Source of the DNA: an uncultured Gemmatimonadales bacterium
GTDB lineage: Bacteria > Gemmatimonadota > Gemmatimonadetes > Gemmatimonadales > Gemmatimonadaceae
Reading direction: 5' to 3'
Length of the DNA stretch: 64,000 nt
Assembly: GCA_963851265.1 (NCBI GenBank)
Contig: CAWKNZ010000005.1
Location: 1 to 64,000 of the forward strand
Shown one piece after another: positions 1 to 64,000 of this stretch. Positions within the stretch are counted from its first letter, which is position 1. Every line of letters starts with the position of its first letter. The notes beneath the pieces are model-generated. The model was not told where the DNA came from and did no database searches. It saw only the letters and a program-made list of their open reading frames with translations. A program made the translations under genes and the position numbers.

Positions 1-507
1 CGAGTGCGCCCAGCCGTAAACCTTCTCGATGAGCGCGGGCACCACGCGGTAGCGATACATCCCGTCCTTGCCCGGCGCGCCCTGGGCCACGCTCACGATC
101 AACTGCAGCGCCGGCTGCACCGGGTGCGCGGGGTCGGCCGCGTTCCACGCCGCCGTCTCGCGGTCGAGCCGCGCGAGCATCGCCTCGGGCGGCAGTTCAC
201 CCAGGATGCCCATCTTCTTCGACAGCGGGTTGCCGTAGTAGGCGAGGATCCGCTTGCCCGGGAGCACGCTCCCCGGGAGCGGGGCCGGCAACCCCTTCAC
301 CGGCCAGAGCGTGTCGGTCCCGGCGGCCGCACGCGCCGAGTCGCGGGCCGCGGCGGTGCGCGCCCGGATCGCGACGCGCTCCCTGGACGGCAGGCGCGCC
401 GCCCTGGGCGCCCTCGCCGGCTTCGGAGCCGGCTGGGCGGCAACGAGCGAGACGAGCGCGGGGGCGGCGAGGAGCGCGCGGAGAGCGGGGCGGGGCAGCG
501 TGGGCAT
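1..507 (-). CDS. Exported hypothetical protein, 3' end truncated by window edge
   Basis: Manual translation from ATG at 507 (not in ORF track): MPTLPRPALRALLAAPALVSLVAAQP...RILAYYGNPLSKKMGILGE...KDGMYRYRVVPALIEKVYGWAHS; signal-peptide-like N-terminus, open to position 1. Confidence 0.8.
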   Translation of the reverse strand, partial: MPTLPRPALRALLAAPALVSLVAAQPAPKPARAPRAARLPSRERVAIRARTAAARDSARAAAGTDTLWPVKGLPAPLPGSVLPGKRILAYYGNPLSKKMGILGELPPEAMLARLDRETAAWNAADPAHPVQPALQLIVSVAQGAPGKDGMYRYRVVPALIEKVYGWAHS

Positions 508-613
508 CGCAAGCGGGAGAGGCAGGGACGGGGACGCTAACGCCTCCGCAGCGCCGCGGGCACCCTGCTTGCCCCATGCACCGGCCTTCCCCCACGGACA
601 GGAGCCGTACACG

Positions 614-961
614 ATGGCCGACGACCAGCAGGACCCGCACCGCCGCCGAGACCAGGACCGCGAGATCGATCGGCTGGCCCTGGACGGCAGCAAGAGCGCG
701 TGGCAGGAGCGCACCGCCCCGGCCGCGAGCGACCCGGTGAGCGACGACGAGCGCCGCGGGCTCAACGTGATGGGGCAGAGCGACCCGCGCGGCGACGGCA
801 GCATCAACGGCGTCAGCGACACCAACGCGGGTGACGTGCACGCCGCCGCGCCGATCATCGCGGCCGCCGGCGAACACCGAACGAGCCCGCCCCTGGTGGA
901 AGACGCCGGCCTGGGTGACGGCGACATCAGCGTGTCGGGCGGCGCGGCCGGCGGCGCCTGA
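614..961 (+). CDS. Small acidic, probably disordered hypothetical protein
   Basis: ATG 614 preceded by CAGGAG; D/G/A-rich 115 aa. Confidence 0.7.
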   Translation: MADDQQDPHRRRDQDREIDRLALDGSKSAWQERTAPAASDPVSDDERRGLNVMGQSDPRGDGSINGVSDTNAGDVHAAAPIIAAAGEHRTSPPLVEDAGLGDGDISVSGGAAGGA

Positions 962-1047
962 CGCGAGCCGCGAACGGACGACCCGCCGCCCGCGTCGCGG
1001 CGGCGCCCCTCCCACGCGCGATCCTCAGCCGCGCGGGGGGGTGGGCC

Positions 1048-2457
1048 GTGCGCGCCGCGGCGGTCGCCGCGTTCGCGTTCGGCACCCTCTCCGACCTCCA
1101 CCCCTCGCTCGACCTCGCGGCCGCGAGCACGCGCCTCGCCCGCGCGCTGCACCCGAGCATCGGCGCCGCCGACGTCCTCGACGGGTTGCGCAACGTCGCG
1201 CTCACCGGCGGCATCGGCGTCGTCTGGATCGTGACCGCGCGCGCCGCCAGCGCCGGCGGCCGCCTCCGCCGCGAGGTCGCCATCGCCGGCGCAGTCGGTC
1301 TCCTGCTCGGACTCCTCGCCGAAACCGCGCAGCTCTTCTCGCCCGTGCGCGTGTCGAGCATTCTCGACGTGCTCACCAACGGACTCGGCGCCCTGCTCGG
1401 CGCCGCCGCCGTCGCGAACATCGTGGCCTACGGCGCGCGCGACGCCTGGCGCCGCTCCCGGCGCCGCCACCGGCCGCCGTGGCTCGCGCGACTCGGCGGG
1501 GTGCCGCTCCTCTTCGTGGCCGTCCCGTACGCGATCGCGTGCTGGCTCGAGGCCTTCTCGCCGCTCGGGCGCCCCGACCGGGTGCCGGGCGTGTGGGGCG
1601 GACCCGGACGCCGCTGGGGCGCCGCGGTCGCCTACGCCGCCGCACACGCGAGCGACCTGCCCTCGCTCACCGACGTGCTCCTCTTCGCCCCCGCCGGTGC
1701 GCTCCTCACGCTCTGGCTGATGGAGCGCGCGACGCACCGCTGGACCGCGGCGGCGCTCGTCGCGGGCGTCCTCGCGCCGAGTTGGGCGCTGGCCGAGTTG
1801 CTGCGCGGCGTCTCGGGCGGCGACATGCTCGGGTGGGCCGTCGCGTTGCACGGGCTCGCCTCGGCGGCAGGGGCGGTGGCCGCGGCCGCGTGGTCGCGCC
1901 ACATGGACGCGACGCACGGGCCGGGCGCTCGCCAGGCCCCCTATCTACTGCCGGCGTTCGCGGCGCTCATCGTCGCGTGGAGTTGGCGACCGTTCGTCCC
2001 GGTGACGTCGTGGCGTGCCATCACCGACGCGCTCACGCCGCAGGCGTTCATCCCGCTCGCGCAGCTCACCCAGCTCATGACGGTGCACAGCGTCGCCGAC
2101 GTCGGCGTGGGTGCGCTGCTCTACGCCCCGCTCGGCGCGTGGTTCGCGGAGCGCCAGGCCGCGGCCCCCGCGCCCGGCGCGTCAAGCGCGTCCGGCGCGT
2201 CCGCCTCGGGCGGTCTGCGCGCGCTCTGGCCGGGGTTCGCGATCGCGCTGGTGGCGGAGTGCGCGCAGCTCGTCATCGCCGGCCGCACGTTCGACGTCAC
2301 CGACATCCTCGTGCAGTGGGCCGGAGTGCTCGTGGGGGCCGTGGTCTGGCGCGCGTCGGAGGCGCGCGCCCGCACCCACGGGCCGGCCGCGCGCGTGGAG
2401 GGCGCGTACGTGCACGCGCCGCCGCGCCGCGGCGCGCGTCAGAGCGCCGTCGGGTAG
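1048..2457 (+). CDS. VanZ-family multi-pass membrane protein (two VanZ-like units)
   Basis: Repeated motifs ETAQLFSPVRVSSILDVLTNGLG and ECAQLVIAGRTFDVTDIL; many hydrophobic segments. Confidence 0.75.
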   Translation: MRAAAVAAFAFGTLSDLHPSLDLAAASTRLARALHPSIGAADVLDGLRNVALTGGIGVVWIVTARAASAGGRLRREVAIAGAVGLLLGLLAETAQLFSPVRVSSILDVLTNGLGALLGAAAVANIVAYGARDAWRRSRRRHRPPWLARLGGVPLLFVAVPYAIACWLEAFSPLGRPDRVPGVWGGPGRRWGAAVAYAAAHASDLPSLTDVLLFAPAGALLTLWLMERATHRWTAAALVAGVLAPSWALAELLRGVSGGDMLGWAVALHGLASAAGAVAAAAWSRHMDATHGPGARQAPYLLPAFAALIVAWSWRPFVPVTSWRAITDALTPQAFIPLAQLTQLMTVHSVADVGVGALLYAPLGAWFAERQAAAPAPGASSASGASASGGLRALWPGFAIALVAECAQLVIAGRTFDVTDILVQWAGVLVGAVVWRASEARARTHGPAARVEGAYVHAPPRRGARQSAVG

Positions 2458-3846
2458 GTCTCCGGCGGCTCGGCGCCTGACGGGTCCGCCCCCGCCGGGT
2501 CCAGCGGCTCGACCGCGCGCGTGCGGTCGAAGTGGTAGAGGCAGTCGAACTGCCGCCCCACGCGGGCGAGGAAGTAGTGACTCTGCCGCTCGGTCCGCGG
2601 GCGGTAGATCACGCCGATCGCACGCTCGAGCAGCGCCGCGTCGAGCGCCTCGCGCGCCGCGTCCGCGGCCGGGCTCCCGGCCAGCGGCACCACACACCGC
2701 GCGACCCCGGTGTCGTGCAGCGCCCGCTCGACGCTCCCCGGCAGCGACGGGTTCACCGCCATCGTCTCGGGCTCGTCCCCCCAGTCGTGGGCCGCGGTGA
2801 CCGTGCCGTCGTGCGTGGTGAACCCGACCACGAGCGCGACGTCGCCGTGCCGCTCGCGCACGAGCTGACCGAGGTTGAGTTCGCCCCGCGCGCCGAGTTC
2901 GGTCGCGCGCGCGTCTCCGAGGTGGGAGTTGTGGGCCCACACGACGACCTTCCCCGCGCGACCCTGGCGGGCCAGGTGCGCGAGCAGCGCGTCGAGCGTG
3001 TCGGCCATGTGCGTGTCACGCAGGTTCCAGCTCGCGTTGCGGCCGCGGAACATCGCCCGATAGTAGCGTTCCGCGTCCAACACGAGCCGCGCGTTCATCT
3101 CGGCCGAGAAGAAGTCGTCCGCGTCGGCGCGGGCCGCGGCGTCCGCGCCGCGAACGCCCGGCTGCGCGGGGGCGGGCCCGCTCCGGCGCAGCTCGACGAG
3201 CTGCTGCACGACGGCGTCCTCGCACCCCTCGCCGGCGTGCGCGAGGTAGCCGTACTCCTGGGGGTCCTCGCCGAACTCCTCGAAGCAGCCGTAGCGGCCG
3301 CGCGCGCGCACGGCGGCGTCGGGGTCGGTCGCGTCGAGGTAGCGCAGCACCTCGTCGATCGAGGCGCGCAGCGAGTAGAGGTCGAGGCCGTAGAACCCGA
3401 CGGGCCGCGCGGCGCGGGCGTTGTGCGCGCGGAGCCAGTCGATCAGATCGCGGACGACGTGGTTGCGCCACATCCAGCGCGGAAAGCGGGCGAAGCCGCC
3501 GAGCGCGTCCGCCGCGCCGGCGTTCCCGTCGCCGTCACCGCGGACCCAGCGGTGAACGCGGTCGGAATCGGGCCAGTCGCCCTCGATCGCGACGGCGTCG
3601 AAGCCGAGGTCCTCCACGAGCCGGCGGGTGATCTCGGCGCGGGTCGAGTAGAACTCGTGGGTGCCGTGTGAACGCTTCGCCGAGCAGGACGATGCGGCGG
3701 TCGCCGACGAGGTCGAGCAGCGGGTCGTGGTCGCGGGCGTCACCTCGAAGCGGAACGGCCGCACCGGCGAGCGCGGCGGTGATCGGGCCGACGTCGTCGG
3801 GGGGCGGCGGGAAGGGGGAACGGCGGAACAGGCGCTCGATGGACAC
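2439..3846 (-). pseudogene. Erythromycin esterase family protein with a +1 frameshift near 3671
   Basis: N-terminus ...DPLLDLVGDRRIVLLGEA is in one frame and SHGTHEFY...AIEGDWPD...WAHNSHLGDAR in another; minus strand reads GCG TTCA CAC, one T more than GEASHG needs. Confidence 0.8.
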
Positions 3847-4037
3847 GGCGGGCGCTCCGTGCAAGAGTTGGGCACCCAAGGAATTGACCCGGGGAGTCGC
3901 GTCCGACGCTCACGCGAGGGCGTGACCCCCAGGAAAGCTGTACGCCCATGCGACGACGACGTGCCTGATTCTCGGACCTAAGGGCGCCTGATGAGGGCGC
4001 CCTCGCCTGCGCTCCGCGCTCCGGGGCGTACCCCGCC

Positions 4038-4829
4038 TCAGACCGACCGCGTCCCTCCGCCGTCGATCCGGATCATCGACCCCGTGACGAACCCGGCCCG
4101 CTCGCTCGCCAGGAACGCCGCCACCGCCCCGAACTCCTCCGGCGTTCCGTAGCGCCCCACCGGGATCGCCCGCGTGTTCTCCGCGTACACCGCGTCGGCC
4201 GTGCGCCCCGTGCGCTCCGCCACCGCCCCGTCGAGGAACGTCGTCCGGTCGGTCGCCACGCGTCCGGGCAGCAGCATGTTCACCGTCACCCCCTCGCGCG
4301 CGACCTCGCCGGCCAGCGTCTTCGACCAGCCGACGAGCGCCGAGCGGAGCGTGTTGGACATGCCGAGCGCCGGGTTCGGCTCGATCACCGTCGTCGACGC
4401 GATCGTGAGCACCCGCCCCCAGCCGCGCGCGCGCATCGCCGGTAGCACGCGGTCGGTCACGCGGATGACGCTGAGCACCATCGTCTGGAACTGCGCCGCC
4501 CACACGCCCGGGTCCACGCCGGCCGCCCCACTCGGCGGCGGCCCGCCGGTGTTGTTGACGAGCACGTCCACGCGGCCGCCGAGCGCGGCTTCCGCGCGGT
4601 CCACCGCGGCGAGCACCGCGTCGTGGTCCGCGACGTCCGCCGCGAACGCGTGCGCCGCGACGCCGTGCCGGTCGGCGATCTCCGCCGCCGCGCGGTCGAG
4701 CGCGGCCTGGCCGCGCGCGACCAGCGCGACCGCGACGCCCTCCGCCGCGAGCGCGTCGGCGCACCCGCGCCCGAGCCCCTTCGACCCGCCGAAGACGAGC
4801 GCGGTGCGCCCGCGCAGTCCGAGATCCAT
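4038..4829 (-). CDS. SDR-family oxidoreductase
   Basis: MDLGLRGRTALVFGGSKGLG, NNTGGP, SNTLR, C-terminal GFVTGSMIRIDGG. Confidence 0.92.
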   Translation of the reverse strand: MDLGLRGRTALVFGGSKGLGRGCADALAAEGVAVALVARGQAALDRAAAEIADRHGVAAHAFAADVADHDAVLAAVDRAEAALGGRVDVLVNNTGGPPPSGAAGVDPGVWAAQFQTMVLSVIRVTDRVLPAMRARGWGRVLTIASTTVIEPNPALGMSNTLRSALVGWSKTLAGEVAREGVTVNMLLPGRVATDRTTFLDGAVAERTGRTADAVYAENTRAIPVGRYGTPEEFGAVAAFLASERAGFVTGSMIRIDGGGTRSV

Positions 4830-4838
4830 GCGTCCGTT

Positions 4839-4871
4839 CCTCGATGAACCCGCGATGAAACCGCGATGAAG
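4839..4871. repeat. 3 x 11-bp direct repeat just upstream of the SDR gene
   Basis: CCTCGATGAAC CCGCGATGAAA CCGCGATGAAG. Confidence 0.75.
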
Positions 4872-4915
4872 GTCACACGCCGGAGCGCCCCCCGCGGGCG
4901 CCCGGCCCCACACTG

Positions 4916-6247
4916 TTAGGCCACGAGCCGCGCCACCGGCCGGGCGAGCCGTGCGCGCACCCGGAGCGCGAGGGCCCCGCCGACCACCGCGAGCCCGGCC
5001 ACGAGCCCCCACCAGAGCCCGCGCGGACCGGCGCCCGCCCGCAGCCCGAGCCACGCCCCGAGCGGGATCCCGAACAGCCAGAACCCGACCACGTTCACCG
5101 CGGCCGGCACGCGCGTGTCGCCGAGCCCGCGCAGCACGCCCAACGATACCACCTGGAGCCCGTCGAACACCTGGAACACCCCCGCGATCGGGATCAGCGC
5201 GGCCGCCAGCGCGCGCACGCCGACGTCGTCGGTGTAGAGCGCGGCGAGCGCGCGCGGCGCCGCGAGCAGTACGCACGCGCTCGCCGCCATGAACCCCACG
5301 CCCACCGCCGTCGCCGCGTACGCCGCCCGGCGCGCCCCGGCCGCGTCGCCCGCTCCCACCGCTCGCCCGACGCGCACGGCCGCCGCCGCCGACACGCCTA
5401 ACGGCACCATGAACGTCAGCGAAGCGAGGCTGAGCGTGGTCTGGTGTGCGGCCATCGGCACCGTGCCGAGCCGCCCCATGAGCAGCCCCACCACGCCGAA
5501 CGCGCCGTACTCGAGCGCCTGCTGCGCCCCGAGCGGCAGCCCGATGCGGAGCGCCGGGGCGAGCGCCGCCGGCCGCCACGCCCCGGGCCGCCACGGGCGC
5601 AGCACCGGGCGCAGCTCGCCGCGGGCCGCGGCGTAGAGCGCGCCCAGCATGAGCCAGCGCGCCGCCGTCGACGCCCACGCGCTCCCGACCGCGCCGAGGG
5701 CGGGCGCGCCCCACCGGCCGTAGACGAGCGCCCAGTTGAGCGCGGCGTTCGCGGCGTTGCCGACCACGATCGCCGCCACGATCGCGCGCGTGTGGCCGTG
5801 CGCCTGTAGCGTCTGCCGCAGCACGACGAAGCCCAGGAACGGCGCGACCCCCGCGAACTGGGCGCGCACGAACGCCCCCGCCGTCGGCACCACGTCGGCC
5901 GGCTGGCCTAACGCACCCAGCACCGCGCCGGCCGGCAGCAGCGCGAGCGCGAGCGGCACGCTGAGCGCGACCGCGAGCACGACCCCGCGCTGCACCGCGC
6001 GCGCCGCGGCCGGCGCGTCCCCCGCGCCCACCGCCTGCGCGACGAGCGGGTCGAGCGCGAACAGCACTCCCTGCCCGAACGCTGTCACGTTGTAGAAGTA
6101 CAAGCTCCCGAGCGCCGCGGCCGCGAGCGCGGCCGGCGACACGTGCCCGACCATCATCGTGTCGACCACGCCCATCAGCATCAGCCCGACCTGCACGAGC
6201 GCCACCGGCAGCGCGAGCCGCAGCATGGCCGCCAGCTCGGCCCTCAC
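4916..6247 (-). CDS. MATE-family efflux transporter (NorM-like)
   Basis: LMGVVDTMMVGHV, FQVFDGLQVV.LGVLRGLGDT; about 12 TM segments. Confidence 0.93.
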   Translation of the reverse strand: MRAELAAMLRLALPVALVQVGLMLMGVVDTMMVGHVSPAALAAAALGSLYFYNVTAFGQGVLFALDPLVAQAVGAGDAPAAARAVQRGVVLAVALSVPLALALLPAGAVLGALGQPADVVPTAGAFVRAQFAGVAPFLGFVVLRQTLQAHGHTRAIVAAIVVGNAANAALNWALVYGRWGAPALGAVGSAWASTAARWLMLGALYAAARGELRPVLRPWRPGAWRPAALAPALRIGLPLGAQQALEYGAFGVVGLLMGRLGTVPMAAHQTTLSLASLTFMVPLGVSAAAAVRVGRAVGAGDAAGARRAAYAATAVGVGFMAASACVLLAAPRALAALYTDDVGVRALAAALIPIAGVFQVFDGLQVVSLGVLRGLGDTRVPAAVNVVGFWLFGIPLGAWLGLRAGAGPRGLWWGLVAGLAVVGGALALRVRARLARPVARLVA

Positions 6248-6274
6248 GGGCGCCTCACGGGCGACTCACCGACG
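6242..6274. repeat. 3 x 11-bp direct repeat at the MATE start
   Basis: CCTCACGGGCG CCTCACGGGCG ACTCACCGACG. Confidence 0.6.
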
Positions 6275-6297
6275 GCGCACCATGACGGCCCCGCGCC

Positions 6298-6798
6298 TCA
6301 CCCGAGCGCCCGGTAGTAGCGGCACCGTTCCGCCGTGATCCCCGCCCCCTGGTAGGCCACCGGCACCGGCACGATCTCGACGAACGCGAATCCCGCGTTC
6401 TCGAGCGTCCGCCGCGACGCCATGTTCTCCGGCCCGCACGTGATCCACAGCTCCGCGAACCCGTGCCGCTCCGCGAACGGGAGCAGCAGCCGCACCGCGC
6501 GGCTCGCGTACCCGTGACCGCGGTGCATCACGTCCACCCCGTATCCGATCTGCCCGTAGTACAGGAGGAACCGCTCGGCGTCGGTCAGCCGGAGCGAGAT
6601 CTGTCCGACCCGCAGGTCGTCGCGCTGCCGGTGGATCGCGAAGGCGTACGACGGGACGATGCCGTACGACGGGTTCGCCCGGTGCAGCTCGGCCACGCGC
6701 AACGTGATCGCGTCATCCTCCAGCGGCCCCGGGTCGACGAAGGGCGCGGTGAACGCCTCGGGGGGCGGGTAGCCGACGGGCGTTGGGCGGCGGCGCAT
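6298..6798 (-). CDS. GNAT-family N-acetyltransferase
   Basis: GQIGYGV..HRGHGYA acetyl-CoA motif, ITCGPENMASRRTLE; ATG 6798 lies 6 nt after TACGCT. Confidence 0.88.
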   Translation of the reverse strand: MRRRPTPVGYPPPEAFTAPFVDPGPLEDDAITLRVAELHRANPSYGIVPSYAFAIHRQRDDLRVGQISLRLTDAERFLLYYGQIGYGVDVMHRGHGYASRAVRLLLPFAERHGFAELWITCGPENMASRRTLENAGFAFVEIVPVPVAYQGAGITAERCRYYRALG

Positions 6799-6827
6799 GC
6801 GGGCAGCGTAGTCGCTACCGTGCCCGG

Positions 6828-7640
6828 ATGCCACCACGCCCGCCCGCCGCCGCCACCACACGCCGCTCCGGCGCGGCCCGACGACCGTTCGGAGGGCCGC
6901 GGTCCTACTGGCACCTCAGCCGCGCCCCACGCTACTCGCTGCTCTTCGCGCTCCCGCTGCTCGTCGCCTACGAGGGGCTCGCCGCGCTCGCCGGCAACTC
7001 GGCCGGCCTCTCGCTCCGCAACGGCGCCGACGTCTGGCTCAAGGCCCCGTTCGTCCTCCTCCTCGGGCCGCGCGGCCCGGTCGTCTTCGGCGCGCTCGTC
7101 GTCGGCGGCGCCGCGCTCCTCGTCCTGCGCGACGTGCGCCGAACGCGCGACGGCGTGCGCGCGCGCGTGCTCGCGGCCATGCTCGCCGAGTCGGCCGCGC
7201 TCGCGGTGGTGTGCGCGTTCGGCGTGGGCGCGGCCACGGGGCTCGTGCTGCGCGTGCTCAGCGTGCGCGCGGCGCCGCTGCCCGGCGGCGGCACGTCGGC
7301 GCTCGCTGCGCCGTCGCGGCTCATGCTCTCGCTCGGCGCGGGGCTCTACGAGGAGCTGCTCTTCCGCGTCGTGCTCGTCGGCGCGCTCGCCGCACTCGGC
7401 CGACGCGTCCTCGGGCTCACGCCGCGCGCGGCCGGCGTGCTCGCCGTCGTCTGCGGCGCGCTGGTCTTCTCGGCCGCGCACTACGTCGGCGCGTACGGCG
7501 ATCGCCTCACGTTCGAGAGCTTCCTCTTCCGTGCCATCGCGGGGCTGTTCTTCAGCGCGCTCTATCTGCTGCGCGGGTTCGGCATCACCGCGTGGACGCA
7601 CGCGCTGTACGACGTCGGGGTGCTCGTCCTCGGGGGTTGA
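6828..7640 (+). CDS. CPBP (Abi/CAAX) family intramembrane glutamic/metalloprotease
   Basis: YEELLFR, FSAAHY, HALYD motifs. Confidence 0.88.
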   Translation: MPPRPPAAATTRRSGAARRPFGGPRSYWHLSRAPRYSLLFALPLLVAYEGLAALAGNSAGLSLRNGADVWLKAPFVLLLGPRGPVVFGALVVGGAALLVLRDVRRTRDGVRARVLAAMLAESAALAVVCAFGVGAATGLVLRVLSVRAAPLPGGGTSALAAPSRLMLSLGAGLYEELLFRVVLVGALAALGRRVLGLTPRAAGVLAVVCGALVFSAAHYVGAYGDRLTFESFLFRAIAGLFFSALYLLRGFGITAWTHALYDVGVLVLGG

Positions 7641-7676
7641 GCGGGGACGGTCCGGCGCTTGCCGACGTCGGCCGCC

Positions 7677-8870
7677 ATGCCCCACCTCCCACCGCTCCGC
7701 CCTGGTCGCCGCACGCTGCGGCCCGCGCGCCCGTGGCGCGCGCCCGCAGGCACACGCGTGGGCACGATCGCCGTCGCGTGCGCCGTCGCGTGCGCCGGTG
7801 CGTGCGCGACCGCTCCCGCGACGCGCCCCGCACCCGGCACCGCGTCGGCTGTGCTTGCGTCGTCTGCTCCCGTCACGCCCACGGACGTGCGCGCCATCAT
7901 CGGCGTGCTCGCCGCCGACTCGCTCGAAGGGCGGGGCACCGGCGCGCGGGGCTCGATGAGCGCCGCGCGCTACATCGGCGCGTGGTTCGCCGGCGTCGGC
8001 CTCGAGGCCGCGGGCGATTCCGGGTACTTCCAGCGCGTCCCGATGGTCAGCCTCGACTCGGTGGCGCGCCGCAACGGCGCGCGCGCGGTCGAACTGGTGG
8101 ACGGCTTCGCCGCGCGTGACACCTTCCCGGCCGCGCGCCGCCTCACGGGCGGCAACGTCGTCGCGATCCTCCGCGGCGGCGACCCCGCGCTCCGCGACGA
8201 GGCCATCCTCGTCGACGCGCACTACGACCACCTCGGCATCGGCACCCCGGTCGCGGGCGACTCCATCTACAACGGCGCCGACGACGACGCCTCGGGTACG
8301 GCCGCGGTGATGCTCGTCGCGCGGGCGCTCGCGGCCGGGCCGCGTCCCGGGCGCAGCGTCGTCTTCCTCGCCGCGACGGGCGAGGAGGTGGGGCTCGTCG
8401 GCACGCGCTGGTACATCCGCCACCCCGCGTGGCCGCTCGCGCGCACGGTCGGGAACCTCGAGATCGAGATGATCGGCCGCCCCGACTCGCTCGCCGGCGG
8501 CCCGGGGCGCGCGTGGCTCACGGGCTACGAGCGCTCGACGTTAGGCGACGAGCTCCGCGCCGCGGGCGTCCCGCTCGTCGCCGACCCGCGCCCGTCGCAG
8601 AACTTCTTCCAGCGGAGCGACAACATCGCGTACGCGTGGCTCGGCATCCCCGCGCACACGCTCTCGTCGTACAACCTGCACGCCGACTACCACCAGCCGA
8701 CCGACGAGGCCGACCGCGTCGACTACCCGCACATGGCGGCCGTGGTGAACGCGACCGTGCGGGCCGTGCGGCTCATGGCGGATGGGCCACGTCCGGCGTG
8801 GAAGCCCGGGCAGCAGCCGCAGGCGCCGCCCGGCGTCCTCCAGAAGCTCGGGGTGGGGGCGGCGCCATGA
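7677..8870 (+). CDS. M28-family peptidase, probably exported or lipoprotein (start uncertain)
   Basis: AHYDHLG, YNGADDDASG, GEEVGLVG, RSDN, YHQPTD. Confidence 0.9.
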   Translation: MPHLPPLRPGRRTLRPARPWRAPAGTRVGTIAVACAVACAGACATAPATRPAPGTASAVLASSAPVTPTDVRAIIGVLAADSLEGRGTGARGSMSAARYIGAWFAGVGLEAAGDSGYFQRVPMVSLDSVARRNGARAVELVDGFAARDTFPAARRLTGGNVVAILRGGDPALRDEAILVDAHYDHLGIGTPVAGDSIYNGADDDASGTAAVMLVARALAAGPRPGRSVVFLAATGEEVGLVGTRWYIRHPAWPLARTVGNLEIEMIGRPDSLAGGPGRAWLTGYERSTLGDELRAAGVPLVADPRPSQNFFQRSDNIAYAWLGIPAHTLSSYNLHADYHQPTDEADRVDYPHMAAVVNATVRAVRLMADGPRPAWKPGQQPQAPPGVLQKLGVGAAP

Positions 8871-9310
8871 CCGTGCCCCCGCCCACACCGCCGCCGGCCG
8901 CCGCGGTCGCCGACCAGCGCACCCCCGCGCCGTTCGATCTCGCGCGGTACCGCGACCGGAAGCGCGTCCTCGTGCTCGCCGCGCCGGCGTCGGGGGACGC
9001 CGCATTCGTCGCCGAGGACGCGGCGCTTCGCGCGCGGACCGGCGGGGTGGCCGAGCGCGACCTCGTCGTCGTGCGGCTGCTCGAGGCGGGCGCGAGTTCG
9101 GCCGACGGGCACCCGCTGGACGCGGCGGCGGCGCTCGCGCTCAGGCACCGGCTGCGCGTCGAGGCGGGGCGGTTCACCGCGCTGCTCGTCGGCAAGGACG
9201 GCCACGTCGCGCTGCGCTCGCACGAGCCCGTGGTGGCCGGGAAGCTCTTCCCGACCATCGACGCGATGCCGATGCGGCGCGACGAGATGCGCCGGCGCGG
9301 GGAAGGGTAG
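8867..9310 (+). CDS. DUF4174-like protein
   Basis: RKRVLVLAAP...ERDLVV...LVGKDG...IDAMPMRRDEM; ATGA overlap with upstream gene. Confidence 0.8.
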   Translation: MTVPPPTPPPAAAVADQRTPAPFDLARYRDRKRVLVLAAPASGDAAFVAEDAALRARTGGVAERDLVVVRLLEAGASSADGHPLDAAAALALRHRLRVEAGRFTALLVGKDGHVALRSHEPVVAGKLFPTIDAMPMRRDEMRRRGEG

Positions 9311-9359
9311 CGGGGCCGCCGGACGGCCTAACGGTCCGCCGGCGGGCCGTTGCCGTCCA

Positions 9360-9641
9360 CTACCGCCCGGTCTTCGTCGCCGCCCCGTTCCCGCCGGGTG
9401 CCGTCCCGCCGTGCTCCGGCGCGGCCTGCACCGGCCCGGCGTTGTTCGCCGCCGTGGGCAGCGAGTCCTCGCCCACCTGCCGCATCATCACGTCCGTCGG
9501 CTCGCGGAACGTGCGGTTGTGGACCGTCCACGCCATCGTCCAGAACGCGACCGCGGCGATGATCGTCGCGATGGCCGCGCCCCAGCCCTCCTTCTTGAAC
9601 GGCACGTGGCGGTTGGGCGGAAGACTCGGAGCAGACGCCAT
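9360..9641 (-). CDS. Small single-TM hypothetical protein
   Basis: 93-aa ORF with one hydrophobic helix; TAGATT -10-like element upstream. Confidence 0.6.
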   Translation of the reverse strand: MASAPSLPPNRHVPFKKEGWGAAIATIIAAVAFWTMAWTVHNRTFREPTDVMMRQVGEDSLPTAANNAGPVQAAPEHGGTAPGGNGAATKTGR

Positions 9642-9692
9642 GAGACCGGCAGCTTGGGACGTGGGGTGAGAAGGGGCGAAGCGCGGGGCAAT

Positions 9693-10991
9693 CTACACGC
9701 GCCGAACGCCGGGACCACCCGGCGCGCGCCCGATGCTTCCCCGCCCGTACCTCGCGCGGATCGCGTCGAGCGCGCCGGCCAGCTTGCGGTCGCGCTCGGT
9801 CTCGTGCCCCGCGAGCGCCGGCGGCGTGCCCGCCCGCGGCGTTCCCGCCGGCGTGTCGAACATCGAGAGCTGCGCCGCGCTCTCCGCCGTCGGCGCGAGC
9901 ACTTCGAGCCCCACGCCCACGAGCCGGAGCGGCGGCCGCCACCCCATGCGCAGCCGCGCGAACAGCGCGCGCACCACCGGCGCCACCGCCGCGACCGTCT
10001 GCACCGGCTCGGCCAGCGTCTGCGACCCCGACCGCACCGCGAACTCCGCGCTCTTGAGCTTCACGACCACGCGCCGCGCCGTGTGGCCGTCCGCGCGCAG
10101 GTCGTCGACGACGCGCTCGGCGAGGCGCAGCAGCTCGCCCACGAGCACGGCGTCGTCGGCGACGTCGCGCGGGAACGTGTCTTCGCGCGAGTGCGACTTC
10201 GCCCGCGCCCGCGGCGCCACCGGCCGCGCGTCGATCCCCCGCACCCGCTCCCAGAGCCAGCCGCCCCCGCGCGCGCCTAACAGCCCCTCCAGCGCCGCGC
10301 GGTCCGCCGCGCGCGCGTCGTCCACCGTGCGCAGGCCCGCCCGCGCCAGCCGCTCCGCCAGCACCGGCCCCACGCCCGGGATGTCGCCCAGCGCGAAGCG
10401 GCGCATGAACTCCGCCTCGCCGCCGGGCGCGACGACGTGCACGCCCGTCGCGCCGGTGCCCGGCTTGGGCTTCGCGACCTCGACGGCCATCTTCGCGACG
10501 AGCTTGGACGCGCCACCGCCCAACGACACCGAGAACCCGGTCTCGTCGAACACCGCGCGGCGGATGCGGTGCGCGGTCGCCTCGAGCGGCTCGCCGCCGT
10601 ACACCGCCTCGGTGCCGGTGAGGTCGAGGTACGCCTCGTCCACGCTCGCCGGCTCGAAGTCGGGGGTGAAGCGCGCGAGCACCGCGAAGATCGCGCGGCT
10701 CGTGCGCGCCACCACGTCCCGCGGCACGGGCACGACGAGCGCGCCGGGGCAGCGGCGCACCGCCATCGCCGTCGGCATGCCGGCCCGCACGCCGTACGCC
10801 CGCGCCTCGTAGCTCGCCGACGTCACCACCCCGCGCCCCGCGGCCGACCCGCCCACGATGAGCAGCCGCGCGCGCCCCGCGCCCTCGGGGTCGGCCGCGC
10901 GGGCGCACTGCGTGAAGAACGCGTCGCTGTCCGAGAGCAGGATGCGCCGCGCCGCCGTCCCCCCCGCCGCCCGGGACGACACGGCTACCAC
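9693..10991 (-). CDS. dinB: DNA polymerase IV (Y-family); start at 10991 or 10982
   Basis: ILLSDSDAFF, GVVTSASYEARAYGV, SVDEAYLD, AKMA..AKP, IPGVG, RLVGV. Confidence 0.92.
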   Translation of the reverse strand: MVAVSSRAAGGTAARRILLSDSDAFFTQCARAADPEGAGRARLLIVGGSAAGRGVVTSASYEARAYGVRAGMPTAMAVRRCPGALVVPVPRDVVARTSRAIFAVLARFTPDFEPASVDEAYLDLTGTEAVYGGEPLEATAHRIRRAVFDETGFSVSLGGGASKLVAKMAVEVAKPKPGTGATGVHVVAPGGEAEFMRRFALGDIPGVGPVLAERLARAGLRTVDDARAADRAALEGLLGARGGGWLWERVRGIDARPVAPRARAKSHSREDTFPRDVADDAVLVGELLRLAERVVDDLRADGHTARRVVVKLKSAEFAVRSGSQTLAEPVQTVAAVAPVVRALFARLRMGWRPPLRLVGVGLEVLAPTAESAAQLSMFDTPAGTPRAGTPPALAGHETERDRKLAGALDAIRARYGRGSIGRAPGGPGVRRV

Positions 10992-12097
10992 GCCGGAATC
11001 CCCTCCGGCGCCACGCGCCCGCGCGCCGCCACCGGCCAGCGCGTCTCGATCACGTCGTCGCGCACGCCGAACATCAGGTCGTTGAGCGCGACCGCCACGC
11101 ACGCGTGGTTGGGCACCACGCGCACCTGCTCGCCCACCGCCGGGCGCCACGCCGTGTGCGAGAGGTCGAGTATGCCGTGCTCCTCACTCATCCGCGTGAC
11201 CACCACGTCGGGGCGGTCGACGAGCGCGCCGAACCCCTCCAGCGCGTCGCTCGCCTCGCGGCCTAACGCCTTGCTCCCGGCGTCGATCACCGCCTGCCCC
11301 GGCACCGCCGTGCTCACCACCGTGGCGAGCACCGAGAACGCGCACTCGTCCCACTCGCAGGCGCCGATCTCCGCGGTGATGCGGTCGTTGTAGACGTACG
11401 TGCCCGGGCGCACCTCGGTGAGCTGCGGGATCTCGTGCATCCGCCACGCGGCCGGCGTCGAGCCGCCGCTCACGATCCGCGGCGGCAGCCCCACCGCCTC
11501 GAGCGCGCGCACCGCCGCCGCCACGCGACGCGCCACGTCGGCCATCGCGGGCGCCTGGCGCGCGATTGTCTGCCGCACGTGCCCGGGGTAGAATGCCAGC
11601 CCGTCGAAGCGGAGCGCCGTCTGGTCGGCCACGTACGTCGCGAGCGCGACCGCCGCGGCCCCGTCCTGCACCCCCACGCGCCGCATGCCGACGTCGAGCT
11701 CGACGAGCACGCCCACCGTGCGCCCGATCTCCGCGGCCGCCGCGGCGAGCTGCCGCGCCGCGTACTCCGAGTCGAGCGCGACCGTGATCCGCACGCTCGG
11801 CGCGAGGTTCGTCAGCCGCCGCAACGCCGTCATCCCGACGAGCGGGTACGCGACGAGCAGGTCGTCGGTGAGCTCGGCCATCACCTCCGCCTCACGCACG
11901 GTCGCGCACGTGACCCCCGCCGCGCCCAGCCGCAGCTGCTCGGCCGCGATGCGCGGCGACTTGTGCGTCTTCACGTGCGGACGCAGGCCGAAGCCGTGCA
12001 TCGCACAGTAGGCGGCCATGCGGTCGAGGTTGAGCGCGAGCCGGTCGAGGTCGACGAGCGGCGCGGGCGTCTCGAGCTGCTCCAGGTAGAGAGGCAT
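10985..12097 (-). CDS. Alanine-racemase-fold PLP enzyme (D-threonine aldolase / D-serine dehydratase-like)
   Basis: LETP, RPHVKTHK (PLP Lys), GGSTP, EVRPGTYVYND, DAGSKAL, SEEHG, PNHAC. Confidence 0.9.
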   Translation of the reverse strand: MPLYLEQLETPAPLVDLDRLALNLDRMAAYCAMHGFGLRPHVKTHKSPRIAAEQLRLGAAGVTCATVREAEVMAELTDDLLVAYPLVGMTALRRLTNLAPSVRITVALDSEYAARQLAAAAAEIGRTVGVLVELDVGMRRVGVQDGAAAVALATYVADQTALRFDGLAFYPGHVRQTIARQAPAMADVARRVAAAVRALEAVGLPPRIVSGGSTPAAWRMHEIPQLTEVRPGTYVYNDRITAEIGACEWDECAFSVLATVVSTAVPGQAVIDAGSKALGREASDALEGFGALVDRPDVVVTRMSEEHGILDLSHTAWRPAVGEQVRVVPNHACVAVALNDLMFGVRDDVIETRWPVAARGRVAPEGIPAW

Positions 12098-12152
12098 TGC
12101 AGAGCATATGACACCGGCGCACACGCGCCGGCAAGCCGTGGCCCCACCCACC

Positions 12153-12207
12153 CCGCGCAACTCGCGCGCGACCCACACGTGACCCGCGCGCAACCCGCAC
12201 GCAACCC
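12153..12207. repeat. 5 x 11-bp imperfect tandem repeat in a divergent intergenic region
   Basis: CCGCGCAACTC GCGCGCGACCC ACACGTGACCC GCGCGCAACCC GCACGCAACCC. Confidence 0.75.
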
Positions 12208-12219
12208 GAGACATCGCCG

Positions 12220-12672
12220 ATGACCGCCCCGCAGACCGAGTCCGACACCGCGCCCGACGGCCGCCGCTGGACCCCCGTCGCGCTCGGCCCCGACGCCGAA
12301 GGCCGCCCGGCGCCCGCACCCAAGGGCGCGTACTCGCCGGCCGTGCGCGCCGGTCCGTTCGTCTTCGTCTCGGGCCAGGTCCCGCGCGACCCGCACACCG
12401 GCGCCCTCGTCGGCGAGGACGACGTACGCGCGCAAACGCGCCAGACGCTCGCCAACGTGGCCGGCGTGCTCGCCGCCGCGGGCGCCACACTCGCCGACGT
12501 CGTGGGCGTCACGGTGCACCTCGCCGACGTCGGCCACTGGGCCGCCTTCGACGCCGTCTACCGCGAGGTGTTCGCGCCGCCCTACCCCACACGCACCGTG
12601 GTCGGTGCCGCGCTCCGCGGCATCCTCGTCGAGGTCACGGCGGTCGCGTACGTCGCCGACCACGCGCGGTGA
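12220..12672 (+). CDS. RidA/YjgF family protein
   Basis: GAYSPAV, FVSGQVP, PYPTRT, LVEV. Confidence 0.92.
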   Translation: MTAPQTESDTAPDGRRWTPVALGPDAEGRPAPAPKGAYSPAVRAGPFVFVSGQVPRDPHTGALVGEDDVRAQTRQTLANVAGVLAAAGATLADVVGVTVHLADVGHWAAFDAVYREVFAPPYPTRTVVGAALRGILVEVTAVAYVADHAR

Positions 12673-13379
12673 GCGGGTCGGGTCCGGCGCCCGGCGCCCC
12701 TCGCGCGCGCCACCTCGAGGTCCCGCGGACGGCGCGCTACTACGCCCTCGGCGGCCCCGCGGCGCGCGCGACGTGGGTCGCGCTGCACGGCTACGGTCAG
12801 CTCGCCGAGTACTTCGCCCGCCACTTCGTCGCCCACGCCGCCGCGCGCCTCGTCGTCGTGCCCGAGGCGCTCAACCGGTTCTACCTCGCCGCGCCCGGCG
12901 ACGCGGCGTCCGGAGGCCCGCGGCGCGTGGGCGCGACGTGGATGACGCGCGAGGACCGGCTCAACGAGATCGGCGACTACGTGCGCTACCTCGACCGCGT
13001 CCTCGACGCGGCGACCGAGGCCGCCGCGGTCGACCTCGCGCGCGCGCCGCTCTGCGTACTCGGCTTCTCGCAGGGCGCGGCCACCGCGTGCCGCTGGGCC
13101 GCGCACCGCCACGCCGACGGGCTCGCGCCGGCCGCACGCTTGGTACTCTGGGGCGGGGGCGTCCCCGAAGACTTCGACCTCGCCGGCGCGGACGGCGACG
13201 CCCTGCGCGCGTCGCGCCTCACGCTCGTCACGGGCGAGGCCGACGAGTTCGCGACGCCCGCGGTGGTGGCGGCCCAGGAGGCGCGGCTGCGCGAGGCGGG
13301 GGTGGGGTACGAGGCGGTGCGCTTCGACGGCGGACACCGGCTGGACGGCCAGACGTTAGGCCGAGTCGTCGCCGGCTGA
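12669..13379 (+). CDS. Alpha/beta hydrolase (phospholipase/carboxylesterase-like)
   Basis: LHGYGQ, GFSQG nucleophile elbow, FDGGH. Confidence 0.88.
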   Translation: MSGSGPAPGAPRARHLEVPRTARYYALGGPAARATWVALHGYGQLAEYFARHFVAHAAARLVVVPEALNRFYLAAPGDAASGGPRRVGATWMTREDRLNEIGDYVRYLDRVLDAATEAAAVDLARAPLCVLGFSQGAATACRWAAHRHADGLAPAARLVLWGGGVPEDFDLAGADGDALRASRLTLVTGEADEFATPAVVAAQEARLREAGVGYEAVRFDGGHRLDGQTLGRVVAG

Positions 13380-13393
13380 GGCCGGCGCGCCGC

Positions 13394-13783
13394 TCACCGC
13401 CCGCGAAACTTGTTGAAGTCGCGCCGGTCCCGCTTGTCCGGCCGCCCCTCGTCGAACGCCACCGCCCCGAGCCGCCGCTGCTCCGCCTCTCGCGCCCGCG
13501 CCGCCGTGCTCTCCTCGGTCTCCTCGTAGAGCGTCGCCGCGACCGTCGCCGACCCGCGCCGCTCCGCGGTGTCCGTCACGCGCACCACGAACAGCTGCGT
13601 TCCCACGCGCACCCGCACCTCGTCCCCCACGCCCACGAGCTTGGCCGGCTTCACGCGTGCGCCGTTGATGTCCACCTTGCCCCCATCCACCGCCTCGGTC
13701 GCGAGCGAGCGCGTCTTGAAGAACCGCGCCGCCCACAGCCACTTGTCGATGCGCACCCGCTCGGCGTCGTCGCGCTCACTCAT
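13394..13783 (-). CDS. hslR: S4-domain RNA-binding heat shock protein 15
   Basis: RIDKWLWAARFFKTRSLA...GRPDKRDRR. Confidence 0.92.
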   Translation of the reverse strand: MSERDDAERVRIDKWLWAARFFKTRSLATEAVDGGKVDINGARVKPAKLVGVGDEVRVRVGTQLFVVRVTDTAERRGSATVAATLYEETEESTAARAREAEQRRLGAVAFDEGRPDKRDRRDFNKFRGR

Positions 13784-14142
13784 GCGTCGTCCTCGTCGTC
13801 GTCGTCGGAATCCTCGTCCGCCCCGTCTCCGCCCTCTAGCCCTTCGGTCAGCCGCGCCACCGCGCCCGCGTACACGTTCCGCTCGTCCGGGCTCCGCGCG
13901 CCCGCGAGCAGCCCCGCGACCTGCGGCATCAGCGCGCGAAGCGCGTCGTCGTCCGGCGTCGCATCGGCCGCGTCCGCGAACAGCGCCTGCACGCGGTCGC
14001 ACGCGTCGGCCATGCGCGCGTAGCTCGCCGCGTCGGGGCCGGGGCCGCGGCGCCCGCGATCGAGCGACGCCGCGCGCGCGCGCAGCCCGCGAGCGTCGGC
14101 GGCGAACCGGTCCGCGAGGTGCGCGGCGAGAGGGCTGGGCAT
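13780..14142 (-). CDS. Hypothetical protein with acidic tail
   Basis: ORF coupled to hslR by ATGA overlap; TAACTT 7 nt upstream of ATG. Confidence 0.7.
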   Translation of the reverse strand: MPSPLAAHLADRFAADARGLRARAASLDRGRRGPGPDAASYARMADACDRVQALFADAADATPDDDALRALMPQVAGLLAGARSPDERNVYAGAVARLTEGLEGGDGADEDSDDDDEDDA

Positions 14143-14181
14143 GCCCGACAAGTTAGGCCGGCTCGCCCGCGGGACCCACCC

Positions 14182-15903
14182 TCACCCCTCGTCGGGCTTC
14201 GCGAGCGCGCTGTTGAGGTAGCTCGGGTCGTCGGTGACCTCGCGTACGACGTACGCCGCGAGCCACGGCGGAAACACCACCGGCGTGTCGGGCGCCGGCA
14301 GCTCCACCTCGGCGAGCACGAGCGTGCGATCGGTGAACTCGTCGATTTCCCACGTCAGCTCCCCCTCGGGCACCGCGTAGCGGCGCTTGCGCACGCGCCG
14401 CGAGCGCGTCGCCGGCCACAGCACGTCGAACAGCTCGGGCGTCGTCTCCTCCTCCACCTCGATGCGCGACACGCCGGCGCCGAGCTTGACCGTGCGCACC
14501 AGGCGCTCGCGCCCGTCGCGCGTGACGCGGCGCACGCGCTCGCGGAGCCGCTCGCCCGGCAGGTAGCCCTGCTCGACCTCGGCCGCCGTCGCCCCGCGCA
14601 GCGCCCGCGGCAGCGCCCGCAGCAGGTACTTGCGCTCGATCTCGACACCCGGCGCCGCGTGCGCCGCATCGAGCACCGCCGCGCACGCGTCCAGTTCGGC
14701 CACGAGCGCCGTCGCCCCGCCGTCGAGCCAGCGCGCGCCGATCTCGCGCGCGAGCGCCTCGCGCTGCGCCCGCGCGCGACGCGCGAGCCCCTGCAACCCG
14801 GGCCGCGGGTCGGGGAGCGCGGGGGCGAGGTCGGCCGCGGCCGCGTCGGGCGCGGCCGCGGGCTCGCCCGATCCGGCCGCCGCGTCACCGTCCGCCGCCG
14901 GCCCGACGGCCGGGGTCCCCGCGGTGGGCGCACCCGCACCCTGTTCGGCCGTATCGGCGTCGGCCGCGGCGAGCGCGCGTTCCATCGTCCCGGCCAACAC
15001 GTCGAGGTCGTGCAGCGTGCCGAACTCGTCCTGCAGGGCGCGCAGTCGCTCGAGCAGCGGCGGCGCGCCGTCGACGAACCGGCCGACCGGGGCGAGCAGG
15101 TAGCGCACGCGCTTGGCCGCGAGCCTCGCCTCGTGCGCCAGCTCCGACTCGACGCCCGCGCCCCCGACGTCGGCCCCCGCCCGCACCGCGGCGAGGCTCG
15201 AGAGGGAGTCGCCTAACACGACGGCGCCCGCGCGCACGCGGCTCGCGAGCGTGCCGGCGAAGGTCGGTGCGGCCGCGGGGTGGTCGTCGGGCAGCGCGAC
15301 GCGCGCCGTGCGCGTGTACACCGGCAGCGCGCGCGCGAGCTTCGCGAGCGTGCGGCCCGCCCGCGGCCCGAACGCGTCCGCCGCCGCGGCCACGGCGTCG
15401 CCGTGCGCCGCGGTGAGCTGCTGCCGCAGGAGCGCCGCGCCGGCGCGCTGCCGCGAGTACAACCGCGACCGCTGCCCCGCGAGCCACGCCAACTGGACTT
15501 CGGCGTCGCGCGCGGGGTTCGTCGCCCGCGCCAGCGCGCGCAACCGCCGCAGCACGGACTTCGGCACGCTCTCCGACAGCTCCGGCGCGAACGCCTTCAG
15601 CGCCACCCGCAAGCGGCGGAGCGCGACGCGGAAGTCGTGCAGCGCCTCCGGGTCCCGCCCGGCCGGCGCGCCGGCGCCCGCCGCGCCCCCGTCGGGCCCG
15701 GCGAGCGCCGCGTGCGCCTCTGCCGCGCGCGTGGTGAGAAACAGCGCGACGAGCCGCGCGCCCTCGGCCGGCGCGCGCGCGAGCAGATCGTCGGGCAGCT
15801 TCGCGAGCGTCGGCGCCGGGGGCCGCGCGTGCGACTCGGCCGCCCCGCTCCCCACGCGCGCGCCGTCCTGGGCCCGCGCGCCCCTGCCCCCGTGCTTCTT
15901 CAC
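14182..15903 (-). CDS. CHAD + CYTH domain protein
   Basis: CHAD motifs LHDFRVALRRLR, HEARLAAKRVRY, LQDEFGTLHDLDV; C-terminal CYTH EIERKYL, EQGYL, RKRRY, WEIDEF, LAEVEL. Confidence 0.88.
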   Translation of the reverse strand: MKKHGGRGARAQDGARVGSGAAESHARPPAPTLAKLPDDLLARAPAEGARLVALFLTTRAAEAHAALAGPDGGAAGAGAPAGRDPEALHDFRVALRRLRVALKAFAPELSESVPKSVLRRLRALARATNPARDAEVQLAWLAGQRSRLYSRQRAGAALLRQQLTAAHGDAVAAAADAFGPRAGRTLAKLARALPVYTRTARVALPDDHPAAAPTFAGTLASRVRAGAVVLGDSLSSLAAVRAGADVGGAGVESELAHEARLAAKRVRYLLAPVGRFVDGAPPLLERLRALQDEFGTLHDLDVLAGTMERALAAADADTAEQGAGAPTAGTPAVGPAADGDAAAGSGEPAAAPDAAAADLAPALPDPRPGLQGLARRARAQREALAREIGARWLDGGATALVAELDACAAVLDAAHAAPGVEIERKYLLRALPRALRGATAAEVEQGYLPGERLRERVRRVTRDGRERLVRTVKLGAGVSRIEVEEETTPELFDVLWPATRSRRVRKRRYAVPEGELTWEIDEFTDRTLVLAEVELPAPDTPVVFPPWLAAYVVREVTDDPSYLNSALAKPDEG

Positions 15904-16280
15904 TCGTCCGCCGCCACGGCCGACACGCTCGCGCCGCCGTCGGCGCCGTAGGCCACGGTCACGCGCCACGGCCGGCAGCACACGGCGCAGTCCTCGACGT
16001 ACTCCTGCGCGGCCCCGCCGCCCGGGTCGATCGCGACCTCGGTCGGCTCGCCGCAATACGGGCACCACACCGTCGCGCTCATGTCGGCCACGCCGTCGCC
16101 CAACGGAAACGCCTCGTCGAGCGCGTCCCGCGCCTCGTCGTCGAGCCGCGCCGCGATTCGCGCATCGTCGTCCTCGTCCTCGTCGGCCGCGTCCTCGGGC
16201 GCGCGCGCATCGCGCGGCGAAGCATCCTCGTCGTCGGAGTCGTCGAGGGGGTCGAAAATCGGGCGCGAGAACGAAGGCAC
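15900..16280 (-). CDS. CPXCG-motif cysteine-rich protein with acidic N-terminus (start uncertain)
   Basis: CPYCGE...YVEDCAVCCRPW. Confidence 0.82.
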   Translation of the reverse strand: MPSFSRPIFDPLDDSDDEDASPRDARAPEDAADEDEDDDARIAARLDDEARDALDEAFPLGDGVADMSATVWCPYCGEPTEVAIDPGGGAAQEYVEDCAVCCRPWRVTVAYGADGGASVSAVAADE

Positions 16281-16455
16281 GACGGAGGGGCGAAAGACGA
16301 GAGACGACGGAAGCACGCACGCGCGACGCGCGCGTCTCGTTATCCTCGGGGCGCGCGGCGCGTAGCGCAAGACCACACGCCGCATGACGACGCACCGTAG
16401 GCCACCACCGTGCGTGCCCCATAGCTTGGAGGCGGCGCTCACCCCGGAGGTCCTC

Positions 16456-17250
16456 ATGCGCGTCCCACCCGTTCGCTCCACCGTCGCCACGCTGCTCACC
16501 CTCGGCGCCGTCGCGCCGCGCGTCGCCCGAGCACAGACCGCGCCCGCCGGCCCGCACGCGTTGGCCGCCGACCCCTTTTTCGACGACGACACGCCGCAGC
16601 GGTCGGCCCTCGCGCGGCGCCTCACGGGCGGCTTTTCGGTCGCGGTCAGCCAGCCGCTCGGCGACTTCCGCCGTGGCGGGCGCGTCGGCTTCGGGGTGGC
16701 GGGGTTCGCCTCGATCAGCGCCGACCCGGTCGGCATCCTCGGCCTGCGCGTGGAGGGCGGCGCGCAGAACTACGGGACCACCTCGCTCCGCACCGCGCAG
16801 CCGGGCTACGGGTTCTACACCACGCAGCTCCGACAGACGACGAGCAACGACATCTTCTGGCTCGGCGTCGGCCCGCAGGTCACGATCCCGCTCGGGCCGG
16901 TGCGCCCGTACGGCTTCGCGACCGTCGGCGCGGCGAACTTCTCGACGACGTCGTCGCTGCAGTACGCGCTCTACGGCGACCCGTACGGGTACAACCGCGA
17001 GTTCCAGTCGACCGACCTGTCCAACTGGGCGCTCGCCCGCGCCGCGGGCGGGGGCGTGCGCTTCCGGGTCGGGCGCGCGGCCGGCCACGCGGCCTACGTC
17101 GACGCCGGCGCGCGCTGGCAGCGCGTCAACGACGTCAGCTATCTCACGCCCGGCGCGGTCCCCGCGGGCGTCGACCCCAACACGCTCGCCCTGCGCGGGC
17201 GGGCCGACTTCGTCACGTACCACCTCGGGGTGTCGCTCTCGGGACGGTAG
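16456..17250 (+). CDS. Putative outer-membrane beta-barrel protein
   Basis: GGAGG RBS, signal peptide ending ARA|Q, amphipathic strands, C-terminal YHLGVSL. Confidence 0.7.
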   Translation: MRVPPVRSTVATLLTLGAVAPRVARAQTAPAGPHALAADPFFDDDTPQRSALARRLTGGFSVAVSQPLGDFRRGGRVGFGVAGFASISADPVGILGLRVEGGAQNYGTTSLRTAQPGYGFYTTQLRQTTSNDIFWLGVGPQVTIPLGPVRPYGFATVGAANFSTTSSLQYALYGDPYGYNREFQSTDLSNWALARAAGGGVRFRVGRAAGHAAYVDAGARWQRVNDVSYLTPGAVPAGVDPNTLALRGRADFVTYHLGVSLSGR

Positions 17251-17313
17251 ACGCGCGGCGTTCGAGCCCAGCCTGCAACAACAGGGGCTCGGTGCGGGGC
17301 GCGGGCGCGCGGC

Positions 17314-18585
17314 ATGTTCGCGCCCGCTCCGCCGCCGGCGGCAGCGATTCCTTCGCCCGTCGCGTCAGGAGGCGCCGTGTTTCGTGTTCGCTTTGCTCGT
17401 CCCGCCCGTGTCCATTCGGACCCCGGCGCACCCCGTGACTCCGGTCCCCGTTCCGGTCGCGGCATCCGGCTGACGTCCGGCTGGCGCGGCCACCTGGGCC
17501 GCGGCTCGTGCGGCGGCCTCGTCGCGCTGCTGCTCCTGTGTGCACTCGCCGCGTGCGTCGACGCCGTCGCGCCGTCGCCGGCCCCGCAGCCACGTCGCGA
17601 GCTGGGGCTCTGCAACACGGACGGGGTGTGTCTCGAACCCGGGGCCGGCGCGTGTACCACCGCGAGTCCAGACTGCCTCTGTGACCCGGGTGGGGCGTAC
17701 TGCTGCTTGCGCGACGCGTTCTGCGCCCGCGCGCCGGGGCCGGCTTCCGACGCGCTCGCGCCCCAGGTCCGCATCCTCTGGGCGCGCGGGCCTAACGTCG
17801 AGGGCTCGTTCACCACCCTCGCGGGCGAGCGCACGCTCGCCTTCGCCGCCGAGGCGGTGCCGGCGCCGCTCGCGCCGTCGGTGACGTGGTCGGTGGTGGA
17901 CGACCCGGGCGACGCCGTGCGGGCCGTCGCCCCGTCCGGCTCCGCGCCGGCGGGCACGTCGTCCAGCCTCGACGTCTCGCGGCAGACGACCGAGCGGTGG
18001 CGGCTTCCGCACGGCGCACCGCTCAGCGCGCGCGCGCTGGCCTTCCGCGTCGTCGCCGAACTCCCGGCGTCGGGCGGGCGCCGCGCGGCGCGGGACTCGA
18101 TCGTCGTGCGCCAGCGCGAGGTGGACGTGCTGCGGCAGGAGTACGCGGACTTCGGCATCGTGGTGCCGAGTGCGCGCGACGTGGTGACGCCCGCGGACGT
18201 GGCGGGCCGGACGCGCTTCGCGTGGTCGCAGCTGAACCAGGGGGACTACGGCGTGGCAGTCATCACGCCGGTGCTGCTCGCCGGACTCGAAGCGGTGAGC
18301 GCGCAGTCGGACCAACCGCTCGCGCTCACCAGCGTCTTCCGGAACCCCGCGCACCACCGCTTCCACATCAACGTCTCGGGCGGGTCCGCGAAGGCGCTGT
18401 TGAGCCAGCACCAGTACGGGACGGCGGTGGACATCCGCACGCACCGGAACCTCGACACCTGGCACCGGCTGCGAAACATCGCGAAGAGCGCGGGTGCGTG
18501 TGCGGAGCCGCTCACGATCAGCACGAGCGACCACGTGCACGCCGATTGGCGCACGGGCGCGCCGATCTGTCCCAAGGGGTGGTGA
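17314..18585 (+). CDS. Cys-rich putative lipoprotein with C-terminal peptidase M15-type (D-Ala-D-Ala/LAS) domain; true start probably downstream
   Basis: Lipobox LAAC, Cys cluster, LRQEY, TSVFRNP, SQHQYGTAVD (HxxxxxxD), HVH. Confidence 0.75.
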   Translation: MFAPAPPPAAAIPSPVASGGAVFRVRFARPARVHSDPGAPRDSGPRSGRGIRLTSGWRGHLGRGSCGGLVALLLLCALAACVDAVAPSPAPQPRRELGLCNTDGVCLEPGAGACTTASPDCLCDPGGAYCCLRDAFCARAPGPASDALAPQVRILWARGPNVEGSFTTLAGERTLAFAAEAVPAPLAPSVTWSVVDDPGDAVRAVAPSGSAPAGTSSSLDVSRQTTERWRLPHGAPLSARALAFRVVAELPASGGRRAARDSIVVRQREVDVLRQEYADFGIVVPSARDVVTPADVAGRTRFAWSQLNQGDYGVAVITPVLLAGLEAVSAQSDQPLALTSVFRNPAHHRFHINVSGGSAKALLSQHQYGTAVDIRTHRNLDTWHRLRNIAKSAGACAEPLTISTSDHVHADWRTGAPICPKGW

Positions 18586-18665
18586 TGGTTGCCCGTGGAA
18601 TGACGGCGTCGCGAGTTCAGGCCTCCTACTTCTCCTCAAGACAACCACACCCAGCACGCACGCGC

Positions 18666-19763
18666 ATGCACACGCATACGGCCGTAGGAACGGCCATTCA
18701 CTCGCCCGGGGATGACCGTCCGCGGCGCGTCCGCCGCGGCGCGTCGATCATCGCCTCGTTAGGCTTTCTACTTCTCGCCGCGCCGGCACGCGGCGTGCTG
18801 CGCGCGCAGCCGGTGCCGGGGTTGTCGGCGAGCGGTCTCGATTCCGTTCGGATGGCGCTCGCATCGGGCGATTGGAACGAGCGACACGGCGGGTTGTCGC
18901 GGTTGAACACTGCCTACACCGGCGCACTGCCGGGATCGGTCGTGCCCTGGGTGGTCGCCCTGTTGGCGCGTGAGGCCGCCGCGACTGACGATCACGAGGA
19001 GGACGAGGATTTCGGGGAGTACCTGGTCGATCTCGTCCTCACCGCGGTGCGAACGGGGGACGTGCGCACCATTCCGGGGATCCTGGCGCTCGACGGGTTG
19101 AGCATGTCGTCGGGGGTGGCCGCGTTCGTCGCATCGCAGGGTCGCTCGGTGATGCCGGCGCTCGATTCGCTTGCCGCGACGCGGGAGGACCGCGCGTCCG
19201 ATGTCGCCGAGGCGTACGCGCTGATGTACGTGCGGCACGGCGCGCGGCTGACGCGTGACGATTCGGCGCAGGTGCTTCGCCGTCTCGTCGCGGCGGCCTC
19301 CCATCCGTCGCCCGCGGTGCGTGCGCAGCTCGCGTACCTGGCCGGGCGGGGTCCGATCACCGAGTTGCTGCCGCTCGTCGCCGAGTTGGCGGTGTCGGAC
19401 ACGGGGCGGATCGACGGGGTGTACGTGGTGCGGCACGACGCCGGGCAGGTGTTGCCGGCGCTGACGCGGGCGCAGGCCGTGTTGACGCCGGGTGCGCTGC
19501 TCGACCGGCTCGTGGTGCTCACCCGTGCCGCGTGTGACGAGGCCGACGGCCGGCTGCGGTGGCACTGTGGCGCGCTCGCGGTTTCGCTCGGGAGTGCGGT
19601 GCGGCTCGTCGCGGTCGGGCAGCCACGGCTCGCCGTGGCCGCGCTGGACGCCTACCGCGGGATCGCGCGCCGGACGGTCGCGGAGGGGTTGGTGCCGCGC
19701 CTGACCGGCGTCACGCTCGAGGGGGCCGCGGCCGGGGTCGTCGACCGGCTGGGCGGTCGTTAG
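18666..19763 (+). CDS. Exported helical-repeat (HEAT-like) protein with FIMAH-like C-terminus
   Basis: Signal-like IIASLGFLLLAAPARGVLRA|Q; HPSPAVRAQLA and VRHDA HEAT-like segments; C-terminal L..A..LV..GQP..A...LDAY...L pattern. Confidence 0.55.
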   Translation: MHTHTAVGTAIHSPGDDRPRRVRRGASIIASLGFLLLAAPARGVLRAQPVPGLSASGLDSVRMALASGDWNERHGGLSRLNTAYTGALPGSVVPWVVALLAREAAATDDHEEDEDFGEYLVDLVLTAVRTGDVRTIPGILALDGLSMSSGVAAFVASQGRSVMPALDSLAATREDRASDVAEAYALMYVRHGARLTRDDSAQVLRRLVAAASHPSPAVRAQLAYLAGRGPITELLPLVAELAVSDTGRIDGVYVVRHDAGQVLPALTRAQAVLTPGALLDRLVVLTRAACDEADGRLRWHCGALAVSLGSAVRLVAVGQPRLAVAALDAYRGIARRTVAEGLVPRLTGVTLEGAAAGVVDRLGGR

Positions 19764-19773
19764 GCGCCGGGCG

Positions 19774-20241
19774 TCAGTCGTCCACGCGGCGGCGCGCGGC
19801 CTTCTTCTCGCCCTGTCGGCGTTTGCCTTCGACGCGTCGCGCGACCGAGGAGCGGGTGGGTTTCGTGGGTTTCCGCCGTTTCTGGACGACCGTCGCCGCG
19901 CGCACGAGGGCGGCGAGGCGTGCTTCGGCCGCCTCGCGGTTCTGGCGTTGCGAGCGGTACTCGCTCGCTACGACGCGGACCCCGCCGTCCGCGTCGAGTC
20001 GGTTCGCGAGTCGGGCCAGCAGCTGGTCGCGCAGCGCGTCGTCGAGTGCGCGCGAGGCGCGGACGTTCCAGCGCAGTTCGATCCGGGTGCTGGACGTGTT
20101 CACGTGTTGGCCGCCGGGTCCGCCCGCGCGCGACGCCTTCACCTCCAGTTCGGCGCGCGGGATGGCGAGGCGCGGCGTCACGACGAGCGCGTCGCCCGTC
20201 GCCCCGCCGGACGCTCCGTCGGCGGTGGCGGGCTCGCTCAT
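19774..20241 (-). CDS. arfB: Alternative ribosome-rescue peptidyl-tRNA hydrolase
   Basis: SRAGGPGGQHVN, RSQRQNR, basic tail RKPTKP. Confidence 0.95.
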   Translation of the reverse strand: MSEPATADGASGGATGDALVVTPRLAIPRAELEVKASRAGGPGGQHVNTSSTRIELRWNVRASRALDDALRDQLLARLANRLDADGGVRVVASEYRSQRQNREAAEARLAALVRAATVVQKRRKPTKPTRSSVARRVEGKRRQGEKKAARRRVDD

Positions 20242-20302
20242 CGCCGGTTCCAGCGCCGGTGCCCGCGCCGGTATGGGCCGGGGTGTGGGTATCCCGTCGG
20301 GC

Positions 20303-21157
20303 TCACGAGCCGTTCGCCGTCTGTTGGGCGATGCGGGCGCAACCGAGTGCCGCGAGGCGGTCGGCGACGTGTTCCGGGGCGGTGAGGCCCGCGGCGGTTG
20401 CCGGCGGGGCGAACACCGCGACGTATTCGCCGGGCGCCATCGTCTCCGTTTGCGTCTGTTGGTAGCCCATCGCCGAGAGTTCGCAGCGGAGCAGTGCGGG
20501 CGGGGTGCCGTGGCGGTCCGTTGGCCGAGTGGTATCGAGGATGACGACGCGGGCGCCCGGGCGCAGGCTCGGGTACAGGTTGTACAGAAGCCCGAACGGC
20601 TGGGAGATCTCGTGGTACATGTGGATCAGCAGCGCGACGTCGGTCGAGTGGGGCGGGAGGCGCGGGTCGTGTGGTTGGCCTAGTGCCAGGGTGATGTTCG
20701 GTTGCGGGTGGGCGTGGAGGCGTCGTTGGAGGAGGGCGAGGTACTGGGGCTCGATGTCTTCTGCCCAGACGCGGCCCGTCGGCGCGACGATCGGGGCGGC
20801 GCGCACCGTGTAGTAGCCGTCGCCTGCGCCGATGTCGGCGATCTGCGTGCCCGAGTGTGCGCCGGCGATCGCGAGGACGCGGATCGCTTCGCCGGCCTGG
20901 TCGCGTTCGTCCTCGTCGCTCCAGCGTGGCGCGACGATGCTCGACACCGGGCGCGACGGGGTCGGGAATCGGTCGGCCGCGGCCCCTGCGGGGCCGCGCG
21001 CGGCGATGCTGTCGTTCGCCGCGTTCGGCTCGGCCGCGCGTGGCGTCGCGCCCCGCGCGGCCCCCGCGGTGCTCGGGCCACACTGCGCCGCCCCTACCGT
21101 CATGAGGGTCGCCGCCAGCGCCGCGCGTGCGACCCTCGTGTGCGTGCGTCTCGTCAT
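20303..21157 (-). CDS. Class I SAM-dependent methyltransferase with signal-peptide-like N-terminus
   Basis: IADIGAGDGYY, WAEDI, HMYHEI, LRPGARV. Confidence 0.85.
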   Translation of the reverse strand: MTRRTHTRVARAALAATLMTVGAAQCGPSTAGAARGATPRAAEPNAANDSIAARGPAGAAADRFPTPSRPVSSIVAPRWSDEDERDQAGEAIRVLAIAGAHSGTQIADIGAGDGYYTVRAAPIVAPTGRVWAEDIEPQYLALLQRRLHAHPQPNITLALGQPHDPRLPPHSTDVALLIHMYHEISQPFGLLYNLYPSLRPGARVVILDTTRPTDRHGTPPALLRCELSAMGYQQTQTETMAPGEYVAVFAPPATAAGLTAPEHVADRLAALGCARIAQQTANGS

Positions 21158-22527
21158 CGCTCCCCCTCCGCCCCCTGTCCGGTTGTTGTCCCGGTGCCCG
21201 CGGCGGCCGGTGCCGCGCGGTGCACGCGGACGGCGGCCACGCGCCGCCCGTCCATCGCGACCACTTCGAACTCGCCGCCCGGGAATGTGGCGCGGTCGCC
21301 GACGTGCGGCAGCCTGCCGAGTTGGCTGAAGACGTACCCGCCGAGCGTCGTCCAGTCACCGTCGGGCACGTCGAGGCGGTGGTCCGAGCGGACGTCGACG
21401 AGCGACATCGCCCCCGCGAGTTCGAGGACGCCGTCGAACTCGACCGATTCGCGCTCGCGCTGGTCGTACTCGTCGTTGATGTCCCCGATCACCTCCTCGA
21501 CCAGGTCTTCCATCGTCACGATTCCCGCCGTGCCGCCGTACTCGTCGAGCACCACGGCCAATTGGGCGCGCGTGCGGCGCAGGTCGTCGAGCACGCGTTC
21601 GGCCGCGCGCGTGCTCGGCACGTACACCGGTTCGCGCAGGTAGTCGGCCAGCGAGAACGGCCGCGCGTCGGCCGGGTCGCGCAGCCAGAAGTCCTTGGCG
21701 AGGAACACGCCGACCACGTCGTCGAGCGTGTCGCGGTAGACCGGGTAGCGCGAGTACCGTTCGCTCCGCAGCGTCGCCCAGACCTCCTCGGCCGTCGCGT
21801 CCACGTCGAGGGCGGCCACGTCGGTGCGCGGCCGCATCACGTCGTAGGCGCGCTTCTCGTGGAAGTCGAAGACGCCGGCGAGCATCGCCGAGTCGCTCTC
21901 GTCGAGCGTGCCGTGGGCGCGGGCCTGCATGACCAGCATCCGCAGCTCTTCGGGCGAGTGGACGTGACTCTGCTCCGTGACCGCGGGGAGGCGGAGCGTG
22001 CGAAGGAGCGCGTTGTTCGCCCCGTTCAGCACCCGGATGAACGGCCCCATGATCGCCGTGAACGCGAGGAGCGGGGGCGCGACGAAGCGGGCGACCTTCT
22101 CGGCCTTCACGATCGCGGCCGACTTGGGCGTCTGTTCGCCGATCGTGATGTGGACCGCGGTGAGCACCACGTACGCCGCGATCGTCGCCGCGACGGTGTG
22201 CGTCGCCGCCGGCGGCGCCGCGAAGCCGACCGCGGTTAGGCCGGCGTCGATCAACAGGGCGAACGTCTGCTCGCCGATCCATCCGAGTCCGAGCGAGGCG
22301 AGCGTGATGCCGAGCTGGGCGGCGGAGATGTAGACGTCGAGCTGGGCGAGGATGCGCTGCACCCGCTGCGCGGACCGGTCGCCCGCTTCGGCCAGCTGGT
22401 CGATGCGACTGCGCCGCACGCCGACGAGCGCGAACTCGGCCGCCACGAAGAATGCGTTCGTCGCGATCAGGAGCGCCACGGCCCCGAGTCGCACGGCGAC
22501 GTCGCGGGCGGTTATGGCGTCGGGCAC
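21154..22527 (-). CDS. HlyC/CorC family protein (CNNM-CBS-CorC)
   Basis: NAFFVAAEFAL, QLGITLASL, GEQTPK, YSRYPVY, DEYGGTAGIVTMEDLVEEVIGDI. Confidence 0.93.
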   Translation of the reverse strand: MPDAITARDVAVRLGAVALLIATNAFFVAAEFALVGVRRSRIDQLAEAGDRSAQRVQRILAQLDVYISAAQLGITLASLGLGWIGEQTFALLIDAGLTAVGFAAPPAATHTVAATIAAYVVLTAVHITIGEQTPKSAAIVKAEKVARFVAPPLLAFTAIMGPFIRVLNGANNALLRTLRLPAVTEQSHVHSPEELRMLVMQARAHGTLDESDSAMLAGVFDFHEKRAYDVMRPRTDVAALDVDATAEEVWATLRSERYSRYPVYRDTLDDVVGVFLAKDFWLRDPADARPFSLADYLREPVYVPSTRAAERVLDDLRRTRAQLAVVLDEYGGTAGIVTMEDLVEEVIGDINDEYDQRERESVEFDGVLELAGAMSLVDVRSDHRLDVPDGDWTTLGGYVFSQLGRLPHVGDRATFPGGEFEVVAMDGRRVAAVRVHRAAPAAAGTGTTTGQGAEGER

Positions 22528-22575
22528 TGCGTAACCCCTGCGTACGTGGTTCGTCCTGGCCGGACCTCTCGCAAA

Positions 22576-24480
22576 ATGCAATACCGGAGAGACTCGGCGA
22601 GGGTGGACCGAGCTCGGCCCGCCCACCGCCTCTATCGCCAACTTCGCGCCGTGTCCGTCGCGCTCGCCCGCCAACCGGTCGCGTTCAGCGTCCCCGACGA
22701 CGTGCCGGCGTACGCCGCGGTGGCGCACGCCGCGGCGGCGCTCGACCGCCCGCTGCTCGACGTGCCCCGGCTCCGACGGCGTATCGACGCCGCACGGCTC
22801 GCCGTCGCGACCGCGATCTTCACGGCCGCGCTCTGGGCGTGGGACGGGGCCGTCCCCGCAGATACCCGCATCGCGGCCCTCGCGTTCGCGGGCGCGGCGG
22901 CGTGGACCGCGATCGCCTTCGCCGGGCGGACCTGGCAGGGCGCCGTGCTGCGCGCGACACTCGCGGCACAGGTCGCCGTCGACCTCCTGCTCGCGACCGC
23001 ATCCGTCCACGTGACGGGCGGTGCGGCCTCGCAATTCGCGGCGCTTTACGTGTTGGCGATCACCGAGGCCGCGCTCCTCCTGCCCACCGGCGGGGCGTTC
23101 CTCGCCGCCGCCGGCGCCTGTGCGCTCTACTCCGCCGAAGTCATCCGGTGGCGTCCCGTCCACACCGGCGCGCCCGGCGTCGCCCTCGCCCTCCAGCTCG
23201 GCGTCTTCGCGGCGGTCGCCCTCGGGGCGACCCTCGTCGGCGCGCGCCTGCGCCAGGCAGGTTCGGGCGGCGAGCAGCTCGCCGCCGCGCTCGCCCGGGC
23301 CCGGCACGAAGCCCGGATCGAGGCGTCCGACGTGCTGCGCAACATGCCCAGCGGGATCGTCACCGTCGACGCCGCGGGGCGCCTGCTGTTCGCCAATCCG
23401 GCCGCCGCCGCGCTGCTCGGCGTTCCGGGCGGCCACACCGACGACGCGGTCGAGCTCCTCTCGCAGCTACGGCTCGTCGCGCCCGCGCTCGGCGTCCTCA
23501 TCACGCGCGCCGCGGTCGACGGCCAGCGAACGATCCGCGCCGAGGTCGCCGTGGCACGGGGCGACGGCACCAGCGCCACCGTCGGTGTGACGACCACCGC
23601 GAGCGACGGCGTCGCGACCGCAATCTTCTCCGACATCACCGACACCAAACGCGTTGCCGCCCTGCACCTGCGCGCCGAGCGCCTCGAAGCTGTCGCCGAG
23701 CTGGCCGCGTCGCTGGCGCACGAGATTCGGAATCCACTCGCGTCGATCCGGAGTGCCGTCGAGCAGCTCGCGGGGCTGGCCACGCGCGCTCCCGCGTGCG
23801 ATGCGGCCGATCCCGACGACGTGCGCGGCGACGTTCGCACGCTCGCCGCGCTCACCGTCCGCGAGAGCGACCGCCTGAGCCGGCTCCTGGGGGAGTTCCT
23901 GGACTTCACGCGCGCCCGCGTGACCCGCCTCGAGTCGCTCGACCTGACTGCCGCGGTGCGCGCCGCCGCCGGGCTGGCCGCCGCACACCCTGATGCGTCG
24001 CGCGTGCGCGTCGCGGTCACCGAAGGCGGCCCGGCCGCCGGCGATGCGCTCGTCGATGCCGACCCCGAACTGCTCCACCGCGCGCTCTTCAACCTCGTCC
24101 TCAACGCGACCCAGGCCGCGCGCTCGGCCGTCACGGTCGGCGTGCACGTTCCGCACGCGGCCGAACTCCCGGTGGGGCTCGCGTTCGCCTCCGGCGCGCT
24201 CGCGGTTCGCGTCTCGGACGACGGCGGTGGGGTGCCGTCCGAGGTGACCGATCGCCTGTTCGAGCCGTTCGTGACCACGAAGGCCGGCGGCAGTGGACTC
24301 GGACTCGCCATCGTGCAGCGGGCCGTGGAAGCGCACGGCGGGGTGGTACTCGTCGACGCGGGTGGGGCGGGGCGGGGCGCGTCCTTCACCGTCGTCCTGC
24401 CGCGCGCGGGCTCGCGCATCGGGCGCATGGACCGCTGGACCCCTGCCGTTCCGCTGCTCGCCGTTCCACCGCTCGCCTGA
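22576..24480 (+). CDS. pilS: Membrane sensor histidine kinase, PilS-like (start uncertain)
   Basis: TM region, PAS-like segment, AHEIRNPL, NLVLNA, DDGGG, FVTTK, GSGLGL; upstream of pilR and pilin. Confidence 0.8.
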   Translation: MQYRRDSARVDRARPAHRLYRQLRAVSVALARQPVAFSVPDDVPAYAAVAHAAAALDRPLLDVPRLRRRIDAARLAVATAIFTAALWAWDGAVPADTRIAALAFAGAAAWTAIAFAGRTWQGAVLRATLAAQVAVDLLLATASVHVTGGAASQFAALYVLAITEAALLLPTGGAFLAAAGACALYSAEVIRWRPVHTGAPGVALALQLGVFAAVALGATLVGARLRQAGSGGEQLAAALARARHEARIEASDVLRNMPSGIVTVDAAGRLLFANPAAAALLGVPGGHTDDAVELLSQLRLVAPALGVLITRAAVDGQRTIRAEVAVARGDGTSATVGVTTTASDGVATAIFSDITDTKRVAALHLRAERLEAVAELAASLAHEIRNPLASIRSAVEQLAGLATRAPACDAADPDDVRGDVRTLAALTVRESDRLSRLLGEFLDFTRARVTRLESLDLTAAVRAAAGLAAAHPDASRVRVAVTEGGPAAGDALVDADPELLHRALFNLVLNATQAARSAVTVGVHVPHAAELPVGLAFASGALAVRVSDDGGGVPSEVTDRLFEPFVTTKAGGSGLGLAIVQRAVEAHGGVVLVDAGGAGRGASFTVVLPRAGSRIGRMDRWTPAVPLLAVPPLA

Positions 24481-24499
24481 CCACCCCCCACGCACGACC

Positions 24500-25879
<1,380 letters not shown>

Positions 25880-25987
25880 GACCGGCGCACGGCCACCGCG
25901 CACCGCGCCGCATGACCTCTCGCATCGTGCACGACGCGTCGCAAAACGCGGGCGGCAATACGCCGGCCCACTCTGCGTCGAAATGAT

Positions 25988-26014
25988 GTAAACCGTTGTT
26001 GAATAACGGCTTAC
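25988..26014. promoter_or_regulatory. AT-rich palindrome, candidate IHF site(s)
   Basis: GTAAACCGTTGTTGAATAACGGCTTAC; TAA-N4-TTG resembles the reverse IHF consensus; lies just upstream of the sigma54 site. Confidence 0.5.
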
Positions 26015-26030
26015 GATGAGGCGTGCGAGG

Positions 26031-26045
26031 CGGCACGCCAGCTGC
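26031..26045 (+). promoter_or_regulatory. Sigma54 -24/-12 promoter of pilA
   Basis: CGGCACG-CCAG-CTGC, i.e. GG-N10-GC, close to TGGCACG-N4-TTGC; between pilR and the pilin gene. Confidence 0.7.
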
Positions 26046-26219
26046 CTTCTCTGTCGCCGTCACCGCTCGCGAATGGCCAGGCGTTGCGCACTTCCGCGCT
26101 TCGTCGTCCGCCAACCGAGCGCTGGGCGCCCCTTCCGTCGCCGGCCTCGCCCACCCGCAGGACCGTCGCCCACCACGGGTCGACGTCGCCCCCCACTCCC
26201 CAGCTCGGAGAACCACCGT

Positions 26220-26663
26220 ATGCGCACCACCCGCCGCCTCGCCCCCCGCTCGGCCAACCGCAAGGGCTTCACGCTCATCGAACTCCTGATCGTCGTCGTG
26301 ATCATCGGGATCCTCGCCGCCGTCGCGATCCCGAAGTTCTCGAACACGAAGGACAAGGCGTTCGTCGCGAACATGAAGTCGGACCTCAAGAACCTGGTCA
26401 GTGTCCAGGAGTCGTTCTTCTCGGACAGCAACAAGTATGGCCCGAAGACGCCCCTCATCGCCGCGCCGTACAGCTTCACGGTCAGCAACGGGGCCAACAT
26501 CACGGACATCAGCGGCGACAGCACCGGCTGGTCGGCCACGATCACCAACCCGGCCGTCAAGTCGGTCCAGAAGTGCGTGATCTACAGCGGCACGGGCACG
26601 GCCGCGACCACGAACACGCTCGCCGGCGTCACGCTGACCGACGGCGTCCCGGCCTGCAAGTAA
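26220..26663 (+). CDS. pilA: Type IV major pilin
   Basis: KG|FTLIELLIVVVIIGILAAVAIP class III signal; C-terminal Cys pair. Confidence 0.92.
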   Translation: MRTTRRLAPRSANRKGFTLIELLIVVVIIGILAAVAIPKFSNTKDKAFVANMKSDLKNLVSVQESFFSDSNKYGPKTPLIAAPYSFTVSNGANITDISGDSTGWSATITNPAVKSVQKCVIYSGTGTAATTNTLAGVTLTDGVPACK

Positions 26664-26703
26664 GCACGACCCGGCAGTCGCGCGCCGCCTGCCGTTAGTC
26701 ACG

Positions 26704-26741
26704 GCGAAGGGCCCGCCCCCGCGAGGGGGCGGGCCCTTCGC
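26704..26741 (+). terminator. 17-bp perfect hairpin after pilA (terminator or mRNA stabiliser)
   Basis: GCGAAGGGCCCGCCCCC-GCGA-GGGGGCGGGCCCTTCGC; no clear U-tract. Confidence 0.7.
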
Positions 26742-26842
26742 GCGTCCGCCGTCGACGCCGAACGAGCGCCGCGGCAACGATTCGGCCCACGCCGCAACGT
26801 GCCGCCCCACCCGCCCGCGCCCCGCCGCCGTACACTGGCGGC

Positions 26843-27265
26843 GTGCCCACCACCCCCCGCCTAACGAACCCCGCGCGCGGCGCCTGCACGAGCGCCGCGC
26901 CTCCGCGCGGAGCCCCCCGCCGCGGCACCCTCCCGCAGGGTACCGTCCTCGCCGAAGTCGTCGTCGCCGCCACGGTCCTCACGGTCGGCGTCCTCGGCGC
27001 CGTGGGCGTTCTCGCCACCGCGGCACGCGACGCCCGCCGCGCCCGCATCCGCCACGTCGCCATCGCACTCCTCGCCGCGCGCACCGAGCGGTGGCGCACC
27101 GGACCCTGCACCGCGGGCGCTGGCCAACAGCGCACCGGCGCGCTCGTCGAACGGTGGAGGGCGACCTCCGCGGGCACGCTCGCGACTCTCGCCGACACCG
27201 TCACCCCCGACGGCGATCCCGCACGCCGCGTGGGCGTCGTCGCGGTCGCCGCGTGCGCCCCGTGA
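26843..27265 (+). CDS. Minor pilin, PilV-like
   Basis: QG|TVLAEVVVAATVLTVGVLG; TACACT 6 nt before the GTG start. Confidence 0.7.
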   Translation: MPTTPRLTNPARGACTSAAPPRGAPRRGTLPQGTVLAEVVVAATVLTVGVLGAVGVLATAARDARRARIRHVAIALLAARTERWRTGPCTAGAGQQRTGALVERWRATSAGTLATLADTVTPDGDPARRVGVVAVAACAP

Positions 27266-28227
27266 CGCGCCCCGTGGCACGACCCGTCACGCGCCGCGTC
27301 GCCAGGCGCGTCTCACGCGCCCGTCGCGGCACCGCGCTCGTCCAGGCGTTGCTCGCCGCCCTGCTCGGCGCCATCGTGCTCGCCGCCGCCCTCGACGCGG
27401 TCGTCCGCGTCGCGCGCGCCCGCGGCCAGCACGGCGCCCGCGCCGGCGCCCGCGCTCAACTCGAACAGGCCGCGACCGCCCTCACGTCCGACCTGCGCCC
27501 GATCACGACCGTCACCGTCGACGATGATCCCGCCGACCTGCGCACCGTCGCCGACACCGCGGTCGAGATCGCGGCGTCGCTCGGCGGCGGCATCGCATGC
27601 GCCGTCGCGCCAGCAACCGGAGTCGGCAGCACCGTCGACCTCGCGGCGCCACCCGACGCGCCCAACATGCCAGCGCTCGCGTGGTGGAGCACACCGCCGC
27701 GACCCGGCGACCTGCTCTACACGCACGACGACGCCGGCACGGCGACGCGCGCCGACGACCGCTGGACCGCCCGCGTCATCCGCGCCGTGAGCGAGGGCAC
27801 GACGTACTGCCGCACCGGACCGTTCGCCGCGGTCGCGGCGACGCCGGCCGACCCGCCGCGCCTCCGCCTCACGCTCGACGAACCGGTGCTGCCGGCCACC
27901 ATCTCCGCAGGCGCTCCCGTGCGCATCGCCCGCCGCCGCCGCTTGTCACTCTACCGCGCCACCGACGGCTGGCAACTCGGCGTTCGCGACTGGGACGGCA
28001 GCGAATGGGAAACCGTGCAGCCCGTCGCCGGACCGTTCGACACGCCCGCCAACCGCGGACTCGCCCTCGAAGCCGTCGACGCCACGGGCACACCGGTGCA
28101 GGTACCCTCCCAGAGCCGCGCGGCCGAACTGCGCGTCGTGCTCCACGCATCGTGCAGCCCGTACGACCGCCGGCTCCGCTGCGTCGACAGTACCGTCGCG
28201 GTCGTGCGGCCCCGGGGCAACACGTGA
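27262..28227 (+). CDS. Minor pilin, PilW-like
   Basis: RRG|TALVQALLAALLGAIVL; GTGA overlap with upstream gene. Confidence 0.7.
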   Translation: MTRPVARPVTRRVARRVSRARRGTALVQALLAALLGAIVLAAALDAVVRVARARGQHGARAGARAQLEQAATALTSDLRPITTVTVDDDPADLRTVADTAVEIAASLGGGIACAVAPATGVGSTVDLAAPPDAPNMPALAWWSTPPRPGDLLYTHDDAGTATRADDRWTARVIRAVSEGTTYCRTGPFAAVAATPADPPRLRLTLDEPVLPATISAGAPVRIARRRRLSLYRATDGWQLGVRDWDGSEWETVQPVAGPFDTPANRGLALEAVDATGTPVQVPSQSRAAELRVVLHASCSPYDRRLRCVDSTVAVVRPRGNT

Positions 28228-29354
28228 CCGCCGCACGCACCCGCCGCGGCAGCACGCTCGCCGCCGTGCTCATCGCGCTGGTCATCGCCATGCTCGCCGC
28301 CACCGCGGCCGCCATGCTCGGCCGCGCGGCACAGGCTGACGCCCGCGGCGCGACCGCCGCCCTCCGCGCCCGCACCGCGGGCGACGGCGCACTCGCCACC
28401 GTACTCGCGAGTTGGCCAATCGCGTGGACCCTCACGCTCTCGCCCGGCAACTCCGACACGCGTGCCGTCACGACGGCGGCCGGCGCCGCTACCGTCCGCG
28501 CGCTCCGCCTCGACCGCCGCCGCTTCCTCGTGACCGCAGAGGCCACGAGCCCCGCGCTTGCCGGCCCGCTCGGCAACGCGGTCCGCCGCGTCGGAGTGTT
28601 CGCGCAACTCGAAAACCTGACCTACGACGCCCCGGCGGCCCTCGTCGCCGCCGGACCGGTCAGCCTCACCACCGACGTCGAACTGCGCGCGGCCGACGTC
28701 GCGCCCCCAGGGTGGACCGACTGCACGGCCCCGACCGAGACGCCAGCCGCGGCCGCTGCGGCCGCGCCCTCAGTCGCCGCCGGCGGCGGTGCGCGCGTGC
28801 TCGGCGCCGTTCTCACCACGCCGACCGCGTGGACGCCGCCCGCCCCCGAACGATTCGGCGACGTCGACCGCGCCGATCTCGCCGCGCGCGCCGACGTCGT
28901 CGTTCCCGCGGGCGGCAGCGTCAGACCCAACCCGCGGGCGACGACCGGCCCCGAACCGGCGTGCATCCGCGACGCCTCGAGCTGGGGCGAGCCGTACCGC
29001 GGAACCGGTGCGGTCACCCCGTGCACGGCGGACTACCCGGTGATCCACATCCGCGGTGCCGGCCTCACCACGCTCCGGGGGCCGGCTCGCATCCAGGGAA
29101 CTGTCCTGGTCGACGGATCGATAAACGTGTCGGGGCGCGTCGAGATCGTCGGCCTCCTCGTCGTCGGCGGAACGCTGCAGGCCGGCTACGGCCCCCTGAT
29201 CGTCGACGGCGCCGCGCTCGTACGCGGCAACTCGACCGTCCTCGGGGCCGGCTCGCGCGTCCGCCGATCGCGGTGCGCGCTCGACCGCGCAGGAGCTGGC
29301 GCGTCGCGCGCGTTCCCGCTCGCCCGCCGCGCGTGGATCGACCTCGTACGCTGA
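28224..29354 (+). CDS. Minor pilin, PilX-like
   Basis: RRG|STLAAVLIALVIAML without E5; C-terminal G-rich beta repeats. Confidence 0.7.
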   Translation: MTAARTRRGSTLAAVLIALVIAMLAATAAAMLGRAAQADARGATAALRARTAGDGALATVLASWPIAWTLTLSPGNSDTRAVTTAAGAATVRALRLDRRRFLVTAEATSPALAGPLGNAVRRVGVFAQLENLTYDAPAALVAAGPVSLTTDVELRAADVAPPGWTDCTAPTETPAAAAAAAPSVAAGGGARVLGAVLTTPTAWTPPAPERFGDVDRADLAARADVVVPAGGSVRPNPRATTGPEPACIRDASSWGEPYRGTGAVTPCTADYPVIHIRGAGLTTLRGPARIQGTVLVDGSINVSGRVEIVGLLVVGGTLQAGYGPLIVDGAALVRGNSTVLGAGSRVRRSRCALDRAGAGASRAFPLARRAWIDLVR

Positions 29355-29568
29355 ACGTCGATCCGCCCTCCCGCACGCCTCGCGGGCAGCGTCCGCCGCC
29401 GCCCACCGCACGCTCCCGCTGTTACCTCGCCCGCGCGCGGCTCGTGTATCGCTCGAACCGTGGCGTGCGCGCGACACCCGGCCACCCGCGGCGGGCGGCG
29501 GCCACGTCGCCCGCGCGCCCCGGCCCGCTGTCCCGCCCGCTCCCGCCTCCGACGACCCCCTCCGCAGC

Positions 29569-30684
29569 ATGCGCCTCTTCGGCCGCCCCAAGCAGACCGT
29601 CGGCCTCGACATCGGGTCCGGGCTCGTGAAAGCCGTGGTGCTCGACCACTCGGGCAGCACGCCCGAACTCGCCCGCGCCGTCGTCACCCCGCTCGCCGCC
29701 GATGCCATCGTCGAGGGCGAGGTCATGGACCCCGCGCTCGTCGTCGACGCCGTCCGCGCGACGATCGCCGCGACCGGCGCGCCTAACGCGCCGGTCGCCG
29801 TCGCGGTGGGCGGCCGCGACGTCATCGTCAAGCGCATCCGGGCGCCGCGGGCCCGCGGCGCCGAAGCCCGCGCGCTGCTGCGGTGGGAGGCCGAGCAGCA
29901 CGTCCCCTTCGACATGAGCTCCGTGGCGCTCGACTTCCACGTCCTCGACCCCGAGGGCGACGAGGCCGAAATGGGCGTGCTCATCGCCGCCGCGAAGCGC
30001 GAACTCGTCGACGCGCGCGTCACCCTCCTCGCCGAAGCCGGCATCGTGCCCGCGATCGTGGACGTCGACGCGTTCGCGCTCCACAACGCTTACCTCGCCT
30101 CGACGCCGCCCGGCGCGGCAGGCGCGGGTCACGGGCTCGTCGCGCTCGCCCACGTCGGCCACGAGACCACGATCATCAACGTCCTCGACGGCGACGTCCC
30201 GGTGCTCACGCGCGACCTCGCGCTCGGCACGCGCCGCCTCCGCGAAGACATGCAGCGCGAGCTCACGCTCCCCGCGCCCGTCGCCGACGCGTTCCTGCGC
30301 GGCGAACGGCCGTCGCCCGCGCTCGCGCCGCTCGTCGGCCGCTACGCGGAAGACCTGGCCGCGGAGGTCGAGCGCGCGACCGCGGTGCTCAGCTCGGGAA
30401 CCGACGACGCCGGGTCGCTCCGCGCCCTCTTCCTGAGCGGCGGCGGCGCCCGCGTCCCCGGCCTCGCGGCCGCGACCGCGGCGCGCCTCCGCGTACGCGT
30501 CGAGACGATCAACCCGCTCGGCGGCGTCGCCGTCGCCGACGGCGCGCTCGACGCGATCGACGCGGAAGCCGTCTCGCCACTCCTGCTACTCGCCCTCGGG
30601 CTCGGCGTGCGGCGGTCCAACGCGGCGACCGGCGCGGCGCGGCGCGGCGCGCGCGCACTCGGCGCCCGGAACGCCGCCGCATGA
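29569..30684 (+). CDS. pilM: Type IV pilus assembly protein PilM
   Basis: VGLDIGSGLVKAV, EAEQHVPF, VDVDAFAL, LSGGGA. Confidence 0.92.
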   Translation: MRLFGRPKQTVGLDIGSGLVKAVVLDHSGSTPELARAVVTPLAADAIVEGEVMDPALVVDAVRATIAATGAPNAPVAVAVGGRDVIVKRIRAPRARGAEARALLRWEAEQHVPFDMSSVALDFHVLDPEGDEAEMGVLIAAAKRELVDARVTLLAEAGIVPAIVDVDAFALHNAYLASTPPGAAGAGHGLVALAHVGHETTIINVLDGDVPVLTRDLALGTRRLREDMQRELTLPAPVADAFLRGERPSPALAPLVGRYAEDLAAEVERATAVLSSGTDDAGSLRALFLSGGGARVPGLAAATAARLRVRVETINPLGGVAVADGALDAIDAEAVSPLLLLALGLGVRRSNAATGAARRGARALGARNAAA

Positions 30685-31469
30685 CGATGATCGAGATCAA
30701 CCTGCTCAACCCGGACGGCGACGCGTCCGGCCGCGGCATGCGCGACGCCCTGGCCGCGCTCGGCGCGCGCGCCGGTGCGCTCGTCGGCGACCCATATCTG
30801 ACCGGCGCCATCGCGGCCGTCCTGCTCGCGGCCGGCGGCGGCGGCTTCCTCTACACGGGTCAGGCCCGCGCCGACGTCGCGATGACGGCGCGCGAGGAGG
30901 CCGCGCTGGCCGACTCCACACGCTACGCCGCGCTCCTCGCGGCGCGTCGGGCCGCCGCGGCCGAACGCGACAGCGTGCAGCGCCAGCTCGGCGTGATCGC
31001 GAGGATCGACAGCGCCCGCTACGCATGGGCGCACGTGCTCGACGAGGTGAGCCGCGCGCTGCCGCCGTACACGTGGCTCACCGCCGTGCAGCAGACCAGC
31101 GCGGCGCCGATGCCCGCGGCACCCGGCAAGCCGGCCAAGGTCGCGGCTGGAGACAAGCCCGCGGGCGAGCATCCGGCCGGCGATCACCCCGCCGCGGAGA
31201 AGGCGGGAAAGCCCGATTCGCTCGCCGCTCGCCCGACACTCGCGTTCCGCATCGTCGGGCAGACCGTCGACATCCAGGCGCTCACCGCCTTCATGCGCGA
31301 CCTCGAAGCATCGCCGTTCGTGCAGCACGTGCAGCTCGCGCGCTCCGAGGCCGCGCAGGTCGACGGCAAGGAAGTCACCGAGTTCACGCTCGACGCCGAG
31401 TTGCAGACGCCCCCGCGCGACGTGCTCCGCACGGAGCGACTTGCCGTCCCCGTGGCTCCCGCGCGCTGA
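30681..31469 (+). CDS. pilN: Type IV pilus assembly protein PilN
   Basis: IEINLL motif, TM, LPPYTWL, LEASPF. Confidence 0.88.
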   Translation: MTMIEINLLNPDGDASGRGMRDALAALGARAGALVGDPYLTGAIAAVLLAAGGGGFLYTGQARADVAMTAREEAALADSTRYAALLAARRAAAAERDSVQRQLGVIARIDSARYAWAHVLDEVSRALPPYTWLTAVQQTSAAPMPAAPGKPAKVAAGDKPAGEHPAGDHPAAEKAGKPDSLAARPTLAFRIVGQTVDIQALTAFMRDLEASPFVQHVQLARSEAAQVDGKEVTEFTLDAELQTPPRDVLRTERLAVPVAPAR

Positions 31470-31496
31470 CGCGCGCGCCGTCCGCCCGCCCCTCCC

Positions 31497-32180
31497 ATGT
31501 CGCTCCTGCCGCAGGACTCCAAGGCCCAGGCGAAGGTCGCCGTCGCGGTCGTCGCCCTCGCGGGCCTCGCCTACTACTACGCGTATCCCTACACCGCCGC
31601 GGGCGACGCGCTGGCCGAGCGTGAAACGCGGGTCGAGCACGTCGAGGCCGCGAACGCGAAGGCGCGGCGCGAGGCCGCCGCGGGGGTCAAACCGGCCGAA
31701 CTCGCCCGCGAGGCCGCGCGCTCGCGCACCACGCTCGACCTGCTGCGCCGCCTCGTACCCACCGAACACGAGGTCCCCGGCCTGCTCGAGCAGGTGTCGA
31801 CGGCGGCACGCCGCGCGGGACTCGAGATCGGCGGCGTGGCGCCCGAACCGATGCTGCCCGGTGCGGAGTTCGATACGTATCGGTACAAACTGACCGTCGC
31901 CGGCGGCTACCACCCGCTCACGACGTTCCTCGCCAACGTCGGCTCGCTGCCGCGCATCGTCGCGCCGGTGACGTTTCAGCTCGTGCCGCGCGGAGACGCC
32001 GCGTCGCGTGACGCGCGCCACGCGCGCGGCCCGACCGCGCTCACGGCCGCGGTCACGGTGCAGACCTACGTCGCCCATGCCGCGCCCGTACACGCGGCGT
32101 CCGAAGCTGCCACCAGACACGCCGGGGCCGGGCAGGAGCGCGTCACGACCACCGCCGCAGGCGGCGAGGTGGTGCCGTGA
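31497..32180 (+). CDS. pilO: Type IV pilus assembly protein PilO
   Basis: LVPTEHEVPGLL, GGYHPL..FLANVGSLPRIV. Confidence 0.88.
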   Translation: MSLLPQDSKAQAKVAVAVVALAGLAYYYAYPYTAAGDALAERETRVEHVEAANAKARREAAAGVKPAELAREAARSRTTLDLLRRLVPTEHEVPGLLEQVSTAARRAGLEIGGVAPEPMLPGAEFDTYRYKLTVAGGYHPLTTFLANVGSLPRIVAPVTFQLVPRGDAASRDARHARGPTALTAAVTVQTYVAHAAPVHAASEAATRHAGAGQERVTTTAAGGEVVP

Positions 32181-32749
32181 ACCGCCGTACCACGCTGTAC
32201 GTCGCGGCCCTCGCGGTCGTGGCCGGCGGCGCGGTCGCCGCCCGGGTCGCGTCGGGCGCCGACACCGGCGACGCGACCGCCACGCCAGCTCCGCGCGTCG
32301 CCCACACGATGCCGCAAACCACTGCGACCGCGCACGTCGCCGCGCACGTCGCCGCGCACGCCCCCGCCACCCCGCACGCGCGCCACGCCGGCCCGCCCGT
32401 CCCGATCGCGCCCGACACCGTGGTCGTCGAGCGCGAGACGTTCGGGTACGCCGGCGACGGCCGCCGCGACCCCTTCCGCTCGCTCATGGTCACCGCCGCG
32501 CTGCGGCCGCTGCCGAGCGAGCTGCGCCTCGTTGCCGTCGCGTACGACCCGACCGGCGTCGGCTCCGTCGCGATCCTCCGTGACGGGACCACGCACGCCC
32601 AGCACCGCGTCGGTGTTGGCGGCCGCGTCGGCCGCATGCGCGTCGTCCGCATCCGCCCCCGCACGGTCGTCTTCGCCGTCGAGGAGCTCGGGTTCAGCCG
32701 CACCGAAGTGGTCACGCTCTCCGATTCCTCCGCCACCAAGCAGCCATGA
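32177..32749 (+). CDS. PilP-like protein
   Basis: Y..DGRRDPF motif; located between pilO and pilQ. Confidence 0.7.
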   Translation: MNRRTTLYVAALAVVAGGAVAARVASGADTGDATATPAPRVAHTMPQTTATAHVAAHVAAHAPATPHARHAGPPVPIAPDTVVVERETFGYAGDGRRDPFRSLMVTAALRPLPSELRLVAVAYDPTGVGSVAILRDGTTHAQHRVGVGGRVGRMRVVRIRPRTVVFAVEELGFSRTEVVTLSDSSATKQP

Positions 32750-34872
32750 CGGTCCTCCGATCCCTCCTCACCGCGGCCGTGCTGCACGCCGCGGTCGGCG
32801 CCGCCGGTCTCGGGTCGGCGCCGTCAGCGGCGCCGACACTCGCCGGTGCCGCCGCGCTCCCCGCCGCGGGTCCGCCCGACGAAGGGCGCGCGGCCGTCAC
32901 CGGCGTGAGCATCACGCCGGGAACGGGCTCCGCTCCCGGCGGAACCACGGTTCACGTCCATGTCGACGGCGCGAGTCAGGTGCAGGACTTCACGCTCGCC
33001 GCACCGCACCGCATCGTGGTTGACCTGTCGGGTGCGACCCTCACGCGCGGCGTCGCCGCGGGTGTCGCGGCCGCGGCCGGCCACGGCGGCGTCGTCGGGG
33101 TGCGCACCTCGCAGTTCCGCGCCGGCGTGGTCCGCGTCGTCGTCGAACTCGATCGCGCGCACGGCTACCACGTCGAGCGCGGCGACGACGGCGTGCGGAT
33201 CGTGGTCGACGGCGCCGGCCCGCGCCCCGGCGCGAGTGCGCGCGCCGCCGACACCGCAGACGCCCCCCTGCGCTTCGCGTCCGCCGACGCCGCATCCGAT
33301 ACCGCGGTGCCGCGCGTCGCGCGTTCCACGCATCGCGCTACCACCCGCCGCGCCGCGCCGCGCCCGACCGTGCCGGCCGTCGACGAGGACGCGCCGCCCG
33401 CGTCCGCGCCGGTCGCGCCCGCCGCGCCGCGCCGCGCCGCGGAGTCCCGTCGCCTGACGGTCACCTATCAGGACGCGGACATCCGCGACGTCATCGCCGC
33501 GTTCGCCGCCTTCTCCGGACGCACCATCATCGCCGGCCGCGACGTCTCGGGCACCGTCACCGCCGAGATCAAGGACCAGCCCTGGGAGGTCGCGCTGCGC
33601 GCCCTTCTCGGCGCCCAGGGCCTAGCCGCGAGCGAGGACCGCTACGGCATCATCACCATCGACAGCTGGCGCAACCTCGCGACTGTCCGCTCGGTCGAGC
33701 CGCTCGCCACGCAGATCGTCGACGTCAATTACGCGAAAGCCTCGGCCCTCGTCCCGGTCGTCCAGTCGCTGCTCTCGCGCGATTGCGCGACCGGCTCGAC
33801 AGGCTCGGCCGGCGCCGCCGCGTCCAGCGCAGGATCCGGCGCCGCCGGCGCCGCGCCGGCCGCAACGCCCGCGGGCTGCATGATCCGCGGCTCCGTCAGC
33901 GCCGACACCGCGACCAACAAGCTCCTCATCACGGACGTCCCCTCGCGCATGGGCGACATGCTCGCCCGCCTGCGCGAGCTCGACGTCCGCACACCGCAGG
34001 TCGCGATCAAGGCGCGCATCGTCTTCGTCAACCGCTCGCGCCTGCAGGACATCGGCGTCTCGTACGACCTCGGCAAGGGGACGCAGCAGTTCTACAACTC
34101 GCTCGTCCCCCGCATCGACCCGTCAACGCGCACCCCGGTCTACGGCTCCGACGGCCGCGTCGTCGGCCTCGGCGGCGGCACGCCCTACAACACCGGCCAG
34201 ATCGCCCTCGGCGGCAACGCGCTCTCCGCGCTCGCCAACGCCGCGACCGCGATGAAGTCGTCCGCGCTCAACCTCATCTACTCGCTCACGCTCGGTCAGT
34301 ACCAGCTCACGGCGTTCGTCAACGCGCTCCAGCAGAACTCGCTCGCCGACATCCAGAGCGAGCCGAGCATCGTGACGCTGAACAACCGGACGGCCGAGAT
34401 CTTCGTGGGGCAGCAAGTGCCCATCCGCGTGATCGACGCCGGGGCGGGCGGCAGCGGCACCGGCGCCTTCCCGCGCGCGACCGTGCGACTCGAGGAAGCC
34501 GGCATCCGCCTCTCGGTGACGCCGCAGGTCACCAACAACCGGCGCATCGTCCTCGACGTGCGCGCGGAGAACTCCAACGCGCAGACCGACAACTCCGACG
34601 TCGGCGTGATCTTCAACCGCCAGCGCGCGGAGAACCGCCTGCTCGTCGGCGACGGCGAGACCGCGGTGATCGGTGGCCTCACGGTCACCCAGCACTCGCG
34701 CACGCGCAGCGGGATCCCGATCCTCGGGAACCTCCCCATCATCGGCGGCCTCTTCGCCCAGACCACATCGTCCGAGACGAAGCAGGACCTGCTCATCCTC
34801 GTCACGCCGCAAATCCTCGACGAGGGCCAGCAGCCGTCCACGCCGATGCCGACGATTCCGCCGCACCGCTGA
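32746..34872 (+). CDS. pilQ: Type IV pilus secretin with AMIN domain
   Basis: AMIN (FTLAAPHRIVVDL), DADIRDV, QVAIKARIV, GETAVIGGL, GIPILGNLPIIGGLF, LLILVTPQI. Confidence 0.93.
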   Translation: MTVLRSLLTAAVLHAAVGAAGLGSAPSAAPTLAGAAALPAAGPPDEGRAAVTGVSITPGTGSAPGGTTVHVHVDGASQVQDFTLAAPHRIVVDLSGATLTRGVAAGVAAAAGHGGVVGVRTSQFRAGVVRVVVELDRAHGYHVERGDDGVRIVVDGAGPRPGASARAADTADAPLRFASADAASDTAVPRVARSTHRATTRRAAPRPTVPAVDEDAPPASAPVAPAAPRRAAESRRLTVTYQDADIRDVIAAFAAFSGRTIIAGRDVSGTVTAEIKDQPWEVALRALLGAQGLAASEDRYGIITIDSWRNLATVRSVEPLATQIVDVNYAKASALVPVVQSLLSRDCATGSTGSAGAAASSAGSGAAGAAPAATPAGCMIRGSVSADTATNKLLITDVPSRMGDMLARLRELDVRTPQVAIKARIVFVNRSRLQDIGVSYDLGKGTQQFYNSLVPRIDPSTRTPVYGSDGRVVGLGGGTPYNTGQIALGGNALSALANAATAMKSSALNLIYSLTLGQYQLTAFVNALQQNSLADIQSEPSIVTLNNRTAEIFVGQQVPIRVIDAGAGGSGTGAFPRATVRLEEAGIRLSVTPQVTNNRRIVLDVRAENSNAQTDNSDVGVIFNRQRAENRLLVGDGETAVIGGLTVTQHSRTRSGIPILGNLPIIGGLFAQTTSSETKQDLLILVTPQILDEGQQPSTPMPTIPPHR

Positions 34873-34877
34873 CCGCC

Positions 34878-37316
34878 ATGCGCCCCCCCCGCCTCCTCGC
34901 GGCCCTGACGTTAGGCGTCGCCCTCGCCGCCTGCGGCTCGCAGTCCGACAGCGTTGCCGGCTTCGTACCCGACAAACAGCCGCCGGTGGTCCGCTTCGAC
35001 ACCACCGTCAAGAACGTCGTCGGCGACTCCGCCGTCTCGTTCACCCTCCTCGCGTCCGACAACCTCGACCTCGACCGCGTCCACCTCGACGTGACTGGCG
35101 GCGTGCAGATGTCCATGGACACCACGCTCTCCCCCGCGACCACGACGCTTTCGCTCGCGATGCGCGTCCCGGTCCCGTCGAGTATCGCCGCGGGCACTCC
35201 CATCTACGTCGTCGCCCGCGTGCGCGACGGCGCGGGCAACGTGAGCACGAGCGACACGCTCCGGCTCTCCGCCGGCAACGTCCGCCCGCCGGCCGCAACG
35301 CTCGTCGCGCCCGCGCCCGCATCGCTCTTCGTCGTCGGCAAGAAGAGCGCGCTCTCCATCGTCGCCACGTCGCCGCTCAAGGTCCGCGCCGCCGGCTACC
35401 GCACGACCGGCCCGTTCACCACGAGCGACTCGGTGCTCTACTCCGGCACCGCGCTCGCCGATTCGGTGGTCCTCACCGATACGCTCACAGTCCCCGCCAA
35501 CGCCCCGGCAGGCGTCCTCACCGTCACACCGTTCGTGATCGACGGCGCCGGCCGCGTCGCGACCGGCGCGCCGGTCCAGTACGCGGTCCAGAGCGTTGCG
35601 ACCAACAACGTCGTCCCGGTGCCGTCGTCGGCCTTCCCGGTACGCCTCGAGGCCGCCGACACGGTCCGCGTCGCGGCCTCCGATCCCACGGGGGTGAAGG
35701 TCCTCGGCTATGAGATCGTCTCGCGCGCCGACACCACGCGTCGCTTCGGCGTCGACTCGGTCGTCCTCGACGGATCGCTCGTCAACGACGCCCGCCGCTT
35801 CACGATCCACCTCCGCCCGGACACCCTGCTCGGCACCGCCGACTCGCTCCCGCTCCGCGTCTACGTGCGCGGGTTCGCGACCAACGCGGGCGGTAGGCGC
35901 GCCACCACGCCACTGGTCGCCAGCGGCAACGCGCCCGACACGGCCGTCGTCGTCGCCGGCACCACCAACCCGCTCCCGCAGGGCGGCCAGCTCGCCGACG
36001 GCGTCTACGTGCCACGCCTCGACCGGCTCTACCTGACCAACCTCGCACTCAATCAGCTCGAGGTGTTCGACCTCGCCGGGCGCCGCTTCCTCACGCCGGT
36101 CCCCGTCGGCTCGCAACCGTGGGGCATCGCGGCCTGGCCGCGCGCCAGCGACGGCAGCTTCGGCGACACGCTCCTGGTCGCCAACTCCGGCGGTACCAAC
36201 GTCAGTTACGTCGACCTCACCAGCTCGGGCTCCGGACGCGAAGTCTACCGGTATCCGTTGCCGAACATCGTCGCCTACTCGGTCACGACCGCGCTCGGCC
36301 CGACGGGCGTGCCGATGCAGCAGCGCACGATGTACGACTTCAGCGACCGCCCGCAGTTCCTCGCGACCACCTGCAGCGGCTCGCCGTCCACCGGCAACGG
36401 GTGCGCGGAACCGATCCTCGTCTACTCCACGACGCCCACGGGCGGTCAGTCGCTGCCGTTCCCCCACGCCGGCACCATCCGGTGGGAGAACCTCGTCCGC
36501 CACTCCTCGCACCTGTTCTTCGAGCAGGCCGTCGGACAGTCGGTCGGGCGCCTCGACACGCTCCTCGTCATGCGCTACGCCGCGGGCGGCGTGGGCAGCG
36601 ACTCGACCCTCGTGCCATACCAGCAGCCCGCCACCGACCTTACCACGGGTGCCGCGTCCACGTACTCGGTCGTGGTCAACCTCTCCAACCTCGGCTTCCG
36701 CGACACCACCTACGTCCGCGGTTCGGGCAACTTCGGCCGAGCCATCTTCGGCGAGGGCGGACCGGTGCTCGGTAGCCGCGCCATATCGTTCGACGCGGCC
36801 CGCGGCCTCGCGCCAGCCGAAACCGACATCTTCACCCGGCACACGTATTCCCTCAGCACGCCGGTCACCGACCTCGGCGTTTCGCCTGCGTTCAACGTCT
36901 CGGACTTCATCGCCAACGCCTACGCCCGCATCGCCGGCGTCGCGATCAACTTCGACGGCTCGCTCGGCGCCATCCGCGGCGACTCCACCTACCTGGTCGA
37001 CCCGAAGCTCCGCCTCCAGGGCCTGCTCCAGACCGACGGCGGCGCGAACACGGGCTTCGACTTCCACCCGCGCAACACGGGCAGCACCTCCGCCGCCGGT
37101 ACCCGCTTCGCCTTCTCGGCGGCGCTGCTTCCGCAGATCGAGATCTACGACACGTACTGCTACCAGCGCGTGCGCACGATCCCGGTGCGCGACCCCATCG
37201 TCGGTCCGATCCGCGCCTCGTTCCGCGCCAACGGCGACCTCGTCCTCGTCGGCGCCACCCGCACGGGTGTGATCGTCGTCTCGGTCCCGCAGCCGATCCG
37301 TTCGAGCTGCTCGTGA
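34878..37316 (+). CDS. Large putative lipoprotein with Ig-like repeats and YVTN-like beta-propeller
   Basis: Lipobox LAAC, D..PP and ARVRDGAGN Ig-like motifs, LYLTN, VPVGSQPWGI, LLVANSGGTNVS. Confidence 0.75.
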   Translation: MRPPRLLAALTLGVALAACGSQSDSVAGFVPDKQPPVVRFDTTVKNVVGDSAVSFTLLASDNLDLDRVHLDVTGGVQMSMDTTLSPATTTLSLAMRVPVPSSIAAGTPIYVVARVRDGAGNVSTSDTLRLSAGNVRPPAATLVAPAPASLFVVGKKSALSIVATSPLKVRAAGYRTTGPFTTSDSVLYSGTALADSVVLTDTLTVPANAPAGVLTVTPFVIDGAGRVATGAPVQYAVQSVATNNVVPVPSSAFPVRLEAADTVRVAASDPTGVKVLGYEIVSRADTTRRFGVDSVVLDGSLVNDARRFTIHLRPDTLLGTADSLPLRVYVRGFATNAGGRRATTPLVASGNAPDTAVVVAGTTNPLPQGGQLADGVYVPRLDRLYLTNLALNQLEVFDLAGRRFLTPVPVGSQPWGIAAWPRASDGSFGDTLLVANSGGTNVSYVDLTSSGSGREVYRYPLPNIVAYSVTTALGPTGVPMQQRTMYDFSDRPQFLATTCSGSPSTGNGCAEPILVYSTTPTGGQSLPFPHAGTIRWENLVRHSSHLFFEQAVGQSVGRLDTLLVMRYAAGGVGSDSTLVPYQQPATDLTTGAASTYSVVVNLSNLGFRDTTYVRGSGNFGRAIFGEGGPVLGSRAISFDAARGLAPAETDIFTRHTYSLSTPVTDLGVSPAFNVSDFIANAYARIAGVAINFDGSLGAIRGDSTYLVDPKLRLQGLLQTDGGANTGFDFHPRNTGSTSAAGTRFAFSAALLPQIEIYDTYCYQRVRTIPVRDPIVGPIRASFRANGDLVLVGATRTGVIVVSVPQPIRSSCS

Positions 37317-37403
37317 GGTAGGCGAGGCGAGAGCCGCGCGGCACGCCCTACCGTCGTCCAACCGGCGCCCCCCGGTTCGGTCGAGGCCGGGCGTCGCCGC
37401 GAG

Positions 37404-38061
37404 GTGGGCGCGCCCGGCCCCGACCCGCGGGACGCGCGGTGCGCGAACGACGGCGCGGCGTCGCGGCGCGCGTTCTGCCCCGAGTGCGGCCAGGCGCAGC
37501 GCGACGTCCACCGGCCGCTGCGGACCTTCGCGAGCGACCTCCTCGAGTCGCTCACGGGTTGGGACCACAAGATCCCGGCAACGTTCGGCCTGCTCCTCGC
37601 CCGACCCGGCGCACTCACTCGAGAGTTCCTCGGCGGGCGCGAAAGCGGTACCTCTCGCCGCTTCAGCTCTACCTGTTCGCCAGCGCTGGTGTTTCTGGCC
37701 CTCCGGACACCGCTCCCGGGTGGGCAGAACCTCGGCGCGTGACGCACGCGCGCGACCACCACCTCCTCTGGCGCCGCGCGCAACGGTTCTACGCGGAGCA
37801 CGGCGTCTTCGCGTGGCACTCGCATGCCCAGGGCCTGATCGCCATCGCGATCCCACGCGTCGTCCCCGGCTGGGCGCACTCCTCCCAACCGCCTGGACGG
37901 TCGCGTACCTCTGGCTCGCCGCGCGCCGGGTCTACGGCGCGAACGGCGAGTCCGCCAGGCGCACCACGGGCAAGGTCGCAGTGCTGAGTGCGGGTTGTCT
38001 GGTCGGCGTCGGCGTCGGCGTGATCATCACGCTGGTCGCCTCGCTTCTGCTCGCGGGCTGA
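37404..38061 (+). pseudogene. DUF3667-like membrane protein pseudogene (at least 2 frameshifts)
   Basis: Frame A: CAN..FCPECGQ...RPGALTREFLGGR; frame B: RKRYLSPLQLYLFAS...FYAEHGVFAWH; frame C: YLWLAARRVYG; shifts near 37640 and 37875. Confidence 0.75.
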
Positions 38062-38169
38062 CGGTCGCCGCCAGGCGAAGCCCCGCCTCACGGCGCAGCA
38101 AAACGGCCCTGCGAGGGTCGCAAGCGCGATTACCTTCTCTCCCCGCGCTCCCACTCCGCAGCCCAGACG

Positions 38170-39996
38170 ATGCCACAGCTCCGCTTCACCACCGCCGGCG
38201 AGTCCCACGGACAGGCCCTCGTGGCCGTGCTCGAAGGGATCCCCGCCGGCCTGCCGCTCCTCGCGGCCGACGTGGATGCGGAGCTCGCGCGGCGGCAGCA
38301 AGGCTACGGTCGCGGTCGCCGTATGCAGATCGAACGCGACCACGTCGAGTTCCTCGCCGGCGTCCGCGCAGGCGAGACGACGGGCGCGCCGATCGCGATG
38401 CTCGTTCGCAACGCCGACTGGCGCAACTGGGTCGAGATCATGGACCCGGCCCCCCGTCCCGAGGACCAGGCCGGCCCGCGCGCCCGCGCCGTCACCCGCG
38501 TCCGCCCCGGCCATGCCGACCTCGTCGGCCTGCTGAAGTACGACCGCACCGACGCGCGCGACATCCTCGAACGCGCGTCCGCGCGCGAGACGACCGTCCG
38601 CGTCGCGGTCGGCGCCGTCTGCAAGCGTCTCCTCGCCCAGTTCGGGGTCCTCGTTGGCAGCCATCTCGTCCACCTCGGAGGCATCGACGCGACACCCCCA
38701 GCCGAGTGGCCCGCCGACGTCAACGCGGCCGCCGACGGATCACCGCTTCGCACCCTCGACCCGATCGCCGAACAGGCGATGATCACCCGCGTCGACGAAG
38801 CCAAGCGCGCCGGCGACACGCTCGGCGGCATCTGCGAGGTCGTCTGTCAGGGCCTCCCGGTCGGGCTCGGCTCACACGTCGCGTGGGACCGCAAACTCGA
38901 CGGCCGACTCGCCGCCGCCCTGATGTCGATCCCCGCCGTCAAGGGCGTCGAGATCGGCCTCGGCTTCGACGCCGCCCGCCGTCCAGGATCGGCCGTCCAC
39001 GACCACATCATCGGCCACGAGGCGACCGGAACCGCCAACGGAGTCGTGAACGGAACGGCCCACGGCACCCCGCGCCGCGCGAGCAACCGCGCCGGCGGTC
39101 TCGAAGGCGGCATCACCACGGGCGAGCCGCTCGTCCTGCGCGTCGCGATGAAGCCGATCAGCACCCTCATGCGCCCCCTCGGCACCGTCGACGTGCGCAC
39201 GGGCGAGCCTGCGGCCGCCTCGGTCGAACGCAGCGACGTCACCGCCGCGCCGGCCATGGGCGTGATCGCCGAGGCGATGACGGCCTTCGTCCTCGCCCAG
39301 GCCCTGCTCGAGAAATGCGGCGGCGACTCGCTCGGTGAACTGCGCCGCAACCTCGATGGCTACCTCGCCCACGCCGCCACGCGCGTCCCGGCCGGCCCGC
39401 CCTCCTCCATCGCACCCCGGCCCGCAACGCCGCACGTCGCCCTCGTCGGCCTGCCGGGGGCCGGCAAGACCACCGTCGGGCAACTCGCCGCCACCCTGCT
39501 GGACGTGCCGTTCGTCGACTTCGACGCCGAACTCGTCGCCCGCACCGGACGGAGTGTCGCCGAGCAGTTTGCGCGTGACGGCGAGGCGGCCTTCCGCGCC
39601 GCCGAAGTCGCGCTCTCGCGCGAGCTGGCCACGGCCGCGCCGTCCCTGCTCGCTCCCGGCGGTGGCTGGATGACGAACGCCGAAGCCCGCGCGGCGCTGA
39701 GCCCGACGACGCGCACGGTCCACCTGCGCGTGTCCCCAGCCGTCGCCGCCGAACGGCTCGCCCGCGACCCCGTGGTGCGCCCGCTCGTCGGGAACGACGA
39801 CCCGGAAGCCGCACTCGCCGCGCTCCTCGAACGCCGCCGTGCCGCCTACACGGACGCCGACGCGGTCGTCGACACGGACGATCGCTCGCCCGCGCAGGTC
39901 GCTGCCGCCCTCGTCGCGCTCGTGCGCACGTGGTCGACCGCGGCCCCGTCGCCTGCAGCACCGTCCGACACGGTCCCCCCCGGAGTCGCCGCATGA
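38170..39996 (+). CDS. aroC: Chorismate synthase fused in frame to shikimate kinase (AroC-AroK)
   Basis: [37 protein letters not shown]; then [29 protein letters not shown]. Confidence 0.9.
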
Positions 39997-40460
39997 GCGC
40001 CAGCGCGTCCGACCCGTCCGACGCGCGCGCCGCCCGCCTCCGCGAACTTCGGGCCCTCGCGGCGAGCGGTGCCACCCCGCAGGAGCTGGCGATCCACCTC
40101 GCCGCACTGGGGTACGACACCGAGCGCGCGAAGGTGCTGCTCGAACACCTCGCCGACGTCGGCGATTCGGACGACCGCGACAGTTCGGCGCCACCCGACG
40201 TCCCGGTGCCGCCAGACGAGACGGACGACCGGCCCGCGCCGGCCCTTCGCGTGTGGGCGCCGTTCGAGCGGGCCCGCTTCTCGCCGGAAGCGTGGGGGCG
40301 GCTCTTGCGCCTCCGCCGCGACGGCATGGGCGACGCCGAGTTCGAGCATGTCGTCGACCGCGCCCTGCTGCAACTCGACGGACCCGTCGGCGTGACCGAG
40401 TTGCGCGCCCTCCTCGGAGACGCGACCGACCCCGCGGAATCGCCGCCGACCGTTCACTGA
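39993..40460 (+). CDS. Smg/DUF494-like protein
   Basis: [19 protein letters not shown]...FEHVVDR, C-terminal TVH; directly upstream of topA. Confidence 0.7.
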
Positions 40461-40519
40461 GGACCGCTCGCGACTCCGAGCACTCTCGCACTTTTCGCTC
40501 TCCCGAGCGTTTGCCCCCT

Positions 40520-43288
40520 ATGCCGCCAGCCAAGAAGACCGCGCCAAAGACGCAGAAGAGTGGGGCCGACGTCGACGCGCTCGGCCGGCGCTCCCTCGTC
40601 ATCGTTGAATCGCCTACCAAGGCCCGCACGATCGGCCGCTTCCTGCCGCGCGGCTTCCGCGTCATGGCCTCGGTCGGCCACGTCCGCGACCTCCCGCAGA
40701 ACGCGAGCGAGATCCCGGAGAAGTACCGCAAGGAGCGCTGGGCCCGTACCGGCGTCGACGTCGCCAACGACTTCGCCCCGCTGTACGTCGTCCCGGCGAC
40801 GAGTCGCAAGGTCATCAAGGACCTCAAGGACGCGCTGAAGGACGCCGACCAACTCATCCTCGCGACCGACGAAGATCGCGAGGGTGAGAGCATCTCGTGG
40901 CACCTCCTGCAGGAGCTCAAGCCCAAGGTGCCGGTGCGTCGCATGGTGTTCCACGAGATCACCGAGCCCGCCATCCGCCGCGCCCTGAGCGAGTTCCGCG
41001 ACGTCGACGAGAACCTCGTTCGCGCCCAGGAAGCCCGCCGGATCGTCGACCGCCTCACCGGCTACACGGTGAGTCCGCTTCTCTGGACGACCGTCGCCCC
41101 GCGCCTGAGCGCCGGCCGCGTGCAGAGCGCCGCCGTGCGCCTCGTCGTGCAGCGCGAACGCGAACGCCGCGCCTTCCGGAGCGCCACGTGGTGGGACGTC
41201 ATCGCCGACCTCGAACACGCGCGCCAGCGCTTCGAAGCGCGGCTCGTCGCGTTGGGCGGCAGGCGCCTCGCGACGGGGAAGGACTTCGACAAGACCACCG
41301 GCAAGCTCTCCGCGGCCGCCGCCAGGGACGCCCTCCTCCTCGACGAGCCCGCCGCGCGCGCGCTCGTCGAGCGCCTGACGGGCCGGCCCTTCGTCGTCGT
41401 CGACCGCGAGGAGGAGCCGTTCACCACCAAGCCGGCCGCCCCGTTCACCACGTCGACGCTTCAGCAGGAGGCCAGCCGCAAGCTCGGACTCGGCGCGCGC
41501 GACACGATGCGTACCGCGCAGGCCCTCTACGAGCGCGGCTTCATCACGTACATGCGGACCGATTCGGTCAATTTGAGCGACGAAGCCATCTCGGCCGCTC
41601 GCGCCGCGGCGGCAGAGTTCGGGCGCGAGTACGTTCCGCTCCACCCGCGTCGGTACGCCACCAAGAGTGCTAACGCGCAGGAGGCGCACGAAGCCATCCG
41701 CCCGTCGGGCACGACCTTCCGCAAGCCTGACGAGACGGGCCTGGACGGCCGCGACCTGCGCCTCTACGACCTGATCTGGAAGCGCACCGTCGCGAGCCAG
41801 ATGCCCGACGCACGCCAGGTGCGCGTCACCGTCACGCTGGATTGTGAGGACGCGCGCTTCCGCGCGTCGGGCAAGCGGATCGAGTTCCCCGGCTTCATCC
41901 GCGCCTACGTCGAAGGCAGCGATGACCCGGACGCCGCGCTCGAGGACCGCGAGGTCATCCTGCCGGCGATGGACAAGGGCGACCGTCCCTCCGCCCACGC
42001 GCTCCGCCCCGACGGACACGAGACGCAGCCCCCGGCGCGGTACACCGAGGCGTCGCTCGTCAAGGCGCTCGAGGACTTCGGCATCGGCCGCCCCAGCACG
42101 TACGCGAGCATCATGGACACCATCCAGGCCCGCGGCTACGTGCGCAAGGACGGCAAGGCGCTGGTCCCGACGTTCACGGCCTTCGCGGTCACCGCGCTGC
42201 TCGAAGAACACCTCGCGCCGCTCGTCGACACCGAGTTCACCGCGCGCATGGAAACCGAGCTCGACGAAATCGCCCGCGGCGAGCAGGACCAGCTCTCCTA
42301 TCTTCGCGAGTTCTACTTCGGCGACGCCCAGCACCCCGGCCTCGAACCGATGGTCCAGCACGGCGCCTCTGCGGTGAAGAACGAGACCGGCGGCGCCCGC
42401 CGCGTCGAGCTCGAAGGGCTCGGCGCCGCGGTCCGCATCGGCCGCTACGGCCCGTACCTCGAGTTCGAGGAGGACGGCCAGAAGGTGCGCGCCAACCTCC
42501 CCGACACGGTCGCGCCCGCGGACCTCACCGACACGATGGCGCGCGAGCTCCTGCGCCAGCGCGCCGACGGGCCCCCATCGTTAGGCACCGACCCGGCCAC
42601 CGGCCTGCCGGTCTACCTCATGAACGGGCAGTACGGCCCCTACGTCCAGCTCGGCGAGGCTGGTGAGGACGAGAAGCCCAAGCGGGCATCGCTGGCCAAG
42701 GGCATGACCCCGGAGACGATCACGCTCGACCAGGCACTCGGCCTGCTCGCCCTCCCGCGCACCCTCGGCAACCACCCCGAGACCGGCCAGGCGGTCAAGG
42801 CGAGCGTCGGCCGCTTCGGACCGTTCGTCGTCCACGCGAAGGGCGGCCCGGAGGGCAAGGACGACTTCCGCTCCGTTCCCGCCGGCGAGGACGTGCTCAC
42901 CATCTCGCTCGCCCGCGCCGTCGACCTGCTCGCCCAGCCGAAGCGCGCCCGCGGCGCGGGGGCCGGCGGCACGGTCCAGCCGCTTCGCGACCTCGGCGTC
43001 CACGCGCCCACCGCCCTGCCAGTCCTGGTGTTCGAGGGACGCTACGGCCCGTACGTCCAACTCGGCGCGACCCCGGCCGACCGCAAAACCAAACCCGTGC
43101 GCGCGACCCTCCCGAAGGATGTGCAGCCCACGGAAATCACGCTCCCGCAGGCGGTCGCACTGCTCGAAGAGCGCGCCGGATCGCTGCCGGCGGCGGGCGC
43201 GCGCAAAGGTGCAGGGAAGACCACGGCGAAGCGCGCGGCGGCCAAGCGCGCGCCCGCCAAGCGGGCCGCGCGACCGCGCGCGGCGTGA
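40520..43288 (+). CDS. topA: DNA topoisomerase I
   Basis: [46 protein letters not shown]-terminal GRYGPY repeats and K/A-rich tail. Confidence 0.97.
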
Positions 43289-43399
43289 CGCGACACCGCG
43301 CGCCCGACGGACTGACCGGATGATGACGAACGGTACGTAGCAGCGGGGCCGCGCCCGGCCGCCGGCCCCACACACCGAGCCTCGCGCTATACTGGCCGG

Positions 43400-44779
43400 A
43401 TGCGCACTCCGGACGAGATCACGGTCGTCGGCGGCGGACTCGCCGGGAGCGAGGCGGCGTGGCAGTTGGCCGAGCGCGGGTACCGGGTCGCGGTGCACGA
43501 GATGCGACCCGTACGAACGACTCCGGCGCACAAGACCGACCGGCTCGCCGAGCTGGTCTGCTCCAACACCTTCAAGAGCACCGAAGTCACCACCGCGCAC
43601 GGGCTGCTCAAGGCCGAGATGCGCGAGCTCGGCTCGATGATCCTTACCGCGGCGGACGAGGCGCGCGTGCCCGGCGGAACCGCGCTGACCGTGGACCGCG
43701 CCGTGTTCGCGGCCGGCGTGCACGCGCGCGTGTCGGAGCACCCCAACGTGCGCATCGTCCGCGACGAGGTGACCGCACTCCCCGACGTCGGGATCGTGGC
43801 GACGGGGCCGCTCACCTCCGACGCCCTCGCCGAGGTGCTCGCCGCCCGGCTCGGTCAGCAGTCGCTCGCCTTCTACGACGCGATCGCGCCCGTCGTCGCC
43901 GTGGAGTCGATCGACGCCGCGGTGACCTTCCGCGCCTCGCGCTGGGGGCGCGAGACGATGGACGGCGCGGCGGAGGCCGGAGCGGCCGAGGGTGCGTACC
44001 TCAACTGCCCCATGGAGCGGGGCGAGTACGAGGCGTTCCTCGACGCGCTCGTCGCGGCCGACCAGACGACCGCGCACGAGTTCGACGCGGTGCCCTACTT
44101 CGAGGGCTGTATGCCCGTCGAAGAGATGGCCCGCCGCGGGCGCGACACGCTGCGCTTCGGGCCGCTCAAGCCCGTGGGGCTGGTCGACCCGCGCACCGGC
44201 CGGCGGCCGTGGGCGGTCGTGCAGCTGCGGCAGGAGGACCGCGCCGGGCGCATGTGGAACCTCGTCGGCTTCCAGACCCGGCTCCGGTATCCCGAACAGC
44301 AGCGCGTCTTCCGCCTCATCCCGGGGCTCGGCGGGGCCGAGTTCCTGCGGTTCGGCTCGATCCACCGCAACAGCTACGTCAACACGCCCGCCGCGCTCAC
44401 GCCGCACCTGTCGCTGCCCGACCGCGCGACCACGCTCGTCGCCGGGCAGCTCACGGGCGTCGAGGGCTACACCGAGAGCACCGCGACCGGGCTCCTCGCC
44501 GCGATCAACCTCGACCGCCTGCTGCGCGGCCTCGCGCCCGTGCTCCCCCCACCGACCACGATGCTCGGGGCGCTCTACCGGCATCTGCGCGAGGCCGACC
44601 CGCGCCACTTCCAGCCGATGAACGCCAACTTCGGCCTCGTCGACGACCTCGACGAACCGGTGCGCGACAAGTTGACGAAGCGGGCGCGGATGGCGGAGCG
44701 CGCGCTCGCCGACTTCCGCGCGTGGCGCGACGACGCGTTGGGCGCGGGCGCGCCGGCCTCGTTAGGCGCGGCCGCGTGA
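43400..44779 (+). CDS. trmFO: tRNA m5U54 methyltransferase (folate/FAD-dependent)
   Basis: GGGLAGSEAA, ELVCSN, FEGCMPVE, GQLTGVEGY, FQPMNANFG. Confidence 0.96.
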   Translation: MRTPDEITVVGGGLAGSEAAWQLAERGYRVAVHEMRPVRTTPAHKTDRLAELVCSNTFKSTEVTTAHGLLKAEMRELGSMILTAADEARVPGGTALTVDRAVFAAGVHARVSEHPNVRIVRDEVTALPDVGIVATGPLTSDALAEVLAARLGQQSLAFYDAIAPVVAVESIDAAVTFRASRWGRETMDGAAEAGAAEGAYLNCPMERGEYEAFLDALVAADQTTAHEFDAVPYFEGCMPVEEMARRGRDTLRFGPLKPVGLVDPRTGRRPWAVVQLRQEDRAGRMWNLVGFQTRLRYPEQQRVFRLIPGLGGAEFLRFGSIHRNSYVNTPAALTPHLSLPDRATTLVAGQLTGVEGYTESTATGLLAAINLDRLLRGLAPVLPPPTTMLGALYRHLREADPRHFQPMNANFGLVDDLDEPVRDKLTKRARMAERALADFRAWRDDALGAGAPASLGAAA

Positions 44780-45723
44780 CGGAGCCCGCCGCGCCACTCG
44801 CCCCGGAGGTCGCCGAGTACCTCGAGCACCTCGCCAAGGAGCGCGACGTCTCGCCGCACACGCTCGCCGCGTACGAGCGCGACCTGCGCGGCCTCACGAG
44901 CTTCCTCGGCCGGCACCGCGGCGCGGCGGCCGGTGTCGTGTGGGCCGAGATCACGCGGCAGGACCTGCGCGCCTACCTCGGGCACCTCACGCGGCGCGGG
45001 CTCGCCAAGCGCTCCGTCGCGCGCGCGCTGTCGAGCGCGCGGAGCTTCTTCCGCTACCTGCACCGCGAGGAGTTGGTCCCCGCCAACCCGGCGCGCGCGG
45101 TCTCGAGCCCCAAACCCGAACGAAGGCTGCCGGCCTACCTCGACCAGAAGCAGACCGCCGCGCTGTTCGCGCTCGCGGAGGCGCGCGCGGCCGACCCGTC
45201 GGCCCGCTTCGCCGACGTCCGCGACCTCGCGATGCTCGAACTGCTCTACTCGGCCGGGCTCCGCGTGAGCGAGCTGCAGGGCGTGAACGTCGGGGACCTC
45301 GACCTGCTCGCGGGACAGGTCAAGGTGAGGGGGAAGGGGCGCAAGGAGCGCATCGTCCCGGTAGGCACGAAGGCGGTCCGCGCGCTGCGGCAGTACGAGG
45401 CCAGACGCGAGGAGATCGTCGCGCGGGTCGGACGGGGAGCCGAGCGTTCGGCCGTGTTCCTGACCGACCGCGGGCGGCGGATCAGCGTCCCCGCGGTCCA
45501 GCGCGCGGTGGTGAAACTGCTGCGCACGATCGACGACGAGCAGGCGCTGTCGACGCACTCGCTGCGGCACACCTTCGCGACGCACCTGGTGGACGCGGGC
45601 GCGGACCTCCGGGCGGTGCAGGAACTGCTCGGGCACGCGTCGGTCGCGACGACGCAGATCTACACGCACACGAGTGTGGAGCGGCTGAAACAGGCGTACC
45701 GACGCGCGCACCCGCGGGCGTAG
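44776..45723 (+). CDS. xerC: Tyrosine recombinase XerC
   Basis: YSAGLRVSEL, GKGRKERIVP, HSLRHTFATH, LLGHAS..TTQIYTH, HPRA; trmFO-xerC-hslVU synteny. Confidence 0.92.
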   Translation: MTEPAAPLAPEVAEYLEHLAKERDVSPHTLAAYERDLRGLTSFLGRHRGAAAGVVWAEITRQDLRAYLGHLTRRGLAKRSVARALSSARSFFRYLHREELVPANPARAVSSPKPERRLPAYLDQKQTAALFALAEARAADPSARFADVRDLAMLELLYSAGLRVSELQGVNVGDLDLLAGQVKVRGKGRKERIVPVGTKAVRALRQYEARREEIVARVGRGAERSAVFLTDRGRRISVPAVQRAVVKLLRTIDDEQALSTHSLRHTFATHLVDAGADLRAVQELLGHASVATTQIYTHTSVERLKQAYRRAHPRA

Positions 45724-45798
45724 CGGTTCAGCGGCGCGCCCCGCCCGGCCGGACGCTCGGGCTCGCCGAAGCGCACTGAACTTGCACGGCCCCCGGGC

Positions 45799-46239
45799 AT
45801 GTCTCTCGAGACACTCCCGCGACTCGTGGGCTCCCTGGTCCTGCTCATCGGCCTCGCCGTCGTCGCCGACGCGTCGACCCCTCCACTCACGGCCGCCCGT
45901 CGCGAGCGTCGCCGCCGTGCCCGGGCCGTGCCGAGTCGGGCGGGGGAGTCCGCCGTCGGCGCGGGCCTGCTGCTCGTCGGCGCGGCGCTCGTCGGCGGCG
46001 ACCAGTGGCGATGGGACACCGTGGCGGTGTTCGCCGGGACGGTGCTGCTGCTCGCCGGGATCGTGCTCAACTGGCGTTACCTGCGCGAGCGGATCACGTT
46101 CCGCGGCGCCGCCCGCCGCGGGCGCACCGCCGACGACGACCGTCGCCACCTCGGTGATCCCGTCGCGCCCGAGCCCCACGCCGATCGGCGGCCCAACGAC
46201 CGCCGGTGGACCGAGCGCCGGGACCGCGCGGGCCGATAG
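45799..46239 (+). CDS. Hypothetical membrane protein
   Basis: 146-aa ORF with 3 hydrophobic segments filling the xerC-hslV gap. Confidence 0.65.
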   Translation: MSLETLPRLVGSLVLLIGLAVVADASTPPLTAARRERRRRARAVPSRAGESAVGAGLLLVGAALVGGDQWRWDTVAVFAGTVLLLAGIVLNWRYLRERITFRGAARRGRTADDDRRHLGDPVAPEPHADRRPNDRRWTERRDRAGR

Positions 46240-46312
46240 CCCGCCCCGGCACCGTAGGCCCCGCGACCCACGGCCGGTCGCCGTGCGCGGCCGATCGCGC
46301 TAGCGTGTCCGC

Positions 46313-46882
<570 letters not shown>

Positions 46883-46946
46883 ACGCCGCGCCGTCCGGCA
46901 TGGGTCCGTCCGTGGGACCGAGTTGAGGACGGTTAGCTTTCCCGGG

Positions 46947-48395
<1,449 letters not shown>

Positions 48396-48399
48396 CCCC

Positions 48400-49344
48400 A
48401 TGACCGAACCCGAGCTCGCGACCGACCCCGATGCGGTGCAACACTTCCTCGCCATCCCCGCGCTCACGCGGCCGGCGTTGGTCGGGCTGCTCGACCTCGC
48501 CGAGCGCATGCGGCGGGGCGCGTACACGCGCCGCCCGCTCGAGGGGCGCACGCTCGGGATGATCTTCACGAAGTCGAGCACCCGCACGCGCGTCTCGTTC
48601 GAGGTCGGCACGTTCCAGTTGGGCGGGCACGCCCTCTTCCTCTCGGGGCGCGACGTGCAGCTCGGGCGCGGCGAGCCGGTGGCCGACACGGCGCGCGTGC
48701 TGTCGCGCTACGTCGACGGCATCATGATCCGCACGTTCGCGCACCGCGAGGTCGAGGAACTCGCGCAGCACGCGACGGTCCCGGTGATCAACGGGCTCAC
48801 CGATCTTCTCCACCCGTGCCAGGTGCTCGCCGACCTGCTCACCGTGGTGCAGCACCTCGGCGGCGTCGACGGGCGACGGGTGGCGTGGATCGGCGACGGC
48901 AACAACGTCGCGAACTCGTGGCTCAACGCCGCGTATCGCTTCGGCTTCGACCTCTCGCTCGCGTGCCCCGAGGGGTATGAACCTGACGGCGAGCTGCTGG
49001 CGCGCGCGCAGACGGCGGCGCGGGTCGCCCTGGTGCGCGACCCGCGCGAGGCGGTCGAAGGGGCCGACGTGGTGACCACCGACGTGTGGGCGTCGATGGG
49101 GCAGGAGGGGGAGCAGGAGCAGCGTGCGCGCGCCTTCGCCCGCTTCCAGGTGAACGCGGCGCTCATGGCGCGTGCCGCGCGCGACGCGATTTTCCTCCAC
49201 TGCCTGCCGGCGCACCGCGGCGAGGAGGTGACGGACGACGTGATCGACGGGCCGCAGAGTCGCGTGTGGGACGAGGCGGAAAACCGGTTGCACGTGCAGA
49301 AGGCGCTGATGGCCGCGCTGATCGGTGGCGAGCCGCTTGTGTGA
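48400..49344 (+). CDS. argF: Ornithine carbamoyltransferase
   Basis: STRTR, HPCQ, DVWASMG, HCLP, AENRLH. Confidence 0.95.
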   Translation: MTEPELATDPDAVQHFLAIPALTRPALVGLLDLAERMRRGAYTRRPLEGRTLGMIFTKSSTRTRVSFEVGTFQLGGHALFLSGRDVQLGRGEPVADTARVLSRYVDGIMIRTFAHREVEELAQHATVPVINGLTDLLHPCQVLADLLTVVQHLGGVDGRRVAWIGDGNNVANSWLNAAYRFGFDLSLACPEGYEPDGELLARAQTAARVALVRDPREAVEGADVVTTDVWASMGQEGEQEQRARAFARFQVNAALMARAARDAIFLHCLPAHRGEEVTDDVIDGPQSRVWDEAENRLHVQKALMAALIGGEPLV

Positions 49345-49374
49345 CGCCGCGCGCGGCGTGACCTCGCCGCCGCC

Positions 49375-49815
49375 GTGACCCCGCTCCGCCGCGCGCTGCT
49401 CCTCGTGGGGTGGGCGGTCCTGCTGCTCGGGCCGCTCGCGGGCGCCCTCGTCTTCGTGCGCGCCGAGGACCCCACCGCGGTCGCGTACGGCAGCACGCCG
49501 CCGAGTCGCGCGCTGGCGGCGCTCGAGGCGGCCGTCCCGGCCGGGGTCGTCGCCGGCGCGCTGTTCTCCGTGGTGGCGGCGCGCGTGCGTCGGTCGGGCA
49601 CGCTGCTCGCACGACCCGACGAGATGCTGGTCGCCGCGAGTCAGCTCGCTGGGTGGTTGCTCGCCGCGGTCGGCGCGGTGCTCCTGCTCGCCGCGATGAT
49701 CTTCGGCGGGCCGCCGGGGATCATCGGCGGGTTCGCGACGTTCATCGTCGTCTTCTCGCTCGCGGGCCGCGGTCGTCGCCGCGCGGCGGGAGACAATCGC
49801 CGCGCCAAGCTCTGA
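49375..49815 (+). CDS. Hypothetical membrane protein
   Basis: Hydrophobic 146-aa ORF between argF and bcp. Confidence 0.6.
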   Translation: MTPLRRALLLVGWAVLLLGPLAGALVFVRAEDPTAVAYGSTPPSRALAALEAAVPAGVVAGALFSVVAARVRRSGTLLARPDEMLVAASQLAGWLLAAVGAVLLLAAMIFGGPPGIIGGFATFIVVFSLAGRGRRRAAGDNRRAKL

Positions 49816-49817
49816 AC

Positions 49818-50306
49818 GTGTCCGCAACGCCTCCGAATCCACTCCCCGCCGTCGGCTCGCCGGCGCCCGCGTTCGCGGTGCGCACCGATGCGGACGTGCC
49901 GCTCGCCCTCGCCGATTTGCGAGGACGCGTGGTCGTGCTCTACTTCTACCCGAAGGACGACACCACCGGCTGTACGGCGGAAGCGTGCGAGTTCCGCGAC
50001 ACCTTCCCGCACTTCGACGGGTCCGGCGCGACGGTGCTCGGCGTGAGCCCGGACTCGGTCGCCTCGCACGTGAAGTTCAAGGCCAAGTACGCACTGCCGT
50101 TCACGCTCCTGGCAGACCCCGACCACGCGGTGGCGGAGGCGTATGGCGTGTGGCAGGAGAAGTCGATGTACGGGCGGCGGTACATGGGCGTGGCGCGGAC
50201 GACGTTCGTCATCGATCGCGACGGACGGATCGCCCGCGTGTTCGAGCGCGTGAAGCCTGCGGGCCACGCGGCAGCGGTCGCGGCGGCGGTGGCCGACCTC
50301 GGCTGA
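49818..50306 (+). CDS. bcp: Peroxiredoxin Bcp/PrxQ
   Basis: YFYPKDDTTGCTAEAC, KSMYG, RTTFVID. Confidence 0.93.
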   Translation: MSATPPNPLPAVGSPAPAFAVRTDADVPLALADLRGRVVVLYFYPKDDTTGCTAEACEFRDTFPHFDGSGATVLGVSPDSVASHVKFKAKYALPFTLLADPDHAVAEAYGVWQEKSMYGRRYMGVARTTFVIDRDGRIARVFERVKPAGHAAAVAAAVADLG

Positions 50307-50405
50307 ACGGGTGGGAGGCGGCACGCGTCCTGCCACCTCCCCCGAGATTCGCCGCCGGCTCTCGGTCCCACTCGCCGGCGCGCCCAATCTTCGGAGACGC
50401 ACGCA

Positions 50406-51008
50406 ATGGCCGACAAGACGCAGCAGAGGAACGAAGACAACGCCGTCCCGCTCGAGAAGAAGCTCGACGACCTTTACAAGCTCATCGACGGCATCGAGGT
50501 CGCCCAGTTCACGACCCGTCGCGCCGACGGCAGCCTCGTCTCGCGTCCCATGCAGGTCCAGCGGCGCGTCGAAGGGTCGGACCTCTGGTTCATGACGAAC
50601 GGCGAGTCGCACAAGCTCGAGGAGCTGGCAACCGACCCGCACGTGAACTGCGCGTTCTACAACAGCTCGTCGCGCGAGTGGGTGAGCGTGAGCGGAACGG
50701 CCGTCGTGTCGCGCGACAAGACGTTGATCCACGACCTGTACCAGCCCGACTGGCGCGCGTGGCTCGGCGACGAGGGCGGAAACCGTGACGGCGGCCCCGA
50801 CGATCCGCGCATCACGCTCGTGCTCATCGAGGCGCACTCGGTCATCTATTCCAAGAAGGACCGCCCCGCGCCGGTGCAGCTGTTCGAGGTCGCGAAGGGG
50901 ATCGTGACGGGCACGCCGCCCAAGATGAGCGACACGCGCGAGCTGAGCGCGTCGGAGCTGGCGCAGGCGCCCGCGGTGAGCGGGAGCAAGGCCTCGGCCG
51001 ACCTGTAG
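50406..51008 (+). CDS. General stress protein, pyridoxamine-5'-phosphate-oxidase-like FMN-binding barrel
   Basis: SRPM, LWF, SHK, WVSVSG, DDPRI. Confidence 0.85.
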   Translation: MADKTQQRNEDNAVPLEKKLDDLYKLIDGIEVAQFTTRRADGSLVSRPMQVQRRVEGSDLWFMTNGESHKLEELATDPHVNCAFYNSSSREWVSVSGTAVVSRDKTLIHDLYQPDWRAWLGDEGGNRDGGPDDPRITLVLIEAHSVIYSKKDRPAPVQLFEVAKGIVTGTPPKMSDTRELSASELAQAPAVSGSKASADL

Positions 51009-51117
51009 TCGGTCGCCCCAGCACCGTTCGCGAGTGCTGCGGCCCGCGCCTCGACCATCGGGCGCGGGCCGCTAGTTTTTTCCGGCCGCCCGTCTTCCGT
51101 CCCGCACCGCCGTCCTC

Positions 51118-52278
<1,161 letters not shown>

Positions 52279-52324
52279 CCCCCGCGCGCAGCCGGCGCGG
52301 GCGGCCAACCGGAGGACCGCGGGG

Positions 52325-52930
52325 ATGACGGCAGGAACGACAGTCACGGGATTCACGGGCTCGGTGCCGGCGACGCTCGCGCGCAACTGGTGGGCGGTGG
52401 CGCTGCGCGGCGGCGCGGCCGTGCTGTTCGGGCTGCTGACGATCGTCAACCCGGGCGCGACCCTCGCCACGCTCGTGCTGCTCTTCGGCGTGTTCGCCCT
52501 CGTGGACGGGGCGCTCAACATCGTGGCGGGGCTCCGGCGCCGCGAAGGGGGCGGCGCGTGGGGCGGGCTGCTGCTCGCCGGCGCGCTCGCCATCACCGTC
52601 GGCGCCCTCACCATCTGGTACCCGCGCAGGACCGCCGCCTTCCTGCTCTACATGGTGGCCGCGTGGGCGATCGTGACCGGGGCGGGGCAGGTCCTCACGG
52701 CGGTGCGGCTCCGCCGCGAGATCCGCGGCGAATGGCTCCTGATCGTGAGCGGGGCGTTGTCGGTGCTGTTCGGCGTCGTGCTGCTCGCGGCACCGATCGC
52801 GGGCGCGCTGGTGATCGCCGTCTGGATCGGCGCGTACGCGCTGTTCGCGGGCGTGCTGCTGCTGGCGCTCGCGTTCCGGCTGCGCGGGTGGGCGCGCGGC
52901 GGGGCGCGCGCGCTCGCCGCGCAACGTTAG
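52325..52930 (+). CDS. HdeD-family membrane protein
   Basis: NWWAVALRG..AVLFG, RLRREIRGEW. Confidence 0.88.
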   Translation: MTAGTTVTGFTGSVPATLARNWWAVALRGGAAVLFGLLTIVNPGATLATLVLLFGVFALVDGALNIVAGLRRREGGGAWGGLLLAGALAITVGALTIWYPRRTAAFLLYMVAAWAIVTGAGQVLTAVRLRREIRGEWLLIVSGALSVLFGVVLLAAPIAGALVIAVWIGAYALFAGVLLLALAFRLRGWARGGARALAAQR

Positions 52931-52940
52931 GCCTACGCGC

Positions 52941-53449
52941 ATGGCCGAACGGGTCGCGGTCCTCACCGTCTCCGACACGCGCACTGCGGCCGACGACGGT
53001 TCGGGAGACGCGATCGTGGCGTGGGCGGCGGCGCGCGGCGCGGCGCTCGCCGCGCGCGGGCTCGTGCCCGACAGCACGCTCGCGATCGCCGCACAGCTCG
53101 CGGCGTGGTGTGACGCGGACGCGGCCGACGTCGTGCTCACCACCGGCGGCACCGGCCTCGCGCCGCGCGACGTCACGCCCGAGGCGACGCGCGCCGTGAT
53201 CGAGCGCGAGGCGCCCGGGATCGCGGAGTGCATCCGTGCGGCGTCGATGGCGACGTTCCCGCGCGCCGCGCTCTCGCGCGGGATCGCGGGGACGCGCGGC
53301 GCGACGCTGATCGTCAACCTGCCCGGCTCGACCGGCGGCGTGCGCGACGCGCTCGCGGCGCTCGAACCGATCCTCACACACGCGGTGAACGTGCTCCGCG
53401 ATCGTCCGACCGACCACTCTGGCGGCAGCCCTTCCCGGGAGGCGTCGGC

Positions 53450-53453
<4 letters not shown>
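52941..53453 (+). CDS. mog: Molybdopterin adenylyltransferase (MogA/MoaB family)
   Basis: VLTVSD, TTGGTG..PRDVTPEA, LSRG, NLPGS. Confidence 0.9.
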
Positions 53454-55162
<1,709 letters not shown>

Positions 55163-55422
55163 TCTGGTGCGCCGACCTCAACGCTTGCGCGTCCGGACGC
55201 GACGTTCCAGCTTCCCGCCCGGTAGCCGACATGCCGCGCGTCACCTGACGCGTCTTCTCGCGCGCGGGCTCGGCGCCCACCCGCACCAGTTGCGGGTGCT
55301 GGACGCGGGCCGCGGCAGATTTCTGGTTCAGTCCGCTGCCTCCTTGCTGCTTCCGCGCCGCGCCCGGCCGGGAGGCGGTACCCCCTTCGTCGTTCGACCG
55401 CGCCTCGCCACCGATCGCTGAC

Positions 55423-56274
55423 GTGCCGTCCTCCACGCCGCACGGCTTCGGGCCGGCGCCGAGTGTAGCCCAGACCGAGCCGGCGCCGCCGGCTTCGATC
55501 CCGATTGGTGATGCCGAGGCGTTGCTCGCGACGTTGCCGAGCATCATTTCGGCGCGTGTCGTTGGCTCGCGACATGGGGGCGTCGGTGAGATCCACGTCC
55601 TCACGGGTGCCGACGTCGCGCCGCGGGAGACGGTGCGCACGGTGGAGCGTGCGCTTCTCGATCGGTTCGGCGTGCGCGTGGAACATCGGCGCATCTCGGT
55701 GGCGACGACCACGGGTCCGCTGCGGAGTCCGGCGTCGGTCGGCGGACCGCCGCGCCCCGGGTCGGTTGGCGACGTCGAGACGGGCCCGGACGCGACGCCG
55801 ATCGTCGCGGGCGCCGCGCGTCGGCCGGCCGACGCGCGGCGCCTGTATTTCGAGGACGTCGAGGCGCGGCGGTCGGCACGCGGGGGCATGTCGTGCCGCG
55901 TCGTGCTCCGGCGTGGCGATGCGCTCGCGAACGACGAGGACACGCTGGTCGAGGGGGAGGCCGAATCGCCGAGCACGATGCGCGTGCAGTCGGACGAGAT
56001 CGCGGCGCGCGCCGCGCTCGACGCGCTCGCGCGCGGCGAGGCCGGGGCCGCGTCGTTCGTGCTCGAGGGGAGCGCGCGCGTGGCGGCGTTCGGGCGCGAG
56101 TTCGTGCTCGTGGGTGTGGTGGTGCGGCAGGGGCGTGGGGCGACGCTCCTGACGGGCAGTGCGGAGGTTCGGGAGGGCGGAGCCGAAACTGCCGCGGTAC
56201 TCGCGATCCTCGACGCGACTAACCGGTGGGTCGCGCGGGGCGTCGAGGCGGGCCGTCGGGCGCGCGCGGCGTAG
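55423..56274 (+). CDS. Hypothetical protein
   Basis: 283-aa ORF with conserved-looking motifs EIHVL, HRRISVA, LLTGSA, AILDATNRW. Confidence 0.7.
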   Translation: MPSSTPHGFGPAPSVAQTEPAPPASIPIGDAEALLATLPSIISARVVGSRHGGVGEIHVLTGADVAPRETVRTVERALLDRFGVRVEHRRISVATTTGPLRSPASVGGPPRPGSVGDVETGPDATPIVAGAARRPADARRLYFEDVEARRSARGGMSCRVVLRRGDALANDEDTLVEGEAESPSTMRVQSDEIAARAALDALARGEAGAASFVLEGSARVAAFGREFVLVGVVVRQGRGATLLTGSAEVREGGAETAAVLAILDATNRWVARGVEAGRRARAA

Positions 56275-56293
56275 CGGGCGTGGCGCCACCGCG

Positions 56294-58003
56294 TTAGGCG
56301 GCCGCGCACGCCGCGCGGCGCTCGCGCGTCCGCCGGTCGCCGGCGCGTCGGTGGCCCGCCTGCCGGTCTCCGCCTGCGCGCGCGAGGAGCGCGGCATGGT
56401 CGGCTGGGTCCAGCGTGGCGAGCGCGGTCGTACCGACGACGCGTGCGGCGTCGCGGTGTGGGGCGCTGGGGTCATCGGCGAGTAGGGCGCCCGGGAGGTT
56501 GGCGCGACGGAGTTCGCAGAGTGCGGCGTCGACTGCCGCGCGCGGGCGGCCGAGCGCACGGGCGGCGCGGTCGGCGACGTCGGTGTCGCCGAGGAGGGCG
56601 CAGAGCGCGGCGACGTGACGCGTGCGCACGGGGAGTGCGGCGATGCGGTCGTGCAGGCGCGCGGCGAGCGCGGCAGGGAGCACGCGCGTGCCTGGGCGAG
56701 CGGCGCACGCGGTCGCGAGCGCGACGACGTCGCCCGGCCGTCCGCCCGCCATGAGCGTGCACCACGCGAGGTCGTCGGCGTGCAGGGCGGTGCCGCGCGT
56801 ACGCGCGGCCGCGCGCGCGAGGGCGGCCGCGTCGTCGTCCGCGAGTACCGGAACGGGTACCACGTGCATCACGCCCCCGGGCGTGCCGAGCGTGGTTGGC
56901 GTCGACGGGACGGCGGCGAAGACGGCGAGGACTGGTGCGCCATCGAGTGCGCGGGCGACTGCCGCGGCGAGCGCGCGTTCGGACGGCGTGGCGCAGCGTG
57001 CGTCGATGGCGAGGAGGAGGGGCGATTCGGCGGCGACGGCGCGTGCGAGTTCTGCGACGGCGATGCCGAGTCGACGGATGGTGGTGTCGCCCGCGGGGAT
57101 CACCGGCGTCGTGGCGAAGCGCCGCACGACGCGTAGCGCGTCGGGGCTGCAGCCGAGCGCGCCCGGTCGGTCGAGCAGCGTGCGGACCGTGGCCGCGAGG
57201 GTGCGTGCCACGCTGGGGAGCCCGGGCGGCGCGCCGCTGACGAGCGAGAACCCGAACGTCGGCGCGGAGCGGGCGAGTTCGGCGATGACGCGGGACACCC
57301 CGGCACCGGCTGCGGCGACGAGGAGCACCGCCGAGCCGTGCCCGTCGTGTGCGGCCGCGGCGTGCGCGCCGAGCGTACGAAGGATGTCGTCGCGCCCGAC
57401 ACACGGCACGGCGTCGGGCGGCGGGGGCGCCTCGTGGACCGCAGTCATGCGAGGCAGAGTCGCGCGGGCGAGCGGGTGTCGCGGATCGAGTTCGAGCAGT
57501 GCGGCGGCGAGGGCGATGCCGTCGCGGTTCGCGGCACGGGCGTCGGCGAGTGCGCGGGCGAGAGTCGCGCGTGCGGCGGCCTCGGTCGTCGCGCGATAGC
57601 GGTCGAGCCAGGCGCGGAACGCGTCGCCGCGCGGGTTCCAGCCGGGGAGGCAGCGTCCCGCGCGTGGCGGCGCGTCGGGTCCGGCGTCACCGTCGCGCGC
57701 GGCCGACAGCGTGAGGTGCGCCGCATCGGCGGCGATCGGGACGCCGAGTCGACGGAGGCGGTAGACGAGTTGGCGGAGCGCGTGGCGGGCCGCGGGTTCG
57801 GGCAGGTCGGGCCAGAGCCACGCCGCGACGCGGGCGCGCGGCATCGGGCGTCCGGCGTCGGCCGCGAGCAGGAGCGCGAGCGAGAACAGGCGGTCACTCG
57901 CGGGGGTGAGCGTGGTCGCGCCGGTCGCGTGCGCGACGACGATGCGGCACTCGCCTAACGTGTGGAGCGTGACGCGCGCGGGCGGGGCGGCGGTGGCGGG
58001 CAT
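56294..58003 (-). CDS. Degenerate SARP/BTAD-like regulator with AAA-like domain
   Basis: LHTLGEC, R.RVAAWLWPD...ARHALRQLVYRLR, ELDP, CVGRD, degenerate Walker A AAAGAGVS. Confidence 0.65.
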   Translation of the reverse strand: MPATAAPPARVTLHTLGECRIVVAHATGATTLTPASDRLFSLALLLAADAGRPMPRARVAAWLWPDLPEPAARHALRQLVYRLRRLGVPIAADAAHLTLSAARDGDAGPDAPPRAGRCLPGWNPRGDAFRAWLDRYRATTEAAARATLARALADARAANRDGIALAAALLELDPRHPLARATLPRMTAVHEAPPPPDAVPCVGRDDILRTLGAHAAAAHDGHGSAVLLVAAAGAGVSRVIAELARSAPTFGFSLVSGAPPGLPSVARTLAATVRTLLDRPGALGCSPDALRVVRRFATTPVIPAGDTTIRRLGIAVAELARAVAAESPLLLAIDARCATPSERALAAAVARALDGAPVLAVFAAVPSTPTTLGTPGGVMHVVPVPVLADDDAAALARAAARTRGTALHADDLAWCTLMAGGRPGDVVALATACAARPGTRVLPAALAARLHDRIAALPVRTRHVAALCALLGDTDVADRAARALGRPRAAVDAALCELRRANLPGALLADDPSAPHRDAARVVGTTALATLDPADHAALLARAGGDRQAGHRRAGDRRTRERRAACAAA

Positions 58004-58112
58004 GCCGCATGATGGCCTGCACCGGGCCGCAGCGCCCTCACGCGGTGGGCAACGGGCGCCCGCCCTGGGGAGAAATGGCGCCGGGGGGAGCCGGCCGGGG
58101 GCGCGTGTGGCG

Positions 58113-59099
<987 letters not shown>

Positions 59100-59105
59100 G
59101 CCGGC

Positions 59106-59705
59106 CTAGCGAGCCGACGCGACGATGACCGCGCCCGCGCGCCCGGGGGCCGCGGCGACGGCGGGCTCCGCGGCCGCCGCGGGCGCGACGACGAAGTCGC
59201 TGCGGCGCACGACCGGGTGGTTGCTGCTGCGGAGCTCGGCCACGACCGCGTAGCGGCCGGGCGCTGGCGCGCGCCACTCGACCTCGTACACGACGCTGTC
59301 GCCGGCGGCGAGGAGCGTGTTCTGCAGGAGCTGCGTGTAGAGCCGCCCGCGACTCGCCCGCCACAGCTCGTGGCCGGCAGAGTCGTAGACTGCGAAGTCG
59401 CGCGTGCGGCCGTTGGGGAACTCGACCTCGAGCCGCTTGTCGCTCGCGTTGACCACGGCGAGTGCGAATCGCACCGCGGCGCTGCCGGCTGCCGTCGGCA
59501 CGACGGCGAGCGCGCCGTCAACGGCGGGCGCTCCGGGCGTATGACGGACGTGGTGCACCGGCGCGCGGCGAAGCGGCTCGCCCGCGACCGCGTGACCGAG
59601 GCGCGCGGCGTGCGCGGGCAGGCCGCTCCCGAAGTGGGGAAGCGGCCCACAGGCGAAGATCACGCCGACGGCGGCGAGGAGAAGAACGAAGATGCGTCGG
59701 TCCAT
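59106..59705 (-). CDS. Putative lipoprotein with BsuPI-like domain
   Basis: IFAC lipobox; F.L.V.N, FPNG..RDFAV.D..G.ELWR.S...YTQ pattern. Confidence 0.7.
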   Translation of the reverse strand: MDRRIFVLLLAAVGVIFACGPLPHFGSGLPAHAARLGHAVAGEPLRRAPVHHVRHTPGAPAVDGALAVVPTAAGSAAVRFALAVVNASDKRLEVEFPNGRTRDFAVYDSAGHELWRASRGRLYTQLLQNTLLAAGDSVVYEVEWRAPAPGRYAVVAELRSSNHPVVRRSDFVVAPAAAAEPAVAAAPGRAGAVIVASAR

Positions 59706-59950
59706 CGGGCGGAGACGGCGGCGCGGGCGGGACGGCGCCTGAGACGGGCGCCGTGGCAACGCGCCGGTACAGCAGGGTCCGGAGCAATGCGCTCAGGGCA
59801 GGAAGGTGCGCGCGGCAACCTACCCCTGGACCACCGAAGCGTCAACCGCGCTGCACACGATCGAAACGACACATAAGTAACACGCGCCGCATCACTTGGC
59901 CGCGGTCCAGTAAACGCGTGTGTCCCCACGAAACGCCGCCGCGAATTCGC

Positions 59951-59968
59951 TTGCGAAAAATTTCACAA
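59951..59968. promoter_or_regulatory. Rex-type operator overlapping the putative atp promoter
   Basis: TTGCGAA-AAAT-TTCACAA versus Rex consensus TTGTGAA-N4-TTCACAA (1 mismatch); TTGCGA-16 nt-TAGATT (59973-59978) resembles -35/-10. Confidence 0.7.
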
Positions 59969-59988
59969 GCTCTAGATTCTCGGCCGCG

Positions 59989-60288
59989 ATGACGCCTGAC
60001 GACGGTAGGACGCGCGACGAGCGCCGCGCATCCCGCCCATCGAGCGGACGGTCGACCGGAAGGTCCACGGAGGGCCCGTCCGCGGCGGCGTTCGCCGGCG
60101 TCGGGCTACAGCTCGGGATGACGCTCGCGCTCTTCGCCTGGCTCGGCACGTGGCTCGATCGCAAGCTCGGGACGGGCCCGTGGCTGTTGCTCGTGTGCGT
60201 GTTCGTCGGCGCGGGGGCAGGATTCTACAGTATTTACCGGCGCGTGATCGGGTCGGGACGTACGGCCCCGACCCGCCGCGAGCCGTGA
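59989..60288 (+). CDS. AtpZ/AtpI-family protein
   Basis: GLQLG...G.WLDRKLGTGPW motif. Confidence 0.85.
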   Translation: MTPDDGRTRDERRASRPSSGRSTGRSTEGPSAAAFAGVGLQLGMTLALFAWLGTWLDRKLGTGPWLLLVCVFVGAGAGFYSIYRRVIGSGRTAPTRREP

Positions 60289-60677
60289 CGACGTCAGACG
60301 GCGTGCGTTCACCGGCGGCCCGACTCGCACCGGCCGCGCTCGCGCGGTCGCTCGGTTTCACGCTCGGCGCGGTCGTCGTCGCCGGCGTGCTGCTCCGGCT
60401 CGTCTTTCGCGGGCCCGGCGCGGCGCCCGCGATCGCGACCAGCGCTGCCGTTGCAGTCGTCGTGCAGTTGCTCAGCTTCATCGGCGCGCGCGCCGCGCCG
60501 CCGCGCCAGGTCCTCGCGGTTTGGATCGCGGGCGCGTTCGTCCGGCTCGTCACGCTCGTGGTCTACGCGCTCGGCGTCGTCCGGTTCCTCGGCTTCCCGC
60601 CGGCGCCGGCACTGCTGAGTCTCGCGACCTTCTTCTTCGTCACCACCCTCGCCGAATCCCGGCTGCACCTTCGCTGA
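60285..60677 (+). CDS. ATP synthase protein I-like membrane protein
   Basis: 4 TM segments; position before atpB; GTGA overlap. Confidence 0.7.
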   Translation: MTTSDGVRSPAARLAPAALARSLGFTLGAVVVAGVLLRLVFRGPGAAPAIATSAAVAVVVQLLSFIGARAAPPRQVLAVWIAGAFVRLVTLVVYALGVVRFLGFPPAPALLSLATFFFVTTLAESRLHLR

Positions 60678-60689
60678 GTCGCACCAACG

Positions 60690-61823
60690 ATGACACGCCA
60701 TAGCCGCCGGACGCTGACCGGTTCGATGCGCGCCTTCGTCGCCGCCCTCGGCGCGGCCCTCGCGCTCGCGACCGCGCCGCTGGTCGCGCCGCTGGCCGCC
60801 CAGACGGCGGCCGGCCCCGCCGCCGGCGACACGACGCACCGCACGGCCGCCGTCGACGCGGCCGCCGAGCGCAGCCTGGTGGGGGACTCGGCCGGCTTCC
60901 GGTCGGGGCACCAGAACGCGACGACGGGCGAGGCGCACGGCACGGCGGCCGGGAACGCCGGCGCGCACGGCCGGGCCGAGGGCGGCGACATCATCATGCC
61001 GCACATCACGGACTCGCACCACGTCGAGCTGCCGTTCGTCCCCTGCGGCCACCTCACGTGCGAGGTCGACCTGCCGCGCGTCGCGCCGGTACAGCTGGGC
61101 GGGGTCTCGATCGACCTCTCGCCCACCAAGCACGTCGTGATGCTGCTCATCGCCTCGCTGCTCTGCCTGGTGACGCTGCTCACGGCGTCGCGGTCGAAGG
61201 GGCGCGTCCTGGGCGCCGGCGCGCGCCGCGGCGGGCTCGCGTCGGGCCTCGAGGCGGTGGTGCTCTACGTGCGCGACGAGGTCATCCTCAGCAACGTCGG
61301 GCCGCACGGCGAGGGCTTCGCGCCCTTCCTGCTGACGATGTTCTTCTTCCTCGTCTTCGCGAACGTGCTCGGGCTCATCCCGTACGGCGCGACGGCCACG
61401 GGCAACATCTCGGTGACCGCGATGCTGGCGATCATCTCGTTCTTCGTCATCGAGCTCGCCGGCATCCGCGCGCTCGGGAAGGACTACATCGGGACCATCC
61501 TCTACTGGCCGAGCGACATGAAGTTCGGCGCGATGAAGATCTTCCTCGCGCTGATCCTCTCGCCGGTAGAGCTGCTCGGCAAGTTCACGAAGCCCTTCGC
61601 GCTCGCGATCCGCCTCTTCGCCAACATGACCGCGGGGCACGTCGTCGTGCTCGCGTTCATCGGGATGATCTTCACCTTCGGCAGCTACCTCGTGGCGATC
61701 GGGCCGGTGCTCATGGCGCTCGGGATCATGCTGCTCGAGGTGTTCGTGGCGCTCGTGCAGGCCTACATCTTCACGCTGCTCGTGAGCGTGTTCATCGGCC
61801 AGCTGCGTGAGGCGCACCACTAG
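60690..61823 (+). CDS. atpB: F0 subunit a with N-terminal extension
   Basis: ATGNISVT, KPFALAIRLFANMTAGH, QAYIFTLL. Confidence 0.95.
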   Translation: MTRHSRRTLTGSMRAFVAALGAALALATAPLVAPLAAQTAAGPAAGDTTHRTAAVDAAAERSLVGDSAGFRSGHQNATTGEAHGTAAGNAGAHGRAEGGDIIMPHITDSHHVELPFVPCGHLTCEVDLPRVAPVQLGGVSIDLSPTKHVVMLLIASLLCLVTLLTASRSKGRVLGAGARRGGLASGLEAVVLYVRDEVILSNVGPHGEGFAPFLLTMFFFLVFANVLGLIPYGATATGNISVTAMLAIISFFVIELAGIRALGKDYIGTILYWPSDMKFGAMKIFLALILSPVELLGKFTKPFALAIRLFANMTAGHVVVLAFIGMIFTFGSYLVAIGPVLMALGIMLLEVFVALVQAYIFTLLVSVFIGQLREAHH

Positions 61824-61987
61824 TCGTTAGGCAGTTCGCGCGGCGGGGCTCGCCCCACCGCCGCGCGGGTACCCGGCCGAGCGGCCGGGGACGTCCGTTG
61901 TCCACATGCCGGACGCCGACGGACGGCGCGGTGACCACGTCGCCGACGCGGGGACGGCACGACCACGCACCACACCCTGACTCGACA

Positions 61988-62278
61988 ATGCTCGCTCTTC
62001 TCCAGGCGGCTCAGACCACCACCGCCACTGTAGGAAACGCCGGTTACGCCGGCGCGTGGGGCCTCATGGGCGCCGGCATCGGCGCCGGCCTCGCCGTCAT
62101 CGGCGCGGGCCTCGGCATCGGCCGCATCGGCGGCCAGGCCGCCGAGGGCATCGCGCGCCAGCCCGAGGCGACCGCCGACATCCGCGGGACCGCGATCGTG
62201 CTCTCCGCGTTCGTCGAGGGCGCGGCGCTGTTCGCGATCGTCGTGTCGCTGCTCATCTCGCTGAAGTTCAGCTTCTAA
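61988..62278 (+). CDS. atpE: F0 subunit c
   Basis: GAGLGIG, ARQPE loop, FVEGAALF. Confidence 0.95.
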   Translation: MLALLQAAQTTTATVGNAGYAGAWGLMGAGIGAGLAVIGAGLGIGRIGGQAAEGIARQPEATADIRGTAIVLSAFVEGAALFAIVVSLLISLKFSF

Positions 62279-62354
62279 GCGTCGCGCTCTTCGTTCGGAC
62301 CTGGCGTCCGGCCGGCTTCGCGGCCGGCCGGCGCCGTCCCCCTTTCTCTTCGCC

Positions 62355-63026
62355 ATGCGCCGTTCTGTCCACCCTGTTGCCGCGCGCGTGATCGCGGCTG
62401 CGCCGTTCGTGGCCGCGCCGTTGTTCGCCGTGCCGTCGCCCGCCGCCGCGCAGGAACTCGCCGAGAAGACGCCCGGCCTCATGTCGCCCAACCCGGGCCT
62501 CATGATCTGGACGCTCGTCATCTTCGGGCTGCTGTTCTTCGTGCTGCGCCGCTACGCGTTCCCGCCGATCCTCGGTGCGGTCGAGGCGCGCGAGCGCGCG
62601 CTCGAAGAGGCGATCGAGGGCGCCAAGCGCGACCGCGCCGCGGCCGCGGAGCTCCTCGCCAAGCAGCAGGCCGCGCTCGACGCGTCGCGCCAGGAGGCGC
62701 AGCAGCTCCTCGCGCAGGCGCACACCGCGGCCGAGCGCACGCGCGCCGACGCGCTGGAGCAGACGCGCGTGCAGCAGGAAGAGCTGCTCGCCCGCGCGCG
62801 CCGCGAGATCGACGCCGACCGCCTGCGCGCGATCGCCGACCTGCGCCGCGAGGCGGTCGACCTCGCGCTCGCCGGCGCGACGAAGGTGATCGGCCGTAGC
62901 CTCGACGACGCGGGCAACCGCCGTCTGGTCGAAGACTTCCTCTCGACGATCCCGGCGCCCCCGTCGCTGGCCGCCGCCGACGGCGCGGCCGGGTCGCAGG
63001 GCGCGGGGGCGCGGGCGCCGCAATGA
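62355..63026 (+). CDS. atpF: F0 subunit b
   Basis: PNPGLMIWTLVIF, AFPPI..EARE, coiled coil. Confidence 0.93.
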   Translation: MRRSVHPVAARVIAAAPFVAAPLFAVPSPAAAQELAEKTPGLMSPNPGLMIWTLVIFGLLFFVLRRYAFPPILGAVEARERALEEAIEGAKRDRAAAAELLAKQQAALDASRQEAQQLLAQAHTAAERTRADALEQTRVQQEELLARARREIDADRLRAIADLRREAVDLALAGATKVIGRSLDDAGNRRLVEDFLSTIPAPPSLAAADGAAGSQGAGARAPQ

Positions 63027-63676
63027 CCGGCCCTGCGGTCGCGTCGTCGGACGGCGCGCAGGTTCGCCCCGCCGGTGCCGACGCGCGCGCCGTGCAGACG
63101 CCGAGCCCCGAGCTCGGCGCCTCGTCGCGCGCGGCCACGGTGTCGCGCAACTACGCCGAGACCCTGCTCCTGCTCGCCCGCCGCGCGGGCGACGTCGCGG
63201 GGTGGGGGCGCATGGCGCAGGAGGTCGTCGACGCGACCAACGCCGACCCGCGTCTGCGCACCTTTCTCGAGTCGCCGCGCATCGCGGCCGAGCACAAGAC
63301 CGAGATGCTCGGGCGCGCGCTGCAGGACCGCTACCCGCGGCTGTTCGTGCGCTTTTTCCAGACCCTCGTGACCAAGGGGCGGCAGCGCCTGCTCGCCGAG
63401 ATCGTGGCCGAGTACCAGGCCCTCGTCGACGAGGCCGAGGGGCGGGTGCACGCGCGCGTGACGCTCGCGACGGCCCCGAGCGAGGCCGACCAGGCGGCGC
63501 TTGCCGCGTCACTCTCGCGGGTGTTAGGCAAACAGGTGGTGCCGCACGTCAGAGTGGACCCCGCGATCCTCGGCGGCGTGATCGTCCGCGTCGGCGACTC
63601 CGTGATGGACGGCTCGGTGCGCCGGCGCCTCGCGACGCTCCGGCGGTCGCTCCTGCGGCAGGCGGCGGTTCGGTAA
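63023..63676 (+). CDS. atpH: F1 subunit delta
   Basis: RNYAETL, VDPAILGGVIVRVGDSVMDGSV. Confidence 0.93.
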   Translation: MTGPAVASSDGAQVRPAGADARAVQTPSPELGASSRAATVSRNYAETLLLLARRAGDVAGWGRMAQEVVDATNADPRLRTFLESPRIAAEHKTEMLGRALQDRYPRLFVRFFQTLVTKGRQRLLAEIVAEYQALVDEAEGRVHARVTLATAPSEADQAALAASLSRVLGKQVVPHVRVDPAILGGVIVRVGDSVMDGSVRRRLATLRRSLLRQAAVR

Positions 63677-63695
63677 CCGCAGCGCGGCAGGCCCC

Positions 63696-63729
63696 GCGGG
63701 CCCGGCACTCCCCCGAGTGCCGGGCCCGC
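63696..63729 (+). terminator. Intrinsic terminator after atpH
   Basis: GCGGGCCCGGCACTC-CCCC-GAGTGCCGGGCCCGC followed by AGTCGTTTGTT. Confidence 0.75.
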
Positions 63730-63860
63730 AGTCGTTTGTTCCCCGGCCGCCGCGTGCGCCGCGGCGCACAACATGCGCGGGACCGGGGCTCGCGCGTCCG
63801 GACGGTGTGGGCGCGCCCGCGACAGCACCGCTCACCGCAGGACCGACACGGACGGCACGC

Positions 63861-64000
63861 ATGCGACTCGGAATGGTAGGACTCGGCCGGATGGGCGCGA
63901 ACATGACGACGCGCCTCATCCAGGGTGGGCATCAAGTGGTGGTCTACGACCGCGATCCTGCGGCAGTGGCCAAGAGCGCCCAGGGCGGCGCCGACGGGGC
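63861..64000 (+). CDS. gnd: 6-phosphogluconate dehydrogenase (short type), 5' part only
   Basis: Manual translation MRLGMVGLGRMGANMTTRLIQGGHQVVVYDRD; runs off the window. Confidence 0.8.
   Translation, partial: MRLGMVGLGRMGANMTTRLIQGGHQVVVYDRDPAAVAKSAQGGADG

What the first reader, a model, noticed from the sequence alone, without database searches (positions are those of the whole stretch)
4915..63529. Dispersed, strongly over-represented heptamer GTTAGGC/GCCTAAC: candidate uptake-, Chi- or HIP-like chromosomal signal
Seen: 29 exact copies found by eye. GTTAGGC starts at 4915, 8540, 13355, 14152, 18758, 19759, 22235, 34910, 42580, 44761, 47807, 52137, 52926, 54289, 56293, 61826 and 63523. 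GCCTAAC starts at 5396, 5906, 9326, 10275, 11261, 15211, 17790, 26859, 29781, 51633, 57953 and 58977. That is about one per 2.2 kb, usually preceded by C or T. A zero-order hand estimate at 75% GC gives about 5, and I saw fewer than ten TTAG/CTAA tetramers outside the motif. By context, 17 copies are TTA-GGC (Leu-Gly, in genes such as topA, hslU, gcvT, dinB and atpH), 3 are CCT-AAC, 2 are CTA-AC, 4 contain stop codons and 3 are intergenic. Independence from frame and strand points to selection on the DNA, not the protein. Known: Neisseria/Pasteurellaceae uptake sequences, Chi, KOPS and cyanobacterial HIP1 are motifs of this dispersed type. Inference: a lineage-specific DNA signal (uptake, recombination/repair, methylation or nucleoid-protein site) that I cannot assign to a described system. 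The type IV pilus locus makes uptake testable but does not show it.
Basis: partly seen in the sequence, partly recalled or inferred. Interest (0 to 1): 0.85.

Follow-up and report, generated by a model that had tools for sequence, protein, structure and literature searches.

The report
Genome-wide DNA word (C)GTTAGGC, reader unknown
This soil bacterium and a scattered minority of its relatives keep one exact 7-8 letter DNA word written through their genes, stop codons and spacers against their own codon habits, much like the self tags some bacteria use when exchanging DNA, and the word is spelled like the crossover site of integron gene cassettes.

Summary
Observation confirmed: all 29 copies are at the stated coordinates (2.05 expected). 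The whole genome holds 1762 against about 100-160 expected. The scan has reported this word before, in other windows of this genome and in other genomes.

It is a DNA-level signal, YGTTAGGCR. It fills every stop-free frame on both strands at similar occupancy, plus stop codons and spacers.

New here:
- No polarity around a dif-like terminus site, which argues against Chi or KOPS.
- Neighbouring sites avoid each other below 300 bp: 78 against 195±11.
- Density rises about fivefold with GC3 while other TTA codons fall tenfold.
- Sites are kept 2-3 times better than synonymous alternatives, yet turn over fast.
- One genus uses CGTTWGGC.
- The trait is patchy and was seen only in the window's own order.
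- Vsr, four methylase families, IntI and ComP-type pilins do not track it.
- The flanks match integron attC R-boxes.

Best reading, confidence 0.4: an uptake-sequence-like self tag kept by a recombination-linked drive. The reader protein is unknown.

The parts
4915..4921 (+). Site 1. Read on the gene strand it is GCC-TAA-C, giving the TAA stop of the MatE gene (4916-6247, minus strand).
5396..5402 (-). Site 2, G-TTA-GGC (Leu-Gly) in the MatE gene. Kept in G004.
5906..5912 (-). Site 3, Leu-Gly in the MatE gene. G004 has GTTCGGC at this place.
8540..8546 (+). Site 4, Leu-Gly in the peptidase M28 gene. Kept in G001.
9326..9332 (-). Site 5, in the spacer between the genes ending at 9310 and 9360 (by my gene caller).
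10275..10281 (-). Site 6, Leu-Gly in the dinB-like (IMS family) gene. The orthologous 7-mers are GCTCGGC (G004) and GTTGGGC (G001).
11261..11267 (-). Site 7, Leu-Gly in the alanine-racemase-N / D-serine-dehydratase-like gene. Kept in G004.
13355..13361 (+). Site 8, Leu-Gly near the end of ORF 12669-13379. Kept in G004.
14152..14158 (+). Site 9, in the spacer between genes 13780-14151 and 14182-15903. G004 has GGTAGGC.
15211..15217 (-). Site 10, Leu-Gly in the CHAD-domain gene. Kept in G004; G001 has GTTGGGC.
17790..17796 (-). Site 11, antisense to the gene, read there as G-CCT-AAC (Pro-Asn), in the peptidase M15_3 gene.
18758..18764 (+). Site 12, intergenic.
19759..19765 (+). Site 13, GT-TAG-GC, giving the TAG stop of ORF 18942-19763.
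22235..22241 (+). Site 14, antisense to the gene, read there as GC-CTA-AC (Leu-Thr), in the CNNM/CorC gene.
26859..26865 (-). Site 15, about 200 bp after the pilin gene (26220-26663) at the head of the type IV pilus locus. My caller places it in a spacer.
29781..29787 (-). Site 16, antisense Pro-Asn in pilM.
34910..34916 (+). Site 17, Leu-Gly at the start of the 812-aa ORF after pilQ.
42580..42586 (+). Site 18, Leu-Gly in topA. Kept in G004 and G001.
44761..44767 (+). Site 19, Leu-Gly in the last codons of the GIDA-family (trmFO-like) gene, just before xerC-like 44776-45723.
47807..47813 (+). Site 20, Leu-Gly in hslU. Kept in G004 and G001.
51633..51639 (-). Site 21, antisense Pro-Asn in gcvT. 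Kept in G001.
52137..52143 (+). Site 22, Leu-Gly in gcvT. Kept in G004 and G001.
52926..52932 (+). Site 23, GT-TAG-GC, giving the stop of the DUF308 gene. Kept in G004.
54289..54295 (+). Site 24, Leu-Gly in the sigma-54 activator gene. Kept in G001; G004 has GCTGGGC.
56293..56299 (+). Site 25. Read on the gene strand it is GCC-TAA-C, giving the TAA stop of gene 56294-58003 (minus strand).
57953..57959 (-). Site 26, Leu-Gly in gene 56294-58003.
58977..58983 (-). Site 27, Leu-Gly in the MoxR-type AAA gene. Kept in G004.
61826..61832 (+). Site 28, in the spacer 3 bp after the ATP synthase A-chain gene.
63523..63529 (+). Site 29, Leu-Gly in atpH (OSCP). Kept in G004; G001 has GTTGGGC.
26220..34872 (+). 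Context only, not part of the word. Type IV pilus locus: pilin, then three ORFs with pilin-like hydrophobic N-termini (about 26.8-29.4 kb), then pilM, pilN, pilO, an unnamed ORF and the pilQ secretin. These minor-pilin-like genes are candidates for a DNA receptor. That role is untested.

Best explanation
(C/T)GTTAGGC(G/A) is a signal in the DNA itself, read by an unidentified sequence-specific protein. It is kept, and continually re-created, by a force that works per stretch of DNA and is coupled to recombination. The most likely working model is that of the uptake or 'self' tags of Neisseriaceae and Pasteurellaceae. Under that model, DNA fragments that carry the word are favoured when DNA is taken up or recombined among relatives. 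The word therefore spreads and is retained wherever the protein code tolerates it.

Shown: DNA-level nature, lack of polarity, retention plus rapid gain, repulsion between close sites, coupling to GC3, and lineage-specific variants.

Inferred: that the favoured step is uptake or recombination, and that a protein reader exists.
For: 1. DNA level, not protein or translation. Genome-wide classes are 980 G-TTA-GGC, 188 G-CCT-AAC, 64 GC-CTA-AC, 25 GTT-AGG-C, 182 at stop codons and 323 in spacers. Occupancy of synonymous opportunities is 9.3%, 13.5%, 3.6% and 0.76% in those four frames. GCC-TAA-C makes up 117 of 407 TAA stops and GT-TAG-GC 81 of 713 TAG stops.

2. No orientation rule.
- Spacer sites between co-directional genes lie 92 with and 90 against the genes.
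- A dif-like site at C2:1368947 coincides with the gene-orientation switch.
- Around it, Leu-Gly occupancy is 8.9% in leading-strand genes and 9.4% in lagging-strand genes. Spacer sites split 44:43.

3. Retention and gain. G-TTA-GGC is kept in G004 at 76% and in G001 at 62% (n=29). G-CTC-GGC is kept at 37% and 33% (n=81). Of 96 three-way aligned sites, 17 are shared by all three genomes, 23 by two and 56 are in one species only. The orthologous state is usually GCTCGGC, GCTGGGC or GTTGGGC.

4. Per-segment action.
- Neighbours closer than 300 bp number 78 against 195±11 in a null that draws sites from the same opportunity classes.
- The deficit also holds for pairs of one coding site with one spacer or stop site: 21 against 48, z -3.9.
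- It is repeated in G012, where spacing has CV 0.8.

5. Coupling to GC3. Density rises from 0.11/kb at GC3 below 0.85 to 0.51/kb at GC3 of 0.96 or more. Leu-Gly occupancy rises from 1.4% to 15.3%. Other TTA codons fall from 9.75 to 0.93 per 1000 Leu.

6. Variants between lineages. G008 has CGTTTGGC 925 times against a control of 110, beside CGTTAGGC 605 times. No other of the 41 genomes shows this. G012 also enriches GTTAGGT, 33 against 3.0 expected.

7. Same word at different base composition. Genomes of 62.6% to 74.5% GC carry it with the same flanks.

8. Permissive machinery. ComEC is found in 40 of 41 genomes, DprA in 38 of 41 and ComEA-type HHH_3 in 40 of 41. The window holds a type IV pilus locus.
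Against: - No uptake, binding or transformation data exist.
- The competence genes are equally present in word-poor relatives, so they explain nothing about the patchiness.
- No ComP_DUS-type pilin scores over the cut-off in 5 of 5 genomes searched.
- One-off variants are not enriched, except GTTGGGC at 2.2x. From recall, known uptake sequences have a broad tail of near-matches.
- Inverted pairs in terminators, typical of DUS, are rare. Only 17 opposite-orientation neighbour pairs lie within 150 bp, out of 1750 neighbour pairs.
- The repulsion range is short (under 300 bp) and about the same at a fourfold higher density. This fits a physical footprint as well as it fits a fragment-size effect.
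- After controlling for GC3, word density is not linked to lower synonymous divergence: partial r 0.006 over 342 genes.
- GC3 could stand for time of residence or codon bias, not for recombination.
Confidence: 0.4

Rival explanations
1. Biased repair or biased gene conversion without any signalling role. A sequence-specific step in heteroduplex or mismatch processing converts near-matches into the word, in the way VSP repair shapes CCWGG words (recalled). The word is then a by-product of recombination.
For: - The strong coupling to GC3, the usual mark of GC-biased gene conversion (named from established knowledge), with other TTA codons moving the opposite way.
- GCTAGGC (0.16x) and CTTAGGC (0.15x) are depleted and GTTGGGC is enriched 2.2x.
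- Species-specific sites appear without extra divergence in their flanks.
Against: - A per-site conversion process should give independent sites. Instead, close pairs are 2.5-fold too few, and this also holds where one partner costs no sense codon.
- Vsr is found in 4 of 41 genomes, none of them word-rich.
- No C5 or Dam-type methylase is found in 5 of 5 rich genomes. G001 has none of four methylase families.
- CTAG is depleted genome-wide whatever its context (1108 against 8834 expected).
Confidence: 0.2
2. A chromosomal binding site for an abundant cytoplasmic DNA-binding protein, for example an architectural protein or a module related to tyrosine recombinases. Each site would be weakly selected, and close sites would be redundant or would clash sterically.
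For: - The fixed short repulsion range of under 300 bp at two very different densities.
- Retention of individual sites.
- The nine-position resemblance to the R-box arm that integron integrases bind.
- A 45-kb stretch around mnmG-parA-parB-mnmE with no site in G000, and almost none in the orthologous DNA of G004 and G001.
Against: - The empty stretch follows the general GC3 rule: its GC3 is 0.907. It is not empty in G012 or G008.
- A binding-site function does not predict the fivefold GC3 gradient.
- No candidate protein tracks the trait.
Confidence: 0.2
3. Direct integron biology. The dispersed copies would serve IntI, for example as docking or secondary sites for cassettes, or as raw material for new cassettes.
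For: - The word is the attC R' core, and its complement is the R'' core, in arrays of word-poor relatives: 46 units. The same holds in G000's own attC-like elements.
- The flanks agree. The base at -1 is C 44/46 at R', while R'' is followed by A 44/46, which reads T at -1 on the other strand. The dispersed word has C 79% and T 14%.
- The base at +7 is G24 A11 C8 T3 in attC, against G 54%, A 22%, C 19%, T 5% for the dispersed word.
- 198 genes end in the word.
Against: - IntI does not track the trait. It is intact in many poor genomes: 25 of 41 genomes score over the cut-off, and poor G293 has two over the cut-off plus one just below.
- IntI is broken or not found in rich G012, G001, G008, G018 and G401. 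G000's own copy is split by a serine-recombinase insertion.
- About 70% of sites lie inside genes, where a cassette insertion would be harmful.
- Only 9 of 1762 copies belong to attC-like pairs.
Confidence: 0.1
4. A polar chromosome signal of the Chi or KOPS type.
For: - An AddAB-like gene pair is present at C3:244.5-249 kb.
- Near the dif-like site there is a slight excess on the leading strand: Leu-Gly occupancy 9.4% against 6.7%, p 0.06.
Against: - No polarity over the whole 1.83-Mb contig: 8.9% against 9.4%, and spacer sites 44:43.
- Orientation follows gene orientation (rho 0.55), not GC skew.
- RecC was not found.
- Enrichment of about 14-fold is far above what I recall for Chi.
Confidence: 0.03
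5. The target of a DNA methyltransferase or restriction-modification system, like HIP1 with its methylases DmtA and DmtC.
For: HIP1 is a conserved, quasi-periodically spaced word that is recognised by methylases and raises transformation in a methylation-dependent way (PMC13756078; abstract and passages read).
Against: - PF00145 and PF02086 were not found in 5 of 5 rich genomes.
- PF01555 and PF02384 were not found in G001 (97% complete). In G000 they appear only as fragments.
- The word is not a palindrome.
Confidence: 0.05

Closest known systems
DNA uptake sequences: DUS of Neisseriaceae and USS of Pasteurellaceae
   Same: - One short exact word, hundreds to thousands of copies, equal on both strands, at about one per 1-3 kb.
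- Written into genes in the frames that cost least, and into 3' spacers.
- Retained between species, with lineage-specific variants ('dialects'; PMC3630211 seen in a search listing, bioRxiv 10.1101/2025.10.24.684340 abstract read).
- Competence genes are present.
   Different: - Only 7-9 informative positions.
- Near-matches are not enriched.
- Few inverted pairs in terminators.
- No ComP_DUS-type pilin over the cut-off.
- A different phylum (the phylum label comes from earlier scan notes).
- No uptake experiment exists.
- The word equals the integron core.
HIP1 of cyanobacteria
   Same: A hyper-abundant conserved octamer in coding and non-coding DNA, spaced more evenly than chance, now linked to transformation (PMC13756078).
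   Different: HIP1 is a palindrome and is the target of the methylases DmtA and DmtC. This word is asymmetric, and no conserved methylase was found in the rich genomes.
Integron attC/attI core site (R' box and its inverse R'')
   Same: - Identical seven letters and the same preferences in the two flanking positions.
- The same core is used by integrons of this order and of G000 itself.
- Per earlier scan notes, it is also the core in several other phyla.
   Different: - The dispersed copies are single, lie mostly inside housekeeping genes, and lack the paired L/R structure of attC.
- They are not next to intI.
- The trait does not follow intI presence.
Chi and KOPS
   Same: A short, asymmetric, over-represented chromosomal word.
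   Different: No replication polarity around the dif-like site. The enrichment is much stronger.

Membership tests
Uptake sequences (DUS/USS) | One exact short word, strongly over-represented genome-wide and equal on both strands | tested here: met
   1762 copies against 96-160 expected. CGTTAGGC: 708 forward and 688 reverse.
Uptake sequences (DUS/USS) | Present in coding DNA irrespective of frame and strand, and in spacers | tested here: met
Uptake sequences (DUS/USS) | Lineage-specific variants of the word (dialects) | tested here: met
   G008 uses CGTTWGGC. G012 uses CGTTAGGY. No other word was found in 100-kb samples of 4 poor genomes.
Uptake sequences (DUS/USS) | Frequent inverted pairs that form terminators | tested here: not met
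   Only 17 opposite-orientation neighbour pairs lie within 150 bp. Convergent spacers are nevertheless 2.4 times denser than the genome average of 0.38/kb.
Uptake sequences (DUS/USS) | A dedicated receptor (ComP-type minor pilin) | tested here: not met
   PF16732: 0 of 5 genomes over the cut-off. Unrelated pilins cannot be excluded.
Uptake sequences (DUS/USS) | Word-dependent DNA uptake or transformation | not testable with these tools
   Needs bench assays.
Chi / KOPS | Orientation bias with replication direction | tested here: not met
   dif-anchored test on contig C2.
HIP1-type methylase-linked words | Palindromic word that is the target of conserved methylases | tested here: not met
   The word is asymmetric. 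Four methylase families were not found in G001, and C5 and Dam types were not found in 5 of 5 rich genomes. Other methylase families were not searched.
HIP1-type methylase-linked words | Spacing more even than chance | tested here: met
   Close-pair deficit.
VSP-type repair product | Vsr endonuclease with a cognate C5 methylase | tested here: not met
   Vsr in 4 of 41 genomes, none of them rich. PF00145 in 0 of 5.
Integron recombination site | The seven-letter core word | tested here: met
   46 attC-like units in poor genomes and 9 in G000 use it.
Integron recombination site | Paired R''-L''...L'-R' structure, cassette spacing, and linkage to intI | tested here: not met
   Only 9 of 1762 copies are in attC-like pairs. 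Presence of intI is unrelated to the trait.

The most novel reading that the evidence does not exclude
The dispersed word reproduces nine positions of the attC R-box: Y, the seven-letter core, then G>A>C>>T. Two versions fit.

(a) Word-rich lineages have tuned their DNA-exchange machinery to the universal integron core. They would then preferentially import cassette arrays, which carry the word about every 300 bp, and their own genomes would fill with the word as a side effect.

(b) A DNA-binding module of tyrosine-recombinase type has been recruited as a genome-wide reader.

Either version would link two fields that have not been linked in the papers I searched: uptake 'self' tags and integron cassette traffic (no paper joins them).
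Probability: 0.15. Interest if true: 0.9.

Novelty: new variant of a known kind. Interest (0 to 1): 0.75.

Why it matters
Sequence-tagged DNA exchange is firmly known in only two proteobacterial families. It has recently been argued for cyanobacteria (PMC13756078). An analogous word in an uncultured-rich soil order would show several things:
- that genomes can be marked as 'self' far more widely than thought;
- that the mark can override a very strong codon bias;
- that it can be gained and lost between close relatives. In one genus, three species hold about 3500-4100 copies and a fourth holds 66.

Such within-genus contrasts make the search for the reader protein directly tractable. The identity with the integron core raises the further possibility that cassette traffic and self-recognition use one code.

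Tried and rejected
1. GC skew and skewed 8-mers as replichore markers gave no usable signal. They were replaced by the dif-like site.

2. Alternative hyper-abundant words in poor genomes G006, G021, G024 and G035 (100 kb each): none found. The G035 signal is a short tandem heptamer array.

3. TopA as a relatedness proxy: unusable. The identities suggest two forms of the gene, which I read as likely paralogues.

4. The empty 45-kb stretch as a ParB zone or an origin exclusion.
- A parS-like site lies near parB in G012 and G019. None was found, at up to 2 mismatches, in the parB regions fetched from G001, G004 and G008. Across the whole G000 assembly only two 2-mismatch matches appeared, on contigs C5 and C9, away from parB.
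- No recurrent palindrome lies in the stretch.
- The stretch is filled in G012 and G008.
- It is explained by its low GC3.

5. Word density against synonymous divergence. The raw correlation is rho 0.31, but it vanishes once GC3 is controlled.

6. Imported tracts around species-specific sites: no extra flank divergence in the carrier genome.

7. Translation-level reading (TTA-GGC codon pair). Rejected because antisense, stop-codon and spacer copies occur at equal or higher occupancy. A tRNA-Leu(UAA) gene is present.

8. Rare-codon clustering as the sole cause of the close-pair deficit. Rejected because pairs of one coding site with one spacer or stop site are also too few. It may still add to the same-gene deficit (27 against 107).

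9. Sequencing runs: only assembled contigs are on offer and no RNA holder is listed.

10. Literature: no paper with the word in this sense, and none joining uptake sequences with this phylum or with the integron core.

Full report
**Observation.** All 29 copies lie at the coordinates given. Dinucleotide-preserving shuffles of the window give 2.05 ± 1.58. The window is 72-78% G+C. It carries ordinary housekeeping genes: dinB-like, a type IV pilus locus, aroC/aroK, topA, xerC-like, hslVU, gcvT and ATP synthase genes. The window has 36 TTAG/CTAA tetramers, 29 of them inside the word. My GC3-based gene caller is crude: it finds 3533 genes covering 85% of the genome.

**Genome-wide picture.**
- The assembly has 12 contigs and 4.60 Mb. 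It holds 1762 copies, against 96-160 expected under Markov orders 1-3, and the word is the top-ranking 7-mer.
- The word is sharply defined: 98% of TTAGGC follow a G and 95% of GTTAGG precede a C.
- The base before the word is C 79% or T 14%. The base after it is G 54%, A 22%, C 19%, T 5%. Further out, only codon periodicity is visible.
- Single-letter variants are at or below expectation, except GTTGGGC at 2.2x.

**DNA level, not protein or translation.**
- Genome-wide classes are 980 G-TTA-GGC, 188 G-CCT-AAC, 64 GC-CTA-AC, 25 GTT-AGG-C, 182 at stop codons and 323 in spacers.
- Relative to the places where the proteome would allow the word synonymously, occupancy is 9.3% (x-Leu-Gly), 13.5% (x-Pro-Asn, antisense), 3.6% and 0.76%.
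- Of 1258 TTA codons, 988 are followed by GGC. Of 407 TAA stops, 117 are GCC-TAA-C. Of 713 TAG stops, 81 are GT-TAG-GC.
- A tRNA-Leu(UAA) gene is present.
- Spacer density is highest between convergent genes (0.92/kb) and lowest between divergent genes (0.34/kb). Orientation relative to flanking co-directional genes is 92:90.

**Polarity.** GC skew and skewed 8-mers gave no replichore signal. A single dif-like site was found at C2:1368947, an AT-rich inverted pair of arms around a 6-bp centre. It sits exactly where gene orientation switches. Using it as the terminus:
- Leu-Gly occupancy is 8.9% in leading-strand genes and 9.4% in lagging-strand genes over the contig.
- Within about 0.5 Mb of the site it is 9.4% against 6.7% (p 0.06).
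- Spacer sites split 44:43.

The raw strand excess near the terminus is therefore the gene-orientation effect. Chi- or KOPS-like polarity is not supported. RecC was not found, and an AddAB-like gene pair exists.

**Evolution within the genus.** Syntenic DNA of two congeners (G004 and G001, about 83% identical) was aligned to contig C5.
- G-TTA-GGC sites of G000 are kept in 76% and 62% of cases, and in both congeners in 55% (n=29).
- The synonymous G-CTC-GGC is kept in 37%, 33% and 18.5% (n=81).
- Of 96 aligned sites, 17 are in all three genomes, 23 in two and 56 in one only. The orthologous state is mostly another Leu-Gly spelling.
- Flanks of species-specific sites are no more diverged in the carrier genome than in the other two.

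The word is thus both retained and continually created in each lineage.

**Spacing.** The null draws the same number of sites per class from all synonymous opportunities, stop codons and spacer positions.
- Against it, neighbours closer than 300 bp number 78 where 195 ± 11 are expected, and those closer than 500 bp number 193 where 312 are expected. The deficit lies below 300 bp.
- It holds for Leu-Gly with Leu-Gly pairs (38 against 92 under 400 bp) and for mixed pairs.
- It holds for same-gene pairs (27 against 107). Importantly, it also holds for pairs of one coding site with one spacer or stop site (21 against 48, z -3.9). For pairs with no coding member it is weak (27 against 35), and that class includes attC-like pairs.
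- G012, with about four times the density, shows the same short-range deficit (CV 0.8). G001 and G004 show the trend.

A purely per-site mutational process would not produce this repulsion.

**Coupling to GC3.**
- Density rises steadily from 0.11/kb in genes with GC3 below 0.85 to 0.51/kb at GC3 of 0.96 or more. Leu-Gly occupancy rises from 1.4% to 15.3%. TTA codons outside the word fall from 9.75 to 0.93 per 1000 Leu.
- Over 342 genes aligned to G004, density correlates with GC3 (rho 0.46) and with third-position identity (rho 0.31). The second link disappears once GC3 is controlled.
- The largest gap is 45 kb at C1:182877-227963. It is not a mobile island: it holds mnmG, parA, parB and mnmE. 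Its orthologous DNA in G004 (36 kb, 2 sites) and G001 (28 kb, 1 site) is also nearly empty.
- That stretch has GC3 of 0.907 and third-position identity of 0.64, against 0.72 elsewhere. It therefore follows the general rule in core genes.
- It is filled in G012 and G008, so I do not read it as an origin-specific exclusion.

**Distribution.** The control here is the word read backwards.
- Among 41 relatives, CGTTAGGC exceeds twice the control in 13. These are all 5 genomes of the genus, G012 with 6360 copies, and G008, G017, G018, G023, G036, G038 and G040.
- In an even sample of 401 genomes of the phylum it does so in 16: 13 of 95 in the window's own family (G000 included), 3 of 166 in a second family, 0 of 5 in a third and 0 of 135 in nine further families.
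- One genus holds three species with about 3500-4100 copies and one species with 66.
- These tallies include the unpublished genomes G011, G085, G124 and G203, all word-poor.
- The word is the same in genomes of 62.6% to 74.5% G+C.
- G008 alone also enriches CGTTTGGC: 925 against a control of 110. G012 also enriches GTTAGGT.
- 100-kb samples of four poor genomes show no substitute word.

**Integron link.** The lead came from earlier scan notes and was tested here.
- In poor genomes the few hits are clustered every 500-600 bp on one strand. In two of the arrays (G025:C26 and G027:C80) they lie next to an intI match. They are attC sites with GCCTAAC as R'' and GTTAGGC as R'.
- In 46 such units the base before R' is C in 44, and R'' is followed by A in 44, which reads T before the word on the other strand. 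The base after R' is G24 A11 C8 T3. These are the same preferences as at the dispersed copies.
- G000 has 9 attC-like pairs of its own and an intI split by a serine-recombinase gene.
- Yet intI does not track the trait. It is over the cut-off in 25 of 41 genomes, many of them poor. It is broken or not found in rich G012, G001, G008, G018 and G401, and multiple in poor G293.

**Other candidate readers.**
- Vsr: found in 4 of 41 genomes, none rich.
- C5 and Dam-type methylases: not found in 5 of 5 rich genomes.
- N6/N4 methylase families: not found in G001, and only fragments in G000.
- ComP_DUS: none over the cut-off.
- ComEC 40 of 41, DprA 38 of 41 (the two rich genomes without a hit are 79% and 90% complete) and ComEA-type HHH_3 40 of 41. 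These are permissive but not discriminating.

**Reading.** The evidence requires a sequence-specific reader acting on DNA, with a benefit that saturates per few hundred base pairs. It also requires a force that grows with whatever drives GC3 upward. The best fit is an uptake-sequence-like self tag spread by recombination among relatives (0.4). Rivals are:
- biased conversion alone (0.2);
- a cytoplasmic binding site (0.2);
- direct integron use (0.1);
- a methylase target (0.05);
- Chi/KOPS (0.03).

**Basis of labels and literature.** The family and phylum names come from earlier scan notes, not from my own calls. I found no paper describing this word or an uptake sequence in this phylum. Comparison with HIP1 rests on the abstract and passages of PMC13756078. 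Comparison with DUS/USS rests on the abstract of bioRxiv 10.1101/2025.10.24.684340, on search listings and on recall.

Noticed in passing
G000 contig C1:182877-227963 (outside the window): The largest word-free stretch, 45 kb. It holds mnmG, parA, parB and mnmE. It has normal G+C but lower GC3 (0.907) and higher synonymous divergence (third-position identity 0.64 against 0.72). It is nearly word-free in the orthologous DNA of two congeners as well. Why this core region has a lower GC3 in all three species is unexplained.
   Followed up: partly
G000 contig C2:1368947-1368976 (outside the window): The only dif-like site in the assembly, lying exactly at the switch of gene orientation. Gene-strand bias is strong only within about 0.5 Mb on either side of it.
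   Followed up: partly
G000, G001, G004, G008 parB regions; G012:C51 and G019:C4: A canonical parS-like palindrome lies within 2 kb of parB in G012 and G019. None was found, at up to 2 mismatches, near parB in the three species of the window's genus searched (G000, G001, G004) or in G008. These ParB proteins may use a diverged site.
   Followed up: partly
L072-L073 (G035:C4, 50-70 kb and 150-170 kb): Short arrays of a tandem heptamer (GGTAAGA/GGTGAGA, 3-8 units) recur at several places in a word-poor relative. Whether they lie in spacers was not checked. This is unrelated to the dispersed word.
   Followed up: no
G000 contig C6:3005-6230 (L133): The integron integrase gene of this genome is split into two pieces by an 890-aa serine recombinase gene (Resolvase, Recombinase and zinc-ribbon domains). 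An attC-like element lies at C6:1592-1708.
   Followed up: partly
window 26843-29354: After the pilin gene come three ORFs with pilin-like hydrophobic N-termini and no Pfam match. They are possible minor pilins of the type IV pilus locus, and an 812-aa ORF without any family follows pilQ.
   Followed up: no
whole genome G000: CTAG is about eightfold under-represented: 1108 copies against 8834 expected from dinucleotides. This is independent of the word.
   Followed up: no
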